Positions 1 through 64,000 of a stretch of 64,000 nt of DNA are shown here, in pieces; positions within the stretch are counted from its first letter, which is position 1; each line of letters begins with the position of its first letter. A model generated the notes under the pieces. The model was given only the letters and a program-made list of their open reading frames with translations, ran no database searches and had not been told where the DNA came from. The translations under genes and the position numbers were made by a program. The DNA lies in the NCBI GenBank assembly GCA_016699795.1, contig CP065011.1:1011449-1075448 (forward strand). The letters are read 5' to 3'. The stretch comes from Candidatus Moraniibacteriota bacterium (GTDB taxonomy: Bacteria; Patescibacteriota; Minisyncoccia; Moranbacterales; GCA-2747515).

Positions 1-10098: not shown

Positions 10099-11152
10099 GT
10101 TAAACATTATTTATCATATCCCTTCCCTTGATACTATTTATGCCGGAAGAACGATCTATAATGGGTATAAAAATGCTTTTGAAGATTTAGGACATACATT
10201 TATTCCTTTCACAGCAAATGATAGTCAGAAAGAATTATTTGAGAAAATTGTTCCTGATATTTTTATTACATCTCTTAACGCCTATAATTTGAAATATCTT
10301 GATCTTTCCCTTCTCAAAAAACAAAAAAAGAAAGGTATGAAAGTTTTCATAAATACTCCTTTTTGGACATCACCCCTCTCTAAAATGAGGATAAATGAAG
10401 CGCCAAGTCTTTCTGAAAATAAAGAATATGTGCAACTCATTCAATCTGGAACGTATGGGAATGTTTACTTTAATTCATGCGAGGAAGGAGATTTGAGAAT
10501 GGAAGGATTTGAAAAAATTACAGGATATAAACATCATACTATACCACTTGCCGGGGATAAAACCCTTCATCATCCCGAATATTCCAAAAATTTTTTGGCT
10601 GACATTTCTTATATCGGAACCTATCTTCCAGAAAAACGCGATTTTTTCAAAAAAATAATATTTCCACTTCAGAAAAAATATAACATAAAACTTTACGGAC
10701 AAGATTGGACTTTAAAAGATAGGGTATTGGGATTTACTCAAAAAGTTGGTCAGTATTATAATGTTCCATACTTTAGATCTTTCCAAAAACCAAAACTCCA
10801 ACTTGAGGATGAGCGAAAAATCTACTCATCTTCCACCATTTCCATAAATGTTCATGAAAAGTATCAAAAAAAATTTGGAGGAGATTGTAATGACAGAACA
10901 TTTAAAGTTCCTTTGTGTGGAGGATTTGAGATAACGGATGATGTCGCATGTATACGAAAATATTTCAGAGAAGGTGAGGAAATAATCATTGCAAAAAATG
11001 ATGATGATTATGTACAAAAATTAGAATATTATCTGAAAAATCCAGAAAAAAGACGAGAAATTATAGAAGCGGGGAGAAAGCGAGTTTTAAAAGAGCATAC
11101 ATATCACGCTAGAATAGAAGATTTTATAAAACTTTTTACTGATATGCTATAA
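10079..11152 (+). CDS. CgeB-like / Glyco_trans_1_2 family putative glycosyltransferase
   Basis: C-terminal ..KVPLCGGFEITDDVACIRKYFREGEEIII..EAGRKRVLKEHTYHARIEDF resembles the DUF3880/Glyco_trans_1_2 (CgeB) domain. Confidence 0.5.
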   Translation: MFMQKNKLNIIYHIPSLDTIYAGRTIYNGYKNAFEDLGHTFIPFTANDSQKELFEKIVPDIFITSLNAYNLKYLDLSLLKKQKKKGMKVFINTPFWTSPLSKMRINEAPSLSENKEYVQLIQSGTYGNVYFNSCEEGDLRMEGFEKITGYKHHTIPLAGDKTLHHPEYSKNFLADISYIGTYLPEKRDFFKKIIFPLQKKYNIKLYGQDWTLKDRVLGFTQKVGQYYNVPYFRSFQKPKLQLEDERKIYSSSTISINVHEKYQKKFGGDCNDRTFKVPLCGGFEITDDVACIRKYFREGEEIIIAKNDDDYVQKLEYYLKNPEKRREIIEAGRKRVLKEHTYHARIEDFIKLFTDML

Positions 11153-11168
11153 CAAAAAAATTATCAAT

Positions 11169-13346
11169 TTGTATATGCTTTTTAAATTTAAAAGAATATT
11201 TTTTTGGGTTTTCCCATTTTTAGTGAGCTCCGTTTTTATATATTTTTTGAATTATAAATTACAGGATGGCTTTCTTGTAGTTCACGATAGTCCTGTATAT
11301 CATGATAAAGTTAGGGCGGATAAAGAATTTTTTTTTCTTTGGAATGAGGGTAATTTTGGTTTTGCTGATTTTTTGTGGCAAGGAACAGCCTTTTTTCCCC
11401 GAAGTATATCATTTTTTTTGTTTGAGGCGGGTTTTAATTCAAAAAATGTTCAGCTAATTTTGTATTTTGTAGCTATAAATTTTATTTGGTATTTTTCTTG
11501 GTGGTCATTTAAAGGGATATATAATATTCTTGATTTTAAAAATGTTAATAAGCAATCATTTTTAGCAGCAACTTTCTACACGTTTAATTTATACATGATA
11601 ATAACATGGCACGCAGGAATTTCTGATTTTTTATTTATTCTTTTTGCTATAGCACCTCTGATTCTTAAATTTTTTATAAAGACATTATTATTTGATAATA
11701 CGAAAATTATTTATCAAGGAATAACATTTGGATTATTTATATCTTTCTTAGTAAATACGGGACCATTTTTCTTAGCAATGTTTTTACCTTTTTTAGTTTC
11801 ATATCTAGTAGTTACTTCCCTAAAAGGATTCTCTATATTTTTTTATAAAATTAAATTATTAATAATATCTTTTTTTGTTGTTATATTTCTAGCAGCTCCT
11901 TTTATTTTACTTCTTTTTCTTGCTCATGGATATACAGATAAATATTGGATAGAAAGTACCTCAAATGCCTTTATTTTTTCTGATGCTGGATTAGATGGTA
12001 TTTTTAGGCTTTTTCTTGAATACTTTTTTGATAAAATATGGTTTGGAAGATTTTTTCATTCTTATTATCCTTATTATGAATCATGGCTAGCCATAGGGTC
12101 TATATATACTTTGTGGATATGCGGTTTATTTGGTATGTTTTATAATTTTAAAAACAAAACCATAAAGGATAAGTATTTCATTATTTTTATTATATTTTCT
12201 TTACTGATCGCTCTTTTTATGGCAAAGGCAAATCAATTGCCATTAGGAAGTCTGAATGAATATCTTTATGAAAAAGTACCAGTTCTCGCTCTTTTTAGAA
12301 CACCAGATACTAAATTCGGATTACCAATTATTTTAATCTTATCTTTAATTATTGGATATTTCACCTTGTTGTATAGAAAAAATAAGTTAGTTATTTCTTT
12401 CATATCTTTTTTGATTATTTTGCAAGTAGGAATATTTTTTTCAGGCATTCCTATTATTGAAAAAAGAATAGGCGATGGATTTCAAAGAATTGTAGTTATT
12501 CCGGAGGAGTATAAAAATATAGCAAATATTTTAAATAGAGATCGTCTCGACGGATCTATTTTCATGTGCCCAGATGAAAGTTTTTTTACTAATTTTGATT
12601 ATGGTAACGGATTTGGTCTTAATGGTCCTGATATTTTAGGAGAAATTATAGAAAGGCCGGTTATCTATGGTAATGGACTGACTTTTGGAAGATCATTGAA
12701 GAAATACAATTTTATCAACAATGGATCCGATGTTGATTTAATGAATATTCGATATTTCCTTATCAGAAAAGATATTATTAAGAATAATAAAGAATTATCT
12801 TGCGAAGAAATTTATTTTAATAATTCTTTAAAAGAGATTTATAATTCATCGGTTGGAACATTGTTTATAAATAAGCTTGATAATGAAAATTCTAATGTTA
12901 TTTTTTCTGATAAAGATAATAATGTAATTGTTCATAAAGTTAGCCCTTTAAAATACGAAATTAAGGTATCTCACTTAAGTAAAAAAACTGATGTGGAATT
13001 CTTACAATCTTTTCATGATGGTTGGAAATTTTATCCTGGTACTGACTGGTCTATTTTTAACGTTCTATGGAAGAAGGATTTCTTCCAAGATACTCATAGA
13101 GTTTTTAATGGTTATGCAAATAAATGGACTATTGATCCTAAATATATAAAAGAAAATTTTCCGAAAGATTCTTGGGAAGAAAATCCTGATGGAAGTATTA
13201 ATGTTGCTTTATCACTTTATTTTAAACCCCAATCATATTTTTATGCTAGCGTTCTCATATCCGGGATTTCTTTTTTTGCTTGCATTTCTTATTTAATATT
13301 TTTCTTTATAAAAAGAAAAAAAATAAATAGTAATGTTTCAATTTAA
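11169..13346 (+). CDS. YfhO-like polytopic membrane protein (GT-C-like putative glycan transferase), paralog A
   Basis: About 12 N-terminal TM helices, a large extracytoplasmic domain, and a single C-terminal TM anchor (..KPQSYFYASVLISGISFFACISYLIFFF). This is the YfhO/AftD-type architecture. The C-terminal domain is shared with ORFs 13333-15609 and 30660-31670. Confidence 0.5.
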   Translation: MYMLFKFKRIFFWVFPFLVSSVFIYFLNYKLQDGFLVVHDSPVYHDKVRADKEFFFLWNEGNFGFADFLWQGTAFFPRSISFFLFEAGFNSKNVQLILYFVAINFIWYFSWWSFKGIYNILDFKNVNKQSFLAATFYTFNLYMIITWHAGISDFLFILFAIAPLILKFFIKTLLFDNTKIIYQGITFGLFISFLVNTGPFFLAMFLPFLVSYLVVTSLKGFSIFFYKIKLLIISFFVVIFLAAPFILLLFLAHGYTDKYWIESTSNAFIFSDAGLDGIFRLFLEYFFDKIWFGRFFHSYYPYYESWLAIGSIYTLWICGLFGMFYNFKNKTIKDKYFIIFIIFSLLIALFMAKANQLPLGSLNEYLYEKVPVLALFRTPDTKFGLPIILILSLIIGYFTLLYRKNKLVISFISFLIILQVGIFFSGIPIIEKRIGDGFQRIVVIPEEYKNIANILNRDRLDGSIFMCPDESFFTNFDYGNGFGLNGPDILGEIIERPVIYGNGLTFGRSLKKYNFINNGSDVDLMNIRYFLIRKDIIKNNKELSCEEIYFNNSLKEIYNSSVGTLFINKLDNENSNVIFSDKDNNVIVHKVSPLKYEIKVSHLSKKTDVEFLQSFHDGWKFYPGTDWSIFNVLWKKDFFQDTHRVFNGYANKWTIDPKYIKENFPKDSWEENPDGSINVALSLYFKPQSYFYASVLISGISFFACISYLIFFFIKRKKINSNVSI

Positions 13347-15609
13347 GAAAATAAATTTTATGATTTTTAATAAAAAACTCACATCTAAATTTCTCGAACA
13401 ATTTTTTTGTTTTGGATTAATTTTTAGTATTGCATTTTTGTTAAACTCTTTCCCTTCCGAATCTATAGTTGCTGGTGGAGATTTTTATCAATTATTAAAA
13501 CCTTCCGAACATTTTTCTCAGTATTTTTATGTATGGTTTAATCAACATGGTCAAGGACAGCTCAACACTATTTCTCCCGCGTACCCATTTTATACATTAT
13601 TAGCCATTCTTGATTTTATAGGAATGAATACAGATACAATTTCAAGCTTTTATATTTTTTTTATTCTTTATGGTTCTTATTTAGGATTTTTTTTATCGAT
13701 ACGCTGGATTTATCCAGAAATAAAGAAATATGAAAGGATTGGATTTAGTTTATTCTATTCTCTTAATTATTTTACTTTTTCTATTTTTACGTATCCATGG
13801 GGGTTTTCTCATCATTTTCTTTTTTACATTTTTATACCCCCTTTAATAATTCTTTTTTTAAAAATATTCTTTATTAAAAAAATTGATATAAAATATTTTA
13901 TAATCTTTTGGCTTATTTTTCTTATTTCAACTATTTCTTATTCTAATATAGCATTTCTAGCCTCTTTATTTTTTATTCAATCTATTTTATTTTTTATATT
14001 CTTAAAAGAATTTCCTCTTGAAAATATAGTGAAGAAAATTTTTATTTTCGTATTTATATACATAGCAACTTTTGGCTATTTTTTAGGAATTATTTTTAGT
14101 AGTAATAATAAGGAAACAGAAGGAAAACTTTCCGATAGCGTTGTGTTCGGAGGCGATATCACGAGATTTCTAAAAGAAACATCTAATACTATTTTGAATA
14201 TATTGTCTTTAGATATAAATAATGGAAATTTTTACTCTTTTTTTATATATATTTTTGCATTTCTTATTTCTTTATTCGTGTTTTTCTTCTATAAGAGAAA
14301 TGGTATTTCTCTTATAAGGAAGTCAATAATTCTCGGTTTGATAACTTGTTTTTTAATATTAATCTTTTTAACAATTCGTTTGGAAGAACCTTTTAAAAAT
14401 ATAAATACATTACTTTATACAAAATTATTAATTATTTTTAGATCACCTGACAAAATATTTGTTTTCATTCCTTTTTTCTTTTTTATAATTTTAACAGGAA
14501 TCATCTCACATTTAAGATTGAATAAGATTAAATTAATGATCATTTTTACCATCTTAGCAATTCCTTCTTATCTTTTTTATGACGGTTCTATTGAAAAAAA
14601 ACTAAGAGAAACTGATAAAAGACATAGCTATATCGTAAATATTCCCTCGGAATATAAAAAAGTAAGTATGCTTATTAATAAAAGTCATGAATCCACCTCA
14701 ATTATCTCACTTCCTTATTCAGTAACTAACTCTATAAATTGGTCTGATTATCAGAAATGGAATTTTATAGGACATGACATTCTTTATCTTTTTTATAATA
14801 AAAATTATATATCCGCAAATTCTTTTGATCATCCTTCTTTTGAAACAAAATTTTCTTTTAAGGAGTATGAGAACTCCAAAGTTATTGATATCGAAAAATT
14901 TGAAAAGATTCTTCAAAAATTTAGCGCACAATATATTATTTTTCACAAGGATGTTCAAGTAGGAAAATTGAAAAATTCAACACTAACTCAAGAGACACTT
15001 TCTATTCTTGAATCAAATAATTTTTTAAATTTATTAGAATCAAATGATTTTTTTGATCTATATTCCTTAAAAGAAGGCTATATCAAACCTATTATTTCAG
15101 TTAAAGATGTTAATTTAGATTTTGTAAAAATAAATCCTTCTCAATACAGAATAAAAATAAAAAATATATCAGCTTTAGCCTTTTTTGAGTTTCATCAATC
15201 ATTCAATACTCAATGGAAATTGTATTCAGAAGATTTTTTATCAAAGGATAACTGTTTAGATCATAAAGAATATAAGGGATTTAATACGAATGAATGTATT
15301 ATAAATGAAAGATTTTTTTACTATAAAGATTTTTTAAAATTATTTAAAAATAGCTTTTTTGAAGAATCTCATGAAATGATTAATGATTATGCCAATCAGT
15401 GGACTATTAATCCCAAGTATATAAAAGAAAATTTTCCGAAAGATTCTTGGGAAGAAAATCCTGATGGAAGTATTAATGTTTCAATGACTCTTTATTTCAA
15501 GCCTCAATCATATTTTTATCTTGGGATGTTTATTTCTAGCATAATCCTTATTGGCTGTATTGGATATTTGGGATATGATTTCTGGAAGGGGAGAAAAAAA
15601 CTCTATTAA
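13333..15609 (+). CDS. YfhO-like polytopic membrane protein, paralog B
   Basis: Same architecture as paralog A. C-terminal NDYANQWTINPKYIKENFPKDSWEENPDGSINV..KPQSYFY is near-identical to paralog A. Confidence 0.5.
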   Translation: MFQFKKINFMIFNKKLTSKFLEQFFCFGLIFSIAFLLNSFPSESIVAGGDFYQLLKPSEHFSQYFYVWFNQHGQGQLNTISPAYPFYTLLAILDFIGMNTDTISSFYIFFILYGSYLGFFLSIRWIYPEIKKYERIGFSLFYSLNYFTFSIFTYPWGFSHHFLFYIFIPPLIILFLKIFFIKKIDIKYFIIFWLIFLISTISYSNIAFLASLFFIQSILFFIFLKEFPLENIVKKIFIFVFIYIATFGYFLGIIFSSNNKETEGKLSDSVVFGGDITRFLKETSNTILNILSLDINNGNFYSFFIYIFAFLISLFVFFFYKRNGISLIRKSIILGLITCFLILIFLTIRLEEPFKNINTLLYTKLLIIFRSPDKIFVFIPFFFFIILTGIISHLRLNKIKLMIIFTILAIPSYLFYDGSIEKKLRETDKRHSYIVNIPSEYKKVSMLINKSHESTSIISLPYSVTNSINWSDYQKWNFIGHDILYLFYNKNYISANSFDHPSFETKFSFKEYENSKVIDIEKFEKILQKFSAQYIIFHKDVQVGKLKNSTLTQETLSILESNNFLNLLESNDFFDLYSLKEGYIKPIISVKDVNLDFVKINPSQYRIKIKNISALAFFEFHQSFNTQWKLYSEDFLSKDNCLDHKEYKGFNTNECIINERFFYYKDFLKLFKNSFFEESHEMINDYANQWTINPKYIKENFPKDSWEENPDGSINVSMTLYFKPQSYFYLGMFISSIILIGCIGYLGYDFWKGRKKLY

Positions 15610-15615
15610 GAAAAT

Positions 15616-16929
15616 ATGCGATACCAAAAAATAGGAATTTTTTCAGCTTTATGCATCCTCGTAATAATTACGTATTATCGTTGGTTTTCTTTTTCATGGT
15701 TTGGTCTTGGGGATTGGAATATATATTTTTCTGAAAATTTACGAGAGTTTTCACTACTTTCTTTATGGAATACAAGTTTAGGTTTTGGAGTTTTGGATGT
15801 GATCGTTTGGAAAATTCCTTATAGTCTCCTTATCTCCTTATTTGGATTTCTTGGTTTTGATTCAAATATTTCGGATAAATTTCTCATTCTGATTCCTTTG
15901 GCATTCTTTTCTTTATTTGCACCTTTTATCCTCTTGAAGAAAATTGTTCGATCAAATATTTCCGCGTTTATAGGAGCATTTATTTTTGCATATTCCAGTT
16001 ATTTTCTTGCTATCCATACGCATGGTCACCAACATCTTTCTATGGCAAGTGTATGGGGCGTATTCGCTCTTTATTTTTGTATACGTTTGGTAGAGGAGAG
16101 GCGGATAGAGTGGGCGGTGCTGGGGGGGATGATACTTGCGATTTCCGGATATTATGATTTTCGATTTGCCTATATTTTCTTTTTTATATGCGGTGGGTTT
16201 CTCTTGGTTTCGTGGGTGAAAGAGGTGAGAGGAGAAAATATGAAAGTAAAGAGCAGGGAGTCTTCTTCTCTCCCTTTGCTAAAAGGGAGTACCCGAGTCA
16301 TCGAGGGGGAGGGATTTGTATCTCAGATGGGGAAAATCCCCCTCAATCCCCCTTTTCCTAAGGGGGAGGAAGACGGAGGGGAAGGAGATTCGATCACAAT
16401 GACGGGGGAAAGAAAGAATGTATGGAATCTTTTTTGGATGAGTACGGTGTTTGTACTGGTATTTGCTGGACTCAATGTTTTTTGGATTTTACCTTTTGCT
16501 ACGGCAGGGGCTATGTCAGAAAATGCAGGAGTGGGACGAGATCTTTTTGGTAATGATTATTTCGAACTTCAAGAAGCACTCTTTCTCTCGCATCCTTTCT
16601 GGACAGGGTATGGAGTTGAGTGGATGTCCAATCAACCAACTCCATGGTGGCTTACTATTTTGGGAATCTTAGCTTTTGCAGGTTTCTGGGTAGGAAGAAA
16701 AAATCCATATGTAGTATTTTTCGCTCTCATTGCTCTCATCGGAATATTTTTGGGTAAACAAGTCGATCCTCCCTTTGGAAACTCGTATTACTGGCTCTAT
16801 GAGAATCTCCCGGGCTTCAATGCCTTTCGTGAAGCTTCCAAATTTTATGTACTCATTGCTCTGGGCTACTCCGTCGGCCTCGCCTCCCTCATCAACTGGC
16901 TTTTACCGAAAGAGGGAAGTGAAAAATAA
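15616..16929 (+). CDS. N-terminal (TM-domain) half of a third YfhO-like paralog, split from its C-terminal half at 30660-31670; carries an in-frame GC-rich insert
   Basis: It is multi-TM. Its end (NSYYWLYENLPGFNAFREASKFYVLIALGYSVGLASL) aligns with EYLYEKVPVLALFRTPDTKFGLPIILILSLIIGYF of paralog A and stops in the short cytoplasmic loop before the last N-domain TM. Confidence 0.6.
   Translation: MRYQKIGIFSALCILVIITYYRWFSFSWFGLGDWNIYFSENLREFSLLSLWNTSLGFGVLDVIVWKIPYSLLISLFGFLGFDSNISDKFLILIPLAFFSLFAPFILLKKIVRSNISAFIGAFIFAYSSYFLAIHTHGHQHLSMASVWGVFALYFCIRLVEERRIEWAVLGGMILAISGYYDFRFAYIFFFICGGFLLVSWVKEVRGENMKVKSRESSSLPLLKGSTRVIEGEGFVSQMGKIPLNPPFPKGEEDGGEGDSITMTGERKNVWNLFWMSTVFVLVFAGLNVFWILPFATAGAMSENAGVGRDLFGNDYFELQEALFLSHPFWTGYGVEWMSNQPTPWWLTILGILAFAGFWVGRKNPYVVFFALIALIGIFLGKQVDPPFGNSYYWLYENLPGFNAFREASKFYVLIALGYSVGLASLINWLLPKEGSEK
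16266..16385. repeat. GC-rich palindromic mini-element inserted in frame within CDS 15616-16929
   Basis: ctctccctttgctaaaagggagtacccgagtcatcgagggggagggatttgta plus ccccctt ttcctaa gggggagg. Copies of the same element occur at 16966-17020, 26170-26228 and, inverted, at 22871-22925. It encodes ..SSLPLLKGSTRVIEGEGFVSQMGKIPLNPPFPKGEEDGGEGDS. Confidence 0.7.
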
Positions 16930-17050
16930 AGAAGTTTAACAAAAAATTAAGAATGCAAAAATTCCTCTCTAGCTCTCCCTTTGCCAAAAGGGAGTACTCC
17001 TAAGGGGGAGGGATTTGTATAAATTTCAAGCTCTAAGAAAAATTGTTGAA
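16864..17050. repeat. master copy of a 187-bp segment (3' end of gene 15616-16929 plus downstream) duplicated at 26071-26257 and partially elsewhere in the island
   Basis: Near-identical string from ggctactccgtcggcctcgc to ctctaagaaaaattgttgaa at both positions. Confidence 0.8.
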
Positions 17051-17066
17051 TCTGCCTTTTCTTACT

Positions 17067-17095
17067 TTGACAAAATCTCAAACACTAGTTATATT
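17067..17095 (+). promoter_or_regulatory. sigma70-like promoter TTGACA-17-TATATT upstream of the copy-2 MKQLSTR gene
   Basis: Hexamers with a 17-nt spacer, 24 bp upstream of ATG 17119. Confidence 0.45.
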
Positions 17096-17118
17096 TCCTA
17101 TAATTAAGCATCAAATCT

Positions 17119-17838
17119 ATGAAACAACTTTCTACTCGAACCATCGCTATTATTACCCTTATAGCCATTGCCTTTCTAGCATTAGGAGTTTTTGTGATGC
17201 AAAAAGTTTACAACACACCTCTTCCTGTTGTAGAGAATGAAGTTGAGCAAAAAGAAAATCCGAAAACAAATGATGAAACCTTCATTACTGACGTTGATAT
17301 GAATGTAGAGAATTGGCAAACAAAAGAAACGGAATTTTTTACTATTAAATTTCCGAAGGAGTGGTATTTCTTTCAAACAAACTATGATACGATGGGATAT
17401 AACTCATACGTTATTACAAACAATCCAAATTTCGATATTAGTAAATATCCAGACATTAGTATTGGAGTGGGGAGGATCTATCCTTTGGATCTGATGAATG
17501 AAACAGAAATTGTAATTTCATCAAACTATCTTGGGGATGCTACTGCTAATTCAGGAACGTCTTTGGATTACATAGAATATATGATCAATAGTATGAGGGA
17601 ATACGTAGGTTTTACCGTTGCATGTCAATATATGTCGAGTATGGACAGTATCCCTCTTGCTACGTATTGCTCATTTACAGATGAGGATAATAAGCAAAGA
17701 GTTGGAACGTATTATGCTTCTTATCCAATACGTACGTTTGGATTCTCTGCTCGTGTGAAAAAGGAAAATAATATGGTTTTAGAAAAAATATTGGAGGGTA
17801 TTGTACAAAATTATTCTGTAACTGTTTCATATCGGTAG
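17119..17838 (+). CDS. MKQLSTR-family signal-anchored protein, copy 2
   Basis: N-terminal MKQLSTRTIAIITLIAIAFLALGVFVMQKVYNTPLPVVENEVEQKENPKTNDETF. The central block VDMNVENWQTKETEFFTIKFPKEWY..NNPNFDISKYPDI is shared with ORF 27474; the C-terminus is unique. Confidence 0.75.
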   Translation: MKQLSTRTIAIITLIAIAFLALGVFVMQKVYNTPLPVVENEVEQKENPKTNDETFITDVDMNVENWQTKETEFFTIKFPKEWYFFQTNYDTMGYNSYVITNNPNFDISKYPDISIGVGRIYPLDLMNETEIVISSNYLGDATANSGTSLDYIEYMINSMREYVGFTVACQYMSSMDSIPLATYCSFTDEDNKQRVGTYYASYPIRTFGFSARVKKENNMVLEKILEGIVQNYSVTVSYR

Positions 17839-17962
17839 GAAATTATTGGTTTTTCCGCTTCTTAATCACCTCATCTAAACATGATGGGGTTATCTATGAA
17901 ACGGTAATATCCGTTTCTCAAAAAACATTTGATCTTTAACAATTCGAAAGAGGACTTTCTCC

Positions 17963-18685
17963 ATGAAACTGTTAGCGCAAGGCGTATTGAGTGTATTCTT
18001 AGTATTGTCCAGTCTGGGTGCAGTCGCCGGAACGAATGAGTGCTACGGCTACACGTCTACAACGAATCATTTCCCATGCCTTTATCCAACTGGCAACTGC
18101 ACCTGGTGGGCAGCATATATGCGCCCCGATATTGCAGAAGTGATCACCGGAAGCGGATGGGATGGTGGAAATTGGATCAACAAGCTCAATGGAATGATTC
18201 CTGTTGGTTCCGTTCCTGGAGTTGGGGCAATCGTGGAGTTCGATGGGCACGTTGCCTTCGTAACGAACGTGTTGGATGGGGGTGCATTTCGTGTTTCGGA
18301 AATGGATGCTACTGGAAAATTGGGTAATGGTTTGCAATACGCCACCTACTACCCAGGTAGTAGTAATACCTATCATCGCAATACCGATCGCGGATCTGAT
18401 GTTAAAGGGAGTTGGATCCTCAAAGGTTTCATTTACGCTGAAGATCCCGCAATTATTCCTGGCAATCAATTCTCGATCCGTCATGTGGGAAATTATGGTT
18501 GGTATCCAGCATACAGCTCGTGCATTCATGCCGAGTCATGGTATGGATTTAATAATGATAAAAAGATCGTAAGGATCTATCGCTATTCCAACCACAACCC
18601 GTGTCAATGGATCTACGAAACACTTTATCCGAAAGAGGTCAGTTACAATGCACTCTTCGGAAATGCTAATGCGTGCTATCAATAA
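17963..18685 (+). CDS. secreted CHAP-domain peptidoglycan hydrolase (amidase/endopeptidase), copy 2
   Basis: Signal peptide. Catalytic Cys in GNCTWWAAYMRP and His in DGHVAFVTNV. About 65% aa identity to ORF 28304-29002. Confidence 0.8.
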   Translation: MKLLAQGVLSVFLVLSSLGAVAGTNECYGYTSTTNHFPCLYPTGNCTWWAAYMRPDIAEVITGSGWDGGNWINKLNGMIPVGSVPGVGAIVEFDGHVAFVTNVLDGGAFRVSEMDATGKLGNGLQYATYYPGSSNTYHRNTDRGSDVKGSWILKGFIYAEDPAIIPGNQFSIRHVGNYGWYPAYSSCIHAESWYGFNNDKKIVRIYRYSNHNPCQWIYETLYPKEVSYNALFGNANACYQ

Positions 18686-18717
18686 GACGCAAAACGACCA
18701 TTTGAGAGGTGCTAATC

Positions 18718-20022
18718 GTGAAAACGAAACGATTCTTTGAAGTAGTAATTACTTCCATTTTCCTCTTTGCTTTCGCAAGCGTTTACGCTTCCGATTGCGG
18801 AGAATTCGCAACTATCTCTGTTCCAAGTTCGGGCGGAGGATATGTGAGTGGAGGCGATGGCTACATCCCACCCCAAAATCCAACTCCCACAGACCCTGTC
18901 AATCTTACCCAAGATACTGACATTCTTGGTGCTGACGGCAATGAACTCTATGCTGGACGTGACTCAATCCTTTCTGGAATGAAAGTAAAAGTCCGCGTTG
19001 CAGTGCAAGCTGAAGGAGGGGATGCAGGAAACTGGAAAACGAGAAACGATGCCGACACTATAGACATCGCTTACTCCGTAAGTTCCAATGATGGTCCTTG
19101 GACTCAGTTTGATACTGGGTACATTACCATTTCTAAACTTGATGAGGGACAAACTATCACGGAAACGAAGGAATACACTATTCCAAATGGCATCTCTTCG
19201 ATTGCATTTCGCACAGAAACCGATTATCGAGATGAAGTCGAAGAATATGATGAAGGAGATAATACCAGTCGCGTAGAACGATTTGAGATTTCAAATCTCA
19301 AACCTGACTACAGCATCACTGATGTTTTCTTCTCTGATCCCAGTACAGGAGCCATATACCGAAATGGTGCAATACTCTTAGAAGATAGAGAGTGGTATCC
19401 CTATTGTGAGATAATGAGCACAGGAGAAATCAATGCTCCTATCAACGTAGAAGTTTCTCACCGTATGGATGGAACAGAAAGAGATACTGATACGCTAGGA
19501 ATAGATGATATTTCTTTGGGACAAACATATCGTGAAGTCGTCTGGAGCAAATGGAAACTGGGAAATACAGGAACACGTACCTATACGTGCTGTGTAGATT
19601 CCAAAGGTTGGCTTCCAGAACTCAATGAGAGCAATAATTGCAAGAGTGCACTCTTTACGATAGTTCCATGGAAACCTAGTATCACCATCACTGATCTCTG
19701 GGTAGACTATGATGGAAAAGTAGTTCGTAATGGTGGAACAGGGAGCAAAGGGAAACGTTATCATCCTAATGTTACCTTCACCAATACGGGAAACAAAACA
19801 ATGTCATGTGGTGCTGAAGCGAAGTACTACATCAATTCTAACTCCTATCGTGATCGTGATACTGTTGGTATTCTGGGAGTAGGAGGTATCGGGCACGAGA
19901 GAGTTGATAACGACAATATCAAACTTGGAGATGGAGGATGGAGATCCTATCGTGTTACTCTCCAATCTAGCTGTGGAGAGTTTCCTACAGTGGAAAGAAC
20001 GATGAGTTTCTATCTTCGATGA
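18718..20022 (+). CDS. secreted CARDB-like repeat protein, copy 2
   Basis: GTG start at 18718 after a GAGAGG RBS. Signal peptide KTKRFFEVVITSIFLFAFASVYA|SD. Motifs EYDEGDNTSRVERFEI and LPELNESNNC (E.NE.NN of CARDB). Near-identical to 29035-30339 and to the 3' 1.15 kb of 1318-3237. Confidence 0.6.
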   Translation: MKTKRFFEVVITSIFLFAFASVYASDCGEFATISVPSSGGGYVSGGDGYIPPQNPTPTDPVNLTQDTDILGADGNELYAGRDSILSGMKVKVRVAVQAEGGDAGNWKTRNDADTIDIAYSVSSNDGPWTQFDTGYITISKLDEGQTITETKEYTIPNGISSIAFRTETDYRDEVEEYDEGDNTSRVERFEISNLKPDYSITDVFFSDPSTGAIYRNGAILLEDREWYPYCEIMSTGEINAPINVEVSHRMDGTERDTDTLGIDDISLGQTYREVVWSKWKLGNTGTRTYTCCVDSKGWLPELNESNNCKSALFTIVPWKPSITITDLWVDYDGKVVRNGGTGSKGKRYHPNVTFTNTGNKTMSCGAEAKYYINSNSYRDRDTVGILGVGGIGHERVDNDNIKLGDGGWRSYRVTLQSSCGEFPTVERTMSFYLR

Positions 20023-20084
20023 TTCTCAAGAGACTTCCCGCAAGGACGCGGGAAATACTGAAATGATTTATTATGATAGATATA

Positions 20085-20111
20085 CCAGCTTTGGAAGGGG
20101 CTGGTTTTTTT
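20085..20111 (+). terminator. Rho-independent terminator (CCAGCtttggaaggGGCTGG + T8)
   Basis: Stem-loop plus T-run directly after stop 20022. Confidence 0.65.
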
Positions 20112-20688
20112 TGTTTTTTTTCGCATCATTACTCATCGAACCGGCTTTTACCTCCCTCCCATCATCCGAAAGAGGGAAGGAAATAAAAAATGCTTTATAG
20201 CGGTATTTTTCACAAACACTTGACGTAGAAAGGTTATATATATCCATAAAGCATGTATATGCTTTATGGACTAAAGGTTATAAATTATATAACATCTAGT
20301 GCATGATATTAAAAAAGCTTTATAGAAGCATTTCTTATAAACATATGAAAAATGCTAATATAATAGCATATTTCATGCAGGAGATGTCTTTTAGGAGGAA
20401 ATTTAGCAAAGAGATCGTGCTCTCCTAAAATTTGGATTACATTCCAAAAATTTACTTTTACACTTATTATAGCTTATATAAAGCGTTATATTTATAAAAA
20501 AATTTCAGATAATCTCAAAAAGAAAATATTATTTTTATGACCTTGGTATTCACAATGCAATTCTTATTGATTTTTTTTGAAAATTCTCGATGATATACTA
20601 CAAAGCTTTCATTTGGGAACTCTTAGAAAACGCAAGCAACCTCGGAACTGATACCTATATGAAATGGACAGAGGATAGCGATGCTTAA

Positions 20689-21609
20689 CTAAGTAGTTCC
20701 TAGCTCCCGAAGTATACACACTTCGGGAGTTTTTAATTTTTCAAGAATCTCTTTTGCAGGATAGGCGCAGTTTAATTGTTTCGTGTTGGATATTTCTTTG
20801 ATAAAAGCAATACAACTATCAGGCAATAATAATAGAGTCTTGTCCATATCACTCAGGATGCTTAATGCCTTATTGCGAACGTCCGGTGCTCCGTATTGTA
20901 GCAAAGATACGAGAGTTTTTGTAAGTAAAATTTTCATTTCTTGGGACATGCCTGTGATACAAGGAATGAGCTGTCGTAGTAAAATATTCGTACAATCTCT
21001 ATAAAGTTTTTTTCTAAGAAGATATAAAATATTTTCTAATAGAACAGGATCTTTATAGATCCATTGTAGCGCTATTCCAGCATCAATAGATCCGTTCTCC
21101 ACAAGATTGATAAGATCGCTAGTTTTATCAGTACACAATTTTTGCACATCCTGTTCTATTGATCGTAGTATAGGATCTTTTGAGAAAAAAATAGTATCGT
21201 CCCGTTCTAATCCAAGATTACCTCCATTGGCATATAGACTATCTGTGCGTCTTTGATGTGTATTTATTATAGCAATTACTTCTCTAAACCATTTTGGAGT
21301 TTGTAGGTGAGATTTTCTGGATAGGTCTGGATTATTACTCTTTTTGGAGTACAAATCAATCGTCAAAACAGTTTCTAATGTATTGTTATGTTGATATAGA
21401 GGATTCATTATTTCTGCATTATATCCTCGAACGTTGTAGTATTCCCATATTTCTTTCTCAGCACGGTTATATTCTGTAGTAGAATATTTTGATCCGATAA
21501 TAAGACTACTCAGATCCATTGCAAAAGTTATAGGACAAGGATATTTATTTTTTTGATGATGCCATACTTCAATATCTAATAGCACATATTCAAGCTTAAT
21601 ATTTTGCAT
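20689..21609 (-). CDS. hypothetical protein (306 aa) in an AT-rich part of the island
   Basis: Long ORF of uncertain function. The N-terminal LLDIEVWHH is loosely like a DEDD exonuclease motif I, and the C-terminal helical repeats look HEAT-like. Both are weak impressions only. Confidence 0.4.
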   Translation of the reverse strand: MQNIKLEYVLLDIEVWHHQKNKYPCPITFAMDLSSLIIGSKYSTTEYNRAEKEIWEYYNVRGYNAEIMNPLYQHNNTLETVLTIDLYSKKSNNPDLSRKSHLQTPKWFREVIAIINTHQRRTDSLYANGGNLGLERDDTIFFSKDPILRSIEQDVQKLCTDKTSDLINLVENGSIDAGIALQWIYKDPVLLENILYLLRKKLYRDCTNILLRQLIPCITGMSQEMKILLTKTLVSLLQYGAPDVRNKALSILSDMDKTLLLLPDSCIAFIKEISNTKQLNCAYPAKEILEKLKTPEVCILRELGTT

Positions 21610-21689
21610 ATTCCACTTTTAACAATTGATATCTCTAGTATAGAACATAGAGGTTACTGTCGGATAGTATCTCTTATATTCTCAACAAT

Positions 21690-21960
21690 GAAGCACTCTT
21701 TCTCTCGCATCCTTTCTGGATGGACAGGGTATGGAGTACAGCGGATGTCCAATCAACCGACTCCTTGGTGGCTTACTATTTTGGGAATCTTAGCTTTTGC
21801 GGATTTCTGGGTAGGAGTTTTCCCTCGTCATCGCGAGTCCGCCGACTGGCGGAGAAGCGATCCAGAAGGAAAGGAAAATGCATGGATTGCCACATCGCAG
21901 ATTCCTCGCAATGACACTCCCTTCCTCATCAACTGGCTTTTACCAAAAGAAAGAATGAAA
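21690..21960 (+). pseudogene. degenerate partial copy of the 3' part of gene 15616-16929, interrupted by a GC-rich hairpin insert
   Basis: Encodes ..EALFLSHPFWTGYGVQRMSNQPTPWWLTILGILAFADFWVG.., matching 16570-16695. A foreign about 110-bp insert follows (tccgccgactggcgga hairpin), then ..ctcatcaactggcttttacc. Confidence 0.7.
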
Positions 21961-21984
21961 TGAAAAAAGAAAAAGTATAAAAAA

Positions 21985-22013
21985 GAATAAAAACCACCTC
22001 TTCGGTGGTTTTT
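21985..22013. terminator. bidirectional Rho-independent terminator (AAAACCACCtcttcGGTGGTTTTT)
   Basis: Perfect 9-bp stem flanked by A-run and T-run, immediately 3' of the minus-strand gene 22018-22281. Confidence 0.7.
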
Positions 22014-22017
22014 ATAT

Positions 22018-22281
22018 TTACTTTGTAAAGAATTGTTTTTGACCAAATTTTTCTTCGTATTTTTTCAAAAGTTTTTCTTGATCTTTTGCACTAAGTTGAG
22101 CAGCTTTTTCTATGATTTTCTTTTGTTTAGAAGAAGACATAGCAGAAAAATGCTCCTCTTGTTTTGGAGAGGTTTTATGCGTTGTTTTGGAGTAGTTTAA
22201 AATTTTTTCGATAATGATTTTTCGATGTTCTTTGATAAAAATTTTTGCTTGTTCGGCAATATTGGATTCTTCTTTATTCAT
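22018..22281 (-). CDS. small lysine-rich hypothetical protein (87 aa)
   Basis: ORF followed by a strong terminator; no recognisable domain. Confidence 0.35.
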   Translation of the reverse strand: MNKEESNIAEQAKIFIKEHRKIIIEKILNYSKTTHKTSPKQEEHFSAMSSSKQKKIIEKAAQLSAKDQEKLLKKYEEKFGQKQFFTK

Positions 22282-22870
22282 AGTTACATTATACTAAAGA
22301 AGTAACTTTTTGATAAGAAAGACCGTCTTCAATGCCTTTCGTGAAGCTTCCAAATTCTAACTCTGGGGGCTACTCCGTCGGCCTCACCTCCCTCATCAAC
22401 TGGCTTTTACCGAAAGAGGGGAGAAAATAAAGCCATGGTGACGGAGAATAAAATAAAACTTAAATATAATTTGACTTATGTTTAAGTTTGACTTAATGCA
22501 TACTATAAAATAAGTAATTGAAAAAATATTCATACAATGCAAATTTAGATATATCTATTTATACATACAATGCTCAAAAAGTTATAAAAAGACACCTCGA
22601 GTAACTTTTGTTTTACTCTCAGATGGACCCTCTCCCGCTACGGCGGGAACGGAGGAAAAGGAAAGAATAAAAGAGAGGAAGAAGGGAATAGCGTTAAGAA
22701 TAGTGTATTATATTGACCGAAATAGTATGTATTTACGTCAATATGCTAACCAAAACATAAAGAGAAAATGTAAACAAAATCCACGAAATAATATGATTTC
22801 GTGGATAGACAATCCTTGAAATTGACATATTTCGTGGATTCAGTCTTATGAATGGTATGAAATCAAGAAA

Positions 22871-22925
22871 ATCCCTCCCCCTCGATGACTCGAGTACTCC
22901 CTTTTGGCAAAGGGAGAGAAGAAGT
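22871..22925. repeat. inverted copy of the GC-rich palindromic mini-element
   Basis: Reverse complement equals cttctctccctttgccaaaagggagtactcgagtcatcgagggggaggga (compare 16266-16320). Confidence 0.7.
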
Positions 22926-23205
22926 TTGGAATTCAAAGAGAGAGGAGGGAGATTTGTGTATCATCAGGGAAATAAAACGCTCCTCTCAAAAAAGATTTAG
23001 CAAGCTATAACAAAAGAGTATTCTTAAATTGTATTCGTTTCATTAGATTATTATTTTTCATAAACAAATGAAACGATACAATAGTCTATTTGAAAGTTTT
23101 CGAGTGTTTTTATATGTACTTTCCGTCTGAATTTTTCTTGACAAAACACTTTGTGAATATTAACATTACAAATGTTGATATTCTGTATTTTATAACATTA
23201 GGAGT

Positions 23206-24453
23206 ATGACTTTTAAAAGAGATCTTTTGGAAGAGGTAGTGGCAGATCAGGCGCTTTCATTTGCATCACGTAATCGTGGGATAGCACGGTTGGTGAATTT
23301 TGACAATCACAAAAAATCTAAAATGATTACCGTTATATCTGGTGTTCGCCGAAGTGGAAAGTCTACACTCCTTTCGCAATTTTTCGATCTCTTGGGAGGT
23401 GGACATTATTTAAATTTCGATGACGAGCGCTTATCCGAATTTGTTTTGGAGGATTTTCGAACACTTCTCTCAATTTTTGATGGGAAAAAAGAATCAGATA
23501 CTTTCTTTTTTGATGAAATTCAAAATGTTTCTGGGTGGGAACGATTTGTACGCCGTCTTCATGATGAGGGAAAAAAAGTATTTGTAACAGGATCGAATGC
23601 CACGCTTTTGAGTGGTGAGTTAGGAACACATTTAACTGGTCGGTATAAAAAAATAGAGTTATATCCATTTTCTTTTTCTGAATATATTTGTTTTAAAGAA
23701 ATAAATATCACGGATAAAACATCGAAAAACTGTGCGAAAATTGTTAGAGGATTTGATGAATATGCAGAGATGGGTGGTTTTCCGGGATTTTTACTCGAGA
23801 ACGACAGAGAAATTTTACAGAGAATTTATGAGGATATTCTCTATCGTGATCTTTTGGTACGATTTCAAATACGCGAAGTAGAGGCATTTCGTAAGTTAGC
23901 GTCATTTCTTTTTGCTAATGTAGGAAAAAACATTGGATATTCTTCTCTAAAAAATATTTTGGGTTTTGCAAGTGCTACATCGGTAAAGAATTACGTTTCT
24001 TTTTTGGAAGAGAGCTTTTTGCTTTTTGAAATGAGAAAATATGATGCGTCTCTCAAAAAACAATATGTCTCAGAGAAGAAAATATATGCTGTGGACAACG
24101 GACTTCGTAATGCCATTTCTTTTTCTGCTTCCGAGGATCGCGGTAGGATGTTGGAAAATGCGGTGTATATGGAACTGCGCCGACGTGGGAAAGACGTGTT
24201 TTTTTTCAAAGAAAAGCGAGAATGTGATTTTGTTGTTCGCAAGGGAATACGAATTGCTGAGGCGATTCAGGTCTGCGAGAATATTTCTGATCTAGAAACA
24301 AAAGATCGAGAGGTATCGGGACTTGTTGAAGCTATGAATGTATTGCATCTTTCTTCGGGAACGATTATCACTCGCTATGAAGAAGAAACAATTGAGATTG
24401 AGGGAAAAAAAATATACATTGTTCCAGCATGGAAGTGGTTTTTGGAGATATAA
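23206..24453 (+). CDS. AAA+ ATPase of the AAA_14/DUF4143 family
   Basis: Walker A ITVISGVRRSGKSTLL; Walker B FFFDEIQNV; C-terminal ECDFVV typical of DUF4143. A 12-bp imperfect palindrome (GAATATTAACATtacaaATGTTGATATTC) lies just upstream. Confidence 0.8.
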   Translation: MTFKRDLLEEVVADQALSFASRNRGIARLVNFDNHKKSKMITVISGVRRSGKSTLLSQFFDLLGGGHYLNFDDERLSEFVLEDFRTLLSIFDGKKESDTFFFDEIQNVSGWERFVRRLHDEGKKVFVTGSNATLLSGELGTHLTGRYKKIELYPFSFSEYICFKEINITDKTSKNCAKIVRGFDEYAEMGGFPGFLLENDREILQRIYEDILYRDLLVRFQIREVEAFRKLASFLFANVGKNIGYSSLKNILGFASATSVKNYVSFLEESFLLFEMRKYDASLKKQYVSEKKIYAVDNGLRNAISFSASEDRGRMLENAVYMELRRRGKDVFFFKEKRECDFVVRKGIRIAEAIQVCENISDLETKDREVSGLVEAMNVLHLSSGTIITRYEEETIEIEGKKIYIVPAWKWFLEI

Positions 24454-24699
24454 TGTATTGCAAAAACGTTTACATTTTTACTCTCGTGGGAATACTTCTG
24501 GGCAAACAAGTGTCAGAACCTTTCTCCACACTTTACTCCTGGCTCTATGAAAACCTCCCATCATCCGAAAGAGGGAAGGAAATAAAAAAATGCTTTATAG
24601 CGGTATTTTTCACAAACACTTGACGTAGAAAGGTTATATATATTAAAGTATATATATGTTTTATGAACTAAAGGTTATAAATTATATAACATCTAGTGT

Positions 24700-25281
24700 A
24701 TGATATTAAAAAAAAGCTTTATAGATTCTTTGTATCTTTCGCCTCAATCCGTCTTTTCTAGTAAAGAAATAGCTATTCTTACAAAAGAAGCCGATCCTCT
24801 TTCTCTCAAGTCAAAACTTGCCTATTATGTGCGTAGAGGAAAACTCGTTCGTTTGCGAAAAGGTTTTTATGCAAAACCAGAAAAATACGAAAAAAAAGAA
24901 TTTGCCGTTCGTCTTTATACACCATCATATATCAGTTTTGAAACAGTTCTTGCGCAAGAAGGGATTATTTTTCAATATTACGCAACCATATTTGTTGCTA
25001 GTTATGTGTCTCGGGAGATACAGCTTTCCGATGCTACTTTTCGATATAGAAAAGTAAAGGATGCTATTCTTTTGAATAGAAAAGGTATCGTAGATAAAGA
25101 TGGGTTTTTTGAGGCAAGTAAAGAAAGAGCTTTTCTAGACATGCTTTATAGTAATCCAAAATATTATTTTGATAATTTGCGATCGATCGATTGGGACGCG
25201 TGTTTTGATCTTGTTTCTTTGTATCAAAAAAAATCTCTCGAAAAAACACTTAAAGAATATTATAACTTGTATGCTAAATAG
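24700..25281 (+). CDS. abiEi: AbiEi-like antitoxin/transcriptional regulator (type IV TA, abortive infection)
   Basis: About 190 aa. wHTH-like N-terminus with the KLAYYVRRGKLVRLRKGFYA (RGvY) motif typical of AbiEi_4. Directly upstream of, and overlapping, the AbiEii gene. Confidence 0.55.
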   Translation: MILKKSFIDSLYLSPQSVFSSKEIAILTKEADPLSLKSKLAYYVRRGKLVRLRKGFYAKPEKYEKKEFAVRLYTPSYISFETVLAQEGIIFQYYATIFVASYVSREIQLSDATFRYRKVKDAILLNRKGIVDKDGFFEASKERAFLDMLYSNPKYYFDNLRSIDWDACFDLVSLYQKKSLEKTLKEYYNLYAK

Positions 25282-25978
25282 AGAAAAACACGAGCTTGTA
25301 ATGACGCAAATACTCAAAGATGTGTATGCAGATACTTTTATAGGACCACTTCTGGGATTTAAAGGTGGCACCGCGGCATATTTATTTTATGGATTAGAAA
25401 GATTTTCTGTCGACTTGGATTTTGATCTTTTGGAGGTTTCGGAAGAGAAAAGAACTATCGTATTTGATCGCATTTCTCAGATTCTTCTTCAATACGGAAC
25501 GATACGAGATTCACAACAAAAAGAAAATACTATTTTTTTACTTCTTTCTTATGGAGCAGGAGAATATGGCATAAAAGTTGAAGTAAATACCAGAAAGGTC
25601 GGATCTTTGTATGAAATGAAACAGTATTTTGGCATTCCAATGCTTGTTATGAAAAAAGAATCGATGTTTGCAAGTAAATTAATAGCGCTCATAGAAAGAA
25701 AAAAATTTGCGGCTCGAGATATGTATGATGTATATTATTTTCTAAAAAATAATTGGGATATTGATATTAATGTTTTGAATAAGTATGGAAAGAAAAACAT
25801 TGTTTCTTTTTTGGATGAATGTATTCATTTTGTAGAAAATACCCCGGATAACTCTTTACTGGGAGGATTGGGAGAACTTGTCGAGGAAACGAAAAAAGAC
25901 TTTATTCGAAATAAAATGAAGATGGAAATAGTTTTCTTTCTTTCCATTCGGAAAGAACAATACAAAAAGAGATACTAA
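25271..25978 (+). CDS. abiEii: AbiEii/AbiGii-family nucleotidyltransferase toxin
   Basis: FKGGTAAYLFYGLERFSVDLDFDL matches the DUF1814/AbiEii signature (KGGTAL..yg..R.S.DlD). The start is either ATG 25271 (overlapping the AbiEi stop) or 25301. Confidence 0.7.
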   Translation: MLNREKHELVMTQILKDVYADTFIGPLLGFKGGTAAYLFYGLERFSVDLDFDLLEVSEEKRTIVFDRISQILLQYGTIRDSQQKENTIFLLLSYGAGEYGIKVEVNTRKVGSLYEMKQYFGIPMLVMKKESMFASKLIALIERKKFAARDMYDVYYFLKNNWDIDINVLNKYGKKNIVSFLDECIHFVENTPDNSLLGGLGELVEETKKDFIRNKMKMEIVFFLSIRKEQYKKRY

Positions 25979-26070
25979 CTTTTTTAACAAAGAAAATTAT
26001 TTGGATTTTATAAGTTGAAAGAAAGAAATGGAGGTTAGTAATAGTTCCTTTATGTACTCATTACTCTCCG

Positions 26071-26257
26071 GCTACTCCGTCGGCCTCGCATCCCTCATCA
26101 ACTGGCTTTTACCGAAAGAGGGAAGTGAAAAATAAAGAAGTTTAACAAAAAATTAAGAATGCAAAAATTCCTCTCTAGCTCTCCCTTTGCCAAAAGGGAG
26201 TACTCCTAAGGGGGAGGGATTTGTATAAATTTCAAGCTCTAAGAAAAATTGTTGAAC
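26071..26257. repeat. second copy of the 187-bp 3'-end/downstream segment of gene 15616-16929 (includes one GC-rich mini-element)
   Basis: Near-identical to 16864-17050. Confidence 0.8.
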
Positions 26258-26326
26258 TTAGTATCGAAAAACTTGACGTAAAGCCATATTTTAGGTATAT
26301 TTTTTGTACATTATTTTAAATACATT

Positions 26327-27022
26327 ATGAAACAGCTTTCTACTCGAACCATATCAATTATTTCTCTTATAGCCATTGCCATTTTGGCATTAGGAATTTT
26401 TGCAATGCAAAGAGTTTACAACACACCTCTTCCTGTTGTGGAGGATGAAGTTGAACAAAAAGAGAATCTGAAAACAAATGATGATAATAACTCTAAAAAA
26501 GAGCAACAAAATATAGATGAAAATATCATGGCTATGGTAGAAACATTTGATGTTAGTGATTGGCAATTATATTCAAATAATGAACTTGGATTTAGTGTGA
26601 AACTTCCACCAACTTTTGATCTTAATGATCCCAGGATTTATGAAGATGAAAAATTCTTTGTAAAAAGTGTTTGTTTTCCAGATAATCAAGATATGCAGCT
26701 ATATGCCAATGAAGGAGCAGAATCAAGGGGTCCAAGATTATTATGTTTTAAGAAAGGAGCATTGGGAAATGTGGATGACCTTATGACTAAATTTAAGGAT
26801 AGTAGTAATCAATTTGTAAAATATAATATTCTTATTTCTCATGATATTTCTGCAAAACTTTATTTTGGCTTTGGGAGTGGAATAATCTTTGAGTCTAATA
26901 AATATAGATTGACAATCGAAGACTCTTACACCTTCAAAAGCGCTACCATTTTTAACAATGTTTCAAATTTGTATTACCTTGGCATGATCAAAACATTTGT
27001 TTTATTTGATGAGAAAAAGTAA
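26327..27022 (+). CDS. MKQLSTR-family signal-anchored protein, copy 3a
   Basis: N-terminal MKQLSTRTISIISLIAIAILALGIFAMQRVYNTPLPVVEDEVEQKENLKTNDD; unique C-terminal domain; conserved promoter/leader upstream. Confidence 0.75.
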   Translation: MKQLSTRTISIISLIAIAILALGIFAMQRVYNTPLPVVEDEVEQKENLKTNDDNNSKKEQQNIDENIMAMVETFDVSDWQLYSNNELGFSVKLPPTFDLNDPRIYEDEKFFVKSVCFPDNQDMQLYANEGAESRGPRLLCFKKGALGNVDDLMTKFKDSSNQFVKYNILISHDISAKLYFGFGSGIIFESNKYRLTIEDSYTFKSATIFNNVSNLYYLGMIKTFVLFDEKK

Positions 27023-27127
27023 TAATTCATTTTCGGAATAATGCTCCAACCAAAGAGAAATCCTTCCCTTTGGTTGCCGGCAATGTTTCGGTATTCTGAC
27101 CTTTGACAAATAGAGGAGTCTATTCGA

Positions 27128-27316
27128 ATGAATATTCGATTGTTTCTCGTACTATGCTTTTTTACCACATCTTTCTCAGCATTCTCTGCTGAATCGATTC
27201 GTACGGTAACGGGATTCTATTATCCCATTGGAATGACAAAAGATACGATTGTAAAACAGGAAATACTTGATACGATAGCTAAGAATATTATTTTAAAGAA
27301 TAATTTTCCAGAGTAA
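27128..27316 (+). CDS. 62-aa ORF with its own signal peptide whose C-terminus duplicates the last 30 aa of ORF 27474-28193; a small secreted protein or a cassette remnant
   Basis: ..IGMTKDTIVKQEILDTIAKNIILKNNFPE* matches ..IGMTKDTVVKQEILDTIAKNIILKNNFPE* of the next gene. The same NNFPE*-plus-leader junction recurs at about 390-404. Confidence 0.35.
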   Translation: MNIRLFLVLCFFTTSFSAFSAESIRTVTGFYYPIGMTKDTIVKQEILDTIAKNIILKNNFPE

Positions 27317-27473
27317 ATCTTTCTTTGATTATCTCATTTGGATGTAATGGTTAGTTGATAGGCTACCGACGATGACCCATGGACTCAGTTTGACACTGGA
27401 TATATGACTATCGAAAAACTTGACATAAAGCCATATTTTAGGTATATTTTTTGTACATTATTTTAAATACATT

Positions 27474-28193
27474 ATGAAACAGCTTTCCACTCGAACTATA
27501 GCCATTATTTCCCTTATCGCCATTGCCATTTTGGCATTAGGAGTCTTTGCAATACAAAGAGCTTACAATACCCCACTTCCTGTTGTGGAGAATAAAGTTG
27601 AACAAAAAGAGAATCCGAAAACAAATGATAAAATCTTCATTGCCGATGTTGATATGAATATTGAAAATTGGCAAACGAAAGAAACGAAATTCTTTACGAT
27701 TAAATTTCCAAAAGAGTGGTATTGGTTGGAATCTGATTTTGAAAAGATAGGATATCATTCACAAGCAATCACCAATAATCCAAATTTTGATATAAACAAG
27801 TATCCTGACATTGGAATGTTTACTGGATATGATTATCCAATGATACTTAAAGAAAATAGTGAGGTTATTATAACGTTTGGAGGTTTTCCCACATCCAATT
27901 CTGGCACACCAAAGGATAGCTCTGATTATATTAAGAAATCCGTTTTAGATAAAAATTCTTCCGCTCAGTGCAAGGAAATTCAGATTACTAATAACAATGA
28001 TAGAAATGTAACTCTTTTTATTACCTGTTCTTTTATGGATATATATGGGTACAGCATAAAGAAGTATAGCGCTATTAATAACGAAATTTCTATTACAATA
28101 ACCATTGGAATGACAAAAGATACGGTTGTAAAACAGGAAATACTTGATACGATAGCTAAGAATATTATTTTAAAGAATAATTTTCCAGAGTAG
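27474..28193 (+). CDS. MKQLSTR-family signal-anchored protein, copy 3b
   Basis: N-terminal MKQLSTRTIAIISLIAIAILALGVFAIQRAYNTPLPVVENKVEQKENPKTNDKIF; shares a central block with ORF 17119. Confidence 0.75.
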   Translation: MKQLSTRTIAIISLIAIAILALGVFAIQRAYNTPLPVVENKVEQKENPKTNDKIFIADVDMNIENWQTKETKFFTIKFPKEWYWLESDFEKIGYHSQAITNNPNFDINKYPDIGMFTGYDYPMILKENSEVIITFGGFPTSNSGTPKDSSDYIKKSVLDKNSSAQCKEIQITNNNDRNVTLFITCSFMDIYGYSIKKYSAINNEISITITIGMTKDTVVKQEILDTIAKNIILKNNFPE

Positions 28194-28303
28194 ACCTTTT
28201 CTCGATTACCTTATTTGAATATGATTGGGTAATCTATGAAGCGGTAATATCCGTTTCTCAAAAAGCAATTGTTTTTTGACAATTTGAAAGAGGAGTTTTT
28301 TCC

Positions 28304-29002
28304 ATGAACATGCTAATGAAGACTGTGCTATACACACTTCTTTTCTTATCTAATATGGGAGTATATGCCGGAACAGATGAATGCTATGGATATAAATCTA
28401 CAACGAGTCATTTTGCGTGTGGTGAATATGGCAATTGTGTATGGTGGGCTGCATATATGCGTCCGGATATTGCTAGGGTTATAACGGGAAGTGGTTGGAA
28501 TGGTGGAGATTGGTACGCTAAACTTAAGGGAACGATTCCAGTTGGTTCCGTTCCGGAAGTTGGTGCAATTGTGGAATTTGAAGGCCACGTTGCGTTTGTT
28601 AAGGATATACTGGACGAAGGAGCATTCGCTGTATCAGAAATGGATTATTATGGGCAGTTTGGTTCGGGCGTACAATATGCCACATACACTCCCAATGGTG
28701 ATGGGACCTATCAACGAAATAATGAATCAAAGAAATGGACCCTCAACGGTTTCATTTATGCTGAAGATCCGGCAGTTATCCCTGGCAACACTTTTACGGT
28801 ACGTCGGGTAGGTAACTATGCTTGGCATCCTGCAGACAGTTCGTGTATCAATGCAAAAAATTGGTACGGACTCAATAGCGATCGAAAAATCGTACGTACG
28901 TACGACGATAGCCAAGTATGCCAATGGATCTACGAAACACTCTACCCACAAGAGGTAAGCTATAATGCACTCTTCGGAAATGCTAATGCGTGCTATCAAT
29001 AA
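28304..29002 (+). CDS. secreted CHAP-domain peptidoglycan hydrolase, copy 3
   Basis: Catalytic Cys in GNCVWWAAYMRP and His in EGHVAFVKDI. Signal peptide. AGAGGAG RBS. Confidence 0.8.
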   Translation: MNMLMKTVLYTLLFLSNMGVYAGTDECYGYKSTTSHFACGEYGNCVWWAAYMRPDIARVITGSGWNGGDWYAKLKGTIPVGSVPEVGAIVEFEGHVAFVKDILDEGAFAVSEMDYYGQFGSGVQYATYTPNGDGTYQRNNESKKWTLNGFIYAEDPAVIPGNTFTVRRVGNYAWHPADSSCINAKNWYGLNSDRKIVRTYDDSQVCQWIYETLYPQEVSYNALFGNANACYQ

Positions 29003-29034
29003 GACGCAAAACGACCATTTGAGAGGTGCTAATC

Positions 29035-30339
29035 GTGAAAACGAAACGATTCTTTGAAGTAGTAATTACTTCCATTTTCCTCTTTGCTTTCGCAAGCGTT
29101 TACGCTTCCGATTGCGGAGAATTCGCAACTATCTCTGTTCCAAGTTCGGGCGGAGGATATGTGAGTGGAGGCGATGGCTACATCCCACCCCAAAATCCAA
29201 CTCCCACAGACCCTGTCAATCTTACCCAAGATACTGACATTCTTGGTGCTGACGGCAATGAACTCTATGCTGGACGTGACTCAATCCTTTCTGGAATGAA
29301 AGTAAAAGTCCGCGTTGCAGTGCAAGCTGAAGGAGGGGATGCAGGAAACTGGAAAACGAGAAACGATGCCGACACTATAGACATCGCTTACTCCGTAAGT
29401 TCCAATGATGGTCCTTGGACTCAGTTTGATACTGGGTACATTACCATTTCTAAACTTGATGAAGGAGTTACTATTACAGAAACGAAAGAATACACTATTC
29501 CAAATGGCATCTCTTCGATTGCATTTCGCACAGAAACCGATTATCGAGATGAAGTCGAAGAATATGATGAAGGAGATAATACCAGTCGCGTAGAACGATT
29601 TGAGATTTCAAATCTCAAACCTGACTACAGCATCACTGATGTTTTCTTCTCTGATCCCAGTACAGGAGCCATATACCGAAATGGTGCAATACTCTTAGAA
29701 GATAGAGAGTGGTATCCCTATTGTGAGATAATGAGCACAGGAGAAATCAATGCTCCTATCAACGTAGAAGTTTCTCACCGTATGGATGGAACAGAAAGAG
29801 ATACTGATACGCTAGGAATAGATGATATTTCTTTGGGACAAACATATCGTGAAGTCGTCTGGAGCAAATGGAAACTGGGAAATACAGGAACACGTACCTA
29901 TACGTGCTGTGTAGATTCCAAAGGTTGGCTTCCAGAACTCAATGAGAGCAATAATTGCAAGAGTGCACTCTTTACGATAGTTCCATGGAAACCTAGTATC
30001 ACCATCACTGATCTCTGGGTAGACTATGATGGAAAAGTAGTTCGTAATGGTGGAACAGGGAGCAAAGGGAAACGTTATCATCCTAATGTTACCTTCACCA
30101 ATACGGGAAACAAAACAATGTCGTGTGGTGCTGAAGCAAAGTACTACATTAATTCTAACTCCTATAGAGATAGAGACGGGATCGATCCTCTTTCCGTGAA
30201 TCAATCCGGACATGAGAGAGTCGAGAACGACAATATCAAACTTGGAGATGGAGGATGGAGATCATATCGTGTTACTATCCAATCTAGCTGTGGAGAGTTT
30301 CCTACAGTGGAAAGGACGATGAGTTTTTATCTTCGATGA
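29035..30339 (+). CDS. secreted CARDB-like repeat protein, copy 3
   Basis: Identical to copy 2 except for small patches (EGVTITE versus EGQTITE; a C-terminal 35-aa patch). Confidence 0.6.
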   Translation: MKTKRFFEVVITSIFLFAFASVYASDCGEFATISVPSSGGGYVSGGDGYIPPQNPTPTDPVNLTQDTDILGADGNELYAGRDSILSGMKVKVRVAVQAEGGDAGNWKTRNDADTIDIAYSVSSNDGPWTQFDTGYITISKLDEGVTITETKEYTIPNGISSIAFRTETDYRDEVEEYDEGDNTSRVERFEISNLKPDYSITDVFFSDPSTGAIYRNGAILLEDREWYPYCEIMSTGEINAPINVEVSHRMDGTERDTDTLGIDDISLGQTYREVVWSKWKLGNTGTRTYTCCVDSKGWLPELNESNNCKSALFTIVPWKPSITITDLWVDYDGKVVRNGGTGSKGKRYHPNVTFTNTGNKTMSCGAEAKYYINSNSYRDRDGIDPLSVNQSGHERVENDNIKLGDGGWRSYRVTIQSSCGEFPTVERTMSFYLR

Positions 30340-30392
30340 TTCTCGAGAGACTTCCCGCAAGGACGCGGGAAATACTGAAATGAATGAAGATG

Positions 30393-30428
30393 AACCAGTT
30401 TTGAAAAAGGCTGGTTTTTTTGTTTTTT
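30393..30428 (+). terminator. Rho-independent terminator (AACCAG..CTGGTT + T-run)
   Basis: Same structure as 3291-3322. Confidence 0.7.
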
Positions 30429-30659
30429 TTCGCATCATTACTCATCAACTGGCTTTTACCTCCCTCCCATCATCCGAAAGAAGAAATAAAGTAACGCCAT
30501 GGCGATCCAGAATTTCTCCCCCTGAGAAAAAAAGGGAGCTTTTTTCTTAAAGGAAAGAATTATACGAGAAAAGGGAAATATTCATGGTTACATGAAGGGT
30601 GTAAAAAATAGTAACCAATTGGAGTAACAAAATTTCTTCTTGTGTGTTAATATGGCTAT

Positions 30660-31670
30660 ATGAAAAATTTTCTGAAAAAGCAAATGAGAAAAAAATCGTT
30701 TCGCTTCATCGTGATAGGTTTCATTGCGGGACTGGCTTTATGGAATGCAAATTCCCTTGTTACAGGGAAGATTGGGACTATGTTTGTGCCACGAGAAATT
30801 TCTAAAGACTATTATGTTTATAGAGAATTCATAAATTCTCAAGATGAATATTTTCGAGTTCTTGGTATTCCCGTTCCTTCTAAATGGATGGTTTACACGA
30901 ATAAACATCCAAAAATGAGTTTGGTAGATCTTACTCGTGAAGCCTGGCAAGAATTCGCTATTCCTCACATCGATGGACATCCAGAACGAAATGAACGTTG
31001 GTTATTAAGCCCCCTTGAGCAAGATTTTTCTGAGAGACTTTTGGATGTTTCCGCCATTCGTTATATTGCCATTCCAAGAGATGATGCGAAAAATGCAGAT
31101 GATTTTTTTGGTGCTTATGGAGAACGAAAAGTATTTCTTGCACATTTAGACGCTATGCCTTTTTTGCATCGTATAGATGCTAAAACAGGGGAGATTATTA
31201 TCTATGAGAACCCAGATGCACGACCACATATATATCTTACCAATGAAAAAGAGAGTATTGAAAAAGAGATCCCTTATACTCCCACTGATTTTCAATTTAT
31301 TTCCCCATCTCAGTACAATATAAAGAATATTACATTGGCAGAAAATTTAGAAACATATCTCAACTTTAGCGAAAGCTATCATCCAGATTGGAAGATTCGC
31401 GTAGGGGATTTCTCTTGGTGGGATTCTCTTTGGGATAAACAGTACTTCCTTTCCGATGAATACCATATAAAGAATGATGCGGGTCTTAATTCTTTTATTC
31501 TACCAGAAGAAGTTTTGAAAAGTGAAAAATCTCTTACATTATTTTTTCGTCCACAAGCACATCTTTATTTGGGTTTAATCTTTTCAAGTTCCTTATTTTT
31601 TATTTGTATTGGATATTTACTATGGGTAAGTTTTCGATTTTTAAAACTTCGGAAAAAACCTAAAAAATAA
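30660..31670 (+). CDS. C-terminal half (one TM + extracytoplasmic domain + C-terminal TM anchor) of the split YfhO-like paralog
   Basis: It starts with a TM helix (FRFIVIGFIAGLALW) and the ..MFVPREI.. motif aligning to RIVVIPEEY / YIVNIPSEY of paralogs A and B. The C-terminal HPDWKIRVGDFSWW..LTLFFRPQAHLYLGLIFSSSLFFICIGYLLW matches the paralog C-termini. Confidence 0.6.
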   Translation: MKNFLKKQMRKKSFRFIVIGFIAGLALWNANSLVTGKIGTMFVPREISKDYYVYREFINSQDEYFRVLGIPVPSKWMVYTNKHPKMSLVDLTREAWQEFAIPHIDGHPERNERWLLSPLEQDFSERLLDVSAIRYIAIPRDDAKNADDFFGAYGERKVFLAHLDAMPFLHRIDAKTGEIIIYENPDARPHIYLTNEKESIEKEIPYTPTDFQFISPSQYNIKNITLAENLETYLNFSESYHPDWKIRVGDFSWWDSLWDKQYFLSDEYHIKNDAGLNSFILPEEVLKSEKSLTLFFRPQAHLYLGLIFSSSLFFICIGYLLWVSFRFLKLRKKPKK

Positions 31671-31803
31671 AGTATTTAAAACAAATTTTTTATCTTCTTT
31701 ATAAAACAAAAATCATCCTTCTTTCTTTTTATTTAATGAGAATGTTTATTTCTTTTAGATGAAAAAATATACAATATTTTTATTTTTACAACAACTAATT
31801 TTC

Positions 31804-32949
31804 TTAAATTTTTTCTAAGGGACGTTTCTTTAGTGTCAAACCGGGTGTTTCTTTTTCTACCTTTTTGGCTTCTTCTAAAGATTTCTTTGTAGGGGAGGGG
31901 AGTCCTCCGGCTATTTTTCGAAGAGCTATTCCATCAATTTTTAGAACATCATTCCATTTATCTAAAGGTTCCAAAATTTCTCGAATTCTTTCTTCATCAA
32001 AAGAATATGTTTTCCGATATGTTTTTTCAATCATTTTATCTTCACCAAAAACACGAAGGAGACCTTCTTGATTCATAAAATCTTCAATAATAGTCTGCAT
32101 TTTCTTGATTCGGGAATTATGAGAAGTAATTTCTTTTTTGAGTGTAATATATTCATCAATAGCTTTTTGAGCATCCTGATGCTCTATTTTTTCTTTTTCT
32201 ACACTATGTCGCCACATAGGACAAATGTTTTGAAACCCACACCAAGAGCATAATTTTGAGGCTCTTGGTTCGAATTTCTCTTGTTCTATATTTTCGATTA
32301 CACTCAAGAATAAACGAGCGACTTCGCTAAGATCCTCAAGTGTTCTTGTCGCGGTTATTTTCTGCCTATGTTTCAGATAATAGAGACTTACTTTAAGATT
32401 TTTTAAATTATTTTTTTCTTTCGGATACATTTTCAAAAATGCCAAAAGATAGATAGATAACTGAATACTTGTATCCGCATCATGTTGTGTCGGCATCTTT
32501 CGAGCAGTTTTATAATCAATGATTTCATAACCATCAGCTGTTCTATCTATACGATCGATTATTCCAGAAATAACATGCGCATTTTCTTGGTTTTTTTCAT
32601 CAAAAATATCTATTTCAAAACGTTTTTCAAGAGCAACGATATTTATATTCGCTATATCATTATCTTCATAATAGCGTTGTATGATATCAACTCCTTGAGA
32701 GAAGGCTCCTCTATTTTCCATTTCATTTTCAAAAAGAGAGTCATCCCAATGAGAAGCATAAAAATCAAGAGCATTTTCGAGACTGGGCGAAACAAATCCT
32801 GGAGTATGGATATATTGCATAACTTGATGCAAATGCGTTCCAAAAAACTGTTCCTTCGTTCGAGGTTCTTTTATTTTTTCAATTTCTTTATATTTATATT
32901 TGAGCGGACAAGTTTCGTAATTATCAAATGATGAAAATGAAATTCTCAT
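31804..32949 (-). CDS. PD-(D/E)XK-family nuclease with a C-terminal Cas4/AddB-like Cys cluster
   Basis: N-terminal FDNYETCPLKYKYKEI; motifs D..D and IIDYKTARK (D-EXK); C-terminal CSWCGFQNICPMW (C-x2-C-x5-C). No cas genes nearby. Confidence 0.65.
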   Translation of the reverse strand: MRISFSSFDNYETCPLKYKYKEIEKIKEPRTKEQFFGTHLHQVMQYIHTPGFVSPSLENALDFYASHWDDSLFENEMENRGAFSQGVDIIQRYYEDNDIANINIVALEKRFEIDIFDEKNQENAHVISGIIDRIDRTADGYEIIDYKTARKMPTQHDADTSIQLSIYLLAFLKMYPKEKNNLKNLKVSLYYLKHRQKITATRTLEDLSEVARLFLSVIENIEQEKFEPRASKLCSWCGFQNICPMWRHSVEKEKIEHQDAQKAIDEYITLKKEITSHNSRIKKMQTIIEDFMNQEGLLRVFGEDKMIEKTYRKTYSFDEERIREILEPLDKWNDVLKIDGIALRKIAGGLPSPTKKSLEEAKKVEKETPGLTLKKRPLEKI

Positions 32950-33297
32950 AAAAAATAAATTTTAAAAATTTTGGACTAACTCATAAAAAATTAAAAGAGA
33001 GGAGATGCTAAATTTGAAAAACAAAAAGAGAGAAGAAACAAACTCACATAGAGAAAGGGATGAGAATAACCAGTAACAAGTATACGTGAAAATTATTTTT
33101 TGGTGAAATATTAGGTGTCGCAGAATGTATATTTTGCGACACCCCACAATTCGATTCTAGAAATTCTTCCTTAGGAATTACTCCATTTATATGCCTTATG
33201 TGAGGGAATCTTTTAAAAAATTAGATTTTATGCAAAAGTCTTATTCCTTGTAACTCCCATTCATACAAAAAATTACTTTTTTATATTTAGATACTAT

Positions 33298-34041
33298 TTA
33301 AGGAACCAAAGTAACACCTTCTGGGATTTGAGAATCTTTCGAGAGATTATAGTATTCATTTTGTATTTTTTCGACTTGTTTAAGCTGATCTTCTATAGAA
33401 TCACACTGATCTATGAACTTTAAATCTTGAGGACGATTCATATTGATAGAATCATTCATTTTTTCACACGAGATGTTGGGCATACTTTTAATTATTTCTT
33501 CGGGGGAGTCATAGTTCTTTTTTGATTTCGTTTCCGATTTTCCAAAACCAAAAGTAGGAAATATTTTTTTCTCTATATCTTTCATACATTCTCTATCTAT
33601 AGAAAATCCCATAGGACGACTATCATTCCAAGTATAAAAAATTTCTCCATCAAAGATACTAATATTCAAACCTTCCTCAGTAGAAAAACACTCCGTTCGA
33701 TAGATAATCCCATCTGTATATAAAATATGTCTCCCCTGTTCATTATTAAAAGAACAGCGACGCTTTTCTCCTTTTGAAAAAGAATCTGGCAATGCTTGCT
33801 TATCGTCATTCCCTTCTTTCTCCTCCCCTACTACTATTGGAGTAATTTCACCTTCTTTAGATACAGAAGAAGAAAGTGTGTCTTCTTCATTAGATATTCT
33901 AGTTTCTTCTCTTATCGATGAATTTTCTTTATCTTTTTCAGCTTCATTATTTAGTGAGGGTTCATTTATTAAAGAACAACCAGAAAGAAAAAATACAAGA
34001 CCAATACCTATCGAGAATCCAGAAAAAATATTCTTTCTCAT
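33298..34041 (-). CDS. hypothetical lipoprotein
   Basis: Signal peptide with lipobox ..FFLSGC|S; low-complexity Ser/Glu-rich linker. Confidence 0.55.
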   Translation of the reverse strand: MRKNIFSGFSIGIGLVFFLSGCSLINEPSLNNEAEKDKENSSIREETRISNEEDTLSSSVSKEGEITPIVVGEEKEGNDDKQALPDSFSKGEKRRCSFNNEQGRHILYTDGIIYRTECFSTEEGLNISIFDGEIFYTWNDSRPMGFSIDRECMKDIEKKIFPTFGFGKSETKSKKNYDSPEEIIKSMPNISCEKMNDSINMNRPQDLKFIDQCDSIEDQLKQVEKIQNEYYNLSKDSQIPEGVTLVP

Positions 34042-34086
34042 ACATGCATTTCTTTTTTTATAAATGAATTTTTAAAATATCTTCTT

Positions 34087-35472
34087 TTATTTGTTTTTTA
34101 AAATAGACTCCCCCACCCTCCAGACATCTCCCGCTCCCATAGTAACAAGAACAATATTTTTATCCAAACTATGAAGAAGGATCTGCTCTGCTTTTTCTAA
34201 AGAGTGTACATTAAGAGCTTTTTCTGGAGTTATGTGATTTATTTTTGCTACGAGATCATCACTAGAAATCGTACCTACTTTTTCTCTTGCACTAGCATAA
34301 ATATCCAAAAGAAGGACAACGTCAGCATAATCCAATGCTAAAGCAAAAGAATCCATAAAAGTTTCTGTTCGAGAAAAGGTGTGTGGTTGGAAAACAGTAA
34401 TTATTTTTCTTTTTGGATATGTCTTTCGAAGAGCTAAAAGTGAGGCTTCAATTTCTTCTGGATGATGGGCGTAATCATCATATAAAAGTGCTTTTTTATA
34501 TTCACCTTTTTTCTCCATACGTCTCGTCGTTCCAAGAAAATTTTTCAATGCAGTACCCACCATTTCTAAAGGTATTCCTAAAGCATCACAGAATGCTATA
34601 ACTGCGGTAGCATTCTGAATATTATGCTTTCCCAAAAGTTGAAGTGAGAAAATTCCCAATTCCTTTCCTTCTTTCTGAATTGAAAAAGATTGAGCAAATC
34701 CTTTTTGAGAAGAAAGTTCGAAAATACGATATTTTGAATCTTTATGATAACCATAGGTTAAACGACGAGAAGCAACATTTTCCGTTACTTTGAGAGCTCC
34801 TAGATCATCATTTGAAACAACAATCCATCCATGAAGAGGAATTTTTTCAACATACTTTTTGAATGTGTTTTCGTATTCCTCTTTAGTTGGAAAGAAGTCG
34901 GGATGATCCCACGTTACATTAGTAATAATAAGTGACCAGGGATAATAATAGCGGAATTTATTTTGGTATTCATCTGATTCAAAAATAAAATAAGGGCCTG
35001 TTCCTGAAAGAGCGCCACTTTTCCAATTAAGAACTTCACTTCCCACCAAAGCACTTGGTTCTTTGTCTAAAAAATTAAGAACATGACCCAACATAGCGGT
35101 TGTTGTTGTCTTCCCATGAGTACCTGAAACAGCGACAGACATTTTCTGTTTTGTGATCATTCCTAAAAATTCTGGATAAGAATAAGAAGGAATTTTTTGT
35201 TCTTCGGCAAAAGAAATTTCTTCATTTGTTTCTTGATTGTAGGCAGTTGAATATACGATAACATCCACAAATCGAGAAATGTTTTTTTGAGAGAATGGGG
35301 AAAAAACTTTAATACCTGCTTTTCTTAAAAGAATATCGGTAAAGAAAATTTCTTCGCTATCCGAGCCAGTTACAGAAATTCCATGTGCTTTAAGAATCAT
35401 CGCGAGTGATGCCATTCCCGCGCCCTTTATACCTACAAAATGTGCATGCTTATAAGGAAATTTCATTTGCAT
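34087..35472 (-). CDS. murC: UDP-N-acetylmuramate--L-alanine ligase
   Basis: HFVGIKGAGMASLAMILKAHGISVTGSD N-terminus; Mur ligase central and C-terminal domains. Confidence 0.95.
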   Translation of the reverse strand: MQMKFPYKHAHFVGIKGAGMASLAMILKAHGISVTGSDSEEIFFTDILLRKAGIKVFSPFSQKNISRFVDVIVYSTAYNQETNEEISFAEEQKIPSYSYPEFLGMITKQKMSVAVSGTHGKTTTTAMLGHVLNFLDKEPSALVGSEVLNWKSGALSGTGPYFIFESDEYQNKFRYYYPWSLIITNVTWDHPDFFPTKEEYENTFKKYVEKIPLHGWIVVSNDDLGALKVTENVASRRLTYGYHKDSKYRIFELSSQKGFAQSFSIQKEGKELGIFSLQLLGKHNIQNATAVIAFCDALGIPLEMVGTALKNFLGTTRRMEKKGEYKKALLYDDYAHHPEEIEASLLALRKTYPKRKIITVFQPHTFSRTETFMDSFALALDYADVVLLLDIYASAREKVGTISSDDLVAKINHITPEKALNVHSLEKAEQILLHSLDKNIVLVTMGAGDVWRVGESILKNK

Positions 35473-35488
35473 AAAAGAGAAAACTTTT

Positions 35489-36628
35489 CTAATTTTTTAT
35501 CGGTGTTGTAGCACACGAAGTAGTAGCACATTCCAAAATAAGATCAGCAACTTTTTGTGCTGAATCTGGAACATCGAATTCAGCGATATTTTTTTGTATT
35601 TCTTCACGAAGTTCTTTATCGAAAAGTATATTTTTTATTTTTTCAGCAAGCATTTTTTCCATAAGATTCGCTTCTTCCAAAACTAATGTTGCTCTTTTTT
35701 TGGCAACAATAAAAGCATTCATTCTCTGATGATCATTCGCACTACTAGCCAATGGAATAAGTATGGAAACTTTTCTACAAGCAGCGATTTCAGCAATTGA
35801 AGTTGCTCCTGCACGACTAATAACAAGATCAGCCACTGAAAAAGCGTCTTTCATTTCTTCCTCATGAAGAAAAGTAATAGGATGGTAACCATCTCTTCCA
35901 GGTTTTATGCCTTCTCTTTTTTTGGCTCTTTCTTCAACTTCTTTCATATTCCCCTCCCCTGTTTGATGTATAATTTGAGCATAAGGAAGAATTTCAGCTA
36001 AAATATCTACTATATGCATATTAATAGCTTTTGATCCTTGGCTTCCCCCGAGAACAAGAATTACAGGTTTAGATTCTGAAAGAGAAAATGTTTTTCGAGC
36101 TCTCTCAGGATTTCCTTCAGTAATACCTAATCGAGGGATATTCCCTGTAAAGAAAACTCTTTCTTCTAAAAAATATTCCTTTGCTGAAAGAAAACCCAAT
36201 CCTATTCGATGTGCGAATTTTCCAAGTGTTCGATTAGAAGTTCCTGGTATAGCATCTGATTCATGAATAACAACAGGAATGCGATACATACGAGCTGCTA
36301 TCGCAACAGGAAAAGAAACATAACCACCCTTAGCAAAAACTACATCAGGCATTTCACGAAGAAGATACATGAGTGATTGAAACCATCCTATTAAAGTTAA
36401 AAAAGGATCTGTAAAATTTCTCCAGGAAAAGTATCTTCGTATTTTTCCTGCTGTAATGGTATAAGATCGATCACTCGCTTCATAGAGTGATTTTTCAAGT
36501 TCTGAACCTGATCCTACATAAATAATTTCTAACTTTTCATTTGAACGTTTTCTTAGCTGATCTATAACTGAAATGGATGGATATATATGCCCGCCGGTTC
36601 CTCCACCGGCAATAACAATTCGTTTCAT
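35489..36628 (-). CDS. murG: undecaprenyldiphospho-muramoylpentapeptide beta-N-acetylglucosaminyltransferase
   Basis: MKRIVIAGGGTGGHIYPSISV; GT28 architecture; sits between ftsW and murC. Confidence 0.95.
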   Translation of the reverse strand: MKRIVIAGGGTGGHIYPSISVIDQLRKRSNEKLEIIYVGSGSELEKSLYEASDRSYTITAGKIRRYFSWRNFTDPFLTLIGWFQSLMYLLREMPDVVFAKGGYVSFPVAIAARMYRIPVVIHESDAIPGTSNRTLGKFAHRIGLGFLSAKEYFLEERVFFTGNIPRLGITEGNPERARKTFSLSESKPVILVLGGSQGSKAINMHIVDILAEILPYAQIIHQTGEGNMKEVEERAKKREGIKPGRDGYHPITFLHEEEMKDAFSVADLVISRAGATSIAEIAACRKVSILIPLASSANDHQRMNAFIVAKKRATLVLEEANLMEKMLAEKIKNILFDKELREEIQKNIAEFDVPDSAQKVADLILECATTSCATTPIKN

Positions 36629-36683
36629 AGTTTCATTTTCATTATTTTCGAAAACCTTATTAATAGTATACTACAATTTCTTA

Positions 36684-37796
36684 TTATTTTCGAACAGATT
36701 GTCTGCTAATATTTAAAAGAAGTCCCATAGCAGCAAGTGAAAATAAAAGAGATGTTCCTCCATAACTAATAAAGGGCAAAGGAATACCTGTAAGAGGAAG
36801 AATTCCTGTTATCGCACCAACATTAAAAACGACCTGCATAGCAATCCATGAAGTTACTCCTATAGCAAGAAGTCTTCCAAAATCGTCTGGGGCTTCTACT
36901 GCTATTCGAAATCCTCGCCAAATAATAACAGCAAAAAGTATTAAAAGACAAAGTGTACCTATAAAACCCCACTCTTCCCCAATAATGGCAAAAATGGAAT
37001 CACCAACAGGTTCAGGAAGATAGTTAAACTTTTGACGACTCTCTCCTAAACCAAGTCCAAATAAACCTCCCGAACCAAGAGCTATAAGTGCTTGATTTAT
37101 TTGATAACCCTTACCTTGAGGATCAAGTTCTGGATTAAGAAAAACCATAAGTCTATCCCAACGATAAGGAGCGCTTTTTACAATAATGAAAAACCCTAAC
37201 ATCCCAACAACACCCAAAGAGGCAAGATGCGAGATTTGAGCACCAGCAGAAAAGAAAAGTATAACGGAAATAAAAATTATTGATCCAAGCGTTCCAACAT
37301 CTGGTTGATTGAGAATAAAAACACCCATAAGAGAAAGAATGATAAGAAAAGGAATAAGTCCTTCAAAGAAATTACTCACCTTTTTCTTCCCCTTACTAGA
37401 AAGCCAAGCGCTTAAATAAACAATAATTGCTATCTTGGCCATTTCTGAAGGTTGAAAAGAAACTGGGCCAAGATTAAGCCATCGAGTTGCTCCATAAGCT
37501 TCATTTCCAAAACCAGGTACAAATATTAAACCAAGAGCTATAAGAGAAAGAATAAATCCAAATACAGAAAATTTTCGCCATTTATGATAATCAATCAGAC
37601 TAAGGAAAAAAAGAACGGCCATACCAGGAAGAACTCCAAAGAGTAACTGTCTTTTAAGAAAAAAATATTGATCCTGAAATCGAATTTCTGCATACAGCGC
37701 AGAAGCACTTGCAATCATTAATAAACCAAAAACAACAGCTATAACTACAGAGCCGAATAATACTTTATCGTATGCATGTTTATACTGTAATCTCAT
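36684..37796 (-). CDS. ftsW: SEDS-family peptidoglycan glycosyltransferase FtsW/RodA
   Basis: Ten TM helices; conserved SEDS motifs (..GVTSWIAMQVVFNVGAITGILPLTGIPLPFISYGGTSLL); murG-adjacent. Confidence 0.85.
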   Translation of the reverse strand: MRLQYKHAYDKVLFGSVVIAVVFGLLMIASASALYAEIRFQDQYFFLKRQLLFGVLPGMAVLFFLSLIDYHKWRKFSVFGFILSLIALGLIFVPGFGNEAYGATRWLNLGPVSFQPSEMAKIAIIVYLSAWLSSKGKKKVSNFFEGLIPFLIILSLMGVFILNQPDVGTLGSIIFISVILFFSAGAQISHLASLGVVGMLGFFIIVKSAPYRWDRLMVFLNPELDPQGKGYQINQALIALGSGGLFGLGLGESRQKFNYLPEPVGDSIFAIIGEEWGFIGTLCLLILFAVIIWRGFRIAVEAPDDFGRLLAIGVTSWIAMQVVFNVGAITGILPLTGIPLPFISYGGTSLLFSLAAMGLLLNISRQSVRK

Positions 37797-38458
37797 TTCT
37801 TTTCATCTTTTTCAATAGGTACAGAATTTTCCCTTTTCCATTTTTCAATATGAGCATGATTTCCACCAAGAAGCACTTCTGGGACTTTCCAATCATGAAA
37901 AATTTCTGGTCTTGTATAAAGAGGGTGTGAAGATTCGCATGATTCCCCATAGCTCTCTCCTTTGAGAGATTCGCTATTTCCCAAAACACCGGAAGTGAGT
38001 CGTACAAGAGCATCGCATATAATAAGTGCGGGAAGTTCTCCTCCGGTAAGTACGTATTTACCAATAGAGATTTCTTCATCCGCTACATAATCTGCAACTC
38101 GTTCATCTACTCCTTGATAGCGACCACAAATAAAAGCAATGTTCTTCTTTTTCGCCAATCGAAGTGCGTCATTTTGTGTAAATTCTTTTCCTTTTGCAGA
38201 AAGAAGTATGGTATAAACTTCTCCCTCTTTTTCTTTAATGGATTCAACTGCGCGAAACAAAGGTTCTACTTTCATAACCATTCCCGGACCTCCTCCATAA
38301 GGAATATCGTCAACGGATTTATGAGGATCATTTGTAAAATCTCTTGGATTTATACAATGATAAGAAACAAGATTCTTTTTTTCAGCTCGACCCAAAATAG
38401 AAAGGTGTACATACCCCTCAATCATAGAGGAAAAAATTGTAAGAAAATAAAATTTCAT
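37793..38458 (-). CDS. trmD: tRNA (guanine37-N1)-methyltransferase
   Basis: MKFYFLTIFSSMIEGYV..DIPYGGGPGMVMK..GRYQGVDERV. The start was placed at the internal Met (38458) matching canonical TrmD N-termini. Confidence 0.9.
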   Translation of the reverse strand: MKFYFLTIFSSMIEGYVHLSILGRAEKKNLVSYHCINPRDFTNDPHKSVDDIPYGGGPGMVMKVEPLFRAVESIKEKEGEVYTILLSAKGKEFTQNDALRLAKKKNIAFICGRYQGVDERVADYVADEEISIGKYVLTGGELPALIICDALVRLTSGVLGNSESLKGESYGESCESSHPLYTRPEIFHDWKVPEVLLGGNHAHIEKWKRENSVPIEKDEKK

Positions 38459-38600
38459 ATATAAAATTGTTATCGCAAAGCTTTTGCCACTGGATAATTT
38501 TACCATAGAAAAAAAATTTTTTCTATACACACAAAATAAAAAATGATATCATTTTTAGCGAAAGGTCGATATTTTTTGTCTTTAATAAAAAAACATACGT

Positions 38601-39137
38601 ATGAAAAATAATAATTTTACAAGGGTTCCTATACTTGAAAAAGAAGATGTGAATGAAGAAACTCGAGAAATGTTTATTAAATGGGAAGGGGCTACTGGAA
38701 AAGTTCCTGAATGGGCAAGGGTTATGGCAAATAGACCCTCTATTCTTAAAGAATTTTTCGATCTTTTTAAGGCAGTTATGGGTCCTGGGGAAGTAGATGA
38801 GATAACAAAATGGCGAGTAGCTCATCAGACTTCAGTCCTCAATAAATGTGAATATTGTGTAGATGTCACTGAAATGAAGTTGAAAGCTATGGGACTGGAT
38901 GAGGAAAAAATAAATGACGTTCTTACCAATGAAATGGCATCTCTTTCAGACGCTGAAAAAGTTGCTATAGTGTATGCACAAGAAACAACACTCAAAGCTA
39001 ATCAAGTAGATGACACAGTTTTTCAAAATTTGAAAAACTACTACAATGATGCGCAAATTGTAGAAATCACTTCTGTTATAGGATTTTTTAGTTACATCAA
39101 TCGTTTCAATGATGCCCTTCGAGTTCTTCCCGAATAA
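38601..39137 (+). CDS. carboxymuconolactone decarboxylase (AhpD-like) family protein
   Basis: CMD-family core with WRVAHQTSVLNKCEYCVDV (CxxC-type peroxidase-related motif). Confidence 0.65.
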   Translation: MKNNNFTRVPILEKEDVNEETREMFIKWEGATGKVPEWARVMANRPSILKEFFDLFKAVMGPGEVDEITKWRVAHQTSVLNKCEYCVDVTEMKLKAMGLDEEKINDVLTNEMASLSDAEKVAIVYAQETTLKANQVDDTVFQNLKNYYNDAQIVEITSVIGFFSYINRFNDALRVLPE

Positions 39138-39199
39138 AACATTACGTTTTCCACAAAACATAAAAAGATAAAGACTCCCTCAAAAGGAGTTTTTATTTT

Positions 39200-40891
39200 T
39201 TAATCAACTTCTTGATCAGGATCTTCTTCGATGATACCTTCTTGTTTTGAAGTTTTTTCTTCTTTATTGATAATTCGAGGATAAAGCATTACATTTTCTT
39301 TCAAAACAGGATCGGAAAATAAAATACGCTGATTAGTGCCTGAAAATTCTAAGCAATCTTTTGAAACTTCTTTTTCACAATCAAGAGTAGAAAAGAAAAT
39401 ATTCAAAGAATCCATTATTTTCAAAGAAGGATTTTCATTGTCTACCCCTATTCCCTTACTTAGAATACCTTCAAATAAAGATTGATGTAAACCCTGAAAA
39501 AAACTTCCATTTGGAGATGCTACATCAATATTTTTAAAGTAAAAAAAGGAATTTCTTAAAACATTACCATTTTTTGGATAAAAGTTTTTTAACGTCATCG
39601 CATTATTTTTTGAATAAGCTTGGACATTGACAAAGAAAATATCACGGAGACGGACATCTTCTTTCTTAGTTTCTTTACTGCGAAGTCGCATATCATCTTC
39701 AGAAGAAGAAAGGTCCATAAAAATTGCATTTTCAAAGACAGTATCCATTTTTATGTTTTGAAAAAGAAAATGTCTAAGAGAGCCCCCTATGCCGGAAGGA
39801 AGAGATGTCGCTATGCCGTTTACTGTTTCATAAATATGAATATCTTTAGTAACAATTCGATTCATTCCTCCAGACATAGCCCTATCGATATGTATTGCAT
39901 TTCTTGATTGTAGAATGTCTACATTTTGAATACGAATATTTTGTAATGGGTTTTCATCCATAGCTCGTCCTTCAGCATCTAAGCCGGACTGGAAAACAAT
40001 ACCATCTCCTTTTTCAGATTGAATTTTCCCCCCAGAATAGAGAATATTTGAAGAAGAATCTAGGACAACAGCATCACCATCAAGAGAATTTACTTTGATA
40101 ATAAGATCTTGAAATAACATTTTGTTACTAAAAAGTGCGCGGATAGAATTTCGAGGTGAATTTTCAAGCGTAACACCTTCTACGCTTATATTCGAACAAA
40201 AAGAAAAACCTATCATATCAGGTCTAAATGCCATCGTATCTTTTAAACTGTATTGTGTACGATTCTCAACTTTTTCCCTTTCTTCACTTTCTTGATAGAG
40301 AAATTCGAACCAATATTTTTCACTCTCAGCATATTTTAGCCAAGCTTTTTCATTTCCTCGGATACTCCCCTTTCCAGAAATTTTAACATCTTCACATTCA
40401 AATCCATACAATAAGGGTTGAGACATATTCGTCCTTATACCTTCAAAACGATAGGGCACGCTTGTTGGATAAGAAAGAATATTTTCATCAAAAAGAATTT
40501 CCGAACCCTCCTCAATAGAAAAATCTATATGATTTTTTAGTAAAAGTGACTGTATAATCCAAGATCCCCTATCAATTACTATCCTTCCTCCCCCACCCAA
40601 AGAACACTCATTGATTGCATTTTGTACACTTGCTGTTATTTTTTCAGGAGAGTCTGTTTGTTTCACATTCTGTGAAATTCGATAACATTCTCGATTTGGT
40701 ATATTATGTTCTACAGGAGAATTTAAAACGATATTCTGTAATCGCGAAAAAGTTTTCTCATCAAAAGGCATCATTGTGGCATCACTTCCATAGCCTAATC
40801 GAGAATAATAATCATAAAGATAATAAGCCCCCCCACAAAGAAAAAGAAAGAATATGCTCAAAACTATAACGTCACTTCTTGTCAATTTCAT
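39200..40891 (-). CDS. membrane-anchored secreted right-handed beta-helix (pectate-lyase/GH28-like) protein
   Basis: N-terminal TM, then VQNAINECSLGGGGRIVIDRGSWIIQSLLLKNHIDFSIEEGSEILF, the classic start of pectate-lyase-superfamily/GH28 beta-helix domains. Confidence 0.45.
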   Translation of the reverse strand: MKLTRSDVIVLSIFFLFLCGGAYYLYDYYSRLGYGSDATMMPFDEKTFSRLQNIVLNSPVEHNIPNRECYRISQNVKQTDSPEKITASVQNAINECSLGGGGRIVIDRGSWIIQSLLLKNHIDFSIEEGSEILFDENILSYPTSVPYRFEGIRTNMSQPLLYGFECEDVKISGKGSIRGNEKAWLKYAESEKYWFEFLYQESEEREKVENRTQYSLKDTMAFRPDMIGFSFCSNISVEGVTLENSPRNSIRALFSNKMLFQDLIIKVNSLDGDAVVLDSSSNILYSGGKIQSEKGDGIVFQSGLDAEGRAMDENPLQNIRIQNVDILQSRNAIHIDRAMSGGMNRIVTKDIHIYETVNGIATSLPSGIGGSLRHFLFQNIKMDTVFENAIFMDLSSSEDDMRLRSKETKKEDVRLRDIFFVNVQAYSKNNAMTLKNFYPKNGNVLRNSFFYFKNIDVASPNGSFFQGLHQSLFEGILSKGIGVDNENPSLKIMDSLNIFFSTLDCEKEVSKDCLEFSGTNQRILFSDPVLKENVMLYPRIINKEEKTSKQEGIIEEDPDQEVD

Positions 40892-40906
40892 AACTTCATT
40901 TTATAT

Positions 40907-43072
40907 TTGATTCTTATGAGAGCATACAAAAAATTTTCCTACAATGCAATGAAAAAATTAAAAAATCCTCTTTTTTGGGTTTATATTGCTTTAATTGCGT
41001 ATTTCTCTTTTTCATTGCCCAATCTTACTCATTATACAACAGCCGATGAACATTTTTGGCTTCCTAATATTGGAGAGGAGCGTGTTCTTGAATATTGGAG
41101 AGCAATCGGTTCTGGGGATTGGGAGAAAACTCGAATTAATGATAAGCCAGGGATTACCCTTGCTTATATCTCGGGTATAGCTATACCGTTCACGCAACAT
41201 CTTTATGATAAACAACGTTTTTCTGATCCTGATAACGTTGTTTTTCAATACGATCCCCAAATAACAAAAATAATGCATTTTTCTTATCGATTCCCTCTTG
41301 TCCTTTTTACCGGATTTTTCATGCTTTATATTTTTCATATACTCAAAAAAATAACAAAAAATAAAAAGATTGCTGCTATTTCAGTTATATTTTTTCTCTC
41401 TTCCCCAGTACTTGTAGGCATATCTCACATTGTAAATCCCGATTCACTTTTTTGGATTTTTGGAACAGCGACACTTCTTACTTATATATACACACTTCAA
41501 AATAAATCTTCATCACGATACATTTGGCTTACAGGATTATTTTTCGGTTTATCCCTTGCAAGTAAATATGTCAGTATTATCTTTATTCCCTTTCTTTTGT
41601 TACTTATGGGACTTTGGTATATTTTTCACTTTGAAAATGAATTCAATGATAATGCGAAGCGAAAAAATTTCTCCAAACACCTAACAAAAAATATTCGTAA
41701 TTTTATAGCTATCATCGTAGGAAGTTTTTTTCTTTTTGCTCTTATGATGCCAGCTGCCTTAGTAGATCCTGTAATATTTTATGAAAGTACTATTGGTTTT
41801 CCTGGTATGCCCCCAGTTTTCGTTCTTATAGCTCTTTTTTGTTTCATCATCCTTTTAGATGCTTATTTTTTGAAATCAAAAATAGCTTTTTCTATTTTTT
41901 CTTTTTTATCAAAACATTCAGTATTCCTTGAACGTATTATTTATGGAATTCTCATAATTTCTTCCCTTTTTGTATTTTTCAACTGGATTTCCAAAAATAG
42001 TATTATTGATCTTTCTGGAATTCCATTCTATGCGAAAACAAAAGCATCATTTACAACAGATAATCCCTATTGGGTCCGTTATGTTATGGAATTTGTCCCT
42101 CTCGTTTTTGCACTTACGCCATTAACATTTTTTCTTCTTTTGCTCTATTGGATACAAGGATTTTTTCAACAAGTAAAGTATCGATTTTTTGGCTTTTCTC
42201 TTTCTCTTTTCTTTTTTATATTCTTTATTGCTGTAGTCGAGCAAGGACTTCTTGTAACCGTACGTTATAACATAATTCTTTTTCCCCTAGCTTGCATCTT
42301 GGCTTCGATGGCACTTATCGAAAATACTTCCTCTCTAAAAATAAAAGAAAGAATTCCAAGAAAATATTTCTTAATTGCATTATTAACACTTATTCTTACA
42401 GCTTATATTCTCAATGCGTTTGTTGGTTATCACAGTTCCCAAGAAGCTTCTTTAAAATTTCAATTTGAATATATTATTGGAATGTATAGAAGTATTATTT
42501 TCCCCCTTATTATTATTCTTTTTTCAGGATCTCTTTATTTTCTCTTTCGTTTTATAGATCGATCCTCATTTTTTCAAAAAATCAAATTTTTCTTTTTTTC
42601 CTTTCCTGTCATCGCATTTGGAATAGTAATCATCGCAAGTATTTCCCTTTTCAGCGCCTACCCTCATTTTTTTCTTTATACCAATAGTTATCTTCCTACT
42701 CGTTATATTCTCAATCATCCCTGGGGTTATGGAGGATATGAAGCAGCTCAGTATCTCAATGAACTTCCCGATGCAAAAAATATCACTCTCTGGGCTAATG
42801 CTCATGGGGTTTGCGAATTCTTCGTAGGAAAATGCATACGAAAACAAAAACTTGATATAGAAAAATATCCTATAGATTATTTATTTTTTGCTCATATGGG
42901 ATCTTTGCAGGCTAAGTTTGAAACTGAGTCAGAAACAGTTTGGGCCTATTACCCTGATAATCGAAAGATAAATTTCGTAAAATTAGAAAAGAATGATTAT
43001 CAAGCATCTTTAGAAAAAGCCATGCTAAAAAAATATATTGAAAATTTTACCCCTAAACTAGATCAGGAATAA
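40907..43072 (+). CDS. GT-C family (PMT_2/ArnT-like, GT39/83-type) membrane glycosyltransferase, paralog 1
   Basis: First extracytoplasmic loop TTADEHFWLP..WEKTRINDKPG (DE motif) after TM1; more than 12 TM helices. Confidence 0.6.
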   Translation: MILMRAYKKFSYNAMKKLKNPLFWVYIALIAYFSFSLPNLTHYTTADEHFWLPNIGEERVLEYWRAIGSGDWEKTRINDKPGITLAYISGIAIPFTQHLYDKQRFSDPDNVVFQYDPQITKIMHFSYRFPLVLFTGFFMLYIFHILKKITKNKKIAAISVIFFLSSPVLVGISHIVNPDSLFWIFGTATLLTYIYTLQNKSSSRYIWLTGLFFGLSLASKYVSIIFIPFLLLLMGLWYIFHFENEFNDNAKRKNFSKHLTKNIRNFIAIIVGSFFLFALMMPAALVDPVIFYESTIGFPGMPPVFVLIALFCFIILLDAYFLKSKIAFSIFSFLSKHSVFLERIIYGILIISSLFVFFNWISKNSIIDLSGIPFYAKTKASFTTDNPYWVRYVMEFVPLVFALTPLTFFLLLLYWIQGFFQQVKYRFFGFSLSLFFFIFFIAVVEQGLLVTVRYNIILFPLACILASMALIENTSSLKIKERIPRKYFLIALLTLILTAYILNAFVGYHSSQEASLKFQFEYIIGMYRSIIFPLIIILFSGSLYFLFRFIDRSSFFQKIKFFFFSFPVIAFGIVIIASISLFSAYPHFFLYTNSYLPTRYILNHPWGYGGYEAAQYLNELPDAKNITLWANAHGVCEFFVGKCIRKQKLDIEKYPIDYLFFAHMGSLQAKFETESETVWAYYPDNRKINFVKLEKNDYQASLEKAMLKKYIENFTPKLDQE

Positions 43073-43088
43073 AAAAACAAAAAATAAT

Positions 43089-44993
43089 ATGACAGCATTC
43101 TTTAATTTTATTAAAAAATATTATCTTCCTTTCGTTTTGTGTATCTTTTTTGGAATATATCTTTTTTTGGGAATTTCTACTCTAGGAAATTTCCAGACAG
43201 CCGATGAAGATCTTTGGTTTGCTGATCCTGTCAAAGGAAGGATTCACACCTATTGGGAAGCTATGCGTACTAAAGATTGGGAAAGAACTCGAATTAACGA
43301 TAAACCTGGTGTTTCTTCAGCTATTTTTTCTGGTATTTTTGGTCTTCGTAATGATAGGGAGCCAGAAAAAAAAATAATAAAAGATGGGAATATGATTGAT
43401 CAATTTGATCCTCAGTATTCTGCAAATGCTGTATTTTATTATCGACTTGGAATTCTTCTTACTAATGGTATTCTTGTATTTTTTGTCGCTTGGTTCCTTT
43501 GGGCATCTACAGCAAGCACTCTCGTAGCACTTTTTTCAAGTATCTTTTTATTTCTTTCTCCTATACTTTTAGGAATTTCTCAAATTGTCAATCCTGATGC
43601 TATGCTTTGGTCTTTTGGAATTGCAACAGCGACGGGGTACTTCGCCTTTCTCGTAAGAGGAAAATGGTATTATTTACTTTTGGCAGGTATTTTTTTTGGG
43701 TTCGTTCTTCTTTCTAAATATACAGGATCTTTTCTTTTCTTCATTCTTTATGGAATGACATTCGCTTCATTTTACTATATAGGTTCCTATTTAGAAGAAG
43801 AAAAAACCTACAGAAATTTTGTGCTGTGGCGACTTATAGGTTTTATTTTATTTTGTACAGTTTCTGTAGGTATATTCATTCTTTTTATGCCTGCCGCAAA
43901 AATTGAACCGAGATACCTTTATGAAGGAACTTTTAATTTTAAAGGTGCTTCTAATATGCAATCCATTCTCACTCTTATGGCTTGGATATACGGAATTTTT
44001 CTCTTAGAAGCAATAGTCATTCGTTCAAAAATAACCTTTTTTCTTTTCAAAAAAATTCAATACATAAAAGGACTCCCTTCGTTTCTTATAGGAATCATTC
44101 TCCTTTTGGGGGTTGCTTTTAGTATTTTTAATTGGAATTTTAATAATTATTTTCAACTTCAAACAGCGCCCTTTGATGCCGGAAAGGAAGCTGTATATAC
44201 GTCAATTACCGATACAGGAAATAGACTCGCTCTCCAAATAAAACCTCTCATTTTCACACTTCCTCCTATTATTATTTTTCTCTTCTTTTTTTCTTTTTTT
44301 ATACCTCTTTCCTTCTGTAAAAATCTTTTGAAAACACAGAAGCAAGAAAATGCTATCCGTTTGGGAATATCTCTATTCGGAATGCTTATTATCTTCTTCT
44401 TTTATGCAGCATTACAACAAACCGTACTCGTCCATGTTCGCTATTCCATACTTCTCTATCCGATTATTTCAGTTATCGCGGGAATATCTCTTGCCTTACT
44501 TATTTCGATCATCTCTCAAAAAAGTAATGTATTAGCCATGGCTTTGGTAGTTCTTGCTCTAGGAACATCATTTTATTCACTCATTTCCATACGCCCTTTT
44601 TATTTCAATTACACGAGCGATCTTCTTCCTAAAGATCAAGATGTTGTAGGAGCTTGGGGATACGGTGGCTACCAAGCAGCTATGTATATAAACGACCTCC
44701 ATTTATTTCCAGAATACGTACTCGCTTGGTCTGATTATGATGGCTTTTGTCCATTTTTTAAAGGTGAATGCATTGAGGGTAGTCAAGTAAAATGGCATAA
44801 AAAAGGAACCTATGCTGGTATTGATTATTTTGTAGTAACAAGAAGAGGTCTTCTTAAAAACGAAAGTACTTGGAATAAAATACAAGAGCAAAATATTGTT
44901 GAATCTACGCCAATTTGGTCGCTTTATATCGGTGACAGGCCAGGAAATTTTATTGAAATCTATAAAGCGAAAAACTTCACTCCCAATGAATAA
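43089..44993 (+). CDS. GT-C family (PMT_2/ArnT-like) membrane glycosyltransferase, paralog 2
   Basis: QTADEDLWFADP..WERTRINDKPG, homologous to the preceding gene; polytopic. Confidence 0.6.
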   Translation: MTAFFNFIKKYYLPFVLCIFFGIYLFLGISTLGNFQTADEDLWFADPVKGRIHTYWEAMRTKDWERTRINDKPGVSSAIFSGIFGLRNDREPEKKIIKDGNMIDQFDPQYSANAVFYYRLGILLTNGILVFFVAWFLWASTASTLVALFSSIFLFLSPILLGISQIVNPDAMLWSFGIATATGYFAFLVRGKWYYLLLAGIFFGFVLLSKYTGSFLFFILYGMTFASFYYIGSYLEEEKTYRNFVLWRLIGFILFCTVSVGIFILFMPAAKIEPRYLYEGTFNFKGASNMQSILTLMAWIYGIFLLEAIVIRSKITFFLFKKIQYIKGLPSFLIGIILLLGVAFSIFNWNFNNYFQLQTAPFDAGKEAVYTSITDTGNRLALQIKPLIFTLPPIIIFLFFFSFFIPLSFCKNLLKTQKQENAIRLGISLFGMLIIFFFYAALQQTVLVHVRYSILLYPIISVIAGISLALLISIISQKSNVLAMALVVLALGTSFYSLISIRPFYFNYTSDLLPKDQDVVGAWGYGGYQAAMYINDLHLFPEYVLAWSDYDGFCPFFKGECIEGSQVKWHKKGTYAGIDYFVVTRRGLLKNESTWNKIQEQNIVESTPIWSLYIGDRPGNFIEIYKAKNFTPNE

Positions 44994-45270
44994 TTTTTTC
45001 TTTCCTATGGTTATTTTAAACTAATTTATTTCAAATAAAATATTTATTTTTTATGGAGTTACTCTATGCTTAAAGCCCCCCCTTTTTTACTTATTCATAC
45101 ATAATAAAAGTACGTCTTTATTTCGAAACAGAAAACATTTTAATCAGATTTAAAAAGAATTCGTTAATTAAAACGAAAATCATTATCAAAAATTTTCTTT
45201 TTTAAAAAAAGTAAAGAAATTTAGCCAAAAGCCTGTTTTATTTTTCTAAAAATTTTCTTCGCACACTTTC

Positions 45271-45543
45271 TTATAAAAGCCCTAATTGCTTTTTCATTTG
45301 GAAAACTTGATGCTTATTCATTTGACCAGACTTTTCCATAGCGTCGAGCATCTCCAAGATTTTATCTTTATTCTTTGCAATATTTTTGGGATCAAGTGCT
45401 TTTCGCATTACTTCTCCTTGTTGTTCTGGAGACATTTTTTCGAATTGCTTCATCGCCATTTTTGCAAAAAATCCCATATTTTCTGGCTTTGTTGGATCTT
45501 TTACTTCTTCTTTTTTATCCTTCTTTTTTAAAGGGTTCCACAT
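45271..45543 (-). CDS. small lysine-rich hypothetical protein (90 aa)
   Basis: ORF immediately upstream of secF on the same strand; no recognisable domain. Confidence 0.35.
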   Translation of the reverse strand: MWNPLKKKDKKEEVKDPTKPENMGFFAKMAMKQFEKMSPEQQGEVMRKALDPKNIAKNKDKILEMLDAMEKSGQMNKHQVFQMKKQLGLL

Positions 45544-45570
45544 ATATCTTTATAAATTTATATTATTTAA

Positions 45571-46470
45571 TTATTTTGTATATTTCTTCTGAAAATGATA
45601 ACTTGTCACCAAAAGAGCCGAAGCAACAAAAATTGAGGAATACGTTCCTGCAAAAACACCTATAAAAAGAGCAAGAGCAAATGATTGTATCGACGTTCCT
45701 CCTAGAAGAATAATAGCAAAGAGAACAACCAAAACAGTCATTGAAGTATTTATCGATCGAGCAACCGTTTCATTTATAGATCGATTTATAATATTTTCGA
45801 AACTTTCTTTCATACCATGTCGGAGAAGATTTTCTCGAATCCTATCATAAACGACTATAGTATCGTTGACACTATATCCAAGTATAGTAAGGATAGCTGC
45901 TATAAAAGGAATTCCTACTTCAATAGCATAAAACTCTCCCAAAATAGCGAAAACTCCTATAGTAATGATAATATCGTGCATCAGAGCAATCATAGCACCT
46001 ACTCCGTATTGCCACGATGAAAGAGGTCGAGAAACTTTTCGAAATGCGATAGCAATAAAGATAGCAACAAGGAAAATAGCTACGATCGTTGCTTCAATGG
46101 CCTTTCTTGTTAATTCCTTGGACACTGAGGAACCAAAAAAATCAGTTCGGATTATTTTATTCTCTGCATCCATCTCAGTAAGTTTTTCCCGAACTTTCTC
46201 ATTTATGGTTTCATCACCAGCTAAATATCTTACTATAAAAACATTATCATTTCCCGGCTGAACCAAAACACTCTCAGCTACAGAGGAAACATTGTTGTAA
46301 ATATCCTCCTTGGAAATTTCTTTTGAAAAATGAATTTCCATAAGAGTTCCCCCTTGGAAATCAATACCAAGACGTAGTCCCCAGAAAGAAATAGCAGACA
46401 CACTAAGAATAACACCGAGAAGGGAGATGGCGTAAAATATTTTTCGATACCGAATACTATTGAGAGTCAT
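45571..46470 (-). CDS. secF: protein-export membrane protein SecF
   Basis: Six TM helices and SecD/SecF family motifs (..LGYSVNDTIVVYDRIREN..); downstream of secD. Confidence 0.9.
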   Translation of the reverse strand: MTLNSIRYRKIFYAISLLGVILSVSAISFWGLRLGIDFQGGTLMEIHFSKEISKEDIYNNVSSVAESVLVQPGNDNVFIVRYLAGDETINEKVREKLTEMDAENKIIRTDFFGSSVSKELTRKAIEATIVAIFLVAIFIAIAFRKVSRPLSSWQYGVGAMIALMHDIIITIGVFAILGEFYAIEVGIPFIAAILTILGYSVNDTIVVYDRIRENLLRHGMKESFENIINRSINETVARSINTSMTVLVVLFAIILLGGTSIQSFALALFIGVFAGTYSSIFVASALLVTSYHFQKKYTK

Positions 46471-46481
46471 ATACGTTATTA

Positions 46482-48191
46482 TTATTTCTTGTTTTTGGAT
46501 CGTTTAATTCTTGCAATCAACCAGAGATGTCGATCTAAAAATTGCATAGGAAGTGCTTTGACCATAGTCTGCACAATACCTATCGCAGTAAACATAGAAA
46601 ATGAAACTCCTAAAAACAAGATAAGAGCAAATCCCTGAACAAAACCCGTTCCCATCCAAATAAGAATAACACACGTGAGTAGTGTTGAAAGATTACCGTC
46701 GCGAATACTTGGCCAAGCTCTTCGAAAACCTTCACGAATAGCACTTTCTATATATTTACCATTTCGTAGCTCTTCTTTTATACGTTCGAAAATAAGAACA
46801 TTCGCATCGACAGCCATACCAATAGAAAGAATAAATCCAGCAATACCAGAAAGAGTCAATGTAATAGGCCAATCCCATCCAGGAAAAGAAGAAAGTTTGA
46901 AAATAGCAATAAGCATTGTTGTGTACATTATTAAAGCAACGCCTGCAATTACACCGAAAAATCTATAATAAACAACCATATAAATAATAACAGCAAGAAC
47001 ACCAAAAAATCCTGCTTTTAAGCTTTTATTAAGATCTTCCTGACCAAGAGAGGCCTCGATACTTTGTTGACCTACTAATTGCAAAGGAACGGGCAAGGCA
47101 CCTTCATTAAGGCGTGATTTTAAACTCTGAGCTTCTTCTAATGTATATTGACCTGTTATTTCAGCGACACCATCAGGAATTATGCTTTGCACAGTAGGTG
47201 CTGTTACTTTTTCCTTATCGATAAAAATAGCTAATGTTTTACCTAAGTTTCGTTCGGTAATTTCTTTAAAAAGTTTAGATCCTTCTTCGTCAAAATGAAG
47301 TACAATTCGAGGATCTCCCATCGCATACTGATTTCCGAAATCAATAGAGGCACTTTCTAAATATCTTCCTGTAAGACCCGTTTCTTTATATTGCAATTCC
47401 GGAACCATATTTTTTTGCATTTTAGCAAAGAGAATATGACGAGAACGAACTTCCCTTTCTTCTCCTTCACCTCTACGTTCCTCTATTTTTATAATATGGT
47501 ATCCGAAGCTAGATTCTACAATATTTGGATGAACAATTCCAACAGGATTATTTTCATCAAAAAGAATGATGTCAAATTCAGGAACAAAAGCTCCTTTTTT
47601 TTGAAAATCTAAATTTCCTCCGTCTTCTTTCGATCCTGGATCCTGACTTAACTCACTTGCGAGCTGTGCAAAGTCTTCTCCAGCAAGAGCCCTTTCAAGA
47701 CCTTTTTTGGCATTTTCTAAAGACATTCCATTCACCATAGTCAATGTTTGTACCAAATCAGGATCATCGTCAGCTCTTTCCTCTCGAAACTCTAATGTGG
47801 GAGTTTCTTTAATAAGTTTTTTAGCATCTTCAATATCTTTTACTCCGGGAAGTTCTACGATAATACGACGCTCTTCTCCGGATCGAGACGTTTGGATCAA
47901 TGGCTCACCAACACCAAAAGCATTAACTCTTCGCTCGATAACCGCTTGAGCAGAATTTATAGCATCTTCTCTTTGATCTTCAGGAACGGAATTCACATCA
48001 GCGACATATTCCAAATGAACACCTCCTTGAAGATCAAGACCCAAAGAGACCTTAAGTTGATTTACTTTCTGATATACAGGATCAATAAATACTACTATTT
48101 TTGGATAAGAAATAACTCCAGAAATAAGAGCTAAAAGAACAATTCCCGCAACCTGAAATCTTATTTTTCTTCCGTATCTCATAAATATCAA
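46482..48191 (-). CDS. secD: protein-export membrane protein SecD with an inserted parvulin-type PPIase domain
   Basis: SecD N-terminal TM and P1 region (..ETPTLEFRE..) plus C-terminal TM bundle. Residues about 150-240 (FAQLASELSQDPGSKEDGGNLDFQKKGAFVPEFD..SFGYHIIKIEERR) match the PpiC/parvulin rotamase signature. Confidence 0.85.
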   Translation of the reverse strand: MIFMRYGRKIRFQVAGIVLLALISGVISYPKIVVFIDPVYQKVNQLKVSLGLDLQGGVHLEYVADVNSVPEDQREDAINSAQAVIERRVNAFGVGEPLIQTSRSGEERRIIVELPGVKDIEDAKKLIKETPTLEFREERADDDPDLVQTLTMVNGMSLENAKKGLERALAGEDFAQLASELSQDPGSKEDGGNLDFQKKGAFVPEFDIILFDENNPVGIVHPNIVESSFGYHIIKIEERRGEGEEREVRSRHILFAKMQKNMVPELQYKETGLTGRYLESASIDFGNQYAMGDPRIVLHFDEEGSKLFKEITERNLGKTLAIFIDKEKVTAPTVQSIIPDGVAEITGQYTLEEAQSLKSRLNEGALPVPLQLVGQQSIEASLGQEDLNKSLKAGFFGVLAVIIYMVVYYRFFGVIAGVALIMYTTMLIAIFKLSSFPGWDWPITLTLSGIAGFILSIGMAVDANVLIFERIKEELRNGKYIESAIREGFRRAWPSIRDGNLSTLLTCVILIWMGTGFVQGFALILFLGVSFSMFTAIGIVQTMVKALPMQFLDRHLWLIARIKRSKNKK

Positions 48192-48326
48192 TCAAAGCGA
48201 ATAGAAATTATCTTTTTATAACTTTATTAGAATAAGCTATTTCTTATTTTTTTTCAAATCATTGCACCATTTTTCAATATCCTCTATACTATGGAACGTA
48301 ATACTTTACATAAAATACAATAATTT

Positions 48327-48761
48327 ATGAAAAAATCAATATTGTTTTCAGTTCTTGTTACTTTTTCAGTTTTTATTCTTTCTGGCTGTACTGCAGAAAA
48401 AAATAAAGAAGAAATAACTCAAATGGAAACAAAAATAAATCAAGAAGAAGTGATAATTTCAAATCAAGAGCCCTCTTCTCTTGAACCTACTCCGCAAGTA
48501 TACACTCTCGAACAAGTAGCTGAGCATGCGACTCAAGAAAATTGTTGGATAATTGTTGACGACACTGTTGTTGATGCAACTTCTTTTTTTGGAAAACATC
48601 CAGGTGGTGACGACAAACTTTTGAAAGGTTGTGGGAAAGATGCGAGTGAAATGTTTGCTCAAATTAAAAAACACACCCCAGAAGGTTATGAACAATTGAA
48701 AAAATTAAAAATCGGAATATTTCTTCCCGAAAGTTCTTCTCAGCTCTCCCCTATTGAATAA
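48327..48761 (+). CDS. cytochrome b5-like heme-binding lipoprotein
   Basis: Lipobox ILSGC|T; cyt-b5 motif ..WIIVDDTVVDATSFFGKHPGGDD. Confidence 0.7.
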   Translation: MKKSILFSVLVTFSVFILSGCTAEKNKEEITQMETKINQEEVIISNQEPSSLEPTPQVYTLEQVAEHATQENCWIIVDDTVVDATSFFGKHPGGDDKLLKGCGKDASEMFAQIKKHTPEGYEQLKKLKIGIFLPESSSQLSPIE

Positions 48762-48785
48762 AAAAATTCTTATTTTCGAACACTA

Positions 48786-48819
48786 AAAAAACCGTCAGAA
48801 ATAATTTCTGACGGTTTTT
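48786..48819. terminator. bidirectional Rho-independent terminator between convergent genes (AAAACCGTCAGAAATaATTTCTGACGGTTTTT)
   Basis: 15-bp perfect palindrome flanked by A/T runs. Confidence 0.8.
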
Positions 48820-48855
48820 AAAATACTTTCTTACTCTACTAAAACAAGAAAGTGA

Positions 48856-49131
48856 TTATTCTATAACAGCTACGATATCTTCAGTTTTCACAATAAGATA
48901 TTCTTTTCCTTCAAATTCAACCTCTGTTCCGCTATAACGATTATAGATAACTTTTTGATTCTTCTTTACTGCTATCTTTTTACTTTCACCAATTTCAATA
49001 ACTTTTCCTTGTTGAGGTTTTTCCTTTGAAGCTGATTCAGGAAGATAGATACCAGAACCAGTTTTTTTCTCCTGTTCTTCAGGAAGAATAAGAACATTTT
49101 CTCCCAAGGGTCGTACAGTGACTTTTTTCAT
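48856..49131 (-). CDS. groES: co-chaperonin GroES (no groEL adjacent)
   Basis: MKKVTVRPLGENVLILPEEQEKKTGSGIYLPESA..GKVIEIGE.., 91 aa. Confidence 0.9.
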   Translation of the reverse strand: MKKVTVRPLGENVLILPEEQEKKTGSGIYLPESASKEKPQQGKVIEIGESKKIAVKKNQKVIYNRYSGTEVEFEGKEYLIVKTEDIVAVIE

Positions 49132-49175
49132 ATTATTATTTCTTACAGATTAACGACAACTACAGTATACGAAAC

Positions 49176-49202
49176 TTAGCAATCTCAAGTCAAGAGTGCT
49201 AA
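49176..49202. promoter_or_regulatory. CIRCE element (HrcA operator)
   Basis: TTAGCAATC-N9-GAGTGCTAA versus consensus TTAGCACTC-N9-GAGTGCTAA (1 mismatch), 45 bp upstream of the groES start. Confidence 0.8.
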
Positions 49203-49531
49203 ATGAATTTAAAAACTATTTTCCCCTTTAATCCCCTATTCATCTTCCATTTTGAATGTACTACACCCTAATTAAACCTTTCTGTACTACAAAAAGTTTC
49301 AATAAGCTCCATAAATAGCATTCTGAATTTAGAGTCTATTTATATTTTCACTAAAAATTATAAAATTTTCATATTATAAAAACAAATTTTTAGCACCCTG
49401 GGAAGTTTTTTATTTTAGATAAGGCGATATTTATTTCATATAATCTTTTTTATTTTTCTTCAAATTCCTTGACGTTGTTGAAAAAGTATTTTAAAATACG
49501 ACTTGTTTAGTCTTATTTAGAATATATTCTC

Positions 49532-49918
49532 ATGCATATATCAGCAAAAACATACTATGGAGTTAAAGCACTTTCCTGCTTAGCCCATTCAAAAAATTCC
49601 ATGAGTATCAAAGAAATTTCTGAAAAAGAAGAGATTCCAGAAGAATATCTTGGTAAGATATTTCAACAACTTCGTCAGGCTGGTTTTATTTCATCCAAAA
49701 GAGGCTCTGGAGGAGGCTACCTTCTTTCTTATCTTCCTACTGAAATATCTCTTCTTGATATTTTTTTAGAATTAGAAGGTTCTTTCTTCGAAATTCCTTG
49801 TTTTGAAGAGTCTGGGTGTAAAAAGGAAAATTCTTGTCAGACAAAAAATCTTTGGAAAAAAATTAATACGACTATACATAACTCTTTAGAAAAGATCTCT
49901 CTTAACGATATTATTTAA
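49532..49918 (+). CDS. Rrf2-family transcriptional regulator (IscR/SufR-like)
   Basis: N-terminal wHTH MHISAKTYYGVKALSCLA..; C-terminal Cys cluster C-x5-C-x5-C; immediately upstream of sufCBD. Confidence 0.75.
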   Translation: MHISAKTYYGVKALSCLAHSKNSMSIKEISEKEEIPEEYLGKIFQQLRQAGFISSKRGSGGGYLLSYLPTEISLLDIFLELEGSFFEIPCFEESGCKKENSCQTKNLWKKINTTIHNSLEKISLNDII

Positions 49919-49930
49919 TTCATTATCTTT

Positions 49931-50659
49931 ATGCTCAAAATTAGTTCCTATTCAGCATTCATTGAACAAAAGCAATTACTCTTTTCTCTTTCTCATACTT
50001 TTAAGAAAGGTAAAGTTCATATTCTTATGGGTCCGAATGGATCAGGAAAATCTACCCTAGCTATGTCTCTTCTGGGAATGAAAAAATTTACCCTCTCACC
50101 AGAATCAAAAGCTTTTTTAGAAACGACGAATCTTCTTGAATTTGAATCTTACAAACGAGTTCAAAAAGGTCTCTTTGTTTCATTTCAGTCGCCACCCTCT
50201 CTTTCTGGAGTTTCTGTATTTCAGATGCTTCGCATTGCTCTTCATGGAAAAATGGAAGCTCTGGCATTAAAAGAAACTATAGAAAAATTCTCCAAAGAAC
50301 TTTCTATTCCTAAAACGCTTCTTTCGCGATCGCTCAATGAAGGCTTTTCTGGTGGAGAAAGGAAAAAAATGGAGCTTCTTCAAATGGCCATCCTTAATCC
50401 TCAATGTGCTCTCTTAGATGAAATTGATACAGGTGTTGATATTGATGCACAAAAAACGATTATTTCTTTTCTTAAAAATTGGCTTTCTCCAGAAAAAACA
50501 CTTCTTATAATAACGCATCATCCTTCTTTTGCAGAAGCCCTTTCTCCTGATTCCGTAACTATACTCAAGAATGGTGAAATAGTTGCTTCAGGAAATGCTA
50601 GTCTTATACAGATTATTAAAGAGAAAGGTTATGATGCAGATTTTTCTTTATCTTTATGA
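49931..50659 (+). CDS. sufC: Fe-S cluster assembly ATPase SufC
   Basis: Walker A GPNGSGKSTL; ABC signature FSGGERKK; Walker B ALLDEIDTG. Confidence 0.9.
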   Translation: MLKISSYSAFIEQKQLLFSLSHTFKKGKVHILMGPNGSGKSTLAMSLLGMKKFTLSPESKAFLETTNLLEFESYKRVQKGLFVSFQSPPSLSGVSVFQMLRIALHGKMEALALKETIEKFSKELSIPKTLLSRSLNEGFSGGERKKMELLQMAILNPQCALLDEIDTGVDIDAQKTIISFLKNWLSPEKTLLIITHHPSFAEALSPDSVTILKNGEIVASGNASLIQIIKEKGYDADFSLSL

Positions 50660-52074
50660 GTAATAATTCTCTCAAAAAAAAGCAATCTCAAGAAACTAAT
50701 TTTGACTACAAATTCGGCTTTTCCATGCCGGAAACTTCTGTAAAAAAAATACAAAAAGGTCTTAATAGTACTATTGTAAAGGAAATTTCAGCATTGAAAC
50801 AAGAACCTGAATGGATGCTCAATATTCGACTTAAGGCATTTGAGCAATTTGAAAATAAACCACTCCCATCTTGGGGAGCGGATCTTTCTCCTATTGATTT
50901 TTCTTCTCTTACTTATTTCTTGAGAGCTACCGAGGGACATGCGAAATCATGGAAAGATCTTCCTCAAGAAATCAAAGAAACATATGATCGTATTGGCGTC
51001 CCCGAAGCGGAAAAAGATTTTCTTGCTGGGGTGAGTGCGCAATATGAATCCGAAGTTGTCTATGAGAGTGTTCAAAAAGAACTTCAAAAACAAGGAGTGC
51101 TCTTTTGTGATATGGACACTGCTCTCAAAAAATATCCCGATATCGTAAAAGAATATTTTGGTTCACTCATTCCTTCTGGTGATAATAAATTTTCAGCACT
51201 CAATACTGCTGTATGGTCTGGAGGATCTTTTGTTTATGTGCCACCAGGAGTTCAAGTAAATCTTCCTCTTCAAGCATATTTTCGAATTAATGCGGAAAGC
51301 TTTGGTCAATTTGAAAGAACGCTTATCATAGCAGATGAAAATTCAAAAGTTCATTATATGGAAGGCTGTACTGCTCCCATTTATAGAACGCAATCTCTTC
51401 ATAGTGCAGTTGTTGAAATATTTGCAAAAAAAGGTTCTCATGTTCGCTATACCACTGTTCAAAACTGGAGTCGAAATATTTATAATTTAGTAACAAAAAG
51501 AGCTAAAGCCGAAGAAGAGGCTCTTATGGAATGGGTTGATTGTAATATTGGATCCAAAGTAACTATGAAATACCCCTCCATTATTCTCGCTGGGAGAAAA
51601 GCTCGGGGAGAGGTTCTTTCTATTTCACTTTCAACAAAAGATCAACACCAAGACACTGGGGCAAAAATGGTACACCTTGCGCCTGAAACATCTTCAAGAA
51701 TTATTGCCAAATCAATTTCCAAAGATGGGGGTAGAGGTTCGTATCGAGGCTTAATTTCAATCTCTCCAAATGCTGAAAATGCATCTTCTTATACATCGTG
51801 CGATGCTCTTATTCTTGATGCTCTTTCTCGATCTGACACCTATCCAAAAATTATGAATAATAGTTCATCAGCACTAACCGAACATGAAGCTACGGTTGAG
51901 AAAATAGGTGAGGAAATGCTTTCCTATCTTTCTTCTCGTGGACTGAATGAATATGAGGCGAAAGGTCTTATTGTAAATGGATTCCTGGAGCCTATCACAA
52001 AGGAAATTCCTTTAGAATACAGCATTGAACTTAATCGTCTTATAACTATGGAAATGGAAGGAAGTATTGGCTAA
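50656..52074 (+). CDS. sufB: Fe-S cluster assembly protein SufB
   Basis: 472 aa with conserved SufB/SufD beta-helix core (..HYMEGCTAPIY..; ..RYTTVQNWS..). Confidence 0.9.
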   Translation: MSNNSLKKKQSQETNFDYKFGFSMPETSVKKIQKGLNSTIVKEISALKQEPEWMLNIRLKAFEQFENKPLPSWGADLSPIDFSSLTYFLRATEGHAKSWKDLPQEIKETYDRIGVPEAEKDFLAGVSAQYESEVVYESVQKELQKQGVLFCDMDTALKKYPDIVKEYFGSLIPSGDNKFSALNTAVWSGGSFVYVPPGVQVNLPLQAYFRINAESFGQFERTLIIADENSKVHYMEGCTAPIYRTQSLHSAVVEIFAKKGSHVRYTTVQNWSRNIYNLVTKRAKAEEEALMEWVDCNIGSKVTMKYPSIILAGRKARGEVLSISLSTKDQHQDTGAKMVHLAPETSSRIIAKSISKDGGRGSYRGLISISPNAENASSYTSCDALILDALSRSDTYPKIMNNSSSALTEHEATVEKIGEEMLSYLSSRGLNEYEAKGLIVNGFLEPITKEIPLEYSIELNRLITMEMEGSIG

Positions 52075-52115
52075 TTTTTTTAAGCATCTTTCATTCTTTT
52101 ACTTACGTATCCCAT

Positions 52116-52673
52116 ATGATTCATTTTCAAGATATCTCTCAAGAAGATAAATGTTATTATCAAATTGTTGATCCTGGTATTTATGTTTATTTTTTTGAAA
52201 ATAAAACAGCTGATATAACATTTTCCATTGAAACTTCCCATGCCTCTGTATGGATATTTGGTATGTATAAAGGAAAAGAAAATGATCATTATTCACTTTC
52301 AACCAAGCAACTCCACAAAGCTTCAAATTCCTCTTCTCATCTCATACTTAAAAGTGCCTTGGAAGATAATTCGAAACTTATTCATAATGCGATTATTCGT
52401 ATCGAAAAAAATGCACTAAAAACAAATGCATCCCTAGAAAGTAAACACCTTCTCCTTGGAAAAGGCGCTCACGCAGAGGCTCAACCAAATTTAGAAATAT
52501 TAGCTGATGATGTTTGTTGTTCTCATGCTGTAACCACATCACCGATACATCCTGATTCTCTTTTCTTTCTTAATACACGAGGCTTATCGTATGAAAAAGC
52601 AAAGAAACTTCTTTCAAAAGGATTTCTCAATGCTCTCCAAGAAAAAATGAATCAAATTCTAGAAAAAAAATGA
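52116..52673 (+). CDS. sufD: short SufD-like protein
   Basis: C-terminal ..AQPNLEILADDVCCSHAVTTSPI..GLSYEKAKKLL matches SufD. At 185 aa it is only about half the usual length. Confidence 0.55.
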   Translation: MIHFQDISQEDKCYYQIVDPGIYVYFFENKTADITFSIETSHASVWIFGMYKGKENDHYSLSTKQLHKASNSSSHLILKSALEDNSKLIHNAIIRIEKNALKTNASLESKHLLLGKGAHAEAQPNLEILADDVCCSHAVTTSPIHPDSLFFLNTRGLSYEKAKKLLSKGFLNALQEKMNQILEKK

Positions 52674-52792
52674 TTTTTTTTCAAAAGACTCCCTTGAAAC
52701 TCTAGAGAAAAAAGAGTATGCTACTCTATATCAAAATATCAAATACTTTTCGTATTAAAAAGAAATTTTGATTTATCTTTTTTTCTTTTTTT

Positions 52793-54319
52793 ATGACACT
52801 CACCTATTCTCCTATCGTTCGACGAATTCTTTTTTTTTCCGTTATAACCATATTTTTTCTTAGCAGTACCGTTCTTATTATTCACAGTTTTGGTTATAGA
52901 TATAGCTTTGAAAAAGGTATATTTATCTACACAGGATCTATCACACTCAAAACAAATCCCCAACAAGTAACCATAGATATAAACGGAGAAGGTTTAGAAA
53001 AAAGTAAAAAATTAAATTATATAAATTCATCACAACAAATCAATTCACTGCGACCAGGAAAATATCATCTTGATATTAAGTCGCCCGGATTTCAAACATG
53101 GTCCAAAAATATAATTGTAGAGAGTGGGAAATCTACAGAATTTTGGAACGTTCTTCTTCCTCGAGAAACGTATGAAACACAAGATATTGATCTTCAAAAT
53201 ATTATCGGGATGTATCCATCTCCAAATTCAGATGAAGTTGCTGTAGCACGATTTAATGGAGAAGAATTTTCTATTGACATTTTAGATACCGATACACTTT
53301 TGGCAGAAAAAATATTCTCTTCCACCACCTACACACGTCCCGAGGAATGGAAACATAATATAGAATGGTCCCCTGATAACGAAATGCTTTTAATTCCAGT
53401 CGTTCCTATTCCTGAAAAAAACAATCAAGATGTGCACTTTACTACCGAAGAACAACTTCCTAGTGAAATACTCTTATTAGATCGAGAAACAAATCAATCT
53501 CAACAACTTTCAAGTCTTTTCCTTCCCGACTCATCTATGAAAAGATCATTTTATGATATTCGTTGGGGATCAGGAAATAATGACATCTACAGCATATCAG
53601 GAACATCTCTCATTGTTCTCGAAGAGAAAGGTTCTCGAGAATGGGAAAGAAGGGTTATTTTTGAAAATGTTCTCTCTTTTAATTTTACCGCTTCTCATAT
53701 TTATCTCCTCAAAGAGAATGGCATGATTTATGAGGTAAATAAAGACTTTGAAGATGAGCGCCAAGTAACAACATCCCAACCACAAGAATTCGATTCGAAA
53801 TCAAGAATTTCTCTTGTGATGTATGATGAGCATAGAGGAGCTATACATTCTCAGGAAGGAAAACTTTGGATATGGAATAAAGGAAAAAAAGGTAATTATT
53901 TTCATCTTCAAAAAGAAAACATACAAGGAACTCAATTTTCTAATGATGGAAAGAAGATTCTTTTTTGGAGTGATACTGCTATCTGGGTTTACTTCACAAG
54001 AGATTGGGAATCTCAACCAAATAGAGAAGAAAACACATTTATTAAGATTGCAAATTTTCTCTCTCCCATCTCAAATATTTCTTGGATGAAACAATATGAA
54101 CATATATTATACACATTCCAAGGAAGTTTATATGTAGTAGAACTTGATCAACGTGATCGAAGGATCACCTCAAAACTTTCTCCAAGTCTTTCTGAAAAAC
54201 CCATCATACTTCAAATATTTAATAAGGATATGGTATTCTTTTCAAAACCAAATGAAACTAATGGAAATATCCTTTCTTCTTTTCTCTTTCCTGAAGAAAT
54301 CACCTTTTTTGGATTTTAA
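52793..54319 (+). CDS. PEGA-domain membrane-anchored protein with a C-terminal beta-propeller-like region
   Basis: N-terminal TM, then TLKTNPQQVTIDINGE..KYHLDIKSPGFQTWSKNIIVESGKS (PEGA signature). Confidence 0.5.
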   Translation: MTLTYSPIVRRILFFSVITIFFLSSTVLIIHSFGYRYSFEKGIFIYTGSITLKTNPQQVTIDINGEGLEKSKKLNYINSSQQINSLRPGKYHLDIKSPGFQTWSKNIIVESGKSTEFWNVLLPRETYETQDIDLQNIIGMYPSPNSDEVAVARFNGEEFSIDILDTDTLLAEKIFSSTTYTRPEEWKHNIEWSPDNEMLLIPVVPIPEKNNQDVHFTTEEQLPSEILLLDRETNQSQQLSSLFLPDSSMKRSFYDIRWGSGNNDIYSISGTSLIVLEEKGSREWERRVIFENVLSFNFTASHIYLLKENGMIYEVNKDFEDERQVTTSQPQEFDSKSRISLVMYDEHRGAIHSQEGKLWIWNKGKKGNYFHLQKENIQGTQFSNDGKKILFWSDTAIWVYFTRDWESQPNREENTFIKIANFLSPISNISWMKQYEHILYTFQGSLYVVELDQRDRRITSKLSPSLSEKPIILQIFNKDMVFFSKPNETNGNILSSFLFPEEITFFGF

Positions 54320-54328
54320 AAGCCTTTA

Positions 54329-56173
54329 TTAACGAGAAGATTCTTCCCACTCCCTTCTTTGTTTTTCTATTTCCTCCTTGAGCTCCTTATTATATTTTTC
54401 CACCGCTTTATTTATTTTTTCTGCTAAATTTTTTTGTTCTTTATCTAAAGTTTCTTGAGTTTCTATGAATTTAGTTTCTTCCTCCGTTAACCATTCATTC
54501 TTTTTCATACGATCCAGTATGCGCTGAATATGAATAATTCTGGTATTCATAATTTCATTTATTCTTTGTATATCTTTTTTATTTTCCTTATATATTGAAG
54601 AATTTTTATCTATATTTTTCCAACCAGGCTGAATTTCCTTAATACCTTTTAAAGATTTCTCCCAACCTTCAATAATTTCTAAAGTATAATGAGGCGGTAT
54701 ATATCCCGCAACGTGTTGTATGATAATTTGGGTTGGACAACCATTAAGACTTCCTTGAATAACAGCGATACCAATCTCCTCTTTTCGATCATCGAAAAAA
54801 AATTCCTCATTATCAGAAAAGGAAAAAATATGCTCAATTAATTCCGTAGATTCATAATATCCCAAAGTAAAAGATTCTCCCCAAATAATATTAGAATAAC
54901 CAACATCAGACATTGCTTGTTTCATAGTATAGTTATTTTCTTTTTCTTCAAATGAAAAATCTCCACTTTCAAGAATAGCTTTTCCTCGTAAAGAAGCTGA
55001 TTTAGCAAGAAGTGGCTGATATTGAAGAGGTTTTGCTCCTCGGGAAATTCTTCGTACATTAATTTCCTGAACATATTTTTCAATATCAAAAAATATTTTT
55101 GCCGTCTCTTCCAAATCATAAGAGGGATCATGCCAAAACGTATCATACACTCCTTTTTGTTTATTATAAGGTAAAACATGATCTATATCCGAAAGATCAA
55201 TAAAACCCAAATTAAAACGAGAATCATTACTTCCCTTTCGATTATCACCCATAACAAAAAGTTTATTCTTTGGAATAACTATCTCCTGACATTCCTGAAG
55301 AAACGGCCCTCCGAATGTTGATCGAGCTTTCGCTACATAAGGCTCTTTCTGAGCCTCCCCATTTCTAAAAAAGATTCCATCACGAATCTCTATTCTATCC
55401 CCTTCCAATGCTACAACACGTTTAACAAATCCTCCGTCTAAAGATGTATAATTTTTCTGAGAGATTTCTTTTGTTTTTTCATTTGAAAATGTTACGATAT
55501 CACCCCTCTCTATAGGGCGAAAAAAGAAATCATTTCCCTTAAATTCAAAACCGGAAGGATATCTTAGCATAGGAACAACAGCGACCGTTTGTTGAGAAAG
55601 TAAGATTGGATCTGTCCCCTGACCCTTAGGAAAGGTAGGAAACATTGAACCTGTTCCTGCTATAGATTGCTCATCTTTTGTTATATCTAAGGTATCTTGA
55701 ATCCAGAAAGTTGCTTGCACATAACCTGCAAGCCAAATAGGAAATAAACAGAAAAAAACATATCCAAGAAGAAAAGTATAAAAAAGAAATGGATGAGATT
55801 GAAAACGCTTTAGTTGAAAAGAACGAGTTTTTCTTCGCGAAAATAAAGACTGTATAATTTTCCAAAAAAGAAAAAATGGGAGCGTATAAAGAAGAAAAAA
55901 ACTCAAAAAAGAAGAAAGGTATACCTTCTTTTTTTTAGCTTTTATTTTAAAAAGAGTGTCTACTCTTCTTAAAAGATCAATAATAAACAAGAATAAAAAA
56001 AATAAGAAAGCTATTTTTAAAAGAAAACTAGTATTCTGAAAATAAGAAGTATAATTCAAAAATATATCTCGATGTTGTAAAGAAGATAGAAGCCATAACC
56101 ATGAAAAACTAGAAAGGAAAAAAGAATAAAGAATAAAAAAAACATTTCTCAAAAAAAGAAAAATACTACGCAT
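54329..56173 (-). CDS. lepB: signal peptidase I with extended N-terminal TM region and about 280-aa C-terminal extension
   Basis: SPase I boxes: GTGSMFPTF (box B, catalytic Ser), RGDIVTF (box C), VKRVVALEGD (box D), GDNRKGSNDSRF (box E). Coiled-coil/lysine-rich C-terminus. Confidence 0.75.
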   Translation of the reverse strand: MRSIFLFLRNVFFILYSFFLSSFSWLWLLSSLQHRDIFLNYTSYFQNTSFLLKIAFLFFLFLFIIDLLRRVDTLFKIKAKKKKVYLSSFLSFFLLYTLPFFLFWKIIQSLFSRRKTRSFQLKRFQSHPFLFYTFLLGYVFFCLFPIWLAGYVQATFWIQDTLDITKDEQSIAGTGSMFPTFPKGQGTDPILLSQQTVAVVPMLRYPSGFEFKGNDFFFRPIERGDIVTFSNEKTKEISQKNYTSLDGGFVKRVVALEGDRIEIRDGIFFRNGEAQKEPYVAKARSTFGGPFLQECQEIVIPKNKLFVMGDNRKGSNDSRFNLGFIDLSDIDHVLPYNKQKGVYDTFWHDPSYDLEETAKIFFDIEKYVQEINVRRISRGAKPLQYQPLLAKSASLRGKAILESGDFSFEEKENNYTMKQAMSDVGYSNIIWGESFTLGYYESTELIEHIFSFSDNEEFFFDDRKEEIGIAVIQGSLNGCPTQIIIQHVAGYIPPHYTLEIIEGWEKSLKGIKEIQPGWKNIDKNSSIYKENKKDIQRINEIMNTRIIHIQRILDRMKKNEWLTEEETKFIETQETLDKEQKNLAEKINKAVEKYNKELKEEIEKQRREWEESSR

Positions 56174-56304
56174 AATAAAAACAAAGAAAAGCGGATTTTT
56201 TAATTTCTTTTTTAATTGTACAGAAAATAAAACTGAGAGTAAAGAAAAGCACTCTTTGTTTTTAACGCAGAGTGCTTATGAAAGAGAATATCTCAGATGA
56301 ATCT

Positions 56305-56676
56305 TCACTTGAGATATTCAAAGGTTATTTTTATGGAATCGCCCAATTTAAGACCGCGTATCATTCCTCCTCGAGAAAGAAAAGAAATTGATCTCCCTGC
56401 AAGCATCGAATGATTTTTGAGAATTCCATGAGATGCTCGAGAAGAAAAAACTATAGTATTGTTTTCAAATCGAATTTCCAAATTTGAATTATTAGGAAAA
56501 ATATATTCCATAAAATTCTTTGGAAACCCAACTGATTGAAAAAAATCTGAATTAAGAGCAATGCTCGACCTTTTTTTCTCTTCATGAAAAACGGTTCGAA
56601 AATCATTATTCTCTCCTCGAATTTCTATATAAATCATGATCAATACTCCCCTACTTTGTATGAACAAACCTATCAC
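56305..56676 (-). CDS. hypothetical protein
   Basis: ORF only; no recognisable motif; the start may be an internal Met. Confidence 0.3.
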   Translation of the reverse strand: MIGLFIQSRGVLIMIYIEIRGENNDFRTVFHEEKKRSSIALNSDFFQSVGFPKNFMEYIFPNNSNLEIRFENNTIVFSSRASHGILKNHSMLAGRSISFLSRGGMIRGLKLGDSIKITFEYLK

Positions 56677-56825
56677 CCTTCATTGAAGATGATGTTTTCT
56701 TCATAACACGAAATGTCAACTTATCCAAATTTATAAAATAACATACTCCTATAAAGAAAAATTTCTCTTTGTTAAGAATCTACTTTATTTTCATTTTCTT
56801 CGGTCATATTGAATAGTTGGATAGC

Positions 56826-56858
56826 AAAAAAAACGGACATAACCTATGTCCGTTTTTT
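56826..56858. terminator. Rho-independent terminator (AAAACGGACATAacctATGTCCGTTTTTT), 3' of the KH gene
   Basis: 12-bp stem plus T-run on both strands. Confidence 0.8.
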
Positions 56859-56904
56859 AAAAATGTTCAACAAAAGTCAAGATTTTTTGTTTATAAAGAA
56901 GACT

Positions 56905-57381
56905 CTATATCTGAATGTCATTAACAACATCATCAAGACTACGTTTTTCTTCTTCTTTTGGAAATTCACGACGTCGCTCTTCCCGTTTATCTTCTCGTTT
57001 GTCATCTCTTCTATCTTCCCGTTTGTCTTCTCGTTTCTCTCGAGTTGATCCTTCTGGTTCATTTATTTTGAGATTAACACGAGCATTGTGTCTAGCTCCA
57101 ATAACTCGAAGCAAGGTTCGAAGTGCTTTTGCAGTAGCGCCATCTCTCCCAATAATCATACCCATATCTTGAGCATTTACATCAAGGGTTATGAGTACTC
57201 CCATTTCATCTATTCTTCTCTCCACTTTAACATCGTCTGGGTGATCCACAAGTAATTTGGAAATGAATTCCACGAACTCTTTATCCGTATATTTTTCTTC
57301 AGTCATGGCTGTAATTGTTAGATTATTATCTTTCTCTTTTTGCTTCGGAGGCGGTTCGACCCCCACACTCTCGAGACTCAT
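56905..57381 (-). CDS. KH-domain RNA-binding protein (KhpA-like) with RE/KRED-repeat tail
   Basis: ..GVLITLDVNAQDMGMIIGRDGATAKALRTLLRVIGARHNARVNLKI (type-II KH GxxG), then REDKREDRRDDKREDKREERRRE. Confidence 0.65.
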   Translation of the reverse strand: MSLESVGVEPPPKQKEKDNNLTITAMTEEKYTDKEFVEFISKLLVDHPDDVKVERRIDEMGVLITLDVNAQDMGMIIGRDGATAKALRTLLRVIGARHNARVNLKINEPEGSTREKREDKREDRRDDKREDKREERRREFPKEEEKRSLDDVVNDIQI

Positions 57382-57431
57382 ACAATGCTATTGTATAAAA
57401 AGGCACTCCATAGTGTCAAACTCTCAAAATA

Positions 57432-59156
57432 TTAATTCACAATATCTTCTAAATAACGCCTTAATTCTTCCACTGAATAAGGACTACCATCATATTTTAC
57501 TATGAGATGATCAGGCTTTCTTTCCACTTCCTTAAAAAGAATATCAGCGAATTGTCCCGTCATATTATTTTCTATAATGATAATTTTTTCAGCAGAAAGT
57601 ATTCTTCTCTGTATTTCTTCTCCGAGAGGATAAACTTGGTTTACATGAAGATACCCAATATGATTATTCTGTAAAGATTCTAATGCTTCTGAGATAACCC
57701 CATATGTTGAGCCCCATCCTATAACAAGAAAAGCGTCATGATTAGATCCTTTATATACAGGATCGAGAACATCTTTTTTTAAAAGCTCCAAGCGATACAT
57801 TCTTTTCTCCATCATGCGATTTCTCATTTCCTCATCTTCAATAATACGTCCGTCCTCATCATGTTCATCACTATCAACATGAACAAAGCCATCGCCAAAA
57901 CCAGGAATACCTCGAGGGGAAAGTCCGTCAGAAGTAAATGCATATCGCTTATAAGAACTTTCTGTTTCTATAAAATATTTTTGAGGCTTTTGTTCAAATG
58001 AAAAAATTTCCGCATTAGACTCATATCGAGAATCCAAAAGGAAAGTATCGGTCATAACTATTACAGGAATCTGATATTTGTCAGCTAAATCAAAAGCTTT
58101 TTTTCCGCAAACAAAACATTCTTCCGGTGTTCCAGGAGTTAATATTGCGCGCGGAAACGTTCCATGGCCTGTATGTAGGGCGAAATCAAGATCTCCTTGT
58201 TCTGTCCTCGTTGGGAGTCCTGTTGCCGGCCCTGGTCTTTGGGCTAAATGAATAACTACAGGACTTTCGGTCATACCCGAAAGAGACATACTTTCAGCCA
58301 TAAGAGCGAAGCCACCACCGGATGTTGTTACTAATGCTCGAGCACCTCCAAACCATGCCCCTAGGGCCATATTTATGGCCGTGATTTCATCTTCGACTTG
58401 TTCTACCGCCAAAGGTATTTTTTGAGAATATTCTGCCATAAGCGTAAGAACTGCTGTTGCAGGAGACATGGGATAGGATGAAATAAAATTACAACCTCCA
58501 GCCAAAGATCCTAATGCTATACCTTCAGATCCATTTAAAAACATAGTATTCTTTTTTTCATTCTTTTTTTCAAAAGAAAAAGTTGTTTCCTCTAATTCAC
58601 TTCGGACTTTTTCACCGAGAATTCTTCCTTTTGTAGCTGCTAAGATATTTTTTTCTACAATATCCTCTCCTTTCTTAGCAAAAATATTTTTTAAATAAGA
58701 AAGAAATTTTTTATTATCAATATTAAAAATAGCAAGAATCATCCCCGCTACAATAGTGTTCATAAAGACTTTGCCTCCCACTAAATCAGCAGTTTCTTCC
58801 AAAGGAATAAAAAAAATATTTTTTTCAGCTTTTATTTTTTCCTTAACAAATAGAGGATCCACTATAATAATTGTTTCTTCATCAAAACGATACGCCAATC
58901 GTTCAAAAGAGGCTTCGTCCAAAAGAAAGGCGATATCAATTTTTTTTACAAATGCTTTTCTTGGAATTTCACCAATTCTCATTTCTACAGAATTACTTCC
59001 TCCACGAACTCTTGACATATATTCACTTGTCGAGAAAACGTGAATTCCCTCTTGTTGAAAAAACATAGCGATTATCTTTTCAACCGTTTGAAGTCCTTGA
59101 CCTGCACTACCACCCAGAACAATTGAGATATCTTTCTTTTTTGTTACATTATCCAT
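57432..59156 (-). CDS. 2-oxoacid:ferredoxin oxidoreductase, fused gamma/alpha subunit
   Basis: N-terminal gamma-like GGSAGQGLQT..RGGSNS; alpha domains ..GSEGIALGSLAGGCNFISSYPMSPAT.. and TPP-family core. No beta subunit gene is adjacent. Confidence 0.8.
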   Translation of the reverse strand: MDNVTKKKDISIVLGGSAGQGLQTVEKIIAMFFQQEGIHVFSTSEYMSRVRGGSNSVEMRIGEIPRKAFVKKIDIAFLLDEASFERLAYRFDEETIIIVDPLFVKEKIKAEKNIFFIPLEETADLVGGKVFMNTIVAGMILAIFNIDNKKFLSYLKNIFAKKGEDIVEKNILAATKGRILGEKVRSELEETTFSFEKKNEKKNTMFLNGSEGIALGSLAGGCNFISSYPMSPATAVLTLMAEYSQKIPLAVEQVEDEITAINMALGAWFGGARALVTTSGGGFALMAESMSLSGMTESPVVIHLAQRPGPATGLPTRTEQGDLDFALHTGHGTFPRAILTPGTPEECFVCGKKAFDLADKYQIPVIVMTDTFLLDSRYESNAEIFSFEQKPQKYFIETESSYKRYAFTSDGLSPRGIPGFGDGFVHVDSDEHDEDGRIIEDEEMRNRMMEKRMYRLELLKKDVLDPVYKGSNHDAFLVIGWGSTYGVISEALESLQNNHIGYLHVNQVYPLGEEIQRRILSAEKIIIIENNMTGQFADILFKEVERKPDHLIVKYDGSPYSVEELRRYLEDIVN

Positions 59157-59362
59157 ACAATTCTCTTTTCTAAAACATTATATTTTCTAGTATAGCACAA
59201 AAGATCTTGTGTGTAGTATTACGCAGGTAATGACAAGCCTCCCCAAAACACACTCCTTTCTTCAAAAAAGACTCTTCCCTCAGGAAGAATCTTCTGTTCT
59301 AAGTTTTTGTATTTTTGTACTTTACTTTTTTACCTTGTTAGTTTCTTACGTTTTTGTACTCT

Positions 59363-64000: not shown

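What the first reader, a model, noticed from the sequence alone, without database searches (positions are those of the whole stretch)
15616..31670. A YfhO-like membrane glycan-transferase gene is split into two intact ORFs by about 13.7 kb of accessory DNA
ORF 15616-16929 aligns with the N-terminal TM domain of the two upstream full-length paralogs (725 and 758 aa), up to the penultimate N-domain TM. ORF 30660-31670 aligns with the remainder: last TM, extracytoplasmic domain and C-terminal anchor. The break falls in the short cytoplasmic loop (..INWLLPKEGSEK* / MKNFLKKQMRKKSFR..), which aligns to the RKNK loop in paralog A. Everything between the halves is accessory: cassettes, AbiE, ATPase. 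Either an island inserted into the gene and both halves stayed open (a possible split protein), or the locus is a recombination hotspot.
Basis: seen in the sequence. Interest (0 to 1): 0.8.

Follow-up and report, generated by a model that had tools for sequence, protein, structure and literature searches.

The report
Split glycosyltransferase gene hosting cassette hotspot
A membrane sugar-transferase gene of a tiny "candidate phyla radiation" bacterium is divided into two separately encoded halves, a split inherited by a whole clade, and the gap between the halves collects and swaps defence, toxin-antitoxin and surface-protein gene cassettes.

Summary
ORFs 15616-16929 (437 aa) and 30660-31670 (336 aa) are collinear halves of a ~710-aa membrane glycosyltransferase, broken in a short basic loop, with 13.7 kb of accessory DNA between them. 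The joined sequence folds confidently (pLDDT 87, pTM 0.88) as a GT-C enzyme. The Pfam YfhO model does not match.

This is not a recent one-off insertion. Thirteen clusters of stand-alone C-halves (48-100% identical) form one clade with 100% bootstrap support. Stand-alone N-halves end at the same residue in other metagenomes. Synonymous sites are saturated while pN is 0.2-0.3, so both halves are maintained genes. The wider family is almost entirely fused.

The gap is a cassette hotspot. Its cargo differs between genomes: AbiE, PDC-S01 ATPase, type I restriction, VapBC/HicAB, DUF3800 and CHAP/CARDB secreted proteins. Every unit starts with a partial copy of the N-half 3' end; the window has seven copies. 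Cassettes are 95-98% identical between genomes whose C-halves are ~70% identical, and the 3' part of the N-half has itself been exchanged.

The best explanation is homology-anchored cassette exchange without an integrase. This is a new variant of known hotspot and cassette-array logic.

The parts
11169..13346 (+). Full-length paralog A (725 aa), same GT-C-like family, fused form
   Evidence: 22% identity to the concatenated halves; the C-domain aligns at E 4e-11
13333..15609 (+). Full-length paralog B (758 aa), fused form
15616..16929 (+). N-half: the TM core of the GT-C enzyme (437 aa). It carries invariant D33 (GDW motif), R405 and K409, and ends ...SLINWLLPKEGSEK*
16249..16398 (+). In-frame insert derived from MITE-like hairpin repeats (aa 212-261). 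The model is disordered here, and relatives carry different inserts in the same loop.
16059..16929 (+). Horizontally exchanged 3' segment of the N-half. It is 90-100% nt identical to L001 and 95-99% to L005, whereas the 5' 450 nt are ~50-65% identical. GC3 jumps from 0.22-0.28 to 0.30-0.52.
17119..20022 (+). Cassette unit 1: membrane-anchored 'MKQLSTRT' protein (17119-17838), CHAP protein (17963-18685), CARDB protein (18709-20022). A terminator follows at 20084-20105.
20132..20186 (+). Anchor b: partial copy of the N-half 3' end, ending at its stop codon (long variant carrying a 15-nt segment)
20187..20326 (+). Truncated duplicate of the AbiE promoter region plus the first 26 nt of abiEi (94% identical to 24554-24725)
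20689..21609 (-). 306-aa ORF of unknown function, with no Pfam or PADLOC hit
21690..21963 (+). Anchor c1: degenerate copy of the last ~330 nt of the N-half, interrupted by a small repeat element
22327..22430 (+). Anchor c2: copy of the N-half 3' end
23206..24453 (+). AAA_14/DUF4143 ATPase, PADLOC candidate defence system PDC-S01. The cassette is 95% nt identical to L011 2470-4009.
24480..24585 (+). Anchor d: diverged, internally deleted copy of the N-half 3' end
24700..25978 (+). AbiEi (24700-25281) and AbiEii (ORF from 25169, likely start ~25271, to 25978): a type IV toxin-antitoxin / abortive-infection pair
26049..26135 (+). Anchor e: copy of the N-half 3' end (97%), followed by the same 187-nt spacer as after the real N-half
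26327..30339 (+). Cassette unit 6: two 'MKQLSTRT' proteins (26327-27022, 27474-28193), CHAP (28304-29002), CARDB (29026-30339). A terminator follows at 30392-30417.
30441..30494 (+). Anchor f: copy of the N-half 3' end (long variant). The sequence after its stop resembles the one after the N-half stop in L001.
30495..30659 (+). Spacer upstream of the C-half. Its transcription signals are not established.
30660..31670 (+). C-half (336 aa): one TM, an extracytoplasmic domain and a C-terminal TM anchor. Identical to NCBI protein IPN70_04855 of a Candidatus Moraniibacteriota MAG.
31804..32949 (-). PD-(D/E)XK nuclease gene: the conserved right-hand neighbour, syntenic with L011-L014

Best explanation
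The window comes from a Candidatus Moraniibacteriota genome. In a clade of these Patescibacteria, one of several tandem GT-C-fold membrane glycosyltransferase genes has long existed as two genes.

The two halves:
- The N-half encodes the catalytic TM core.
- The C-half encodes the next TM, the extracytoplasmic domain and a C-terminal anchor.
- Both halves are maintained by selection (shown).
- They probably assemble non-covalently into one enzyme (inferred).

The gap:
- The gap between the halves serves as a cassette hotspot (shown).
- Each cargo unit is led by a copy of the N-half 3' end, an 'anchor' of 45-450 nt that always ends at the N-half stop codon (shown).

Proposed mechanism (inferred):
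- The anchors give every cassette homology to the resident N-half.
- A cassette can therefore loop out between two anchors and enter another genome by RecA-type homologous recombination in the N-half 3' region.
- Each arrival displaces earlier cassettes toward the C-half.
- Repeated rounds produced the present seven-unit, 13.7-kb array.
- The same process replaced the 3' third of this genome's N-half with foreign, higher-GC sequence.
- No dedicated integrase is needed.
For: Split and fold:
- Fused homologs cover 95-100% of the concatenation.
- The break lies in the loop.
- The AF2 model has pLDDT 87.4 and pTM 0.88. Foldseek matches AftD, STT3, PglB, AglB, DPY19, AftA and ArnT.

The split is clade-wide:
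- Stand-alone C-halves P0122-P0133.
- Stand-alone N-halves P0002-4, P0008, P0030 and P0042 stop at the same residue.
- Both halves sit on one contig in L006, L016 and L019.
- NJ tree: the split clade has 100% bootstrap. The only fused member, P0001, is sister to split P0124 at 99%.
- The wider family is fused. Nearly all of the best 150 hits in the exhaustive HMMER search are fused, and 64 of 66 GTDB loci read through the site.

Selection:
- C-halves: pS 0.62-0.98 against pN 0.21-0.32.
- N-halves: dN/dS 0.13-0.55.

Hotspot with variable cargo.

Anchors:
- Seven copies in the window, all + strand, all ending at the stop codon (0.02 expected by chance).
- Anchors also occur in L004, L011, L016, L017 and L087, and L086 carries an anchor ORF.
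- They match their own genome's N-half, 100% over 437 nt in L016 and over 115 nt in L004.

Cassette transfer between genomes:
- Window and L011 share modules at 95-98% nt while their C-halves are 70% nt identical.
- AbiEii of L006 and L011 is 91% aa identical (AbiEi 90%) while their C-halves are 61%.

Mosaic N-half with variable breakpoints at ~16,060 and ~16,450.

No recombinase domain in any island ORF tested or annotated. No tRNA in the window. No phage contig carries the anchor.
Against: - No expression or protein data. That the halves assemble is inferred only from a model of an artificial fusion.
- The C-half has no clear promoter or Shine-Dalgarno match in this window.
- In L015 a stand-alone C-half sits next to priA with no N-half within 10 kb. 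So the C-half may act alone, or the partner lies elsewhere.
- The recombination mechanism is inferred from sequence patterns alone. A recombinase encoded elsewhere and acting in trans would leave the same architecture.
- Most comparison contigs are short and end inside the islands, so integrases could have been missed.
- Repeats of 97-99% identity in short-read MAGs carry some risk of mis-assembly in the order of the cassettes.
Confidence: 0.62

Rival explanations
1. Recent single insertion. A 13.7-kb island landed in an intact gene in this genome, and both halves are still open only because little time has passed.
For: - The island has a different composition from its flanks: GC 0.42-0.50 in CHAP/CARDB against 0.25-0.30 in the neighbouring glycan genes.
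- Fused homologs exist.
Against: - The same break point occurs in at least 10 other lineages with different cargo.
- The split clade is monophyletic with 100% bootstrap.
- Synonymous sites between stand-alone halves are saturated, yet the ORFs are intact and pN is low.
- Each C-half has its own start codon.
Confidence: 0.04
2. Integrase-mediated islands. The anchors are attL/attR-type repeats left by mobile elements that integrate site-specifically into the 3' end of the N-half gene, using a recombinase encoded on the element or elsewhere in the genome. This would work like an integron or a tycheposon.
For: - Direct repeats of a gene's 3' end at every unit boundary, all with the same 3' limit, are the classical signature of tandem site-specific integration.
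- Cassettes move between diverged genomes.
Against: - No integrase, transposase or recombinase domain in any island ORF examined, here or in about 12 related loci.
- Anchor length varies from 45 to 450 nt. Anchor sequence tracks each genome's own N-half rather than a universal core.
- Mosaic breakpoints in the N-half lie 470-870 nt upstream of the stop, at different positions.
- No phage contig carries the anchor.
Confidence: 0.2
3. Decaying pseudogene. The two ORFs are remnants of a disrupted paralog, made redundant by paralogs A and B, with no joint function.
For: - Two full-length paralogs lie immediately upstream.
- The N-half carries a 50-aa repeat-derived insert.
- There is no recognisable promoter before the C-half.
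Against: - Both halves are conserved as intact ORFs across a clade with saturated dS and low pN.
- Residues invariant across the family are kept in both halves: D33, P386, R405, K409 in the N-half and F673, W681, H706 in the C-half.
- The fold prediction is confident.
- Paralogs A and B are only 21-22% identical to the concatenation, so they are unlikely to be redundant.
Confidence: 0.06
4. Assembly or binning artefact. The repeated cassettes caused a chimeric join, so the halves are not really 13.7 kb apart, or not in one genome.
For: - Repeats of 97-99% identity and more than 1 kb lie inside the island and at window 2092-3324.
- Composition along the region is heterogeneous.
Against: - Independent assemblies reproduce the key junctions: N-half to MKQ cassette in L005 at 94-99%, and CARDB end to anchor plus ATPase cassette to anchor in L011-L013.
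- C-half to PD-(D/E)XK synteny is conserved.
- Other contigs carry both halves flanking an island.
Confidence: 0.05

Closest known systems
Core-gene-flanked defence hotspots (for example the core defence hotspots of Pseudomonas aeruginosa and the integration hotspots of E. coli; from my own knowledge)
   Same: A fixed chromosomal position, bounded by conserved genes, holds different defence or toxin-antitoxin systems in different strains. Its contents are exchanged horizontally.
   Different: - The two bounding 'core genes' here are the two halves of one enzyme.
- Every cargo unit keeps a partial copy of the left flank, giving a cassette array rather than a simple replaceable island.
- The host is a reduced-genome Patescibacterium.
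Orphan C-terminal toxin/immunity modules downstream of rhs and cdiA genes (from my own knowledge)
   Same: An array of displaced units, each starting with a fragment of the conserved part of the main gene. That fragment supplies homology for recombination, and new units arrive by transfer and push older ones downstream. The logic matches anchors a-f.
   Different: - Here the fragment is not fused in frame to the cargo. It ends at the gene's stop codon, and the cargo genes are independent, with their own promoters.
- The cargo is defence, toxin-antitoxin and secreted proteins, not alternative C-termini of the same protein.
Integron cassette arrays (from my own knowledge)
   Same: A unidirectional array of mostly one- to three-gene cassettes separated by a recurring recombination-competent repeat. 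Cassettes are shared between genomes.
   Different: - No IntI-type integrase next to the array.
- The repeat is a coding-gene 3' fragment of variable length, not an attC hairpin.
- The cassettes carry promoters and terminators.
Tandem genomic-island arrays flanked by partial tRNA or gene 3'-end repeats (for example tycheposons; from my own knowledge)
   Same: Successive insertions at the 3' end of one gene leave partial target copies between the units.
   Different: - No tRNA is involved.
- No tyrosine recombinase was found.
- The repeats match each genome's own gene, up to 100% over 437 nt.
Single-chain GT-C glycosyltransferases (AftD, STT3/PglB/AglB, ArnT, YfhO)
   Same: The concatenated protein has the GT-C fold: a TM core with a conserved Asp near the N-terminus plus an extracytoplasmic C-terminal domain.
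   Different: - It is encoded as two polypeptides, broken between the TM core and the last TM plus soluble domain.
- There is no HMM-level match to Pfam YfhO or to any solved chain.

Membership tests
GT-C fold glycosyltransferase superfamily | Multi-spanning TM core with the GT-C architecture, followed by an extracytoplasmic domain | tested here: met
   AF2 model pLDDT 87.4, pTM 0.88. Foldseek against the PDB: AftD 6w98 at E 5e-9, then STT3, AglB, PglB, DPY19, AftA and ArnT, all with probability 0.97 or higher. TM-scores are modest (0.32-0.47), so this is fold-level similarity only.
GT-C fold glycosyltransferase superfamily | Conserved acidic catalytic residue in the first extracytoplasmic loop | tested here: inconclusive
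   D33 (GDW) is invariant in 43 sequences. It lies after the first TM helix in the model. Its position in the active site was not checked on coordinates.
GT-C fold glycosyltransferase superfamily | Transfer of sugar from a polyprenyl-phosphate-linked donor | not testable with these tools
   The genomic context fits: GT2, GDP-mannose dehydratase, GDP-fucose synthase and methyltransferase genes at 5302-11152. There are no biochemical data.
YfhO family (Pfam PF09586) | Match to the family HMM at or near the gathering score | tested here: not met
   No YfhO hit even at E<=10 for the N-half, the C-half, paralogs A and B, P0001, P0020 or P0117. NCBIfam gives only a far sub-threshold MmpA match: 17-31 bits against a cut-off of 210. 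One distant homolog (P0117) is named 'YfhO family protein' by NCBI.
AbiE type IV toxin-antitoxin / abortive infection system | Adjacent AbiEi antitoxin and AbiEii nucleotidyltransferase genes | tested here: met
   PADLOC AbiEi 1.3e-60 and AbiEii 8.6e-65. Pfam AbiEii 1e-19. The genes overlap at 25169-25281.
PDC-S01 candidate defence system (PADLOC) | Single AAA_14 + DUF4143 ATPase matching the PDC-S01 model | tested here: met
   PDLC04787 at 3.5e-116 over nearly the full length. Pfam AAA_14 1.7e-35 and DUF4143 1.1e-23.
Integron | IntI tyrosine recombinase with attI next to the cassette array | tested here: not met
   No recombinase domain in any ORF of 15.6-32.9 kb that was scanned. ORFs elsewhere in the window were not all scanned.
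Integron | attC imperfect-palindrome sites between cassettes | not tested
   The repeats between units are copies of a coding 3' end. No attC model was run.
Integrase-borne genomic island at a gene 3' end | Direct repeats of the target 3' end flanking each element | tested here: met
   Seven copies in the window, and further copies in L004, L011, L016, L017 and L087; L086 carries an anchor ORF.
Integrase-borne genomic island at a gene 3' end | Element-encoded integrase next to one att site | tested here: not met
   None in the window island or in the called genes of about 12 related islands. Many of those contigs are incomplete.

The most novel reading that the evidence does not exclude
The N-half 3' anchors may be the recombination sites of a cassette-capture platform specific to these Patescibacteria, a functional analogue of an integron. 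It would run on host homologous recombination, or on an unlinked recombinase acting in trans. Cassettes would circularise between anchors, travel by DNA uptake, and reinsert at the end of the N-half gene. The split glycosyltransferase locus would then be a dedicated store of defence, toxin-antitoxin and host-interaction genes. Each arrival could also change how the C-half, and therefore surface glycosylation, is expressed.
Probability: 0.3. Interest if true: 0.75.

Novelty: new variant of a known kind. Interest (0 to 1): 0.6.

Why it matters
Patescibacteria have very small genomes. How they acquire and keep defence and host-interaction genes is poorly understood.

This locus offers three things:
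- A concrete, recurrent acquisition site with a readable history: seven anchored units here, and different sets in relatives. It also suggests an integrase-free route for cassette exchange that long-read metagenomes could test.
- A natural, long-maintained split of a GT-C glycosyltransferase between its TM core and its extracytoplasmic module. That is a useful natural experiment for how these enzymes assemble, and a possible design point for engineering them.
- A practical warning for annotation. Pipelines will call these halves, and the short anchor ORFs, as unrelated hypothetical proteins.

Tried and rejected
- Pfam and NCBIfam on both halves, the paralogs and fused homologs gave no YfhO hit, or any other significant family.
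- A profile of the family against PDB sequences found nothing.
- The afdb50 fold library was unavailable.
- A GTDB species-representative scan with the C-half alignment found nothing. A rescan with the N-3' alignment gave 66 loci, all of them more distant fused genes at 55% identity or less. These served only as background.
- A viral-contig scan for the anchor found none.
- Rfam and tRNA scans of the window found none.
- I considered that AbiE was the original, vertically inherited splitting insert. I rejected this because the AbiE modules are of at least three divergent types and are incongruent with the halves. Window against L006 is ~25-28% identical. L006 against L011 AbiEii is 91% identical while their C-halves are 61%.
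- I considered that fused P0001 represents the ancestral uninterrupted state. I rejected this as less parsimonious. P0001 is nested in the split clade next to split P0124/L019, and its junction is an 82-codon linker built partly from a repeat also present in its own variable loop.
- Two literature searches (CPR + defence island + hotspot; AbiE + Patescibacteria) found no description of this locus.
- The 336-aa ORF in L086 looked like a C-half by length, but tblastn shows it is not one.
Full report
OBSERVATION

The two ORFs are present as described: 15616-16929 (437 aa) and 30660-31670 (336 aa). They are separated by 13,730 nt.

Against the two upstream full-length paralogs (725 and 758 aa), the concatenated halves align collinearly. 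The match is significant for the C-half (E 4e-11 and 4e-9) and weak for the N-half. Database relatives settle the point. Many ~700-730-aa Patescibacteria proteins cover 95-100% of the concatenation.

In a 43-sequence alignment the break lies in the short, basic loop between the last helix of the N-domain and the next TM. That interval is 9-16 residues in nearly all fused homologs (33 in one, 82 in P0001). The K/R-rich loop and the K/R-rich C-terminus fit a cytoplasmic location by the positive-inside rule. This is my inference.

The C-half is identical to NCBI protein IPN70_04855 of a Candidatus Moraniibacteriota MAG, on a 1.19-Mb contig.

WHAT THE PROTEIN IS

Pfam gives no YfhO match for either half, the paralogs or fused homologs, even at E<=10. 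NCBIfam gives only a far sub-threshold MmpA match. A family profile finds no solved chain by sequence.

AlphaFold2 of the concatenation gives one confident model, with pLDDT 87.4 and pTM 0.88. Low confidence is confined to residues 212-261 and the junction at about 430-450. Foldseek places the model in the GT-C fold. The best match is AftD at E 5e-9, followed by STT3, AglB, PglB, DPY19, AftA and ArnT.

D33 (GDW), P386, R405 and K409 in the N-half are invariant across the family. So are F673, W681 and H706 in the C-half.

The gene sits at the end of a glycan-synthesis cluster: Nudix, GT2, GDP-mannose dehydratase, GDP-fucose synthase, further GTs, a methyltransferase, then paralogs A and B. 'GT-C membrane glycosyltransferase' is therefore supported. 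'YfhO family' is not.

THE SPLIT IS OLD AND CLADE-WIDE

Stand-alone C-halves form 13 clusters, including this one. They are 330-413 aa long and 48-100% identical to the window's.

Stand-alone N-halves of 434-530 aa stop at the same residue...(V/I)(E/N)WLLP.. followed by a stop.

Both halves lie on one contig, flanking an island, in three other loci:
- L006/7/8: N | AbiEi | AbiEii | C.
- L016: N | anchor | ParA-like + DUF4325 | anchor | AAA_14 ATPase | C.
- L019: N | AbiEi | AbiEii | C.

Other contigs show one half next to cargo:
- L004: DUF3800 and AbiE.
- L001: an ATP-grasp-like ORF, judged from its sequence by eye and not tested.
- L005: MKQ and CARDB.
- L009: AbiEii.
- L010: type I HsdR, an ATPase, and T5orf172-like and HD proteins. 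I named these from the translated ORFs by eye and did not test them.
- L011-13: AbiE and two ATPases.
- L087: a PIN toxin and HicAB.

The genomes range from 32% to 60% GC.

In an NJ tree of C-domains, the 13 stand-alone sequences plus one fused protein (P0001) form a clade in 100% of 300 bootstraps. P0001 is sister to the split P0124 in 99%.

Outside this clade the family is fused. In an exhaustive HMMER search, nearly all of the best 150 representatives are ~700-730 aa or longer, with the C-domain at about 380-710. In GTDB genomes, 64 of 66 loci read on for at least 290 codons past the split site.

Between stand-alone C-halves, synonymous differences are saturated (pS 0.62-0.98) while pN is 0.21-0.32. 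N-halves give dN/dS of 0.13-0.55. Both halves are therefore maintained genes. That they work together as one enzyme is inferred, not shown.

THE ONE FUSED CLADE MEMBER

L003 (P0001, 811 aa) and L019 are 85-89% nt identical on both sides of the site. Where L019 has 1.7 kb (N stop, AbiEi, AbiEii, C start), L003 has 246 nt that stay in frame. This 82-codon linker contains a 35-nt repeat also present in the protein's own variable loop. Because P0001 is nested in the split clade, I read it as a secondary re-fusion after loss of the island.

ANATOMY OF THE 13.7 KB

The last part of the N-half recurs seven times, always on the + strand and always ending at the N-half stop codon. The stop positions are 16929 (the gene itself), 20186, 21963, 22430, 24585, 26135 and 30494. 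The 20-nt core CTCATCAACTGGCTTTTACC occurs five times exactly, against 0.02 expected by chance.

The copies have variable 5' limits, from about 45 to about 330 nt. They divide the island into units:
1. MKQ, CHAP and CARDB, then a terminator.
2. A truncated AbiE promoter stub and a 306-aa unknown ORF on the minus strand.
3. A short unit with a terminator.
4. The PDC-S01 ATPase.
5. AbiEi and AbiEii.
6. MKQ, MKQ, CHAP and CARDB, then a terminator.
7. A spacer, then the C-half.

These rest. The sequence after each stop falls into three classes that travel with their cargo: MKQ-type, AbiE-type and C-half/L001-type.

The same punctuation by N-3' fragments is seen in L004, L011, L016, L017 and L087, and L086 carries an anchor ORF next to AbiE. 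Further anchor ORFs exist in the protein database. Anchors match their own genome's N-half, at 100% over 437 nt in L016 and 100% over 115 nt in L004.

EVIDENCE FOR EXCHANGE BETWEEN GENOMES

- Window and L011 share the CARDB end plus anchor (98%), unit 3 (96%) and the ATPase cassette (95%). Their C-halves are only 70% nt identical.
- AbiEii of L006 and L011 is 91% aa identical (AbiEi 90%), against 61% for their C-halves. The window's AbiE is a different type, about 25-28% identical to L006 and 45% to L019.
- The window's N-half is a mosaic. Against L001 and L005 its first ~450 nt are ~50-65% identical. From ~16,060 (L001) or ~16,450 (L005) onward it is 90-100% identical. With L005 the high identity continues through the stop codon into the MKQ cassette.
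- GC3 rises from 0.22-0.28 to 0.30-0.52 at the same place.

MECHANISM

Shown:
- An old split.
- Purifying selection on both halves.
- A variable island.
- Anchors at every unit boundary.
- Near-identical cassettes in diverged genomes.
- A mosaic N-half.

Inferred:
- Each cassette carries homology to the resident N-half.
- Cassettes can therefore excise between two anchors and integrate, Campbell-type or by double crossover, through general homologous recombination in the N-half 3' region.
- The newest unit ends up next to the N-half, and older units are displaced toward the C-half.

Four observations favour homologous recombination over a site-specific recombinase. Anchor lengths vary. Anchors match each genome's own gene rather than a universal core. 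Mosaic breakpoints are scattered. No recombinase domain appears in any island examined. A recombinase acting in trans cannot be excluded.

RIVALS

- Recent one-off insertion: contradicted by the clade-wide split.
- Pseudogene remnants: contradicted by the conservation of both halves.
- Integrase-mediated islands: possible, but nothing found here supports it.
- Assembly artefact: unlikely, because independent assemblies reproduce the junctions.

COMPARISON WITH KNOWN SYSTEMS (my own knowledge unless a call is cited)

- The locus behaves like the core-gene-flanked defence hotspots of Proteobacteria.
- Its array logic is closest to the rhs/cdiA orphan modules. In those, displaced units each begin with a fragment of the main gene.
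- It resembles integrons and tRNA-fragment-flanked island arrays in layout. It lacks their recombinase and their att/attC sites as far as tested.
- I know of no GT-C enzyme described as naturally split between the TM core and the extracytoplasmic module. Two literature searches found no description of this locus.

VERDICT

The feature is a new variant of known kinds: a hotspot or cassette array combined with a split gene. It is of moderate to good interest, mainly for Patescibacteria genome dynamics and GT-C architecture.

LIMITS

- All evidence is computational.
- Many comparison contigs are short.
- The trees are NJ trees.
- Expression of the halves and their assembly remain untested.

Noticed in passing
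window 366-3324: A second MKQ gene (565-1212) and a fused CHAP-CARDB gene (1270-3237) lie on the far side of the glycan-synthesis cluster. Positions 2092-3324 are 99.4% identical to 29194-30425. These are direct repeats about 27 kb apart, so recombination between them could delete or circularise the whole glycan cluster plus the island.
   Followed up: partly
window 3392-4644: A DUF3800 gene (3693-4280) is flanked by ~168-nt direct repeats (3392-3559 and 4483-4644, 89% identical). It looks like another small cassette. DUF3800 is also cargo in the L004 island.
   Followed up: partly
window 16268-16292, 16973-16997, 22894-22918 (-), 26179-26203: A MITE-like hairpin repeat (CTCTCCCTTTGCNAAAAGGGAGTAC) has four exact copies. 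One lies in frame inside the N-half (aa 212-261, disordered in the model). Relatives carry different in-frame repeat-derived inserts in the same loop, and P0030 has a second one. This resembles the in-frame palindromic elements of Rickettsia (from my own knowledge).
   Followed up: partly
window 59878-60403: A tandem duplication of a 265-nt unit (98.9% identical).
   Followed up: no
window 48787-48819: A 33-nt near-perfect palindrome (97% self-complementary).
   Followed up: no
L015 10001-11017 (GCA_018401135.1, JAGYLL010000009.1): A stand-alone C-half lies directly next to priA, with no N-half within 10 kb upstream. It is followed by the conserved 505-aa and 693-aa genes. Either the halves can be unlinked, or the C-half can act alone.
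   Followed up: partly
L003 11179-11424: The only fused clade member joins its halves through an 82-codon in-frame linker. Part of the linker is a 35-nt repeat also found at L003 10621-10655. The original C-half start codon (M in ..ARGMIRWLRY..) is still present.
   Followed up: yes
L009 ~440-480 and L010 ~8690-8730: The high-GC relatives share a conserved motif upstream of the C-half, TTCAAATC(G/A)CGGGCGATATGGGGTATGATTCGG. It looks like a promoter (TTCAAA-N17-TATGAT). No equivalent is obvious in the window.
   Followed up: no
L006 1-2600: Upstream of the glycan cluster in L006 there is another AAA_14 ATPase followed by fragmented abiEi-like ORFs, 71% nt identical to window 24659-25389. As in the window, accessory cassettes flank the glycan cluster on both sides.
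   Followed up: no

What the first reader, a model, noticed from the sequence alone, without database searches (positions are those of the whole stretch)
16864..30500. The 3' end of the split gene is duplicated repeatedly across the island, like nested att-site duplications
The last about 70 nt of gene 15616-16929 plus about 120 nt downstream (16864-17050) recur almost exactly at 26071-26257. Partial or degenerate copies are at 20130-20195, 21690-21960 (pseudogene with a GC-hairpin insert), 22320-22440, 24470-24590 and 30425-30500. Junctions of type ..ctcatcaactggcttttacc|tccctcccatcatccgaaagag.. follow each CARDB terminator. Each module (cassette copy 2; the 20.2-24.6 kb block; the AbiE-plus-cassette copy 3) is bracketed by such copies. 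This is what serial site-specific integrations at the 3' end of a target gene would leave, as at tRNA genes, yet no integrase is present.
Basis: seen in the sequence. Interest (0 to 1): 0.7.

Follow-up and report, generated by a model that had tools for sequence, protein, structure and literature searches.

The report
Gene-tail relics bracket swapped island modules
In an ultra-small (Patescibacteria) bacterium, a membrane-protein gene is split by a 13.7-kb pile of accessory and defence genes. Each block is separated from the next by a leftover copy of the gene's 3' end, and the blocks seem to be added and shuffled by ordinary homologous recombination rather than by an integrase.

Summary
The 3' end of gene 15616-16929 (A_N) recurs six more times between 20122 and 30494. 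An exact 20-nt string, CTCATCAACTGGCTTTTACC, occurs five times, against 0.02 expected by chance. A_N and 30660-31670 (A_C) are two halves of one gene: 66 distant relatives have it unsplit.

Close relatives (L002, L006, L082, L089, L094) carry different cargo at the same split, again bracketed by A_N relics. No integrase was detected in the window. None is annotated in any relative's island.

The CHAP-CARDB cassette sits precisely at the 20-nt string in three contexts. Two have clear empty-site counterparts, so "serial insertion at the gene tail" holds.

The mechanism looks homology-driven, not att/integrase-driven:
- Relics start at five different codons and reach up to 330 nt upstream of the string.
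- The string is not conserved in relatives with the same architecture and has no dyad symmetry.
- A_N is a mosaic: its 5' part is 50-62% identical to relatives, its last ~800 nt 94-99%.
- Modules are 95-98% identical between genomes whose core genes are 68-78% identical.

A trans-acting recombinase is not excluded. I rate this a new variant of known recombination hotspots and orphan 3'-end arrays.

The parts
15616..16929 (+). A_N: N-terminal half (437 aa) of a split ~710-760-aa Patescibacteria membrane protein. It is a chimera: low-GC native 5' part and imported 3' part.
   Evidence: 66 of 66 GTDB-representative homologues have A_N and A_C contiguous. Identity to L004 and L007 is 50-62% for 15616-16015, then 94-99% from about 16050, and GC jumps from 0.30 to 0.43-0.48. 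Protein-level mosaic.
16888..16907 (+). 20-nt string copy 1 (codons LINWLLP), followed by the type I tail 16908-16929 and a shared post-tail segment 16930-17050.
   Evidence: (D5, D7)
17119..20121 (+). Cassette copy 2 (M1): 239-aa membrane protein (17119-17838), CHAP (17963-18685), CARDB (18709-20022), hairpin plus T-run terminator (20078-20121).
   Evidence: Pfam. 87% identical to copy 3 over 17859-20186. Sequence.
20122..20186 (+). Relic 2: the last ~20 codons of A_N, type II tail, 1-nt indel in the string.
   Evidence: (D12, D18)
20187..20326 (+). R-segment copy 1: the AbiE promoter region plus the first ~9 AbiEi codons, orphaned here. 94% identical to 24586-24725.
   Evidence: (D13, D14)
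20689..21609 (-). 306-aa ORF of unknown function. The model shows an alpha/beta N-domain and a HEAT/ARM-like helical C-domain. Not recombinase-like.
   Evidence: No hit in Pfam, PADLOC or NCBIfam. AF2 pLDDT 76. Best PDB matches are helical repeats, all with E > 0.01.
21690..21963 (+). Relic 3: A_N from codon ~320 (91% to 16573-16695), a GC-rich hairpin insert at 21817-21919, then string copy 21925-21944 and a degenerate tail.
   Evidence: (D10, D19)
22018..22281 (-). 87-aa ORF (p87), 97.7% identical to its copy in relative L082.
22327..22430 (+). Relic 4: A_N from codon ~401, string copy 22392-22411, type I-like tail. About 20 nt follow that resemble the native sequence after the tail at 30495-30515.
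   Evidence: (D7, D15)
23206..24453 (+). AAA_14/DUF4143 ATPase (PADLOC candidate defence family PDC-S01), 96.4% identical to L082's copy.
24470..24585 (+). Relic 5: a diverged A_N allele from codon ~370, an internal microhomology deletion (CCTCCC), type II tail.
   Evidence: L082 has the same relic with a different deletion (at CTTT).
24586..25978 (+). R-segment copy 2 plus the AbiEi/AbiEii toxin-antitoxin pair (ORFs 24700-25281 and 25169-25978).
25981..26048 (+). 3' remnant of a second AAA_14 gene that is intact in L082 (4429-5556). This breakpoint is not at the string.
26049..26135 (+). Relic 6: A_N from codon ~410, string copy 26094-26113, type I tail. 26136-26256 is the same post-tail segment as 16930-17050.
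   Evidence: (D5)
26327..30430 (+). Cassette copy 3 (M3): 231-aa and 239-aa paralogues, CHAP (28304-29002), CARDB (29026-30339), terminator.
   Evidence: 29194-30425 is 99.35% identical to copy 1 (2092-3324).
30431..30494 (+). Relic 7, the presumed original tail: string copy 30441-30460 and type II tail. The next 20 nt match what follows the A_N stop in relative L004.
   Evidence: The independent Logan contig L001 breaks at window position 30452, inside this string.
30660..31670 (+). A_C: C-terminal half (336 aa) of the split gene, conserved as a separate ORF in relatives.

Best explanation
The 13.7 kb between the two halves of a split membrane-protein gene is a recombination hotspot. It holds two CHAP-CARDB surface-protein cassettes, an AbiE toxin-antitoxin pair, an AAA_14/DUF4143 ATPase and two unknown ORFs.

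Each module travels with a relic of the A_N 3' end. These relics, together with the 3' ~800 nt of A_N itself, act as portable homology arms. DNA from a related cell pairs with A_N (or a relic) on one side and with another relic or tail on the other. The host's general recombination machinery then inserts [tail + cargo + relic] and leaves A_N intact. Patescibacteria are naturally competent, so uptake of free DNA is the likely route, although another transfer route is possible.

Recombination between relics within one genome deletes, duplicates, reorders or gene-converts modules. The first relics probably arose when an incoming A_N-3'-plus-cargo segment joined illegitimately upstream of the resident tail. 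That would displace the resident tail downstream, as in Rhs/CdiA orphan arrays. No dedicated integrase is needed.

Shown: the relics and their coordinates; the split; variable cargo at the same site in relatives; precise filled and empty sites; recent exchange of modules between diverged genomes; the A_N mosaic; no detectable integrase.

Inferred: RecA dependence, the DNA uptake route, and the order of events.
For: 1. A_N is a recombinant. Nucleotide identity to L004 and L007 is 50-62% over 15616-16015. It is 94-99% from about 16050 to the tail, and for L007 the high identity runs on through the tail into the cassette's left end. GC steps up at the same place. At protein level, three unrelated N-terminal backgrounds (30-51% identical) share a C-terminal 150 aa that is 97-100% identical. 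P0003 and P0005 show further internal switches.
2. Modules are 95-98% identical between the window and L082 (p87, AAA_14, CARDB end). Syntenic housekeeping genes are 68-78% identical at nt level and 56-82% at aa level. That indicates recent inter-lineage transfer into the same site.
3. Relics differ in length (64-274 nt) and start codon, and contain A_N sequence well upstream of the 20-nt string.
4. The same architecture occurs in L006, L082 and L089. There the relics carry each genome's own allele at the string position. L089 has a perfect 437-nt duplicate of the A_N 3' end bracketing a module.
5. A 99% identity tract (16864-17050 vs 26070-26256) straddles the string by 24 nt inside an 87% context, which looks like gene conversion.
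6. An unrelated 168-nt direct repeat brackets the DUF3800 gene at 3392-4644.
7. No integrase: Pfam on nearly all window ORFs of at least 100 aa; no recombinase Pfam family annotated in any relative's island; the 306-aa ORF is not recombinase-like.
8. Natural competence and recombination with homology arms have been shown experimentally in Patescibacteria (PMC10633639). Hotspots without mobile-element genes that turn over by recombination at flanking core genes are documented (PMC5635113).
Against: - The cassette's right end (T-run + CGCATCATTA + string) is joined to three different right-hand contexts, and the homology available there is only about 20-30 nt. That is short for RecA-mediated exchange and is what a site-specific crossover would give.
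- All five good copies of the string in the window are exact.
- Only 64 kb of a 1.19-Mb genome could be searched, so a recombinase encoded elsewhere cannot be excluded.
- recA, comEC and dprA were not checked in this genome.
- Some breakpoints (25981; 20326) are neither at relics nor at obvious homology, so illegitimate events also contribute.
Confidence: 0.55

Rival explanations
1. Serial site-specific integration (tandem accretion) of integrase-less cassettes, comparable to cis-mobilizable elements (CIMEs). A recombinase encoded elsewhere in the genome, or on a helper element, recognises the A_N tail around CTCATCAACTGGCTTTTACC. Each cassette carries an attP that mimics the gene's last ~50 nt.
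For: - The string is exact in 5 copies against 0.02 expected.
- The cassette is found in three contexts, with breakpoints at the edges of the string. Two have clear empty-site counterparts: L082 5587-5660 for M3, and window 21925 for L082's cassette. M1 has only a distant L002-like counterpart.
- The hypothetical attP (cassette right end + string + type I tail) would restore an intact A_N, as elements that integrate at the 3' end of a gene do (PMC5704250; PMC3146451; bioRxiv 10.1101/2020.12.28.424599).
Against: - No recombinase was found in 64 kb or in the islands of five or more relatives.
- Relics extend 30-330 nt upstream of the string and have different left ends.
- The string is not conserved in L089, L006 or L002, which have the same architecture.
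- There is no dyad symmetry, only a 6-8-nt imperfect inverted repeat with a 21-nt spacer.
- Cassette copy 1 lies elsewhere with no such site.
- The string gives 0 hits in 2.9 million viral contigs.
- The A_N mosaic has crossovers far from the string.
Confidence: 0.25
2. Purely local history: repeated tandem duplication of [A_N 3' end + downstream genes] by unequal crossing-over, followed by decay, with no horizontal input.
For: - L089 has a perfect 437-nt duplicate.
- There are many local paralogue remnants, for example 27225-27343 and 47-309 vs 987-1249.
Against: - Modules are 95-98% identical between genomes whose core genes are ~70-78% identical.
- Cargo between relics is unrelated from module to module.
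- Tail alleles I and II correspond to natural alleles in different lineages.
- The GC of the A_N 3' half and of the cassettes (0.42-0.48) differs from their surroundings.
Confidence: 0.07
3. Assembly artefact: population variants of one locus were concatenated into a false tandem array.
For: Short-read assemblies break at these repeats. L001 ends inside the string, and L006 and L090 end inside relics.
Against: - The same multi-relic architecture is assembled independently in three ENA assemblies of a relative (L082-L084) and in L089.
- The relics differ from one another in sequence and length.
- The window comes from a 1.19-Mb contig.
Confidence: 0.03

Closest known systems
[quoted passage not shown] 2017, PMC5635113), and core-gene-flanked defence hotspots (PMC10250203)
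   Same: Variable accessory and defence cargo sits at one fixed chromosomal site across relatives. No mobility genes are present. There is a recombination signal in the flanking gene. The host lineage is naturally transformable.
   Different: Here the left flank is the 3' half of a split gene. That flank is copied again in front of every module, so insertion adds modules rather than replacing them. The flank itself belongs to the exchanged block.
Orphan (displaced 3'-end) arrays downstream of rhs and cdiA genes (PMC3967940)
   Same: A main gene is followed by a series of 3' fragments. The fragments keep some upstream homology, vary in length, and are each linked to their own downstream cargo. 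Recombination between the main gene and the fragments rearranges the locus.
   Different: The relics here encode no variable toxin domain, only a 7-17-codon tail. The cargo is unrelated to the gene (surface-protein cassettes, AbiE, an ATPase), not cognate immunity genes. The gene is a split membrane protein of unknown function.
Tandem accretion of ICE, IME and CIME elements, or of tycheposons and ssrA islands, at the 3' end of a target gene or tRNA (PMC5704250; bioRxiv 10.1101/2020.12.28.424599; PMC3146451)
   Same: Nested direct repeats of the target's 3' end delimit successive elements. The target gene stays intact. Older elements are pushed distally. Some elements in such arrays lack an integrase.
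   Different: Those systems are defined by a site-specific integrase and a fixed att core. Here no integrase was found, the relic lengths vary, the 'core' is lineage-specific coding sequence, and the target gene is itself mosaic.
pdif modules and IMEX elements that use host Xer recombinases (named from my own knowledge, not from a retrieved paper)
   Same: Small modules without a recombinase, including toxin-antitoxin pairs, are bounded by repeated short sites.
   Different: No dif-like 11-6-11 dyad is present at the junctions. The setting is chromosomal rather than plasmid.

Membership tests
Site-specific integrative elements in tandem (CIME/IME accretion; tRNA- or gene-3'-end-targeting islands) | Each element is flanked by direct repeats derived from the 3' end of the target gene | tested here: met
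   Seven tail copies bracket six modules.
Site-specific integrative elements in tandem (CIME/IME accretion; tRNA- or gene-3'-end-targeting islands) | A tyrosine or serine recombinase is encoded in the array or in a cognate element | tested here: not met
   No recombinase Pfam hit in nearly all window ORFs of at least 100 aa or in the annotated islands of L002, L006, L082, L089 and L094. The 306-aa ORF is not recombinase-like. The rest of the 1.19-Mb genome could not be searched.
Site-specific integrative elements in tandem (CIME/IME accretion; tRNA- or gene-3'-end-targeting islands) | A fixed att core and a constant extent of duplicated target sequence at all junctions | tested here: inconclusive
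   The 20-nt string is exact in 5 copies and cassette junctions fall at its edges. However, relics start at codons ~320, 370, 401, 410 and 419, and the string differs in L089, L006 and L002.
Site-specific integrative elements in tandem (CIME/IME accretion; tRNA- or gene-3'-end-targeting islands) | Excision as a circle with a regenerated attP and attB | not testable with these tools
   This needs reads or PCR. Only static filled and empty comparisons are available.
Recombination-driven HGT hotspot between conserved genes | Different gene content at the same site in related genomes, between conserved flanks | tested here: met
   Cargo between A_N and A_C: window 13.7 kb; L002 and L094 AbiE only; L089 DUF3800 remnant, ParA-like gene and AAA_14; L082 cassette, p87, AbiE and two AAA_14 genes; L006 DUF3800 and AbiE; L004 other cargo.
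Recombination-driven HGT hotspot between conserved genes | Homologous-recombination signal (mosaicism) in the flanking gene | tested here: met
   Step from 50-62% to 94-99% nt identity inside A_N. Segment-wise protein mosaic across four lineages.
Recombination-driven HGT hotspot between conserved genes | The host has RecA and a DNA-uptake route | not tested
   recA and comEC are not in the window. Competence is shown for Saccharibacteria only (PMC10633639).
Rhs/CdiA-type orphan 3'-end arrays | A main gene is followed by 3' fragments that retain upstream homology | tested here: met
Rhs/CdiA-type orphan 3'-end arrays | The fragments encode polymorphic C-terminal toxin domains paired with immunity genes | tested here: not met
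   Tails are 7-17 codons (PKEGSEK*, PPSHHPKEEIK*). The cargo is CHAP/CARDB, AbiE and AAA_14.
Integron | An IntI integrase plus attC hairpin sites bounding promoterless cassettes | tested here: not met
   No integrase. The repeats are coding-sequence relics, not attC-like. Rfam finds nothing in the window.
Xer-dependent modules (pdif/IMEX) | A 28-bp dif-like site with two inverted 11-bp arms at the module borders | tested here: not met
   No dyad symmetry around the string.

The most novel reading that the evidence does not exclude
An integrase-free, self-perpetuating cassette system in streamlined, naturally competent CPR bacteria. Every accessory module carries its own copy of the 3' end of a split host gene as a built-in homology arm. 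Any relative with that gene can then capture, stack, excise (as a circle holding one relic) and pass on modules using only RecA. That would make it a functional analogue of an integron or att system built from homologous recombination.

Alternatively, a still unrecognised recombinase family acts on the 20-nt string.
Probability: 0.2. Interest if true: 0.7.

Novelty: new variant of a known kind. Interest (0 to 1): 0.5.

Why it matters
Patescibacteria have tiny genomes and few recognisable mobile elements, yet they exchange genes. This locus gives a concrete, testable picture of how. A permissive split in a membrane-protein gene has become a shared docking site. Defence genes (AbiE, a PDC-S01-type ATPase) and cell-surface cassettes move into it between lineages whose core genes are only ~70-78% identical, apparently without any integrase.

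If the relics do act as portable homology arms, similar relic-bracketed arrays could be used to find accessory and defence islands in uncultivated lineages. They could also suggest safe insertion sites and arm designs for genetic work in CPR bacteria.

Tried and rejected
- Exact-protein look-up of A_N found nothing. The look-up of A_C gave only a Logan contig that breaks in the repeat.
- The single-protein scan of genome contigs found no relative. The alignment-based scan found 66 loci, all unsplit.
- The metagenome scan gave only 8 loci.
- The 20-nt string has 0 hits in viral contigs. The CARDB and AAA_14 proteins have no viral relatives, so there is no sign of a phage or satellite vehicle.
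- tRNA and Rfam scans of the window were empty, so the locus is not tRNA-linked.
- The 306-aa ORF as a hidden recombinase was rejected. It has no family hits and a helical-repeat fold.
- p87, the 239-aa and 231-aa proteins and the A family itself have no Pfam, NCBIfam or PDB sequence match, so the function of the split gene remains unknown.
- Integron and dif/Xer readings were rejected because the required site structure is absent.
- In-situ duplication without HGT was rejected on the contrast between module and core identity.

Full report
**What is there.** The window comes from a Patescibacteria genome. The A_C protein is identical to NCBI 'MAG: Candidatus Moraniibacteriota bacterium' IPN70_04855, on a 1.19-Mb contig. 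Gene 15616-16929 (A_N, 437 aa) and gene 30660-31670 (A_C, 336 aa) are the two halves of a ~710-760-aa membrane protein of unknown function. Two full-length paralogues lie just upstream (11169-13346 and 13333-15609), inside a glycosylation gene cluster. In all 66 homologous loci recovered from GTDB species representatives, and in five metagenome loci, the A_N-like and A_C-like parts lie within 112 nt of each other, consistent with one unsplit gene. The split state is confined to a small clade: the window, L002/L003, L004/L005, L006, L007, L082-L087, L089-L091 and L094. In that clade both halves remain intact ORFs.

**Check of the observation.**
- 16864-17050 matches 26070-26256 over 187 nt at 99%.
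- 20122-20186 and 30431-30494 follow the CARDB terminators of cassette copies 2 and 3.
- 21690-21963 matches A_N from codon ~320 at 91%, then has a GC-rich insert and a degenerate tail.
- 22327-22430 starts at codon ~401.
- 24470-24585 is a diverged allele from codon ~370 with an internal deletion.
- 26049-26135 starts at codon ~410.

The string CTCATCAACTGGCTTTTACC is exact at 16888, 21925, 22392, 26094 and 30441. That compares with 0.02 matches expected, and there are none elsewhere in the 64 kb. Two corrections are needed. First, cassette copy 1 (565-3324) ends at its terminator without any A_N tail. Second, there are two tail alleles, type I (PKEGSEK*) and type II (PPSHHPKEEIK*, with 15 extra nt). 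Both are natural gene ends in different relatives.

**Layout of the island.** Read left to right, each tail is followed by its cargo:
- A_N with a type I tail, then cassette M1 (239-aa protein, CHAP, CARDB).
- Relic 2 (type II), then an orphaned AbiE promoter segment and a 306-aa ORF on the minus strand.
- Relic 3, then an 87-aa ORF (p87) on the minus strand.
- Relic 4, then a MITE-like element and an AAA_14/DUF4143 ATPase (PADLOC PDC-S01).
- Relic 5 (type II), then the AbiE promoter, AbiEi and AbiEii.
- A 3' remnant of a second AAA_14 gene, relic 6 (type I), then cassette M3.
- Relic 7 (type II) with about 20 nt of native downstream sequence, then A_C.

**Relatives.** The same split site carries other cargo, again punctuated by A_N relics.
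- L002 and L094: A_N, AbiE, A_C.
- L006: A_N, a 182-aa ORF and DUF3800, a relic, AbiE, a relic.
- L089: A_N, a decayed DUF3800, a relic, a ParA-like gene, a 437-nt relic, AAA_14, A_C.
- L082: CARDB end, the string, p87, a relic, AbiE, a relic, AAA_14, a second AAA_14, a relic, A_C.

None of these islands has a gene with a recombinase Pfam family. In the window, Pfam scans of nearly all ORFs of at least 100 aa found no integrase. The only sizeable unknown ORF (306 aa) models as an alpha/beta domain plus HEAT/ARM-like repeats and has no significant structural match.

**Evidence that modules move, and land at the tail.** Between the window and L082, the p87 block, the AAA_14 block and the CARDB 3' end are 96%, 95% and 98% identical in DNA. 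Syntenic housekeeping genes (A_C, PD-(D/E)XK nuclease, Mur ligase, MurG, FtsW) are only 68-78% identical in DNA and 64-82% in protein. The modules were therefore exchanged recently between diverged lineages.

Breakpoints between the two arrangements fall at the string. L082 1-284 matches window 30179-30460, and L082 262-745 matches window 21922-22406. The two matches overlap only in the string. The cassette's right end (T-run + CGCATCATTA + string) is joined to three different continuations:
- type II tail plus the AbiE promoter (window M1);
- type II tail plus native sequence (window M3);
- the p87 tail (L082).

L082 5587-5660 is the empty version of the site filled by M3, and window 21925 is the empty version of L082's cassette junction.

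**Why I favour homologous recombination over an att/integrase system.**
1. A_N itself is a mosaic. Against L004 and L007, nucleotide identity is 50-62% for 15616-16015. It then steps to 94-99% from about 16050 to the tail, and in L007 the high identity continues through the tail and 190 nt into the cassette. GC steps from about 0.30 to 0.43-0.48 at the same place. In protein terms, three unrelated N-terminal backgrounds share a C-terminal 150 aa that is 97-100% identical, with further internal switches in P0003, P0005, P0006 and P0007. Crossovers therefore occur at several places inside the gene, far from the string.
2. Relics contain 30-330 nt of A_N upstream of the string and have different left ends. 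A conservative crossover at a fixed core would not create these.
3. Relatives with the same architecture carry a different sequence at the string position, for example GTGGAGTGGTTGTTGCC in L089. L089 has a perfect 437-nt duplicate of its own A_N 3' end.
4. The 99% identity tract shared by 16864-17050 and 26070-26256 straddles the string by 24 nt within an 87% context, which looks like a gene-conversion tract.
5. The string lacks dyad symmetry.
6. Another module, the DUF3800 gene at 3693-4280, is bracketed by an unrelated 168-nt direct repeat (3392-3559 and 4483-4644, 89% identical).
7. Relics decay by microhomology deletions that differ between genomes, and some breakpoints are not at relics at all (25981; 20326). 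This is what a patchwork made by general recombination and illegitimate joins would look like.

Natural competence and integration through homology arms have been demonstrated in Patescibacteria (PMC10633639). Integrase-free hotspots that turn over by recombination at flanking core genes are documented (PMC5635113).

**What remains against this view.** Where the cassette's right end meets its three contexts, only about 20-30 nt of homology is available. All five window copies of the string are exact. I could search only 64 kb of the genome. A recombinase encoded elsewhere, acting on cassettes that resemble integrase-less CIMEs (PMC5704250), therefore remains a live rival. I give it about 0.25, against about 0.55 for the homology model. 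Purely local duplication and assembly artefact are largely excluded by the module-versus-core identity contrast and by independent assemblies of the same architecture.

**Comparison with known systems.**
- The locus works most like the integrase-free recombination hotspots of Oliveira et al.
- Structurally it resembles the orphan 3'-end arrays downstream of rhs and cdiA genes (PMC3967940).
- It differs from both. The repeated arm is the tail of a split, non-toxin gene and is copied in front of every module, so acquisition is additive.
- It resembles ICE/CIME accretion, tycheposon islands and ssrA islands in its nested target-end repeats. It fails their defining feature, an integrase, as far as this could be tested.
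- Integron and Xer/dif readings fail on site structure.

**Verdict.** I rate it a new variant of a known kind, of moderate interest (0.5).

Noticed in passing
window 16262-16317, 16973-17016, 22869-22924 (inverted), 26179-26226; also L002 1324-1443 and L004 3647-3709: A GC-rich MITE-like element (CTCTCCCTTTGCYAAAAGGGAGTAC...GGGGGAGGGATTT) occurs 4 times. One copy lies in frame inside A_N and is translated as SSLPLLKGSTRVIEGEGF. A_N homologues differ mainly by such in-frame GC-rich insertions (alignment A1, columns 228-320 and 420-500). This is reminiscent of Rickettsia palindromic elements.
   Followed up: partly
window 21817-21919, 3420-3445, 4505-4530, 22620-22660; L082 2350-2420, 4010-4095, 5650-5740: A second family of GC-rich hairpin elements (GTCATTCCCGCGGAGGCGGGAATCC-like) is inserted right after TTTTACCTCCCTC in several A_N tails of L082 and inside relic 3 of the window.
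   Followed up: no
window 3392-3559 and 4483-4644: A 168-nt direct repeat (89% identical) brackets a truncated GT4 start (3581-3679) and a DUF3800 gene (3693-4280). This is a second module in the window flanked by duplicated neighbouring sequence, unrelated to A_N.
   Followed up: partly
window 47-3324: Cassette copy 1 has CHAP and CARDB fused in one 655-aa ORF (1270-3237). It is 99.35% identical to copy 3 over 2092-3324 but only 96% identical to copy 2. It has no A_N tail at its end. This points to recent gene conversion or transfer between distant copies.
   Followed up: partly
window 27225-27343, 302-429, and 47-309 vs 987-1249: 3' remnants of the small membrane-protein genes sit upstream of their intact paralogues (92%, 70% and 85% identity). 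The same 'relic of the upstream gene's 3' end' pattern appears within the cassettes.
   Followed up: no
window 59878-60403: A near-perfect 265-nt tandem duplication (98.9%) lies inside the 661-aa ORF 59363-61348, which has no Pfam hit.
   Followed up: no
L089 5446-5882 and 8323-8759: A perfect 437-nt direct repeat of the A_N 3' end, 2.9 kb apart, brackets a decayed DUF3800 module and a ParA-like gene in a relative.
   Followed up: yes
L088, L092, L093: In three more distant relatives an A_C-type half-gene stands alone downstream of unrelated housekeeping genes (PriA, UvrA), with no A_N nearby. The two halves can therefore be separated in the genome.
   Followed up: no
window 31804-32949: A PD-(D/E)XK / Cas4-like nuclease gene lies just downstream of A_C on the opposite strand. 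It is conserved in L082 (81% aa). No link to the island was established.
   Followed up: no

What the first reader, a model, noticed from the sequence alone, without database searches (positions are those of the whole stretch)
16266..16385. GC-rich palindromic mini-element inserted in frame inside a membrane-protein CDS
A roughly 120-bp GC-rich segment sits inside CDS 15616-16929 in an otherwise about 30% GC gene. It carries CTCCCTTTGC.AAAAGGGAG and CCCCCTT..GGGGGAGG palindromes and the string GGGGGAGGGATTTGTA. The same element is intergenic at 16966-17020 and 26170-26228 and inverted at 22871-22925. The ORF stays open through it, adding about 40 aa (..LPLLKGSTRVIEGEGFVSQMGKIPLNPPFPKGEEDGGEGDS..) to a predicted loop. 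This looks like a REP/MITE-like mobile palindrome tolerated as an in-frame insertion.
Basis: seen in the sequence. Interest (0 to 1): 0.6.

Follow-up and report, generated by a model that had tools for sequence, protein, structure and literature searches.

The report
Palindromic repeat element inside a gene
A 115-base GC-rich palindromic repeat that normally lies between genes in tiny "candidate phyla" bacteria sits in frame in a floppy loop of a working membrane-protein gene, much like the palindromic elements of Rickettsia, so it is a new example of a known phenomenon.

Summary
At 16260-16374 (+) there is a 115-nt GC-rich element made of two inverted copies of one unit (box AAATCCC(TC)CCCTC, a linker, and an 8-bp or 7-bp hairpin) around a 13-nt spacer. 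It lies in frame in CDS 15616-16929.

Forty full-length homologues (~700 aa) and one short-form orthologue (P0007) have only a 10-16-aa loop at this site. The window has 71 aa. AlphaFold models the insert as disordered (pLDDT <50) between two confident helices. The flanking codons are under purifying selection (dN/dS 0.11-0.30).

The same doublet is intergenic in a Moraniibacteriota MAG and in another metagenome contig. A compact version lies in frame inside a KsgA/RsmA gene. Other short-form orthologues carry different mini-elements in the same loop.

- The copies at 16973 and 26179 are half-elements and represent one event, copied by a 187-nt 99% segmental duplication.
- Local gene GC is 43-45%, not 30%.

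Not shown: how the element moves. I found no transposase, no target-site duplication, and no genome-wide copy count.

Verdict: a REPIN/BIME-like doublet behaving like a Rickettsia palindromic element. It is a new member of a known kind and moderately interesting.

The parts
15616..16929 (+). Host CDS of 437 aa. It is the short-form paralogue of a multi-TM protein family of ~700 aa, probably GT-C-like, and sits at the end of a glycan-biosynthesis gene cluster.
   Evidence: ORF. Homologues. AF2 pLDDT 84, pTM 0.82. Weak Foldseek hits, all to GT-C enzymes, best PglB E=9e-3. Upstream GT2, GDP-mannose dehydratase, GT1 and methyltransferase genes. dN/dS 0.11-0.30 outside the insert.
16216..16428 (+). 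Expanded inter-helix loop, residues 201-271 (71 aa). Relatives without an insert have 10-16 aa here.
   Evidence: Loop-length survey on alignment A2. Alignment A4 including the empty-site orthologue P0007. pLDDT <50 across most of residues 211-262.
16260..16374 (+). Complete palindromic doublet element of 115 nt, 52% GC. Its translation lies within ..ESSSLPLLKGSTRVIEGEGFVSQMGKIPLNPPFPKGEEDGG..
   Evidence: Modular parse and alignment with six other doublets. BLAST matches to L001-L004 and L059.
16270..16289 (+). Hairpin H1, CTCCCTTT-GCTA-AAAGGGAG (8-bp stem). It is preceded by the terminal GTCTTCTTCT (16260-16269).
16305..16320 (+). Box of the left unit, GGGGGAGGGATTTGTA (reverse complement of AAATCCCTCCCCC). 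Linker TACCCGAGTCATCGA lies at 16290-16304.
16321..16333 (+). Variable spacer between the two units. It is 13 nt by this parse (16 nt when the GTA of the box is counted with it). Counted the same way as the 16, the other copies have 1 to 32 nt.
16334..16374 (+). Right unit: box AAATCCCCCTC, then AAT, then hairpin H3 CCCCCTT-TTCCT-AAGGGGG (16348-16366), then terminal AGGAAGAC.
16372..16427 (+). Right-hand loop sequence (GACGGAGGGGAAGGAGATTCGATCACAATGACGG...). It is shared with the orthologue that carries a different insert (L007) and is probably an older element remnant.
   Evidence: 89% identity over 56 nt to L007 1298-1353. Sequences compared directly.
16973..17020 (+). Intergenic half-element (singlet: H1, a short linker and the box). 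It lies 44 nt after the host gene's stop codon and upstream of a sigma-70-like promoter at 17067-17095.
26179..26226 (+). The same singlet, copied within the 187-nt 99% segmental duplication 26070-26256. It is not an independent insertion.
   Evidence: (D12).
22866..22924 (-). Intergenic singlet of the long-linker variant, 96% identical over 56 nt to 16262-16317.
   Evidence: (I1).

Best explanation
The segment is one copy of a dispersed, non-coding, GC-rich palindromic repeat family of Moraniibacteriota and related candidate-phyla bacteria.

**Anatomy**
- The basic unit is about 45-60 nt: a conserved box (AAATCCC(TC)CCCTC), a linker, a short GC-rich hairpin (C-rich arm, TTT, a 2-5-nt loop, AAA, G-rich arm) and a short purine-rich tail.
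- The full element is two such units head to head around a variable spacer. This is the architecture of a REPIN or BIME.
- Lone units (singlets) also occur.

**Proposed history**
- One doublet entered the short loop between two transmembrane helices of a GT-C-like membrane protein paralogue.
- The loop is permissive. The added length kept the reading frame, and this frame has no stop codon.
- The protein therefore stayed functional, and the insert is now translated as an unstructured stretch of roughly 40 aa, within a loop that is about 58 aa longer than in relatives.
- It has been inherited, or exchanged by recombination, between related lineages.

**Shown**
- The anatomy of the element.
- Insertion relative to homologues.
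- Independent intergenic and intragenic copies elsewhere.
- Purifying selection on the host gene.
- A predicted disordered loop at the insert.

**Inferred**
- That the element is or was mobile. By analogy this would be through a hairpin-recognising Y1 (RAYT or IS200/IS605-type) transposase acting in trans, or through recombination at the hairpins.
- That the peptide itself has no function.
For: 1. **More than chance.** The motif occurs 4 times against 0 expected. The box AAATCCCYCCC occurs 6 times against 0.09 expected.
2. **Empty sites exist.** 40 of 40 full-length homologues and the short-form orthologue P0007 have 10-16-aa loops.
3. **The doublet recurs with unrelated flanks.** Its modules are near-invariant and its spacer variable in L002, L003 and L004 (MAG M50B92), L059 and L030. 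Most of the 50 metagenome matches to the 20-nt hairpin, few of which carry the rest of the element, lie outside long ORFs.
4. **A second in-frame event in an unrelated gene.** A compact doublet sits on the opposite strand inside a KsgA/RsmA gene (Pfam RrnaAD 2e-58; PDB 6ifs 5e-44), in the linker between its domains.
5. **The loop is a hotspot.**
   - The orthologues P0002/P0003, P0004, P0005 and P0006 carry different inserts at the same site.
   - Components of three of these inserts recur elsewhere. P0003's match intergenic DNA in L004 (97% over 30 nt) and P0005's match intergenic DNA in L059. P0004's recur at a second site within the P0004 and P0005 genes.
6. **The host gene is alive.** dN/dS is 0.11-0.30 in the flanks. 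Synteny with an upstream full-length paralogue is conserved. The same insert is present in two independent assemblies.
7. **The insert is predicted disordered.** pLDDT is 42-50 there, against more than 90 in the flanking helices.
8. **Hairpin arms co-vary.** Among units that were not used as search seeds, the arms appear as CCCCC/GGGGG, CTCCC/GGGAG and CCCTC/GAGGG. Complementarity is 0.45, against 0.28 +/- 0.03 for shuffled partners.
Against: - No transposase of any kind is present among 50 window ORFs scanned with Pfam.
- No target-site duplication is visible, and no nucleotide-level empty site was available for comparison.
- Copy number looks low. There are 4 exact hits in the M50B92 representative genome. 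The window holds 4 copies, of which only 3 are independent and all lie between 16 and 26 kb.
- The conserved box is not the GTAG of classical REPs.
- The predicted fold of the window copy is only modestly better than shuffles (z = -1.8 as RNA, -2.2 as DNA).
- The host gene is a recombination mosaic (54% versus 93-97% nucleotide identity along its length). The insert could therefore have arrived by recombination rather than transposition.
- Protein searches with the insert peptide found no further host proteins.
Confidence: 0.72

Rival explanations
1. The element is not, or is no longer, transposable. The loop acquired it by illegitimate recombination or gene conversion from an intergenic copy, in a locus that recombines heavily. 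The outcome, an in-frame tolerated repeat, is the same, but the mechanism is recombinational.
For: - The host gene is a mosaic. Codons 1-130 are 54% identical at the nucleotide level to L005 and L007, while the rest is 93-97% identical, with a matching GC step from 30.5% to 43-45%.
- A 187-nt block is 99% identical between two loci whose adjacent paralogues are only 62% identical (D12 and D4).
- Six remnants of the 3' end of this gene are scattered over 20-30 kb.
- No transposase and no target-site duplication was found.
Against: The same doublet lies in unrelated contexts: downstream of different genes in M50B92 and L059, and inside KsgA in L030. Homologous recombination cannot operate there, because the flanks share nothing.
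Confidence: 0.18
2. The segment is a functional protein linker or motif, selected for its peptide. Its resemblance to intergenic repeats would then be secondary, for example because the repeats derive from the gene.
For: - The insert peptide is 92% identical between the window and P0001.
- Every short-form orthologue except P0007 has some expansion of this loop.
Against: - The expansions in the other orthologues are unrelated in sequence and are built from different DNA elements.
- P0007 and 40 full-length relatives do without any expansion.
- The insert is predicted disordered.
- Conservation is at the DNA level in non-coding copies, and in the opposite reading direction in KsgA.
- dN/dS within the insert is 0.43, based on only 11 changes, and is not lower than in the flanks.
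Confidence: 0.05
3. The host ORF is a decaying pseudogene, or two adjacent genes, and the frame is open through the element only by chance. A further variant is that the junction is a metagenome assembly chimera at a repeat.
For: - The gene is a truncated form (437 aa against ~700 aa).
- The region contains several remnants of the same family.
- GC-rich sequence has few stop codons. A random 174-nt stretch at 55% GC stays open about 10% of the time.
Against: - dN/dS is 0.11-0.30 on both sides of the insert.
- The short form, with its synteny, is conserved across lineages down to about 50% identity.
- All seven expanded short-form homologues keep the frame open through 45-90-aa inserts. The protein database does, however, favour intact ORFs.
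- AF2 builds one confident fold from both halves.
- The same in-CDS junction is assembled independently in two samples (L005, L006).
Confidence: 0.05

Closest known systems
Rickettsia palindromic elements (RPEs; Ogata et al. 2000 Science 290:347; Ogata et al. 2002 Genome Res 12:808; as summarised in review PMC10969869)
   Same: - Palindromic repeats of about 100-150 bp that occur both between genes and in frame inside unrelated protein-coding genes, without destroying them.
- The added peptide sits in a permissive part of the host protein.
- The hosts have small, reduced genomes.
- Here there are two unrelated host genes: the GT-C-like membrane protein and KsgA.
   Different: - A different phylum (Patescibacteria/CPR, not Alphaproteobacteria).
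- No sequence relationship was tested or is expected.
- The element here is GC-rich in an AT-rich genome and is built from two short hairpin units.
- Only two in-frame events were found, whereas about half of the RPEs described in R. conorii are in ORFs.
- Here several different element families occupy the same loop in different lineages.
REP sequences, REPINs and BIMEs (Bertels & Rainey 2011, PMC3116915; PMC3337134)
   Same: - Short GC-rich imperfect palindromes next to a conserved box.
- Doublets of two inverted units around a variable spacer, alongside singlets.
- Mostly extragenic, often just after stop codons.
- Mosaic clusters with other small hairpin modules, as in L001, L004 and L059.
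   Different: - No RAYT gene was seen.
- The box is AAATCCC.., not GTAG.
- The copy number seen is a handful, not hundreds.
- Classical REPs are by definition extragenic, and this copy is translated.
- The core is about 95% conserved between lineages whose orthologous protein is only about 50% identical. That would be unusual for REPs, which (from my own knowledge, not tested here) differ between species.
Prokaryotic MITEs found intragenically (ERIC, BOX, Correia/NEMIS, Nezha; Delihas 2007 and 2008, cited in PMC10969869 and PMC2229807)
   Same: Small, non-autonomous, inverted-repeat-bearing elements that can carry open frames and make in-frame fusions.
   Different: - No clear terminal inverted repeats beyond about 8 imperfect bases (GTCTTCTT.. 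and ..AGGAAGAC).
- No target-site duplication.
- No parent insertion sequence was identified.

Membership tests
REP / REPIN (RAYT-associated) | A short (about 20-40 nt) GC-rich imperfect palindrome as the repeat unit | tested here: met
   H1 has an 8-bp stem and H3 a 7-bp stem. Arms co-vary across unit variants.
REP / REPIN (RAYT-associated) | [quoted passage not shown] | tested here: met
   Seven doublets align with invariant modules and spacers of 1-32 nt. Singlets lie at 16973, 22866, 26179, and in L001 and L007.
REP / REPIN (RAYT-associated) | High copy number dispersed around one genome (tens to hundreds) | tested here: inconclusive
   There are 4 copies in the 64-kb window (3 independent, all between 16 and 26 kb). 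There are 4 exact 23-nt matches in the fragmented MAG M50B92. No complete genome was available.
REP / REPIN (RAYT-associated) | A cognate RAYT (Y1 transposase) gene in the genome, typically flanked by REPs | not testable with these tools
   No Y1_Tnp or any other transposase hit among 50 window ORFs. The window is only a fraction of the genome, and the genome and metagenome scan quotas were already used.
REP / REPIN (RAYT-associated) | A conserved GTAG tetranucleotide 5' of the palindrome | tested here: not met
   The conserved flanking box is AAATCCC(TC)CCCTC. No GTAG is present.
REP / REPIN (RAYT-associated) | Extragenic location | tested here: inconclusive
   Most copies are extragenic. The copy in question, its orthologue copy and the KsgA copy are translated.
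Rickettsia palindromic elements (RPE) | A palindromic repeat inserted in frame in functional protein-coding genes, as well as in intergenic DNA | tested here: met
   Host gene dN/dS 0.11-0.30. KsgA carries the element in frame. Intergenic copies exist.
Rickettsia palindromic elements (RPE) | Sequence membership in RPE-1 to RPE-10 and occurrence in Rickettsia | not tested
   No RPE reference sequences were available in the tools. The host is a Moraniibacteriota-like CPR bacterium. Membership is not claimed; only the behaviour is analogous.
MITE | Terminal inverted repeats matching a parent insertion sequence | tested here: inconclusive
   The ends GTCTTCTTCTCTCCC and GGGGGAGGAAGAC are imperfectly inverted. 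No parent IS is known.
MITE | Target-site duplication flanking the element | tested here: not met
   No direct repeat is shared by the flanks of the seven doublets. The only repeat is a GAGGGATTC in L004, which is itself part of the unit. No nucleotide-level empty site was available to confirm this.
Rfam-described RNA families | A match at or above a family's gathering score | tested here: not met
   No match in the whole window. Only sub-threshold chance hits in 16100-17150.

The most novel reading that the evidence does not exclude
Candidate-phyla (Patescibacteria) genomes carry a so far undescribed set of GC-rich palindromic mini-elements. At least two families are involved: the AAATCCC-box/hairpin doublet studied here, and the GTCAT..GCGAG / CTCGC..ATGAC type.

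On this reading, these elements routinely colonise permissive loops of real proteins, including essential ones such as KsgA, and repeatedly hit the same loop of a surface-glycan enzyme paralogue in different lineages. That would be a phylum-wide counterpart of the Rickettsia RPE phenomenon.

The box-plus-hairpin unit also appears in many contigs whose GC content (45-57%) is well above that of these CPR contigs. This would point to a widespread, unrecognised hairpin-specific mobilising enzyme, or to a conserved host factor that binds the box.
Probability: 0.35. Interest if true: 0.6.

Novelty: new member of a known kind. Interest (0 to 1): 0.42.

Why it matters
**What it would show.** Selfish palindromic DNA can live inside working genes in bacteria other than Rickettsia. 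Here the hosts are ultra-small CPR bacteria, whose genomes are usually thought of as streamlined.

**Practical consequences**
- Such inserts inflate and diversify predicted proteins.
- They create spurious "hypothetical" ORFs. P0125 and P0139 are examples.
- They break metagenome assemblies at repeats.
- They can mislead homology and domain annotation.

**A possible handle on the biology.** The recurrent colonisation of one loop by different elements offers a natural map of permissive sites in a GT-C-like enzyme family of unknown function.

**Limits.** The kind of element (REP, REPIN, MITE or RPE) and the in-frame tolerance are already well known. No mechanism of mobility was established here.

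Tried and rejected
- **Protein search with the 44-aa insert peptide** (search for homologous proteins): no candidates were returned. This is uninformative, because even P0001 was missed.
- **Exhaustive phmmer of the 41-aa translation against 1.84 billion representatives**: 47 hits.
  - Nearly all of the 47 hits have several repeated matched stretches at 33-46% identity, and four of the six I read (P0121, P0122, P0124, P0133) are unrelated repeat proteins, three of them KWG-type ("GFIDKTGKIVINPQF").
  - P0125 and P0139 are spurious ORFs read across arrays of the right-hand unit.
  - No new host proteins were found.
- **Rfam** at gathering and E-value thresholds: nothing.
- **tRNA scan**: none.
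- **Viral contig scan for the hairpin**: 0 hits, so nothing suggests a phage origin.
- **Intrinsic terminator role.** Only a weak 5-bp terminator-like site lies in the singlet at 16997-17010, no more than shuffles give. Rejected as the main function.
- **CRISPR repeat.** One metagenome hit (L011) is a CRISPR array that happens to share the hairpin. The window copies are not arrayed. Rejected.
- **Covariation counting on the doublet alignment A3.** Not run, because the paired columns are invariant and therefore uninformative. I used non-seed units from the wider family instead. That box pattern was loose, so many of the 46 units are background.
- **Exact look-up of the window protein in the assembly collection**: not on record.
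- **Estimating organism divergence from neighbouring GT genes against L059**: the genes compared are not orthologous (25-30% identity), so the attempt was abandoned.
- **Literature searches for REP, REPIN or MITE in CPR/Patescibacteria**: nothing relevant was found in the library searched.
Full report
**1. The observation**

The sequence at 16260-16400 reads GTCTTCTTCT-CTCCCTTTGCTAAAAGGGAG-TACCCGAGTCATCGA-GGGGGAGGGATTTGTA-TCTCAGATGGGGA-AAATCCCCCTCAAT-CCCCCTTTTCCTAAGGGGG-AGGAAGAC....

- The 20-nt hairpin CTCCCTTTGCYAAAAGGGAG occurs four times in the window: 16270+, 16975+, 22897- and 26181+. None appeared in 100 dinucleotide-preserving shuffles.
- GGGGGAGGGATTTGTA occurs at 16305, 17004 and 26210, with a degenerate copy at 22866-.
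- ORF 15616-16929 (437 aa) reads through the segment. Of the six reading frames of the element, only the one in use lacks a stop codon.

Three corrections apply.

1. The other window copies are only the left half of the element.
2. 16973-17020 and 26179-26226 lie in a 187-nt block that is 99% identical (16864-17050 and 26070-26256, D12). That is one event plus a segmental duplication.
3. The gene is 30.5% GC only in codons 1-130. Around the insert it is 43-45% GC, against 52% for the element. The window overall is 33.8% GC, and the two upstream paralogues are 24-26%.

**2. Anatomy**

Comparison with copies elsewhere shows that the roughly 115-nt segment is one composite unit.

- The left module is H1, a linker, and GGGGGAGGGATTT(GTA).
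- The right module is AAATCCCCCTC, AAT, H3, and AGG.
- The spacer between them varies from 1 to 32 nt (measured from the end of GGGGGAGGGATTT; 16 nt in the window).

Read on the opposite strand, the left module is AAATCCCTCCCCC, a linker, a hairpin, and AGAAGAAGAC. That is the same design as the right module. The element is therefore two inverted copies of one unit (box, linker, hairpin, purine-rich tail), head to head. The half-copies in the window are singlets.

The predicted fold of 16262-16400 has the two terminal hairpins, a central stem formed by the two boxes, and a closing stem formed by the termini. The energy is -60.2 kcal/mol as RNA. Because G- and C-rich shuffles also fold well, the z-score is only -1.8 as RNA and -2.2 as DNA.

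Across units that were not used as search seeds, the hairpin arms appear as CCCCC/GGGGG, CTCCC/GGGAG and CCCTC/GAGGG. Complementarity is 0.45, against 0.28 +/- 0.03 for shuffled partners. Palindromy is therefore maintained through paired changes.

**3. It is an insertion into a living gene**

The host belongs to a family of multi-TM proteins of about 700 aa from Moranbacteria and other CPR bacteria. The family has no Pfam match.

- In 40 of 40 full-length members the corresponding loop is 10-16 aa and rich in K and R. In the window it is 71 aa.
- The window gene is a short form (about 390-530 aa) that lacks the C-terminal domain.
- This short form recurs in other contigs. In L005, L006, L008 and L059 it lies directly downstream of a full-length paralogue, and in the window and L059 at the end of a glycosyltransferase cluster.
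- One short-form orthologue, P0007, has an empty loop (FFFVSNEALRSDRIRV).

AlphaFold2 with a 47-sequence alignment gives a confident model (pLDDT 84, pTM 0.82). Most of residues 211-262 have pLDDT <50 and no secondary structure. They lie between helices 182-209 and 264-286. Foldseek against the PDB gives only weak hits, but the leading ones are nearly all GT-C glycosyltransferases: PglB at 9e-3, then STT3, EmbA/B/C, AftA and Pmt4. This fits the gene neighbourhood.

Outside the insert, dN/dS against orthologues is 0.11-0.30. The gene is therefore under purifying selection and is not a pseudogene.

The same in-CDS element is present in P0001, which was assembled independently in two samples (L005, L006). 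It is 94.9% identical over 198 nt. That argues against an assembly artefact.

**4. It is a dispersed element**

- An exact-pattern scan of one genome per species found the hairpin-plus-TAC motif only in Moraniibacteriota MAG M50B92, on four contigs.
- In M50B92, the complete doublet lies downstream of unrelated genes in L002, L003 and L004, and a singlet lies in L001.
- A further intergenic doublet lies in L059, at about 1320-1435, downstream of an AAA_14/DUF4143 gene.
- In these intergenic regions the element sits among other small GC-rich hairpin modules, in a BIME-like mosaic.
- The 20-nt hairpin alone also hits many metagenome contigs of 45-57% GC. Several of these show the same box-plus-hairpin unit in head-to-head or tail-to-tail pairs, for example L022, L023, L032, L050, L053 and L054. 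The unit design is therefore widespread.
- No viral contig carries it.

**5. A second in-frame event and a hotspot**

In L030 a compact doublet with a 1-nt spacer lies on the opposite strand inside a 359-aa ORF. That ORF is KsgA/RsmA (Pfam RrnaAD 2e-58; B. subtilis KsgA 6ifs 4.8e-44). The solved-structure alignment runs across the insert, which falls in the linker between the two domains.

The same KsgA has another in-frame insert of about 40 aa, with the ends GTCATCCTGA...TCAGAATGAC. A relative of that second element type lies in the window at 21827-21915, inside a remnant of the host-gene family.

The other short-form orthologues carry quite different sequences in the same loop.

- P0002 and P0003 have 90 aa built from, among other parts, CTCGAGGACTCGTCAGTCGAAATGAC and a ...CTCGCAATGACGG element. 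The former is also intergenic in L004, at 97% identity over 30 nt.
- P0005 has 82 aa, with components that recur intergenically in L059.
- P0006 has GGAATGACAGGGAAGG repeats.
- P0004 has an AATGCAAAATGCAAAATG-type element. That element also fills a second site, after GFWVG, in P0004 and P0005.

The window and L007 share the loop flanks exactly but differ completely in between. This is what independent colonisation, or replacement, of a permissive loop would look like.

**6. Mechanism**

What is shown is a REPIN/BIME-like doublet that behaves like a Rickettsia palindromic element. It is tolerated in frame because it sits in a disordered loop.

What is not shown is how it moves.

- None of the 50 window ORFs scanned matches a transposase.
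- The flanks of the seven doublets share no target-site duplication.
- Copy number in any one genome could not be established.

By analogy with REPs and IS200/IS605 ends, a hairpin-specific Y1 transposase acting in trans is the most economical model.

The main rival is recombination, and there is evidence for it.

- The host gene is a mosaic, with 54% nucleotide identity in codons 1-130 and 93-97% afterwards.
- The locus is full of duplicated blocks and gene remnants.

Recombination cannot, however, explain copies that sit in unrelated flanks.

The element core is about 95% identical between lineages whose orthologous host protein is only about 50% identical. This implies either constraint on the DNA, for example as a binding site, or recent spread. 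I could not distinguish the two.

**7. Comparison with known systems and novelty**

In-frame palindromic repeats are documented for Rickettsia RPEs and occasionally for ERIC, BOX and other MITEs (review PMC10969869). Doublets of inverted REPs are REPINs (PMC3116915 and PMC3337134).

- The element meets the structural REPIN features: palindrome, doublet, singlets, and mostly extragenic location.
- It fails the GTAG feature.
- It could not be tested for a RAYT or for high copy number.
- It is not claimed to be an RPE family member.

Full-text searches for REP, REPIN or MITE together with CPR/Patescibacteria found nothing relevant.

I rate it a new member of a known kind and give it an interest of 0.42. 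The phenomenon is known. Its occurrence in CPR genomes, the shared hotspot loop and the doubly invaded KsgA make it a worthwhile lead rather than a surprise.

Noticed in passing
L030:209-1288 (metagenome contig Ga0210057_1056746): A KsgA/RsmA rRNA dimethyltransferase gene carries two in-frame GC-rich palindromic inserts. One is a compact doublet of the family studied here (955-1028, opposite strand). The other is an element of about 40 aa with the ends GTCATCCTGA...TCAGAATGAC (about 537-672).
   Followed up: yes
window 21827-21915 (inside ORF 21604-21963): An 89-nt palindromic element (GTCATCGCGAG...CTCGCAATGAC) sits in frame in a remnant of the host-gene family. It replaces about 185 nt of the paralogous sequence. 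The same element type is in the loop of orthologue P0003 (L007).
   Followed up: partly
window 20139-20186, 21900-21963, 22367-22430, 24478-24585, 26069-26132, 30447-30494: Six remnants of the 3' end of the short-form membrane-protein gene (..INWLLPKEGSEK*) are scattered after unrelated genes. Some have internal deletions or small inserts. The region looks like a graveyard of duplicated copies.
   Followed up: partly
window 16864-17050 vs 26070-26256, and 17118-17417 vs 26326-26625: A 187-nt block (gene 3' end plus singlet) is 99% identical between two loci, yet the paralogous small-protein genes just downstream are only 62% identical. This suggests recent gene conversion of the block.
   Followed up: no
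window 15616-16929 vs L005 and L007: The host gene is a recombination mosaic. Codons 1-130 are 54% identical at the nucleotide level (30.5% GC). The rest is 93-97% identical (43-45% GC) to orthologues from other samples.
   Followed up: partly
window 1270-3330, 17963-20120, 28304-30430: A block encoding CHAP-domain and CARDB-domain proteins is present three times at 93-100% identity. Each copy is followed by the same small hairpin (TTCCCGCAAGGACGCGGGAA) and a terminator-like stem.
   Followed up: no
window 3397-3468 and 4487-4554: Another mini-element (CCATCCTCGCGGAGGCGGGGAG ... AAAAATCCCTCCCG) shares the AAATCCCTCCC box with the element studied but has a different hairpin.
   Followed up: no
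L008 3194-3231 and L059 11123-11159 (orthologues P0004 and P0005): There is a second insertion hotspot in the same protein family, after the motif GFWVG (about residue 361 in the window protein). It is filled by an AATGCAAAATGCAAAATG-type repeat (..KMQNAK..). The window gene is empty at that site.
   Followed up: partly
window 59878-60399: Two tandem copies of a 261-nt unit (99% identical) lie inside the 661-aa ORF 59366-61348(-), which has no Pfam match.
   Followed up: no
window 23206-25978; L008 and L059: Accessory and defence-type genes (AAA_14/DUF4143 ATPase in the window and L059, AbiEii toxin in all three, DUF3800 in the window and L008) recur in the same contigs as the short-form gene, in the window and in distant orthologous contigs.
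   Followed up: no

What the first reader, a model, noticed from the sequence alone, without database searches (positions are those of the whole stretch)
24700..25978. AbiEi/AbiEii abortive-infection (type IV TA) pair inside the island, with a remnant copy of its 5' region 4 kb upstream
ORF 25271-25978 carries the DUF1814/AbiEii nucleotidyltransferase signature (KGGTAAYLFYGLERFSVDLDFDL). The overlapping upstream ORF has the AbiEi wHTH RGvY-type motif. The roughly 140 bp upstream of abiEi (24585-24725, including its first codons MILKK..) is duplicated at 20190-20330, where the reading frame has decayed. That points to a former second copy or to the module moving.
Basis: partly seen in the sequence, partly recalled or inferred. 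Interest (0 to 1): 0.55.

Follow-up and report, generated by a model that had tools for sequence, protein, structure and literature searches.

The report
AbiE toxin-antitoxin pair plus promoter scar
This is an intact but ordinary AbiE toxin-antitoxin / phage-defence gene pair in a Candidatus Moranbacteria genome, and the short duplicate 4.4 kb upstream is a recombination scar left by an earlier pair of such modules in a strain-variable island.

Summary
ORF 24700-25281 is an AbiEi antitoxin: PADLOC AbiEi E=1e-60 over its full length, and the predicted fold best matches S. agalactiae AbiEi (6Y8Q). ORF 25271-25978 is an AbiEii/DUF1814 nucleotidyltransferase toxin: Pfam 72 bits against a cut-off of 22.5, all four catalytic motifs intact, and a fold closest to JHP933 and MenT4. 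The genes overlap by 11 nt. Both are intact and differ from a sister strain mostly by synonymous changes.

The duplicate is real: 20155-20326 matches 24554-24725 at 93.7% identity. It is a junction, not a decayed frame. At a shared GCTTTATAGA it switches to the promoter of a second AbiE subtype. That subtype lies intact next to this one in a related strain and has been deleted here. A second scar lies at 22988-23073.

The whole 13.7-kb island sits between the two halves of a split membrane-protein gene. More distant Moranbacteria also carry AbiE modules at that site. Copies of the N-half's 3' end mark every module boundary.

The toxin is already annotated in NCBI, and PADLOC has models for this exact subfamily. 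This is a new member of a known kind, of low interest. "Type IV" is the classical label; a 2026 preprint argues for type VII.

The parts
24700..25281 (+). abiEi: antitoxin and predicted autorepressor, 193 aa. [quoted passage not shown]
   Evidence: PADLOC AbiEi PDLC02255, E=1.3e-60, residues 5-186 on model positions 2-182 of 186. Pfam AbiEi_4 scores 22.4 bits, below the gathering score of 25. AF2 model has pLDDT 92.6. Foldseek top hits are 6Y8Q AbiEi (E=5.6e-5, TM 0.56, full length) and then Rv2827c 1ZEL. Against strain L001 there are 13 synonymous and 4 non-synonymous codon changes.
25271..25978 (+). abiEii: DUF1814 nucleotidyltransferase toxin, 235 aa, overlapping abiEi by 11 nt.
   Evidence: Pfam PF08843 scores 72.4 bits against a gathering score of 22.5. 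PADLOC PDLC02324, E=5.5e-65, full length. Motifs G32-G33, R44-x-S46-x-D48-x-D50, K136-L-x-A-x3-R143 and R149-D-x-x-D153 are invariant or nearly so in 30-32 homologues. AF2 pLDDT is 95.1. The fold is nearest JHP933 (4OK0) and MenT4 (6Y56). It is 100% identical to an NCBI protein named AbiEii/AbiGii toxin family.
24620..24649 (+). Promoter-like site for the abiE operon: TTGACG, 18-nt spacer, TAAAGT.
   Evidence: Consensus scan, 9 of 12 positions. The TTGAC box is conserved in relatives L001, L030, L032 and L033. This is inferred; no transcript data are available.
24668..24696 (.). 29-bp palindrome CTAAAGGTTATA-AATTA-TATAACATCTAG just upstream of the abiEi ATG. Candidate AbiEi operator. A partial second copy, AAAGGTTATATAT, lies at 24629-24641.
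   Evidence: The same arm-spacer-arm layout sits at the same place upstream of abiEi in L030, L032 and L033 (abiEii 61-68% identical). L033 has changed arms that still pair (GGTAAGA...TCATACC). The function is inferred by analogy with the IR1/IR2 operator of S. agalactiae abiE (PMC3985639).
24490..24585 (+). Fragment of the 3' end of membrane-protein gene 'X-N', with an internal deletion, ending at its stop codon immediately before the abiE promoter.
   Evidence: The translation is ...GILLGKQVSEPFSTLYSWLYENLPSSERGKEIK, compared with X-N ...GIFLGKQVDPPFGNSYYWLYENLP...
20155..20326 (+). Scar 1a: copy of the X-N tail, the abiE promoter, the candidate operator (20271-20299) and the first 9 codons of abiEi.
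   Evidence: 93.7% identical to 24554-24725.
20317..20414 (+). Scar 1b: 5' half of the promoter of a second AbiE subtype, including its palindrome at 20345-20376. It is joined to scar 1a at the shared GCTTTATAGA.
   Evidence: Window 20311-20414 is 74.5% identical to L001 3614-3723 (E about 1e-13). That stretch lies upstream of the intact 201-aa AbiEi and 267-aa AbiEii pair of L001.
20426..20522 (+). Scar 1c: sequence that in relatives lies immediately 3' of an abiEii stop codon.
   Evidence: 82.7% identical to L030 3220-3315 and 78.8% identical to L039 12048-12132.
22988..23073 (+). Scar 2: 3' half of the second-subtype promoter with its start codon (ATG AAA ...), then a stop after 5 codons. 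It lies about 130 bp upstream of the ATPase gene.
   Evidence: 87.4% identical to L001 3716-3802, which ends in the abiEi-2 start codon at 3797.
23206..24453 (+). Neighbouring AAA_14/DUF4143 ATPase (PADLOC candidate defence gene PDC-S01). It is not part of the abiE operon but recurs near AbiE in relatives.
   Evidence: Pfam AAA_14 at 122 bits and DUF4143 at 84 bits. PADLOC PDC-S01, E=3.5e-116. The same family lies next to AbiE in L032, L033 and L039.
15616..16929 (+). X-N: N-terminal half (437 aa) of a split multipass membrane-protein gene. It forms the left border of the island. The core of its tail, CTCATCAACTGGCTTTTACC, is at 16888-16907.
   Evidence: Alignment with the paralogues at 11169-13346 and 13333-15609. 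Homologues are mostly about 700-730 aa, but the closest ones are 434-460 aa.
30660..31670 (+). X-C: C-terminal half (336 aa) of the same split gene. It forms the right border of the island.
   Evidence: Alignment. It is 59% identical to the 338-aa protein that follows the AbiE pair in L039.

Best explanation
The two overlapping genes are an intact AbiE module of a Candidatus Moranbacteria (Patescibacteria/CPR) genome.

Inferred from characterised homologues:
- AbiEii is a DNA-polymerase-beta-fold nucleotidyltransferase. When free, it arrests growth by adding nucleotides to tRNA 3' ends and so blocks translation.
- AbiEi has two jobs. Its winged-helix domain represses the operon by binding the palindrome between the promoter and the ATG. 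Its C-terminal part neutralises the toxin, probably by inducing toxin auto-phosphorylation on Ser46, which sits two residues before the catalytic Asp48.
- Phage infection, or loss of the DNA, would free the toxin. The result would be abortive infection and/or retention of the island.

Shown directly by sequence comparison:
- The 172-bp upstream duplicate is a scar.
- An earlier tandem of this AbiE subtype and a second subtype once lay downstream of the CARDB gene. The same arrangement is intact in a sister strain.
- It lost the first operon by recombination between two GCTTTATAGA motifs, one in codons 6-9 of abiEi and one in the second promoter. It then lost the second operon too.
- The module lies in a strain-variable island between the two halves of a split membrane-protein gene. 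A copy of the N-half's 3' end precedes every module.
For: Identity of the pair:
- Pfam AbiEii above its gathering score.
- Full-length PADLOC AbiEi and AbiEii hits at E=1e-60 and 5e-65.
- Confident AF2 models. Their best PDB matches are S. agalactiae AbiEi 6Y8Q and Rv2827c for the antitoxin, and JHP933 and MenT4 (Rv2826c) for the toxin.
- NTase motifs I-IV are invariant across homologues. These are the motifs whose mutation abolishes toxicity in S. agalactiae AbiEii (PMC3985639).
- The register R44-x-S46-x-D48-x-D50 equals R63-x-T65-x-D67-x-D69. T65 is the mapped phospho-acceptor in S. agalactiae (bioRxiv 10.64898/2026.01.19.700257). S46 is invariant.

Operon:
- The genes overlap by 11 nt here and by 8-29 nt in L030, L032 and L033.
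- Antitoxin and toxin homologues are found on the same contigs.

Constraint:
- Codon changes against L001 are 13 synonymous to 4 non-synonymous in abiEi, and 10 to 5 in abiEii.

Operator:
- A palindrome is conserved in position, with altered but still complementary arms in L033.

Scar:
-.
- The second subtype is a true AbiE pair (PDLC02241/PDLC02313).
- It lies beside or near the first subtype in L001 and L032.

Island:
-.
Against: No experiment exists for this subfamily. Toxicity, tRNA targeting, phosphorylation, DNA binding and phage defence are all transferred from homologues with about 13-20% identity.

Pfam AbiEi_4 (22.4 against 25 bits) and NCBIfam TAA_AbiEi (34.5 against 150 bits) do not reach their cut-offs. 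A profile of the antitoxin family finds no PDB sequence match.

The -35 box and the conserved TGAACT/TAAACT box are 38 nt apart here, against 16-17 nt in relatives. The real promoter geometry is therefore uncertain.

The conserved palindrome could act as an RNA hairpin in the 5' UTR instead of a DNA operator.

The order of the rearrangements that produced the scars cannot be reconstructed uniquely. The similarity of scar 1b to the second promoter is only 74.5%.
Confidence: 0.8

Rival explanations
1. The pair works mainly as an addiction module that keeps the variable island (or the split-gene arrangement) in the genome, with little or no role against phages.
For: AbiE systems stabilise plasmids as well as giving phage resistance (PMC3985639). 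In L039/L040 an AbiE pair is the only cargo between X-N and X-C. The split with an AbiE resident persists across lineages whose X-N is only about 49% identical. That pattern is what a hard-to-lose module would produce.
Against: The module sits with other defence-type genes (PDC-S01 ATPase, DUF3800) in several relatives, which looks like a defence island. A whole earlier tandem was deleted in this genome without loss of the lineage, so addiction is not absolute. The two roles are not exclusive.
Confidence: 0.3
2. The 172-bp upstream copy is not a scar but a working regulatory element. It would be a second AbiEi-controlled promoter or a decoy operator that titrates AbiEi, or it would drive the 41-aa ORF at 20303-20428.
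For: The -35 box and the 29-bp palindrome are 100% conserved in the copy. The small internal palindrome is actually more perfect there (CCATAAAGCATGTATATGCTTTATGG).
Against: The copy includes 9 abiEi codons with a 2-nt frame change, and is then fused to half of another promoter and to DNA normally found 3' of abiEii. That is the anatomy of deletions, not of a designed unit. The next gene downstream is on the opposite strand. The sister-strain contig L001 shows only the copy in front of its intact abiE operon, although that contig covers only part of the island.
Confidence: 0.1
3. The modules of the island, the abiE operon included, move as discrete cassettes by site-specific recombination at the repeated X-N tail. 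This would resemble an integron or a Xer-dependent element. The tail has a CTCATCAACTGGCTTTTACC core and a CCTCCCTC...GAGGGAAGG hairpin.
For: There are seven same-strand copies of the tail, one at every module boundary (7 matches against 0.36 expected). All copies end at the same point, the X-N stop codon, before diverging into four classes of downstream sequence. The order t-P1-(P2a)...R-Xf-t in the window is a circular permutation of R-Xf-t-P1-E1-P2a in L001.
Against: No integrase, transposase or Xer gene was recognised among the island ORFs tested. There is no dif-like site near the island. Left ends of the copies vary from about 55 to about 340 bp of X-N sequence and carry internal deletions. 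That fits homologous recombination and accretion using the flanking gene as the homology arm. Exact-pattern scans of public genome and metagenome collections gave only chance hits.
Confidence: 0.15
4. The pair is an inactive relic on its way to decay, like the neighbouring scars.
For: The same island contains two scars of deleted AbiE modules.
Against: Both ORFs are full length relative to their families. All catalytic and family-invariant residues are present. Changes against the sister strain are mostly synonymous.
Confidence: 0.05

Closest known systems
AbiE of Streptococcus agalactiae V/R 2603 (AbiEi, PDB 6Y8Q; AbiEii) and the lactococcal AbiE of pNP40
   Same: - Bicistronic, overlapping antitoxin-then-toxin operon.
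- Antitoxin of about 195 aa with an N-terminal wHTH and a C-terminal domain. It is the top structural match, aligned over the full length.
- DUF1814 toxin with motifs I-IV and a Ser/Thr two residues before the first catalytic Asp (PMC3985639; bioRxiv 10.64898/2026.01.19.700257).
- Inverted repeats in the promoter.
   Different: - Only about 13% sequence identity for the antitoxin.
- The toxin is shorter: 235 aa, against about 33 kDa for the tagged S. agalactiae toxin in the preprint.
- The candidate operator is one 29-bp palindrome next to the ATG plus a half-site-like repeat, not two 23-bp arms.
- The host is a CPR bacterium.
- No function has been tested.
MenA4/MenT4 (Rv2827c/Rv2826c) and MenA3/MenT3 of Mycobacterium tuberculosis
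   Same: Both partners of the window pair hit the two partners of the MenAT4 pair by fold: 1ZEL for the antitoxin and 6Y56 for the toxin. MenT toxins are DUF1814 NTases that modify tRNA acceptor ends (PMC7450476, PMC10435456). They are controlled by phosphorylation (PMC7205606, PMC11375011).
   Different: The MenT/MenA proteins are longer (about 290 aa) and TM scores are only 0.47-0.56. The tRNA targets and nucleotide preference of the CPR toxin are unknown.
JHP933 of Helicobacter pylori (PDB 4O8S/4OK0)
   Same: It is the closest solved structure and the only PDB sequence-level hit for the toxin: E=3.6e-7, Foldseek E=1.6e-10 and TM 0.63. It has a similar short length (about 230 aa) and the same KG-TA-YL-YGL-RFS-DLDFD and KL-A...ARD--D motifs.
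   Different: JHP933 is encoded in an H. pylori plasticity zone. Whether it has an AbiEi partner was not checked here. Identity to the window toxin is about 20%.
PADLOC AbiE subfamily models PDLC02255 (AbiEi) and PDLC02324 (AbiEii)
   Same: Both match over their full length at E=1e-60 and 5e-65. This exact subfamily is therefore already catalogued as AbiE.
   Different: These are bioinformatic family models only. No member is known to me to have been tested.

Membership tests
AbiEii / DUF1814 nucleotidyltransferase toxins (PF08843, COG2253) | Match to the family profile above the curated threshold | tested here: met
   PF08843 scores 72.4 bits against a gathering score of 22.5, E=6.9e-20. PADLOC PDLC02324, E=5.5e-65, positions 3-226 of 231.
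AbiEii / DUF1814 nucleotidyltransferase toxins (PF08843, COG2253) | Pol-beta NTase motif I (hG[GS]) and motif II (R...DhD), family motif III (KLxAaxxR) and motif IV (+DxxD), as defined in PMC3985639 | tested here: met
   G32-G33; R44, D48, D50; K136-L-I-A-L-I-E-R143; R149-D-M-Y-D153. They are invariant or at least 90% conserved in 30-32 homologues.
AbiEii / DUF1814 nucleotidyltransferase toxins (PF08843, COG2253) | DUF1814 fold | tested here: met
   AF2 pLDDT 95.1. Top PDB matches are JHP933 (E=1.6e-10, TM 0.63) and MenT4 (E=3.4e-7, TM 0.56).
AbiEii / DUF1814 nucleotidyltransferase toxins (PF08843, COG2253) | Growth inhibition when expressed alone; nucleotidyl transfer to tRNA | not testable with these tools
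   Needs expression and in-vitro transfer assays.
AbiEi / COG5340 antitoxins | Match to family profiles | tested here: inconclusive
   PADLOC PDLC02255, E=1.3e-60, full length. However, Pfam AbiEi_4 scores 22.4 bits against a gathering score of 25, and NCBIfam TAA_AbiEi scores 34.5 bits against a cut-off of 150. NCBI names the protein 'hypothetical'.
AbiEi / COG5340 antitoxins | Two-domain architecture: N-terminal winged HTH plus C-terminal antitoxin domain, AbiEi fold | tested here: met
   AF2 pLDDT 92.6 with H-E-H-H-E-E at residues 7-58 followed by an alpha/beta domain. The best PDB matches align over the full length: 6Y8Q AbiEi (E=5.6e-5, TM 0.56) and Rv2827c.
AbiE operon (antitoxin-toxin module) | Bicistronic arrangement with the antitoxin first, genes overlapping or abutting, and conserved pairing | tested here: met
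   11-nt overlap here. The same order, with 8-29-nt overlaps, occurs in L001, L030, L032 and L033.
AbiE operon (antitoxin-toxin module) | Inverted repeats in the promoter bound by AbiEi; negative autoregulation | tested here: inconclusive
   A 29-bp palindrome at 24668-24696 is conserved in position in relatives, with covarying arms in L033. Binding and repression cannot be tested here.
Type VII (phosphorylation-neutralised) as opposed to type IV classification | Ser/Thr phospho-acceptor two residues before the first catalytic Asp of motif II (T65 in S. agalactiae AbiEii, S78 in MenT3) | tested here: met
   S46 in R44-F-S46-V-D48-L-D50 is invariant in 32 homologues. Equivalence is by motif register only. 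Phosphorylation itself is not testable here.
Abortive-infection (anti-phage) systems | Protection of a population against phage through death or stasis of infected cells | not testable with these tools
   No cultured host or phage is available. The only support is membership of the family and a defence-island-like neighbourhood.
Integron-type or Xer/dif-type cassette arrays (considered for the island) | Adjacent site-specific recombinase gene; attC-like or dif-like sites at cassette ends | tested here: not met
   No recombinase family was found among the island ORFs scanned. There is no dif-consensus match near the island. The boundary repeats are fragments of the flanking gene's 3' end.

The most novel reading that the evidence does not exclude
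The gap between the two halves of the split membrane-protein gene may be a dedicated, lineage-wide cargo site in Moranbacteria. Defence and surface-protein modules would be exchanged there as units. They would recombine at the conserved tail of the N-half (core CTCATCAACTGGCTTTTACC plus hairpin) by a mechanism with no recognisable recombinase. An AbiE module would be the original, self-stabilising occupant that created the split.
Probability: 0.15. Interest if true: 0.6.

Novelty: new member of a known kind. Interest (0 to 1): 0.25.

Why it matters
For the finding itself, little changes. It adds one more AbiE module, from a subfamily that PADLOC already models and whose toxin NCBI already names. 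The practical gain is a corrected annotation of the antitoxin, which the record calls 'hypothetical protein IPN70_04815'.

It also shows that tiny-genome CPR bacteria keep, duplicate and lose AbiE modules at one fixed chromosomal site. The conserved Ser46 makes this short toxin a compact test case for the proposed auto-phosphorylation control of DUF1814 toxins.

The context is of more interest than the pair. A strain-variable island is held between the halves of a split envelope-protein gene across lineages with about 50% protein divergence. This could help map defence hotspots in uncultured Patescibacteria.

Tried and rejected
1. Exact look-up of the window's AbiEi, and of the 100%-identical AbiEii P0001, in the contig index found nothing on record. 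The source genome could therefore only be named from the protein search.

2. I scanned genome contigs and metagenome contigs for the 19-20-nt tail core. There were 1 and 26 hits, none with any other similarity to the window. These are chance matches, and no empty site was found this way.

3. PDB sequence searches for AbiEi with the single sequence and with a 31-sequence profile gave no meaningful hit. Only fold comparison worked.

4. tRNA/tmRNA and Rfam scans of the window found nothing. The island is therefore not a tRNA-targeted element and no known RNA is involved.

5. The dif/Xer idea for the repeated boundaries found no consensus dif near the island.

6. Reading the boundary repeats as integron attC sites was rejected. 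They translate as the C-terminus of X-N and vary in length on the left side.

7. An IMG/VR scan with the AbiEi profile returned one locus, in a giant-virus MAG bin. That gives no evidence that this subfamily is phage-borne.

8. My first reading was that the island had recently split an intact gene. I revised this because the nearest X-N homologues are also 434-530 aa and end at the same residue. The split is old.
Full report
OBSERVATION. The ORF list and the sequence show two overlapping + strand ORFs: 24700-25281 (193 aa) and 25271-25978 (235 aa from the ATG). They share 11 nt, ATGCTAAATAG. The quoted toxin signature and the RLRKGFY motif of the upstream product are present.

The duplicate is real. 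Window 20155-20326 aligns with 24554-24725. Of 175 aligned columns, 164 are identical (93.7%), with five substitutions and three small indels.

WHAT THE GENES ARE. The second product reaches Pfam AbiEii (PF08843) at 72.4 bits against a gathering score of 22.5. It also matches the PADLOC AbiEii model PDLC02324 end to end at E=5.5e-65.

Its motifs are those defined for AbiEii in PMC3985639. They are G32-G33 (motif I), R44/D48/D50 (motif II), K136-LxAxxx-R143 (motif III) and R149-DxxD153 (motif IV). They are invariant or nearly so in 30-32 homologues, including a divergent second subtype.

A confident AF2 model (pLDDT 95.1) is closest to JHP933 of H. pylori (E=1.6e-10, TM 0.63) and to MenT4 of M. 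tuberculosis (E=3.4e-7). JHP933 is also the only sequence-level PDB hit.

The first product is weak in Pfam (AbiEi_4, 22.4 against 25 bits) and in NCBIfam (34.5 against 150 bits). It nevertheless matches the PADLOC AbiEi model PDLC02255 over its full length at E=1.3e-60. Sequence searches of the PDB fail. The AF2 model (pLDDT 92.6) has S. agalactiae AbiEi (6Y8Q) as its best match over the whole length, followed by Rv2827c (1ZEL). Rv2827c is the partner of MenT4, so both proteins point to the same characterised pairs.

The toxin is 100% identical to an NCBI protein named 'nucleotidyl transferase AbiEii/AbiGii toxin family protein' from a Candidatus Moraniibacteriota MAG with a 1.19-Mb contig. 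The antitoxin in that record is 'hypothetical protein IPN70_04815'. AbiE in Patescibacteria has been noted before (bioRxiv 10.1101/2024.03.08.584096).

IS IT ALIVE? A sister-strain contig (L001/L002, ENA ERZ28616648) carries the same operon at 97% DNA identity. Codon differences are 13 synonymous to 4 non-synonymous in abiEi, and 10 to 5 in abiEii. Gene order and overlap are kept in relatives whose toxins are 61-68% identical (L030, L032, L033). I conclude that the pair is intact and under constraint.

HOW IT MOST LIKELY WORKS (inferred from homologues). AbiEii is a growth-arresting NTase (PMC3985639). MenT homologues and, in a 2026 preprint, S. agalactiae AbiEii add pyrimidines to tRNAs (PMC7450476, PMC10435456, bioRxiv 10.64898/2026.01.19.700257).

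That preprint shows that AbiEi induces auto-phosphorylation of AbiEii on T65, in the register R63-x-T65-x-D67-x-D69, and proposes a type VII classification. The window toxin has R44-F-S46-V-D48-L-D50, and S46 is invariant. The same control is therefore plausible, and the label 'type IV' may be outdated.

For regulation, a 29-bp palindrome lies just before the ATG: CTAAAGGTTATA-AATTA-TATAACATCTAG at 24668-24696. The same arm-spacer-arm layout sits at the same place in L030, L032 and L033, and L033 has changed but still complementary arms. By analogy with the IR1/IR2 operator of S. agalactiae abiE, I read it as the AbiEi operator. An RNA hairpin in the 5' UTR is not excluded.

A TTGACG-18-TAAAGT promoter-like site lies at 24620-24649. 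The spacing to the box conserved in relatives is 38 nt here against 16-17 nt elsewhere, so the promoter geometry is uncertain.

THE REMNANT. The upstream copy keeps the tail of the flanking gene, the -35 box, the palindrome (20271-20299) and nine abiEi codons. Its A-run is 2 nt shorter. Similarity to abiEi then ends at GCTTTATAGA.

From that motif onward (20317-20414), the sequence matches the promoter of a different AbiE pair. In L001 that pair lies immediately downstream of the first one (201-aa AbiEi and 267-aa AbiEii; PADLOC PDLC02241/PDLC02313). That promoter starts with the same ATGCTTTATAGA motif.

The stretch 20426-20522 resembles DNA that lies just 3' of an abiEii stop codon in L030 and L039.

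A second scar at 22988-23073 is the 3' half of the second promoter with its ATG AAA start (87% identical to L001 3716-3802). It now lies upstream of the ATPase gene.

The simplest reading is that a tandem of the two AbiE subtypes once lay downstream of the CARDB gene and lost both operons. The first was lost by recombination between the two GCTTTATAGA motifs. The exact order of events cannot be recovered. A tandem duplication followed by deletions, and integration of a circular intermediate, give the same topology.

CONTEXT. ORF 15616-16929 (X-N) aligns with the N-terminal part of two upstream paralogues of 725 and 758 aa. ORF 30660-31670 (X-C) aligns with their C-terminal part. These genes lie at the end of a glycosyltransferase / GDP-sugar cluster. 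The 13.7 kb between the two halves is the 'island'.

The tail of X-N translates as ...LINWLLP(PSHHP)KEGxK*. It recurs seven times on the + strand, at 16863, 20139, 21900, 22367, 24538, 26069 and 30447 (7 matches against 0.36 expected). One copy lies in front of each module:
- 239-aa/CHAP/CARDB genes
- the AbiE scars plus a 306-aa gene
- an 87-aa gene
- the PDC-S01 ATPase
- abiE
- a second 231/239-aa/CHAP/CARDB set

All copies end at the X-N stop codon and then diverge. Their left ends vary in length.

The split is old. The nearest X-N homologues are 434-530 aa and stop at the same residue.
- In L039/L040 the gap holds only a second-subtype AbiE pair. It is followed by an X-C that is 59% identical and by an AAA_14 ATPase.
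- In L038 the gap holds a 182-aa gene, a DUF3800 gene and an AbiE pair.
- In the sister strain, L036 and L001 are apparently adjoining scaffolds (their end genes share the residues CTNI). The gap there holds an ATP-grasp-like gene, the 306-aa gene and both AbiE pairs.
- L037 resembles the window's left junction.

The site is therefore a strain-variable hotspot whose modules carry scars of the flanking gene. This fits accretion by homologous recombination better than a dedicated cassette recombinase. No recombinase family was recognised among the island ORFs tested. No dif-like site lies near the island. Pattern scans of public collections gave only chance hits.

VERDICT. The pair is a new, untested member of a well-known and already catalogued family, so interest is low. 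The variable island in a split envelope-protein gene is the more unusual feature, but it lies outside the finding and is only partly explored.

Noticed in passing
window 15616-16929 and 30660-31670; loci L036, L037, L038, L039, L040: A multipass membrane-protein gene is split into an N-half and a C-half. It is a paralogue of the genes at 11169-13346 and 13333-15609 and lies at the end of a glycosyltransferase cluster. About 13.7 kb of variable cargo sits between the halves. Relatives with about 50% divergence are split at the same residue and also carry AbiE pairs in the gap.
   Followed up: partly
window 16863, 20139, 21900, 22367, 24538, 26069, 30447 (+ strand): Seven copies of the 3' tail of the N-half mark every module boundary in the island. 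The tail has the core CTCATCAACTGGCTTTTACC, with or without TCCCTCCCATCAT, then CCGAAAGAGGGAAG. All copies end at the stop codon and then diverge into four classes of downstream sequence.
   Followed up: partly
window 565-3237, 17119-20022, 26327-30339: There are three near-identical copies (98-100% over 300-nt stretches) of a set encoding a signal-anchored protein of about 239 aa, a CHAP-domain protein and a CARDB-domain protein. In the first copy CHAP and CARDB are fused into one 655-aa ORF. These are recent segmental duplications of probable cell-surface or lytic proteins.
   Followed up: partly
window 23206-24453: An AAA_14 + DUF4143 ATPase (PADLOC candidate defence gene PDC-S01, E=3.5e-116) lies directly upstream of abiE. 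The same family sits within a few kb of AbiE pairs in L032, L033 and L039.
   Followed up: partly
window 20345-20376; L001 3649-3678; L030 3367-3432; L032 6990-7042; L038 3532-3565: A palindrome of the type GAAATATGCTA-N-TAGCATATTTC recurs in related genomes in front of different genes: the second AbiE subtype, an ATPase and a 182-aa gene. It also occurs after abiEii. It could be a shared operator or a junction element.
   Followed up: no
window 20689-21609 (- strand): A 306-aa ORF has no Pfam, PADLOC or NCBIfam hit. It is 98% conserved at the DNA level in the sister strain (8 nucleotide differences, 4 synonymous and 4 non-synonymous codons). It is always next to a fragment of the X-N gene. 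Function unknown.
   Followed up: no
window 22447-22510; L030 1773-1847: A stretch of about 75 bp (…AACTTAAATATAATTTGACTTATGTTTAAGTTTGACTTAAT…) is shared at 91% with the region upstream of abiE in a relative whose AbiE proteins are only 67-68% identical. This suggests a mobile or widely reused intergenic element.
   Followed up: no
window about 31000-32000: The sign of the GC skew and the gene orientation both switch here: + strand genes up to 31.7 kb and - strand genes after. This is just past the island, and a PD-(D/E)XK / Cas4-like nuclease gene at 31804-32949 (-) is the first gene beyond it. It could be a replication-related switch point. No dif-like site was found.
   Followed up: partly
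window 59878-60399: A perfect tandem duplication of a 261-bp unit (99% identity) lies inside the 661-aa ORF at 59363-61348 (- strand).
   Followed up: no
window 24707-24715: The run of eight A at codons 3-6 of abiEi is six A in the scar copy. A homopolymer tract sits at the very start of the antitoxin gene. Whether it ever slips is unknown.
   Followed up: no

What the first reader, a model, noticed from the sequence alone, without database searches (positions are those of the whole stretch)
47472..47744. SecD carries an inserted parvulin-type peptidyl-prolyl isomerase domain
Between the conserved ETPTLEFRE segment and the rest of the SecD periplasmic P1 head there is an about 90-aa insert. 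Its sequence (FAQLASELSQDPGSKEDGGNLDFQKKGAFVPEFD..PVGIV..SFGYHIIKIEERR) matches the PpiC/parvulin rotamase signature (S.D.gS...GG.LG.f..G.mvpeFe ... fGyHiIk). A foldase domain placed on the translocon's periplasmic pulling arm would couple export with prolyl isomerisation. This reduced secretion machinery is uncommon.
Basis: partly seen in the sequence, partly recalled or inferred. Interest (0 to 1): 0.6.

Follow-up and report, generated by a model that had tools for sequence, protein, structure and literature searches.

The report
SecD with built-in permuted parvulin foldase
The protein-export motor subunit SecD of this Patescibacteria (candidate phyla radiation, CPR) bacterium has a complete, rearranged prolyl-isomerase (parvulin) domain spliced into its outward-facing arm, a fusion that is conserved in at least 73 related species and appears undescribed.

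Summary
secD (46482..48191, minus strand) matches the Pfam Rotamase models above their cut-offs (PF13616, E 1.6e-16), between the SecD P1 base and the P1 head.

Compared with Thermus SecDF, aa 141-269 replace a 36-aa connector.

- It starts with helix alpha1.
- It ends with the strand EVRSRHILF (aa 247-256, outside the reported coordinates), which is the N-terminal beta1 strand in other parvulins and carries a catalytic His.
- The AF2 domain model has pLDDT 94.9.
- Moving that strand back to the front gives end-to-end alignments to PrsA and PpiC.
- The same move raises canonical-HMM scores in 69 of 69 family members.

The catalytic tetrad (D184, S/T227, H232, H252) is kept in 66-68 of 68 species. 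The fusion was found in 73 of 80 fetched species-representative genome loci, across many Patescibacteria lineages. It is therefore the rule in this clade, not a rarity. Some variants carry two parvulin units.

The most likely function is a translocon-tethered foldase, like PrsA or PpiD, acting on chains as they emerge. Activity is untested. I found no paper describing the fusion. It is a covalent form of the proposed contact between SurA parvulin domains and the SecDF P1 head.

The parts
46482..48191 (-). secD ORF, 569 aa from TTG. The database protein P0001 (566 aa, 100% identical) starts at the ATG at 48180..48182. All aa numbers in this report use the 569-aa ORF.
47778..47957 (-). N-terminal part of the P1 base (Pfam SecD_1st, aa 79-138). 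It ends in the strand ETPTLEFRE (aa 129-137) that precedes the insert.
47385..47771 (-). The whole inserted region, aa 141-269. It replaces residues 121-156 of T. thermophilus SecDF.
47424..47762 (-). Circularly permuted parvulin fold, aa 144-256, in the order alpha1(144-169)-alpha2(174-181)-alpha3(185-188)-beta2(193-198)-alpha4(204-210)-beta3(short)-beta4(230-240)-beta1(247-256).
47454..47471 (-). Hairpin loop GEGEER (aa 241-246) joining beta4 to the relocated beta1. In canonical parvulins this is where the two chain ends meet. In some homologues it holds long insertions, and in the double variants the second parvulin unit lies between these two strands.
47424..47453 (-). Relocated beta1 strand EVRSRHILFA (aa 247-256). 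It aligns to the N-terminal 'EIKASHIL' of PrsA once it is moved to the front.
47640..47642 (-). Codon of D184, the equivalent of Pin1 C113 (Asp in PrsA).
47511..47513 (-). Codon of S227, the equivalent of Pin1 T152. It is S or T in 68 of 68 species.
47496..47498 (-). Codon of H232, the second catalytic His in FGYHII. It is His in 68 of 68 species.
47436..47438 (-). Codon of H252, the first catalytic His, on the relocated beta1. It is His in 67 of 68 species.
47088..47399 (-). P1 head subdomain (Pfam SecDF_P1_head, aa 265-368).
46560..47069 (-). SecD transmembrane domain (Pfam SecD_SecF_C, aa 375-544), with the invariant motif AVD462AN that aligns to T. thermophilus 'AVDGN'.
45571..46470 (-). 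secF, 299 aa, starting 11 nt downstream of secD. It is the partner subunit.

Best explanation
This is a genuine SecD, the subunit of the proton-driven SecDF export motor. At the junction between the base and the mobile head of its extracytoplasmic P1 domain it carries a complete parvulin-type peptidyl-prolyl isomerase domain.

The domain is circularly permuted. The chain enters at helix alpha1, runs through to the FGYHII strand, makes a short GEGEE hairpin, and then supplies the strand (EVRSRHILF) that is N-terminal in all other parvulins. After that it continues into the P1 head.

All four residues of the parvulin catalytic network are under strong purifying selection, so the domain is most likely an active foldase. 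Because it is tethered to the arm that captures and pulls substrates at the outer exit of SecYEG, it would act on emerging unfolded chains, either by cis/trans isomerisation of prolyl bonds or by transient holding. That is the job done by separate membrane-anchored parvulin proteins elsewhere: PrsA in monoderm bacteria, and PpiD and SurA in diderm bacteria.

Shown here: domain identity, insertion site, permuted order, conservation of the residues, and spread across the clade. Inferred: catalytic activity, action on translocating substrates, and replacement of free PrsA-like factors.
For: - SecD identity: TIGR01129 373.6 bits; Foldseek to SecDF 5xan/3aqp, E 1e-21 to 1e-19.
- Parvulin identity: PF13616 E 1.6e-16; PrsA 6vj6 E 3.6e-12; AF2 domain model pLDDT 94.9, pTM 0.86; PrsA fragment 6xd8 at 1.5 A over 80 columns, TM 0.75.
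- Secondary-structure order. Helices and strands run alpha3-beta-alpha-beta2-beta, with no strand before alpha1.
- Native-order alignment. The native sequence aligns across the SurA P1 C-terminus and into beta1 of SurA P2.
- Re-permuted alignment. With the last strand moved to the front, alignments to stand-alone parvulins become end-to-end and E-values improve: 6xd8 7-99 to 4-91, 6.4e-11 against 1.3e-9; 2m08 7.2e-11 against 8.6e-9; Par14 entries appear for the first time.
- Family-wide HMM test. Against a canonical-order HMM built from 150 non-SecD parvulins, the re-permuted order scores higher in 69 of 69 family members. The mean gain is 8.0 bits and the alignment start moves from HMM position 22 to position 2. 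A shuffled-strand control gains only 2.4 bits.
- Catalytic residues: D184 in 66 species plus one Cys, S/T227 in 68, H232 in 68 and H252 in 67, out of 68. They are invariant in the 41-sequence alignment.
- Spread: all 120 best homologues carry Rotamase plus SecD domains. Of 80 GTDB-representative loci, 73 are fusions at the same site.
- Functional plausibility: SurA binds the holo-translocon, and AlphaFold places its parvulin domains on the SecDF P1 head (PMC9987972). Patescibacteria are thought to lack an outer membrane (PMC12102498).
Against: - No enzymatic or genetic data exist.
- Parvulin domains in SurA (P1) and PpiD are catalytically inactive chaperone modules, so having the fold does not prove activity.
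- At least one lineage (P0193, an 877-aa single-chain SecDF) has lost both His residues, and the first unit of the two-unit variants is degenerate. Catalysis is therefore not required in every lineage.
- The full-length model has pTM 0.50, so the orientation of the active site relative to the P1 cleft is unknown.
- A Pfam scan of a re-permuted construct gained only 1.6 bits.
- Whether these genomes lack free PrsA-like proteins was not tested. Only the 64-kb window was scanned, and it holds no other parvulin.
Confidence: 0.7

Rival explanations
1. The inserted parvulin is a non-catalytic chaperone or substrate-binding module, like SurA P1 or the PpiD parvulin. It enlarges the polypeptide-binding surface of the P1 head, and prolyl isomerisation is irrelevant.
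For: Degenerate units exist: P0193 has lost both His residues, and unit A of the double variants lacks the beta4 His. Parvulin domains with no catalytic activity are known in chaperones (general knowledge). SurA parvulin domains are predicted to dock on the P1 head.
Against: In single-unit proteins the full catalytic tetrad is kept in 66-68 of 68 species spanning down to about 33% identity. That is hard to explain without selection on the active site. In double variants one unit always keeps both His residues.
Confidence: 0.2
2. The domain mainly has a mechanical or regulatory role. It would stiffen or gate the base-head hinge of P1, or dock SecDF to another envelope machine such as pili, the S-layer or YidC, rather than acting on substrates.
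For: It sits exactly at the base-to-head connection. The long 26-residue alpha1 (aa 144-169) looks like a stalk.
Against: Nothing specific supports a partner. Conserved active-site residues are not needed for a spacer. The hinge connector varies widely in length among SecD proteins.
Confidence: 0.07
3. It is an artefact: a chimeric assembly or a fused gene call that joins secD to a neighbouring parvulin gene.
For: The source is a metagenome-assembled genome.
Against: The insert is in frame inside P1, with SecD sequence on both sides. The same architecture occurs at the same site in all 120 listed homologues, which come from several independent data sources. It also occurs in 73 species-representative genomes.
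Confidence: 0.01

Closest known systems
PrsA foldase of Bacillus and other Firmicutes (e.g. PDB 6vj6, 6xd8, 4wo7)
   Same: It is the closest sequence and structure match of the insert: 6vj6 E 3.6e-12, and 6xd8 at 40% identity and 1.5 A rmsd. It has the same non-phospho-specific parvulin type with Asp and His-His-Ser/Thr residues. It is likewise tethered at the outer face of the membrane in a cell without an outer membrane, and it acts on Sec-exported proteins.
   Different: PrsA is a separate lipoprotein whose canonical-order parvulin domain sits inside an N/C chaperone domain and which forms dimers. Here there is no N/C chaperone domain, the anchor is SecD itself, and the domain is circularly permuted.
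PpiD/YfgM and SurA acting at the E. coli Sec holo-translocon (PMC9643414, PMC9987972)
   Same: These are parvulin-containing chaperones positioned at the periplasmic exit of SecYEG. The SurA parvulin domains are predicted to contact the SecDF P1 head. The fusion here is the covalent equivalent of that contact.
   Different: Those are non-covalent, transient contacts in diderm bacteria. The parvulin domains of PpiD and of SurA P1 are inactive. SurA delivers outer-membrane proteins to BAM, which Patescibacteria presumably lack.
Canonical SecDF (T. thermophilus 3aqp, 5yhf; Deinococcus 5xan)
   Same: Same P1 base, P1 head and 6-TM core, with the conserved TM Asp and an adjacent SecF.
   Different: The canonical proteins have a roughly 36-aa helical connector where this protein has a 129-aa region containing a parvulin domain.
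Tandem-parvulin proteins (the SurA P1-P2 arrangement)
   Same: The native insert aligns continuously across the end of one SurA parvulin and the beta1 strand of the next. This is the pattern expected if the permuted unit was cut out of a tandem array (permutation by duplication).
   Different: In SurA each unit is folded in canonical order. Here a single unit uses the downstream strand.

Membership tests
SecD (TIGR01129 / RND-superfamily SecDF) | Match to the curated SecD equivalog model above its cut-off | tested here: met
   373.6 bits against a cut-off of 244.4, covering aa 50-544
SecD (TIGR01129 / RND-superfamily SecDF) | P1 base and P1 head subdomains plus the C-terminal 6-TM bundle, with a SecDF-like fold | tested here: met
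   Pfam SecD_1st, SecDF_P1_head and SecD_SecF_C. Foldseek to 5xan/3aqp at E 1e-21 to 1e-19.
SecD (TIGR01129 / RND-superfamily SecDF) | Conserved transmembrane Asp of the proton pathway (T. thermophilus 'AVDGN') | tested here: met
   'AVD462AN' aligns to it. V461, D462, A463 and N464 are invariant in 41 homologues.
SecD (TIGR01129 / RND-superfamily SecDF) | A partner SecF encoded next to it | tested here: met
   secF at 45571..46470; TIGR00966 275.8 bits
Parvulin-type PPIase (Pfam PF00639 / PF13616) | HMM match above the gathering score | tested here: met
   61.3 bits against 22.5, and 50.6 bits against 21.7
Parvulin-type PPIase (Pfam PF00639 / PF13616) | Four-stranded antiparallel sheet packed by four helices | tested here: met
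   The AF2 domain model (pLDDT 94.9) has 4 helices and 4 strands. It superposes on the PrsA parvulin at 1.5 A over 80 columns.
Parvulin-type PPIase (Pfam PF00639 / PF13616) | Canonical chain order beta1-alpha1-alpha2-alpha3-beta2-alpha4-beta3-beta4 | tested here: not met
   The beta1 strand follows beta4. Pfam matches start at profile position 21 of 97 and 42 of 116. Re-permutation restores end-to-end alignment.
Parvulin-type PPIase (Pfam PF00639 / PF13616) | Catalytic network equivalent to Pin1 C113/H59/H157/T152 (numbering from memory) | tested here: met
   D184, H252, H232 and S227 are conserved in 66-68 of 68 species
Parvulin-type PPIase (Pfam PF00639 / PF13616) | Measured cis/trans isomerase activity | not testable with these tools
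   Needs an enzyme assay
PrsA/SurA/PpiD-type chaperones | Parvulin domain embedded in an N/C-terminal chaperone (SurA_N-like) domain | tested here: not met
   No Pfam hit other than the SecD and Rotamase domains in the 569-aa protein. It is therefore not a member, although it probably works like one.

The most novel reading that the evidence does not exclude
A large Patescibacteria clade has merged foldase and motor. The proton-driven swing of the SecD P1 head carries an active, circularly permuted parvulin whose active site (next to the new chain entry and exit at the beta1/alpha1 cut) faces the substrate cleft. Each pulling stroke would then present the emerging chain to the isomerase. This built-in enzyme would replace all free extracytoplasmic parvulins in these minimal genomes. 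It would be the first natural circular permutation of the parvulin fold, and a Rosetta-stone fusion showing that the parvulin to SecDF-head contact proposed for SurA in E. coli is ancient and functional.
Probability: 0.3. Interest if true: 0.75.

Novelty: new variant of a known kind. Interest (0 to 1): 0.6.

Why it matters
How exported proteins are handed from the Sec channel to folding helpers is still unsettled. In E. coli the evidence that parvulin chaperones (SurA, PpiD) dock on the translocon or on the SecDF head comes from cross-linking, low-resolution EM and AlphaFold models.

A natural, widely conserved covalent fusion of an apparently active parvulin to the SecD head gives independent evolutionary support for that coupling. 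It also offers a simple one-polypeptide system in which to study it.

The fusion shows how genome-reduced Patescibacteria may economise on envelope proteostasis. As far as I could find, it also provides the first circularly permuted parvulin, which is useful for studies of fold evolution and for protein engineering. Public records currently label these proteins only as 'protein translocase subunit SecD'.

Tried and rejected
- Pfam scan of artificially re-permuted constructs. The score rose by only 1.6 bits and the profile start did not reach beta1, so the result was inconclusive. I replaced it with PDB phmmer alignments and a purpose-built canonical-order HMM with a shuffle control, which were decisive.
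- Assembly or gene-call artefact. Rejected, because the architecture recurs at the same site in independent data sets.
- The idea that strand 247-256 is a native SecD hinge strand. Rejected. Thermus SecDF has nothing aligned to aa 141-269, and H252/I253 are invariant along with the other parvulin catalytic residues.
- A Pin1-type phospho-specific parvulin. Rejected. The best matches are PrsA, PpiC and SurA-type parvulins. The beta1-alpha1 loop, which carries the basic cluster in Pin1 (from memory), is where the chain is cut here.
- Occurrence outside Patescibacteria, as suggested by record titles such as Bdellovibrionales, Gammaproteobacteria, Lysobacteraceae and Bathyarchaeia. Not accepted. 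The 'Lysobacteraceae' contig has 30% GC, which points to misbinning or crude labels.
- Literature. Seven of the eight text searches run looked for a prior description: SecD with parvulin, rotamase, PpiC, PPIase domain or Patescibacteria, and parvulin with circular permutation. None found a description. The eighth concerned the 8hm3 PPIase structure.
- RNA families. An Rfam scan of the window gave no hit at gathering threshold.

Full report
**1. The observation**

The region lies inside a 569-aa ORF on the minus strand (46482..48191). This ORF is SecD: TIGR01129 scores 373.6 bits against a cut-off of 244.4. secF follows 11 nt downstream, at 45571..46470.

The reported coordinates 47472..47744 are aa 150-240 and read exactly as quoted. 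Pfam places four kinds of domain along the protein:
- SecD_1st at aa 79-138.
- Rotamase_3 at aa 163-239 (E 1.6e-16) and Rotamase at aa 160-237 (E 4.1e-13). Both are well above gathering.
- SecDF_P1_head at aa 265-368.
- SecD_SecF_C at aa 375-544.

Against T. thermophilus SecDF (3aqp), query 45-140 aligns to residues 30-120 and query 270-547 to residues 157-425. So aa 141-269 take the place of a 36-aa connector, a net gain of about 93 aa.

**2. What the insert is**

An AlphaFold2 model of the whole protein, built on 41 homologues, has mean pLDDT 79.9. The insert scores 82-93. The whole model matches SecDF crystal structures, with 5xan and 3aqp at E 1e-21 to 1e-19.

A model of aa 136-268 alone has pLDDT 94.9 and pTM 0.86. 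By Foldseek it matches the B. anthracis PrsA parvulin fragment 6xd8 at 1.5 A rmsd over 80 columns with 40% identity (TM 0.75 on the target). It also matches a Bacteroides periplasmic PPIase, 8hm3, at E 2.9e-8. By sequence the nearest solved relatives are PrsA (6vj6, E 3.6e-12) and SurA.

**3. The domain is circularly permuted**

- *What the Pfam matches leave out.* They start only at profile position 21 of 97 (PF00639) and 42 of 116 (PF13616). The N-terminal beta1 strand, which carries the first catalytic His ('xHILv'), is missing in front of the domain.
- *Where that strand is.* After FGYHIIKIEERR and a short GEGEE loop comes EVRSRHILFAK (aa 247-257).
- *Order of elements in the models.* In both models the order is alpha1(144-169)-alpha2-alpha3-beta2-alpha4-beta3-beta4(230-240)-strand(247-256). 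There is no strand between the SecD base strand (133-138) and alpha1. That gives four helices and four strands, the parvulin complement, with beta1 moved to the end.
- *Geometry (from general knowledge of the fold).* In canonical parvulins beta1 and beta4 are neighbouring antiparallel strands and the two chain ends meet there. A beta4-loop-beta1 hairpin is therefore the expected shape for a permutation.

Three sequence tests agree.
- (a) The native sequence aligns continuously across the end of the SurA first parvulin domain and into the 'EVHARHILL' beta1 strand of the second.
- (b) When the last strand is moved to the front in silico, alignments to stand-alone parvulins become end-to-end and improve. 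For 6xd8, positions 7-99 align to 4-91 at E 6.4e-11, against 1.3e-9 before. For 2m08, positions 5-97 align to 3-90 at 7.2e-11, against 8.6e-9 before. Human Par14 entries appear for the first time.
- (c) I built a canonical-order HMM from 150 non-SecD parvulin domains and scored family members against it. The re-permuted order scores higher in 69 of 69, with a mean gain of 8.0 bits. The alignment start moves from HMM position 22 to position 2. A control with the strand shuffled gains only 2.4 bits.

**4. Conservation and spread**

All 120 best homologues (55-100% identity) carry both the Rotamase and the SecD Pfam domains. Those that have names are called Moranbacteria, Moraniibacteriota or Patescibacteria, and the functional name is only 'protein translocase subunit SecD'.

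- 73 loci encode SecD with the insert at the same site: 68 with one parvulin unit and 5 with two.
- The record titles name Moran-, Falkow-, Kerfeld-, Buchanan-, Kuenen-, Komeili-, Veblen-, Magasanik- and Uhrbacteria, among others.
- Titles naming Proteobacteria or Archaea are probably mislabels. The 'Lysobacteraceae' contig has 30% GC.

In the 68 single-unit proteins the residues equivalent to the Pin1 network C113/H59/H157/T152 (numbering from memory) are kept as follows:

| Residue | Conservation in 68 species |
|---|---|
| D184 | 66, plus one Cys |
| H252 | 67 |
| H232 | 68 |
| S/T227 | 68 |

The transmembrane Asp of the SecD proton path (D462) is invariant. Both the motor and the parvulin active site therefore look functional.

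In a library of 1.84 billion representatives at 50% identity, 40 of the top 150 hits to aa 120-300 are SecD fusions.

**5. Variants seen elsewhere**

- Ten proteins carry two parvulin units at the same site. The first unit has no His on its beta4. The middle strand ('ASHIL') and the second unit ('FGYH') always keep His. The final strand usually has none. The simplest reading, which is an inference, is that a canonical active unit is nested in the beta4-beta1 hairpin of a degenerate permuted unit.
- That same hairpin loop holds long acidic insertions in P0022, P0113 and P0199.
- One single-chain SecDF (P0193, 877 aa) has lost both His residues.

**6. Mechanism**

*Shown.* A parvulin with an intact catalytic network is covalently placed at the base-to-head junction of the SecD P1 domain.

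*Established knowledge.* The P1 head binds unfolded preprotein and swings between the F and I forms, driven by proton flow, pulling chains out of SecYEG. PrsA (monoderm bacteria) and PpiD and SurA (diderm bacteria) are parvulin-containing factors that receive Sec substrates.

*From the literature.* SurA binds the holo-translocon, and AlphaFold places its parvulin domains on the SecDF P1 head (PMC9987972). PpiD/YfgM sits at SecYEG (PMC9643414). Patescibacteria are thought to lack an outer membrane (PMC12102498).

*Inference.* In this clade the foldase is built into the motor and acts on the emerging chain, like a PrsA welded to SecD. It may also replace free parvulins in these small genomes. 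That last point is untested. Only the 64-kb window was scanned, and it holds no other parvulin.

**7. Rivals**

- A purely non-catalytic binding module. The degenerate variants support it. The near-universal catalytic tetrad argues against it.
- A hinge spacer or docking role. No specific evidence supports it.
- An assembly artefact. This is excluded by the recurrence in independent data.

**8. Comparison and novelty**

The protein passes every SecD test. The insert passes the parvulin tests except for canonical chain order. It is not a PrsA/SurA/PpiD family member, because it has no N/C chaperone domain, although it probably works like one.

Seven full-text searches found no description of a SecD-parvulin fusion or of a circularly permuted parvulin. 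The library is incomplete, and the domain hits are visible in precomputed Pfam annotation, so others may have noticed the architecture.

I rate it a new variant of a known kind, of moderate to high interest. It is common in its clade and apparently undescribed. It bears directly on how the translocon couples to folding factors.

Noticed in passing
window 17104-20019 and 27429-30336 (+): A three-gene module is present twice, about 10 kb apart. The 438-aa CARDB-domain products (18706-20019 and 29023-30336) are 97% identical, with the differences clustered near aa 386-402. The module also includes a CHAP-domain protein (17933-18682) and an unknown 244-aa protein. Both copies have higher GC (0.41-0.44) than the window average of about 0.33.
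   Followed up: partly
window 48327-49131: groES (48856-49131, minus strand) is not followed by groEL, and no ORF in the window carries the two GroEL sequence motifs searched for. A protein with a cytochrome b5-like domain and a lipoprotein-like signal sequence (48327-48761, plus strand) lies between groES and secD.
   Followed up: partly
L066, L067, L069, L070, L077; P0142, P0177, P0188, P0202, P0214: These are SecD variants with two parvulin units at the same insertion site (655-706 aa). Unit A is degenerate. The His pattern suggests a canonical active unit B nested in the beta4-beta1 hairpin of a permuted unit A.
   Followed up: partly
P0193 (877 aa, from a 290-kb contig): A single-chain SecDF fusion carries the parvulin insert but has lost both catalytic His residues ('DQGFFIVKK' and 'KIKPLSFGK'). 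This shows the domain can persist without the catalytic residues.
   Followed up: no
P0022, P0113, P0199 (beta4-beta1 loop of the insert): Long, acidic or low-complexity insertions of about 15-50 aa sit in the hairpin loop that is GEGEE in the window protein. The loop is a hot spot for insertions.
   Followed up: no
L020, L039 and many 'uncultured Bdellovibrionales/Gammaproteobacteria' loci: The record titles assign Patescibacteria-type SecD-parvulin contigs to unrelated taxa. The 'Lysobacteraceae' contig has 30% GC. This suggests misbinning or crude automatic labels in public MAG records.
   Followed up: partly
window 39200-44993: A GH28-like glycosyl hydrolase (39200-40891, minus strand) lies next to two adjacent PMT-family glycosyltransferases (40907-43072 and 43089-44993, plus strand), just downstream of the secDF pair.
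   Followed up: no
window 1-64000: No Rfam family, tRNA included, reaches its gathering score anywhere in the 64-kb window.
   Followed up: no
window 48180-48191: The mechanical ORF starts at TTG (48191), but the identical database protein P0001 starts three codons later, at the ATG at 48182. The true start is therefore probably that ATG.
   Followed up: partly
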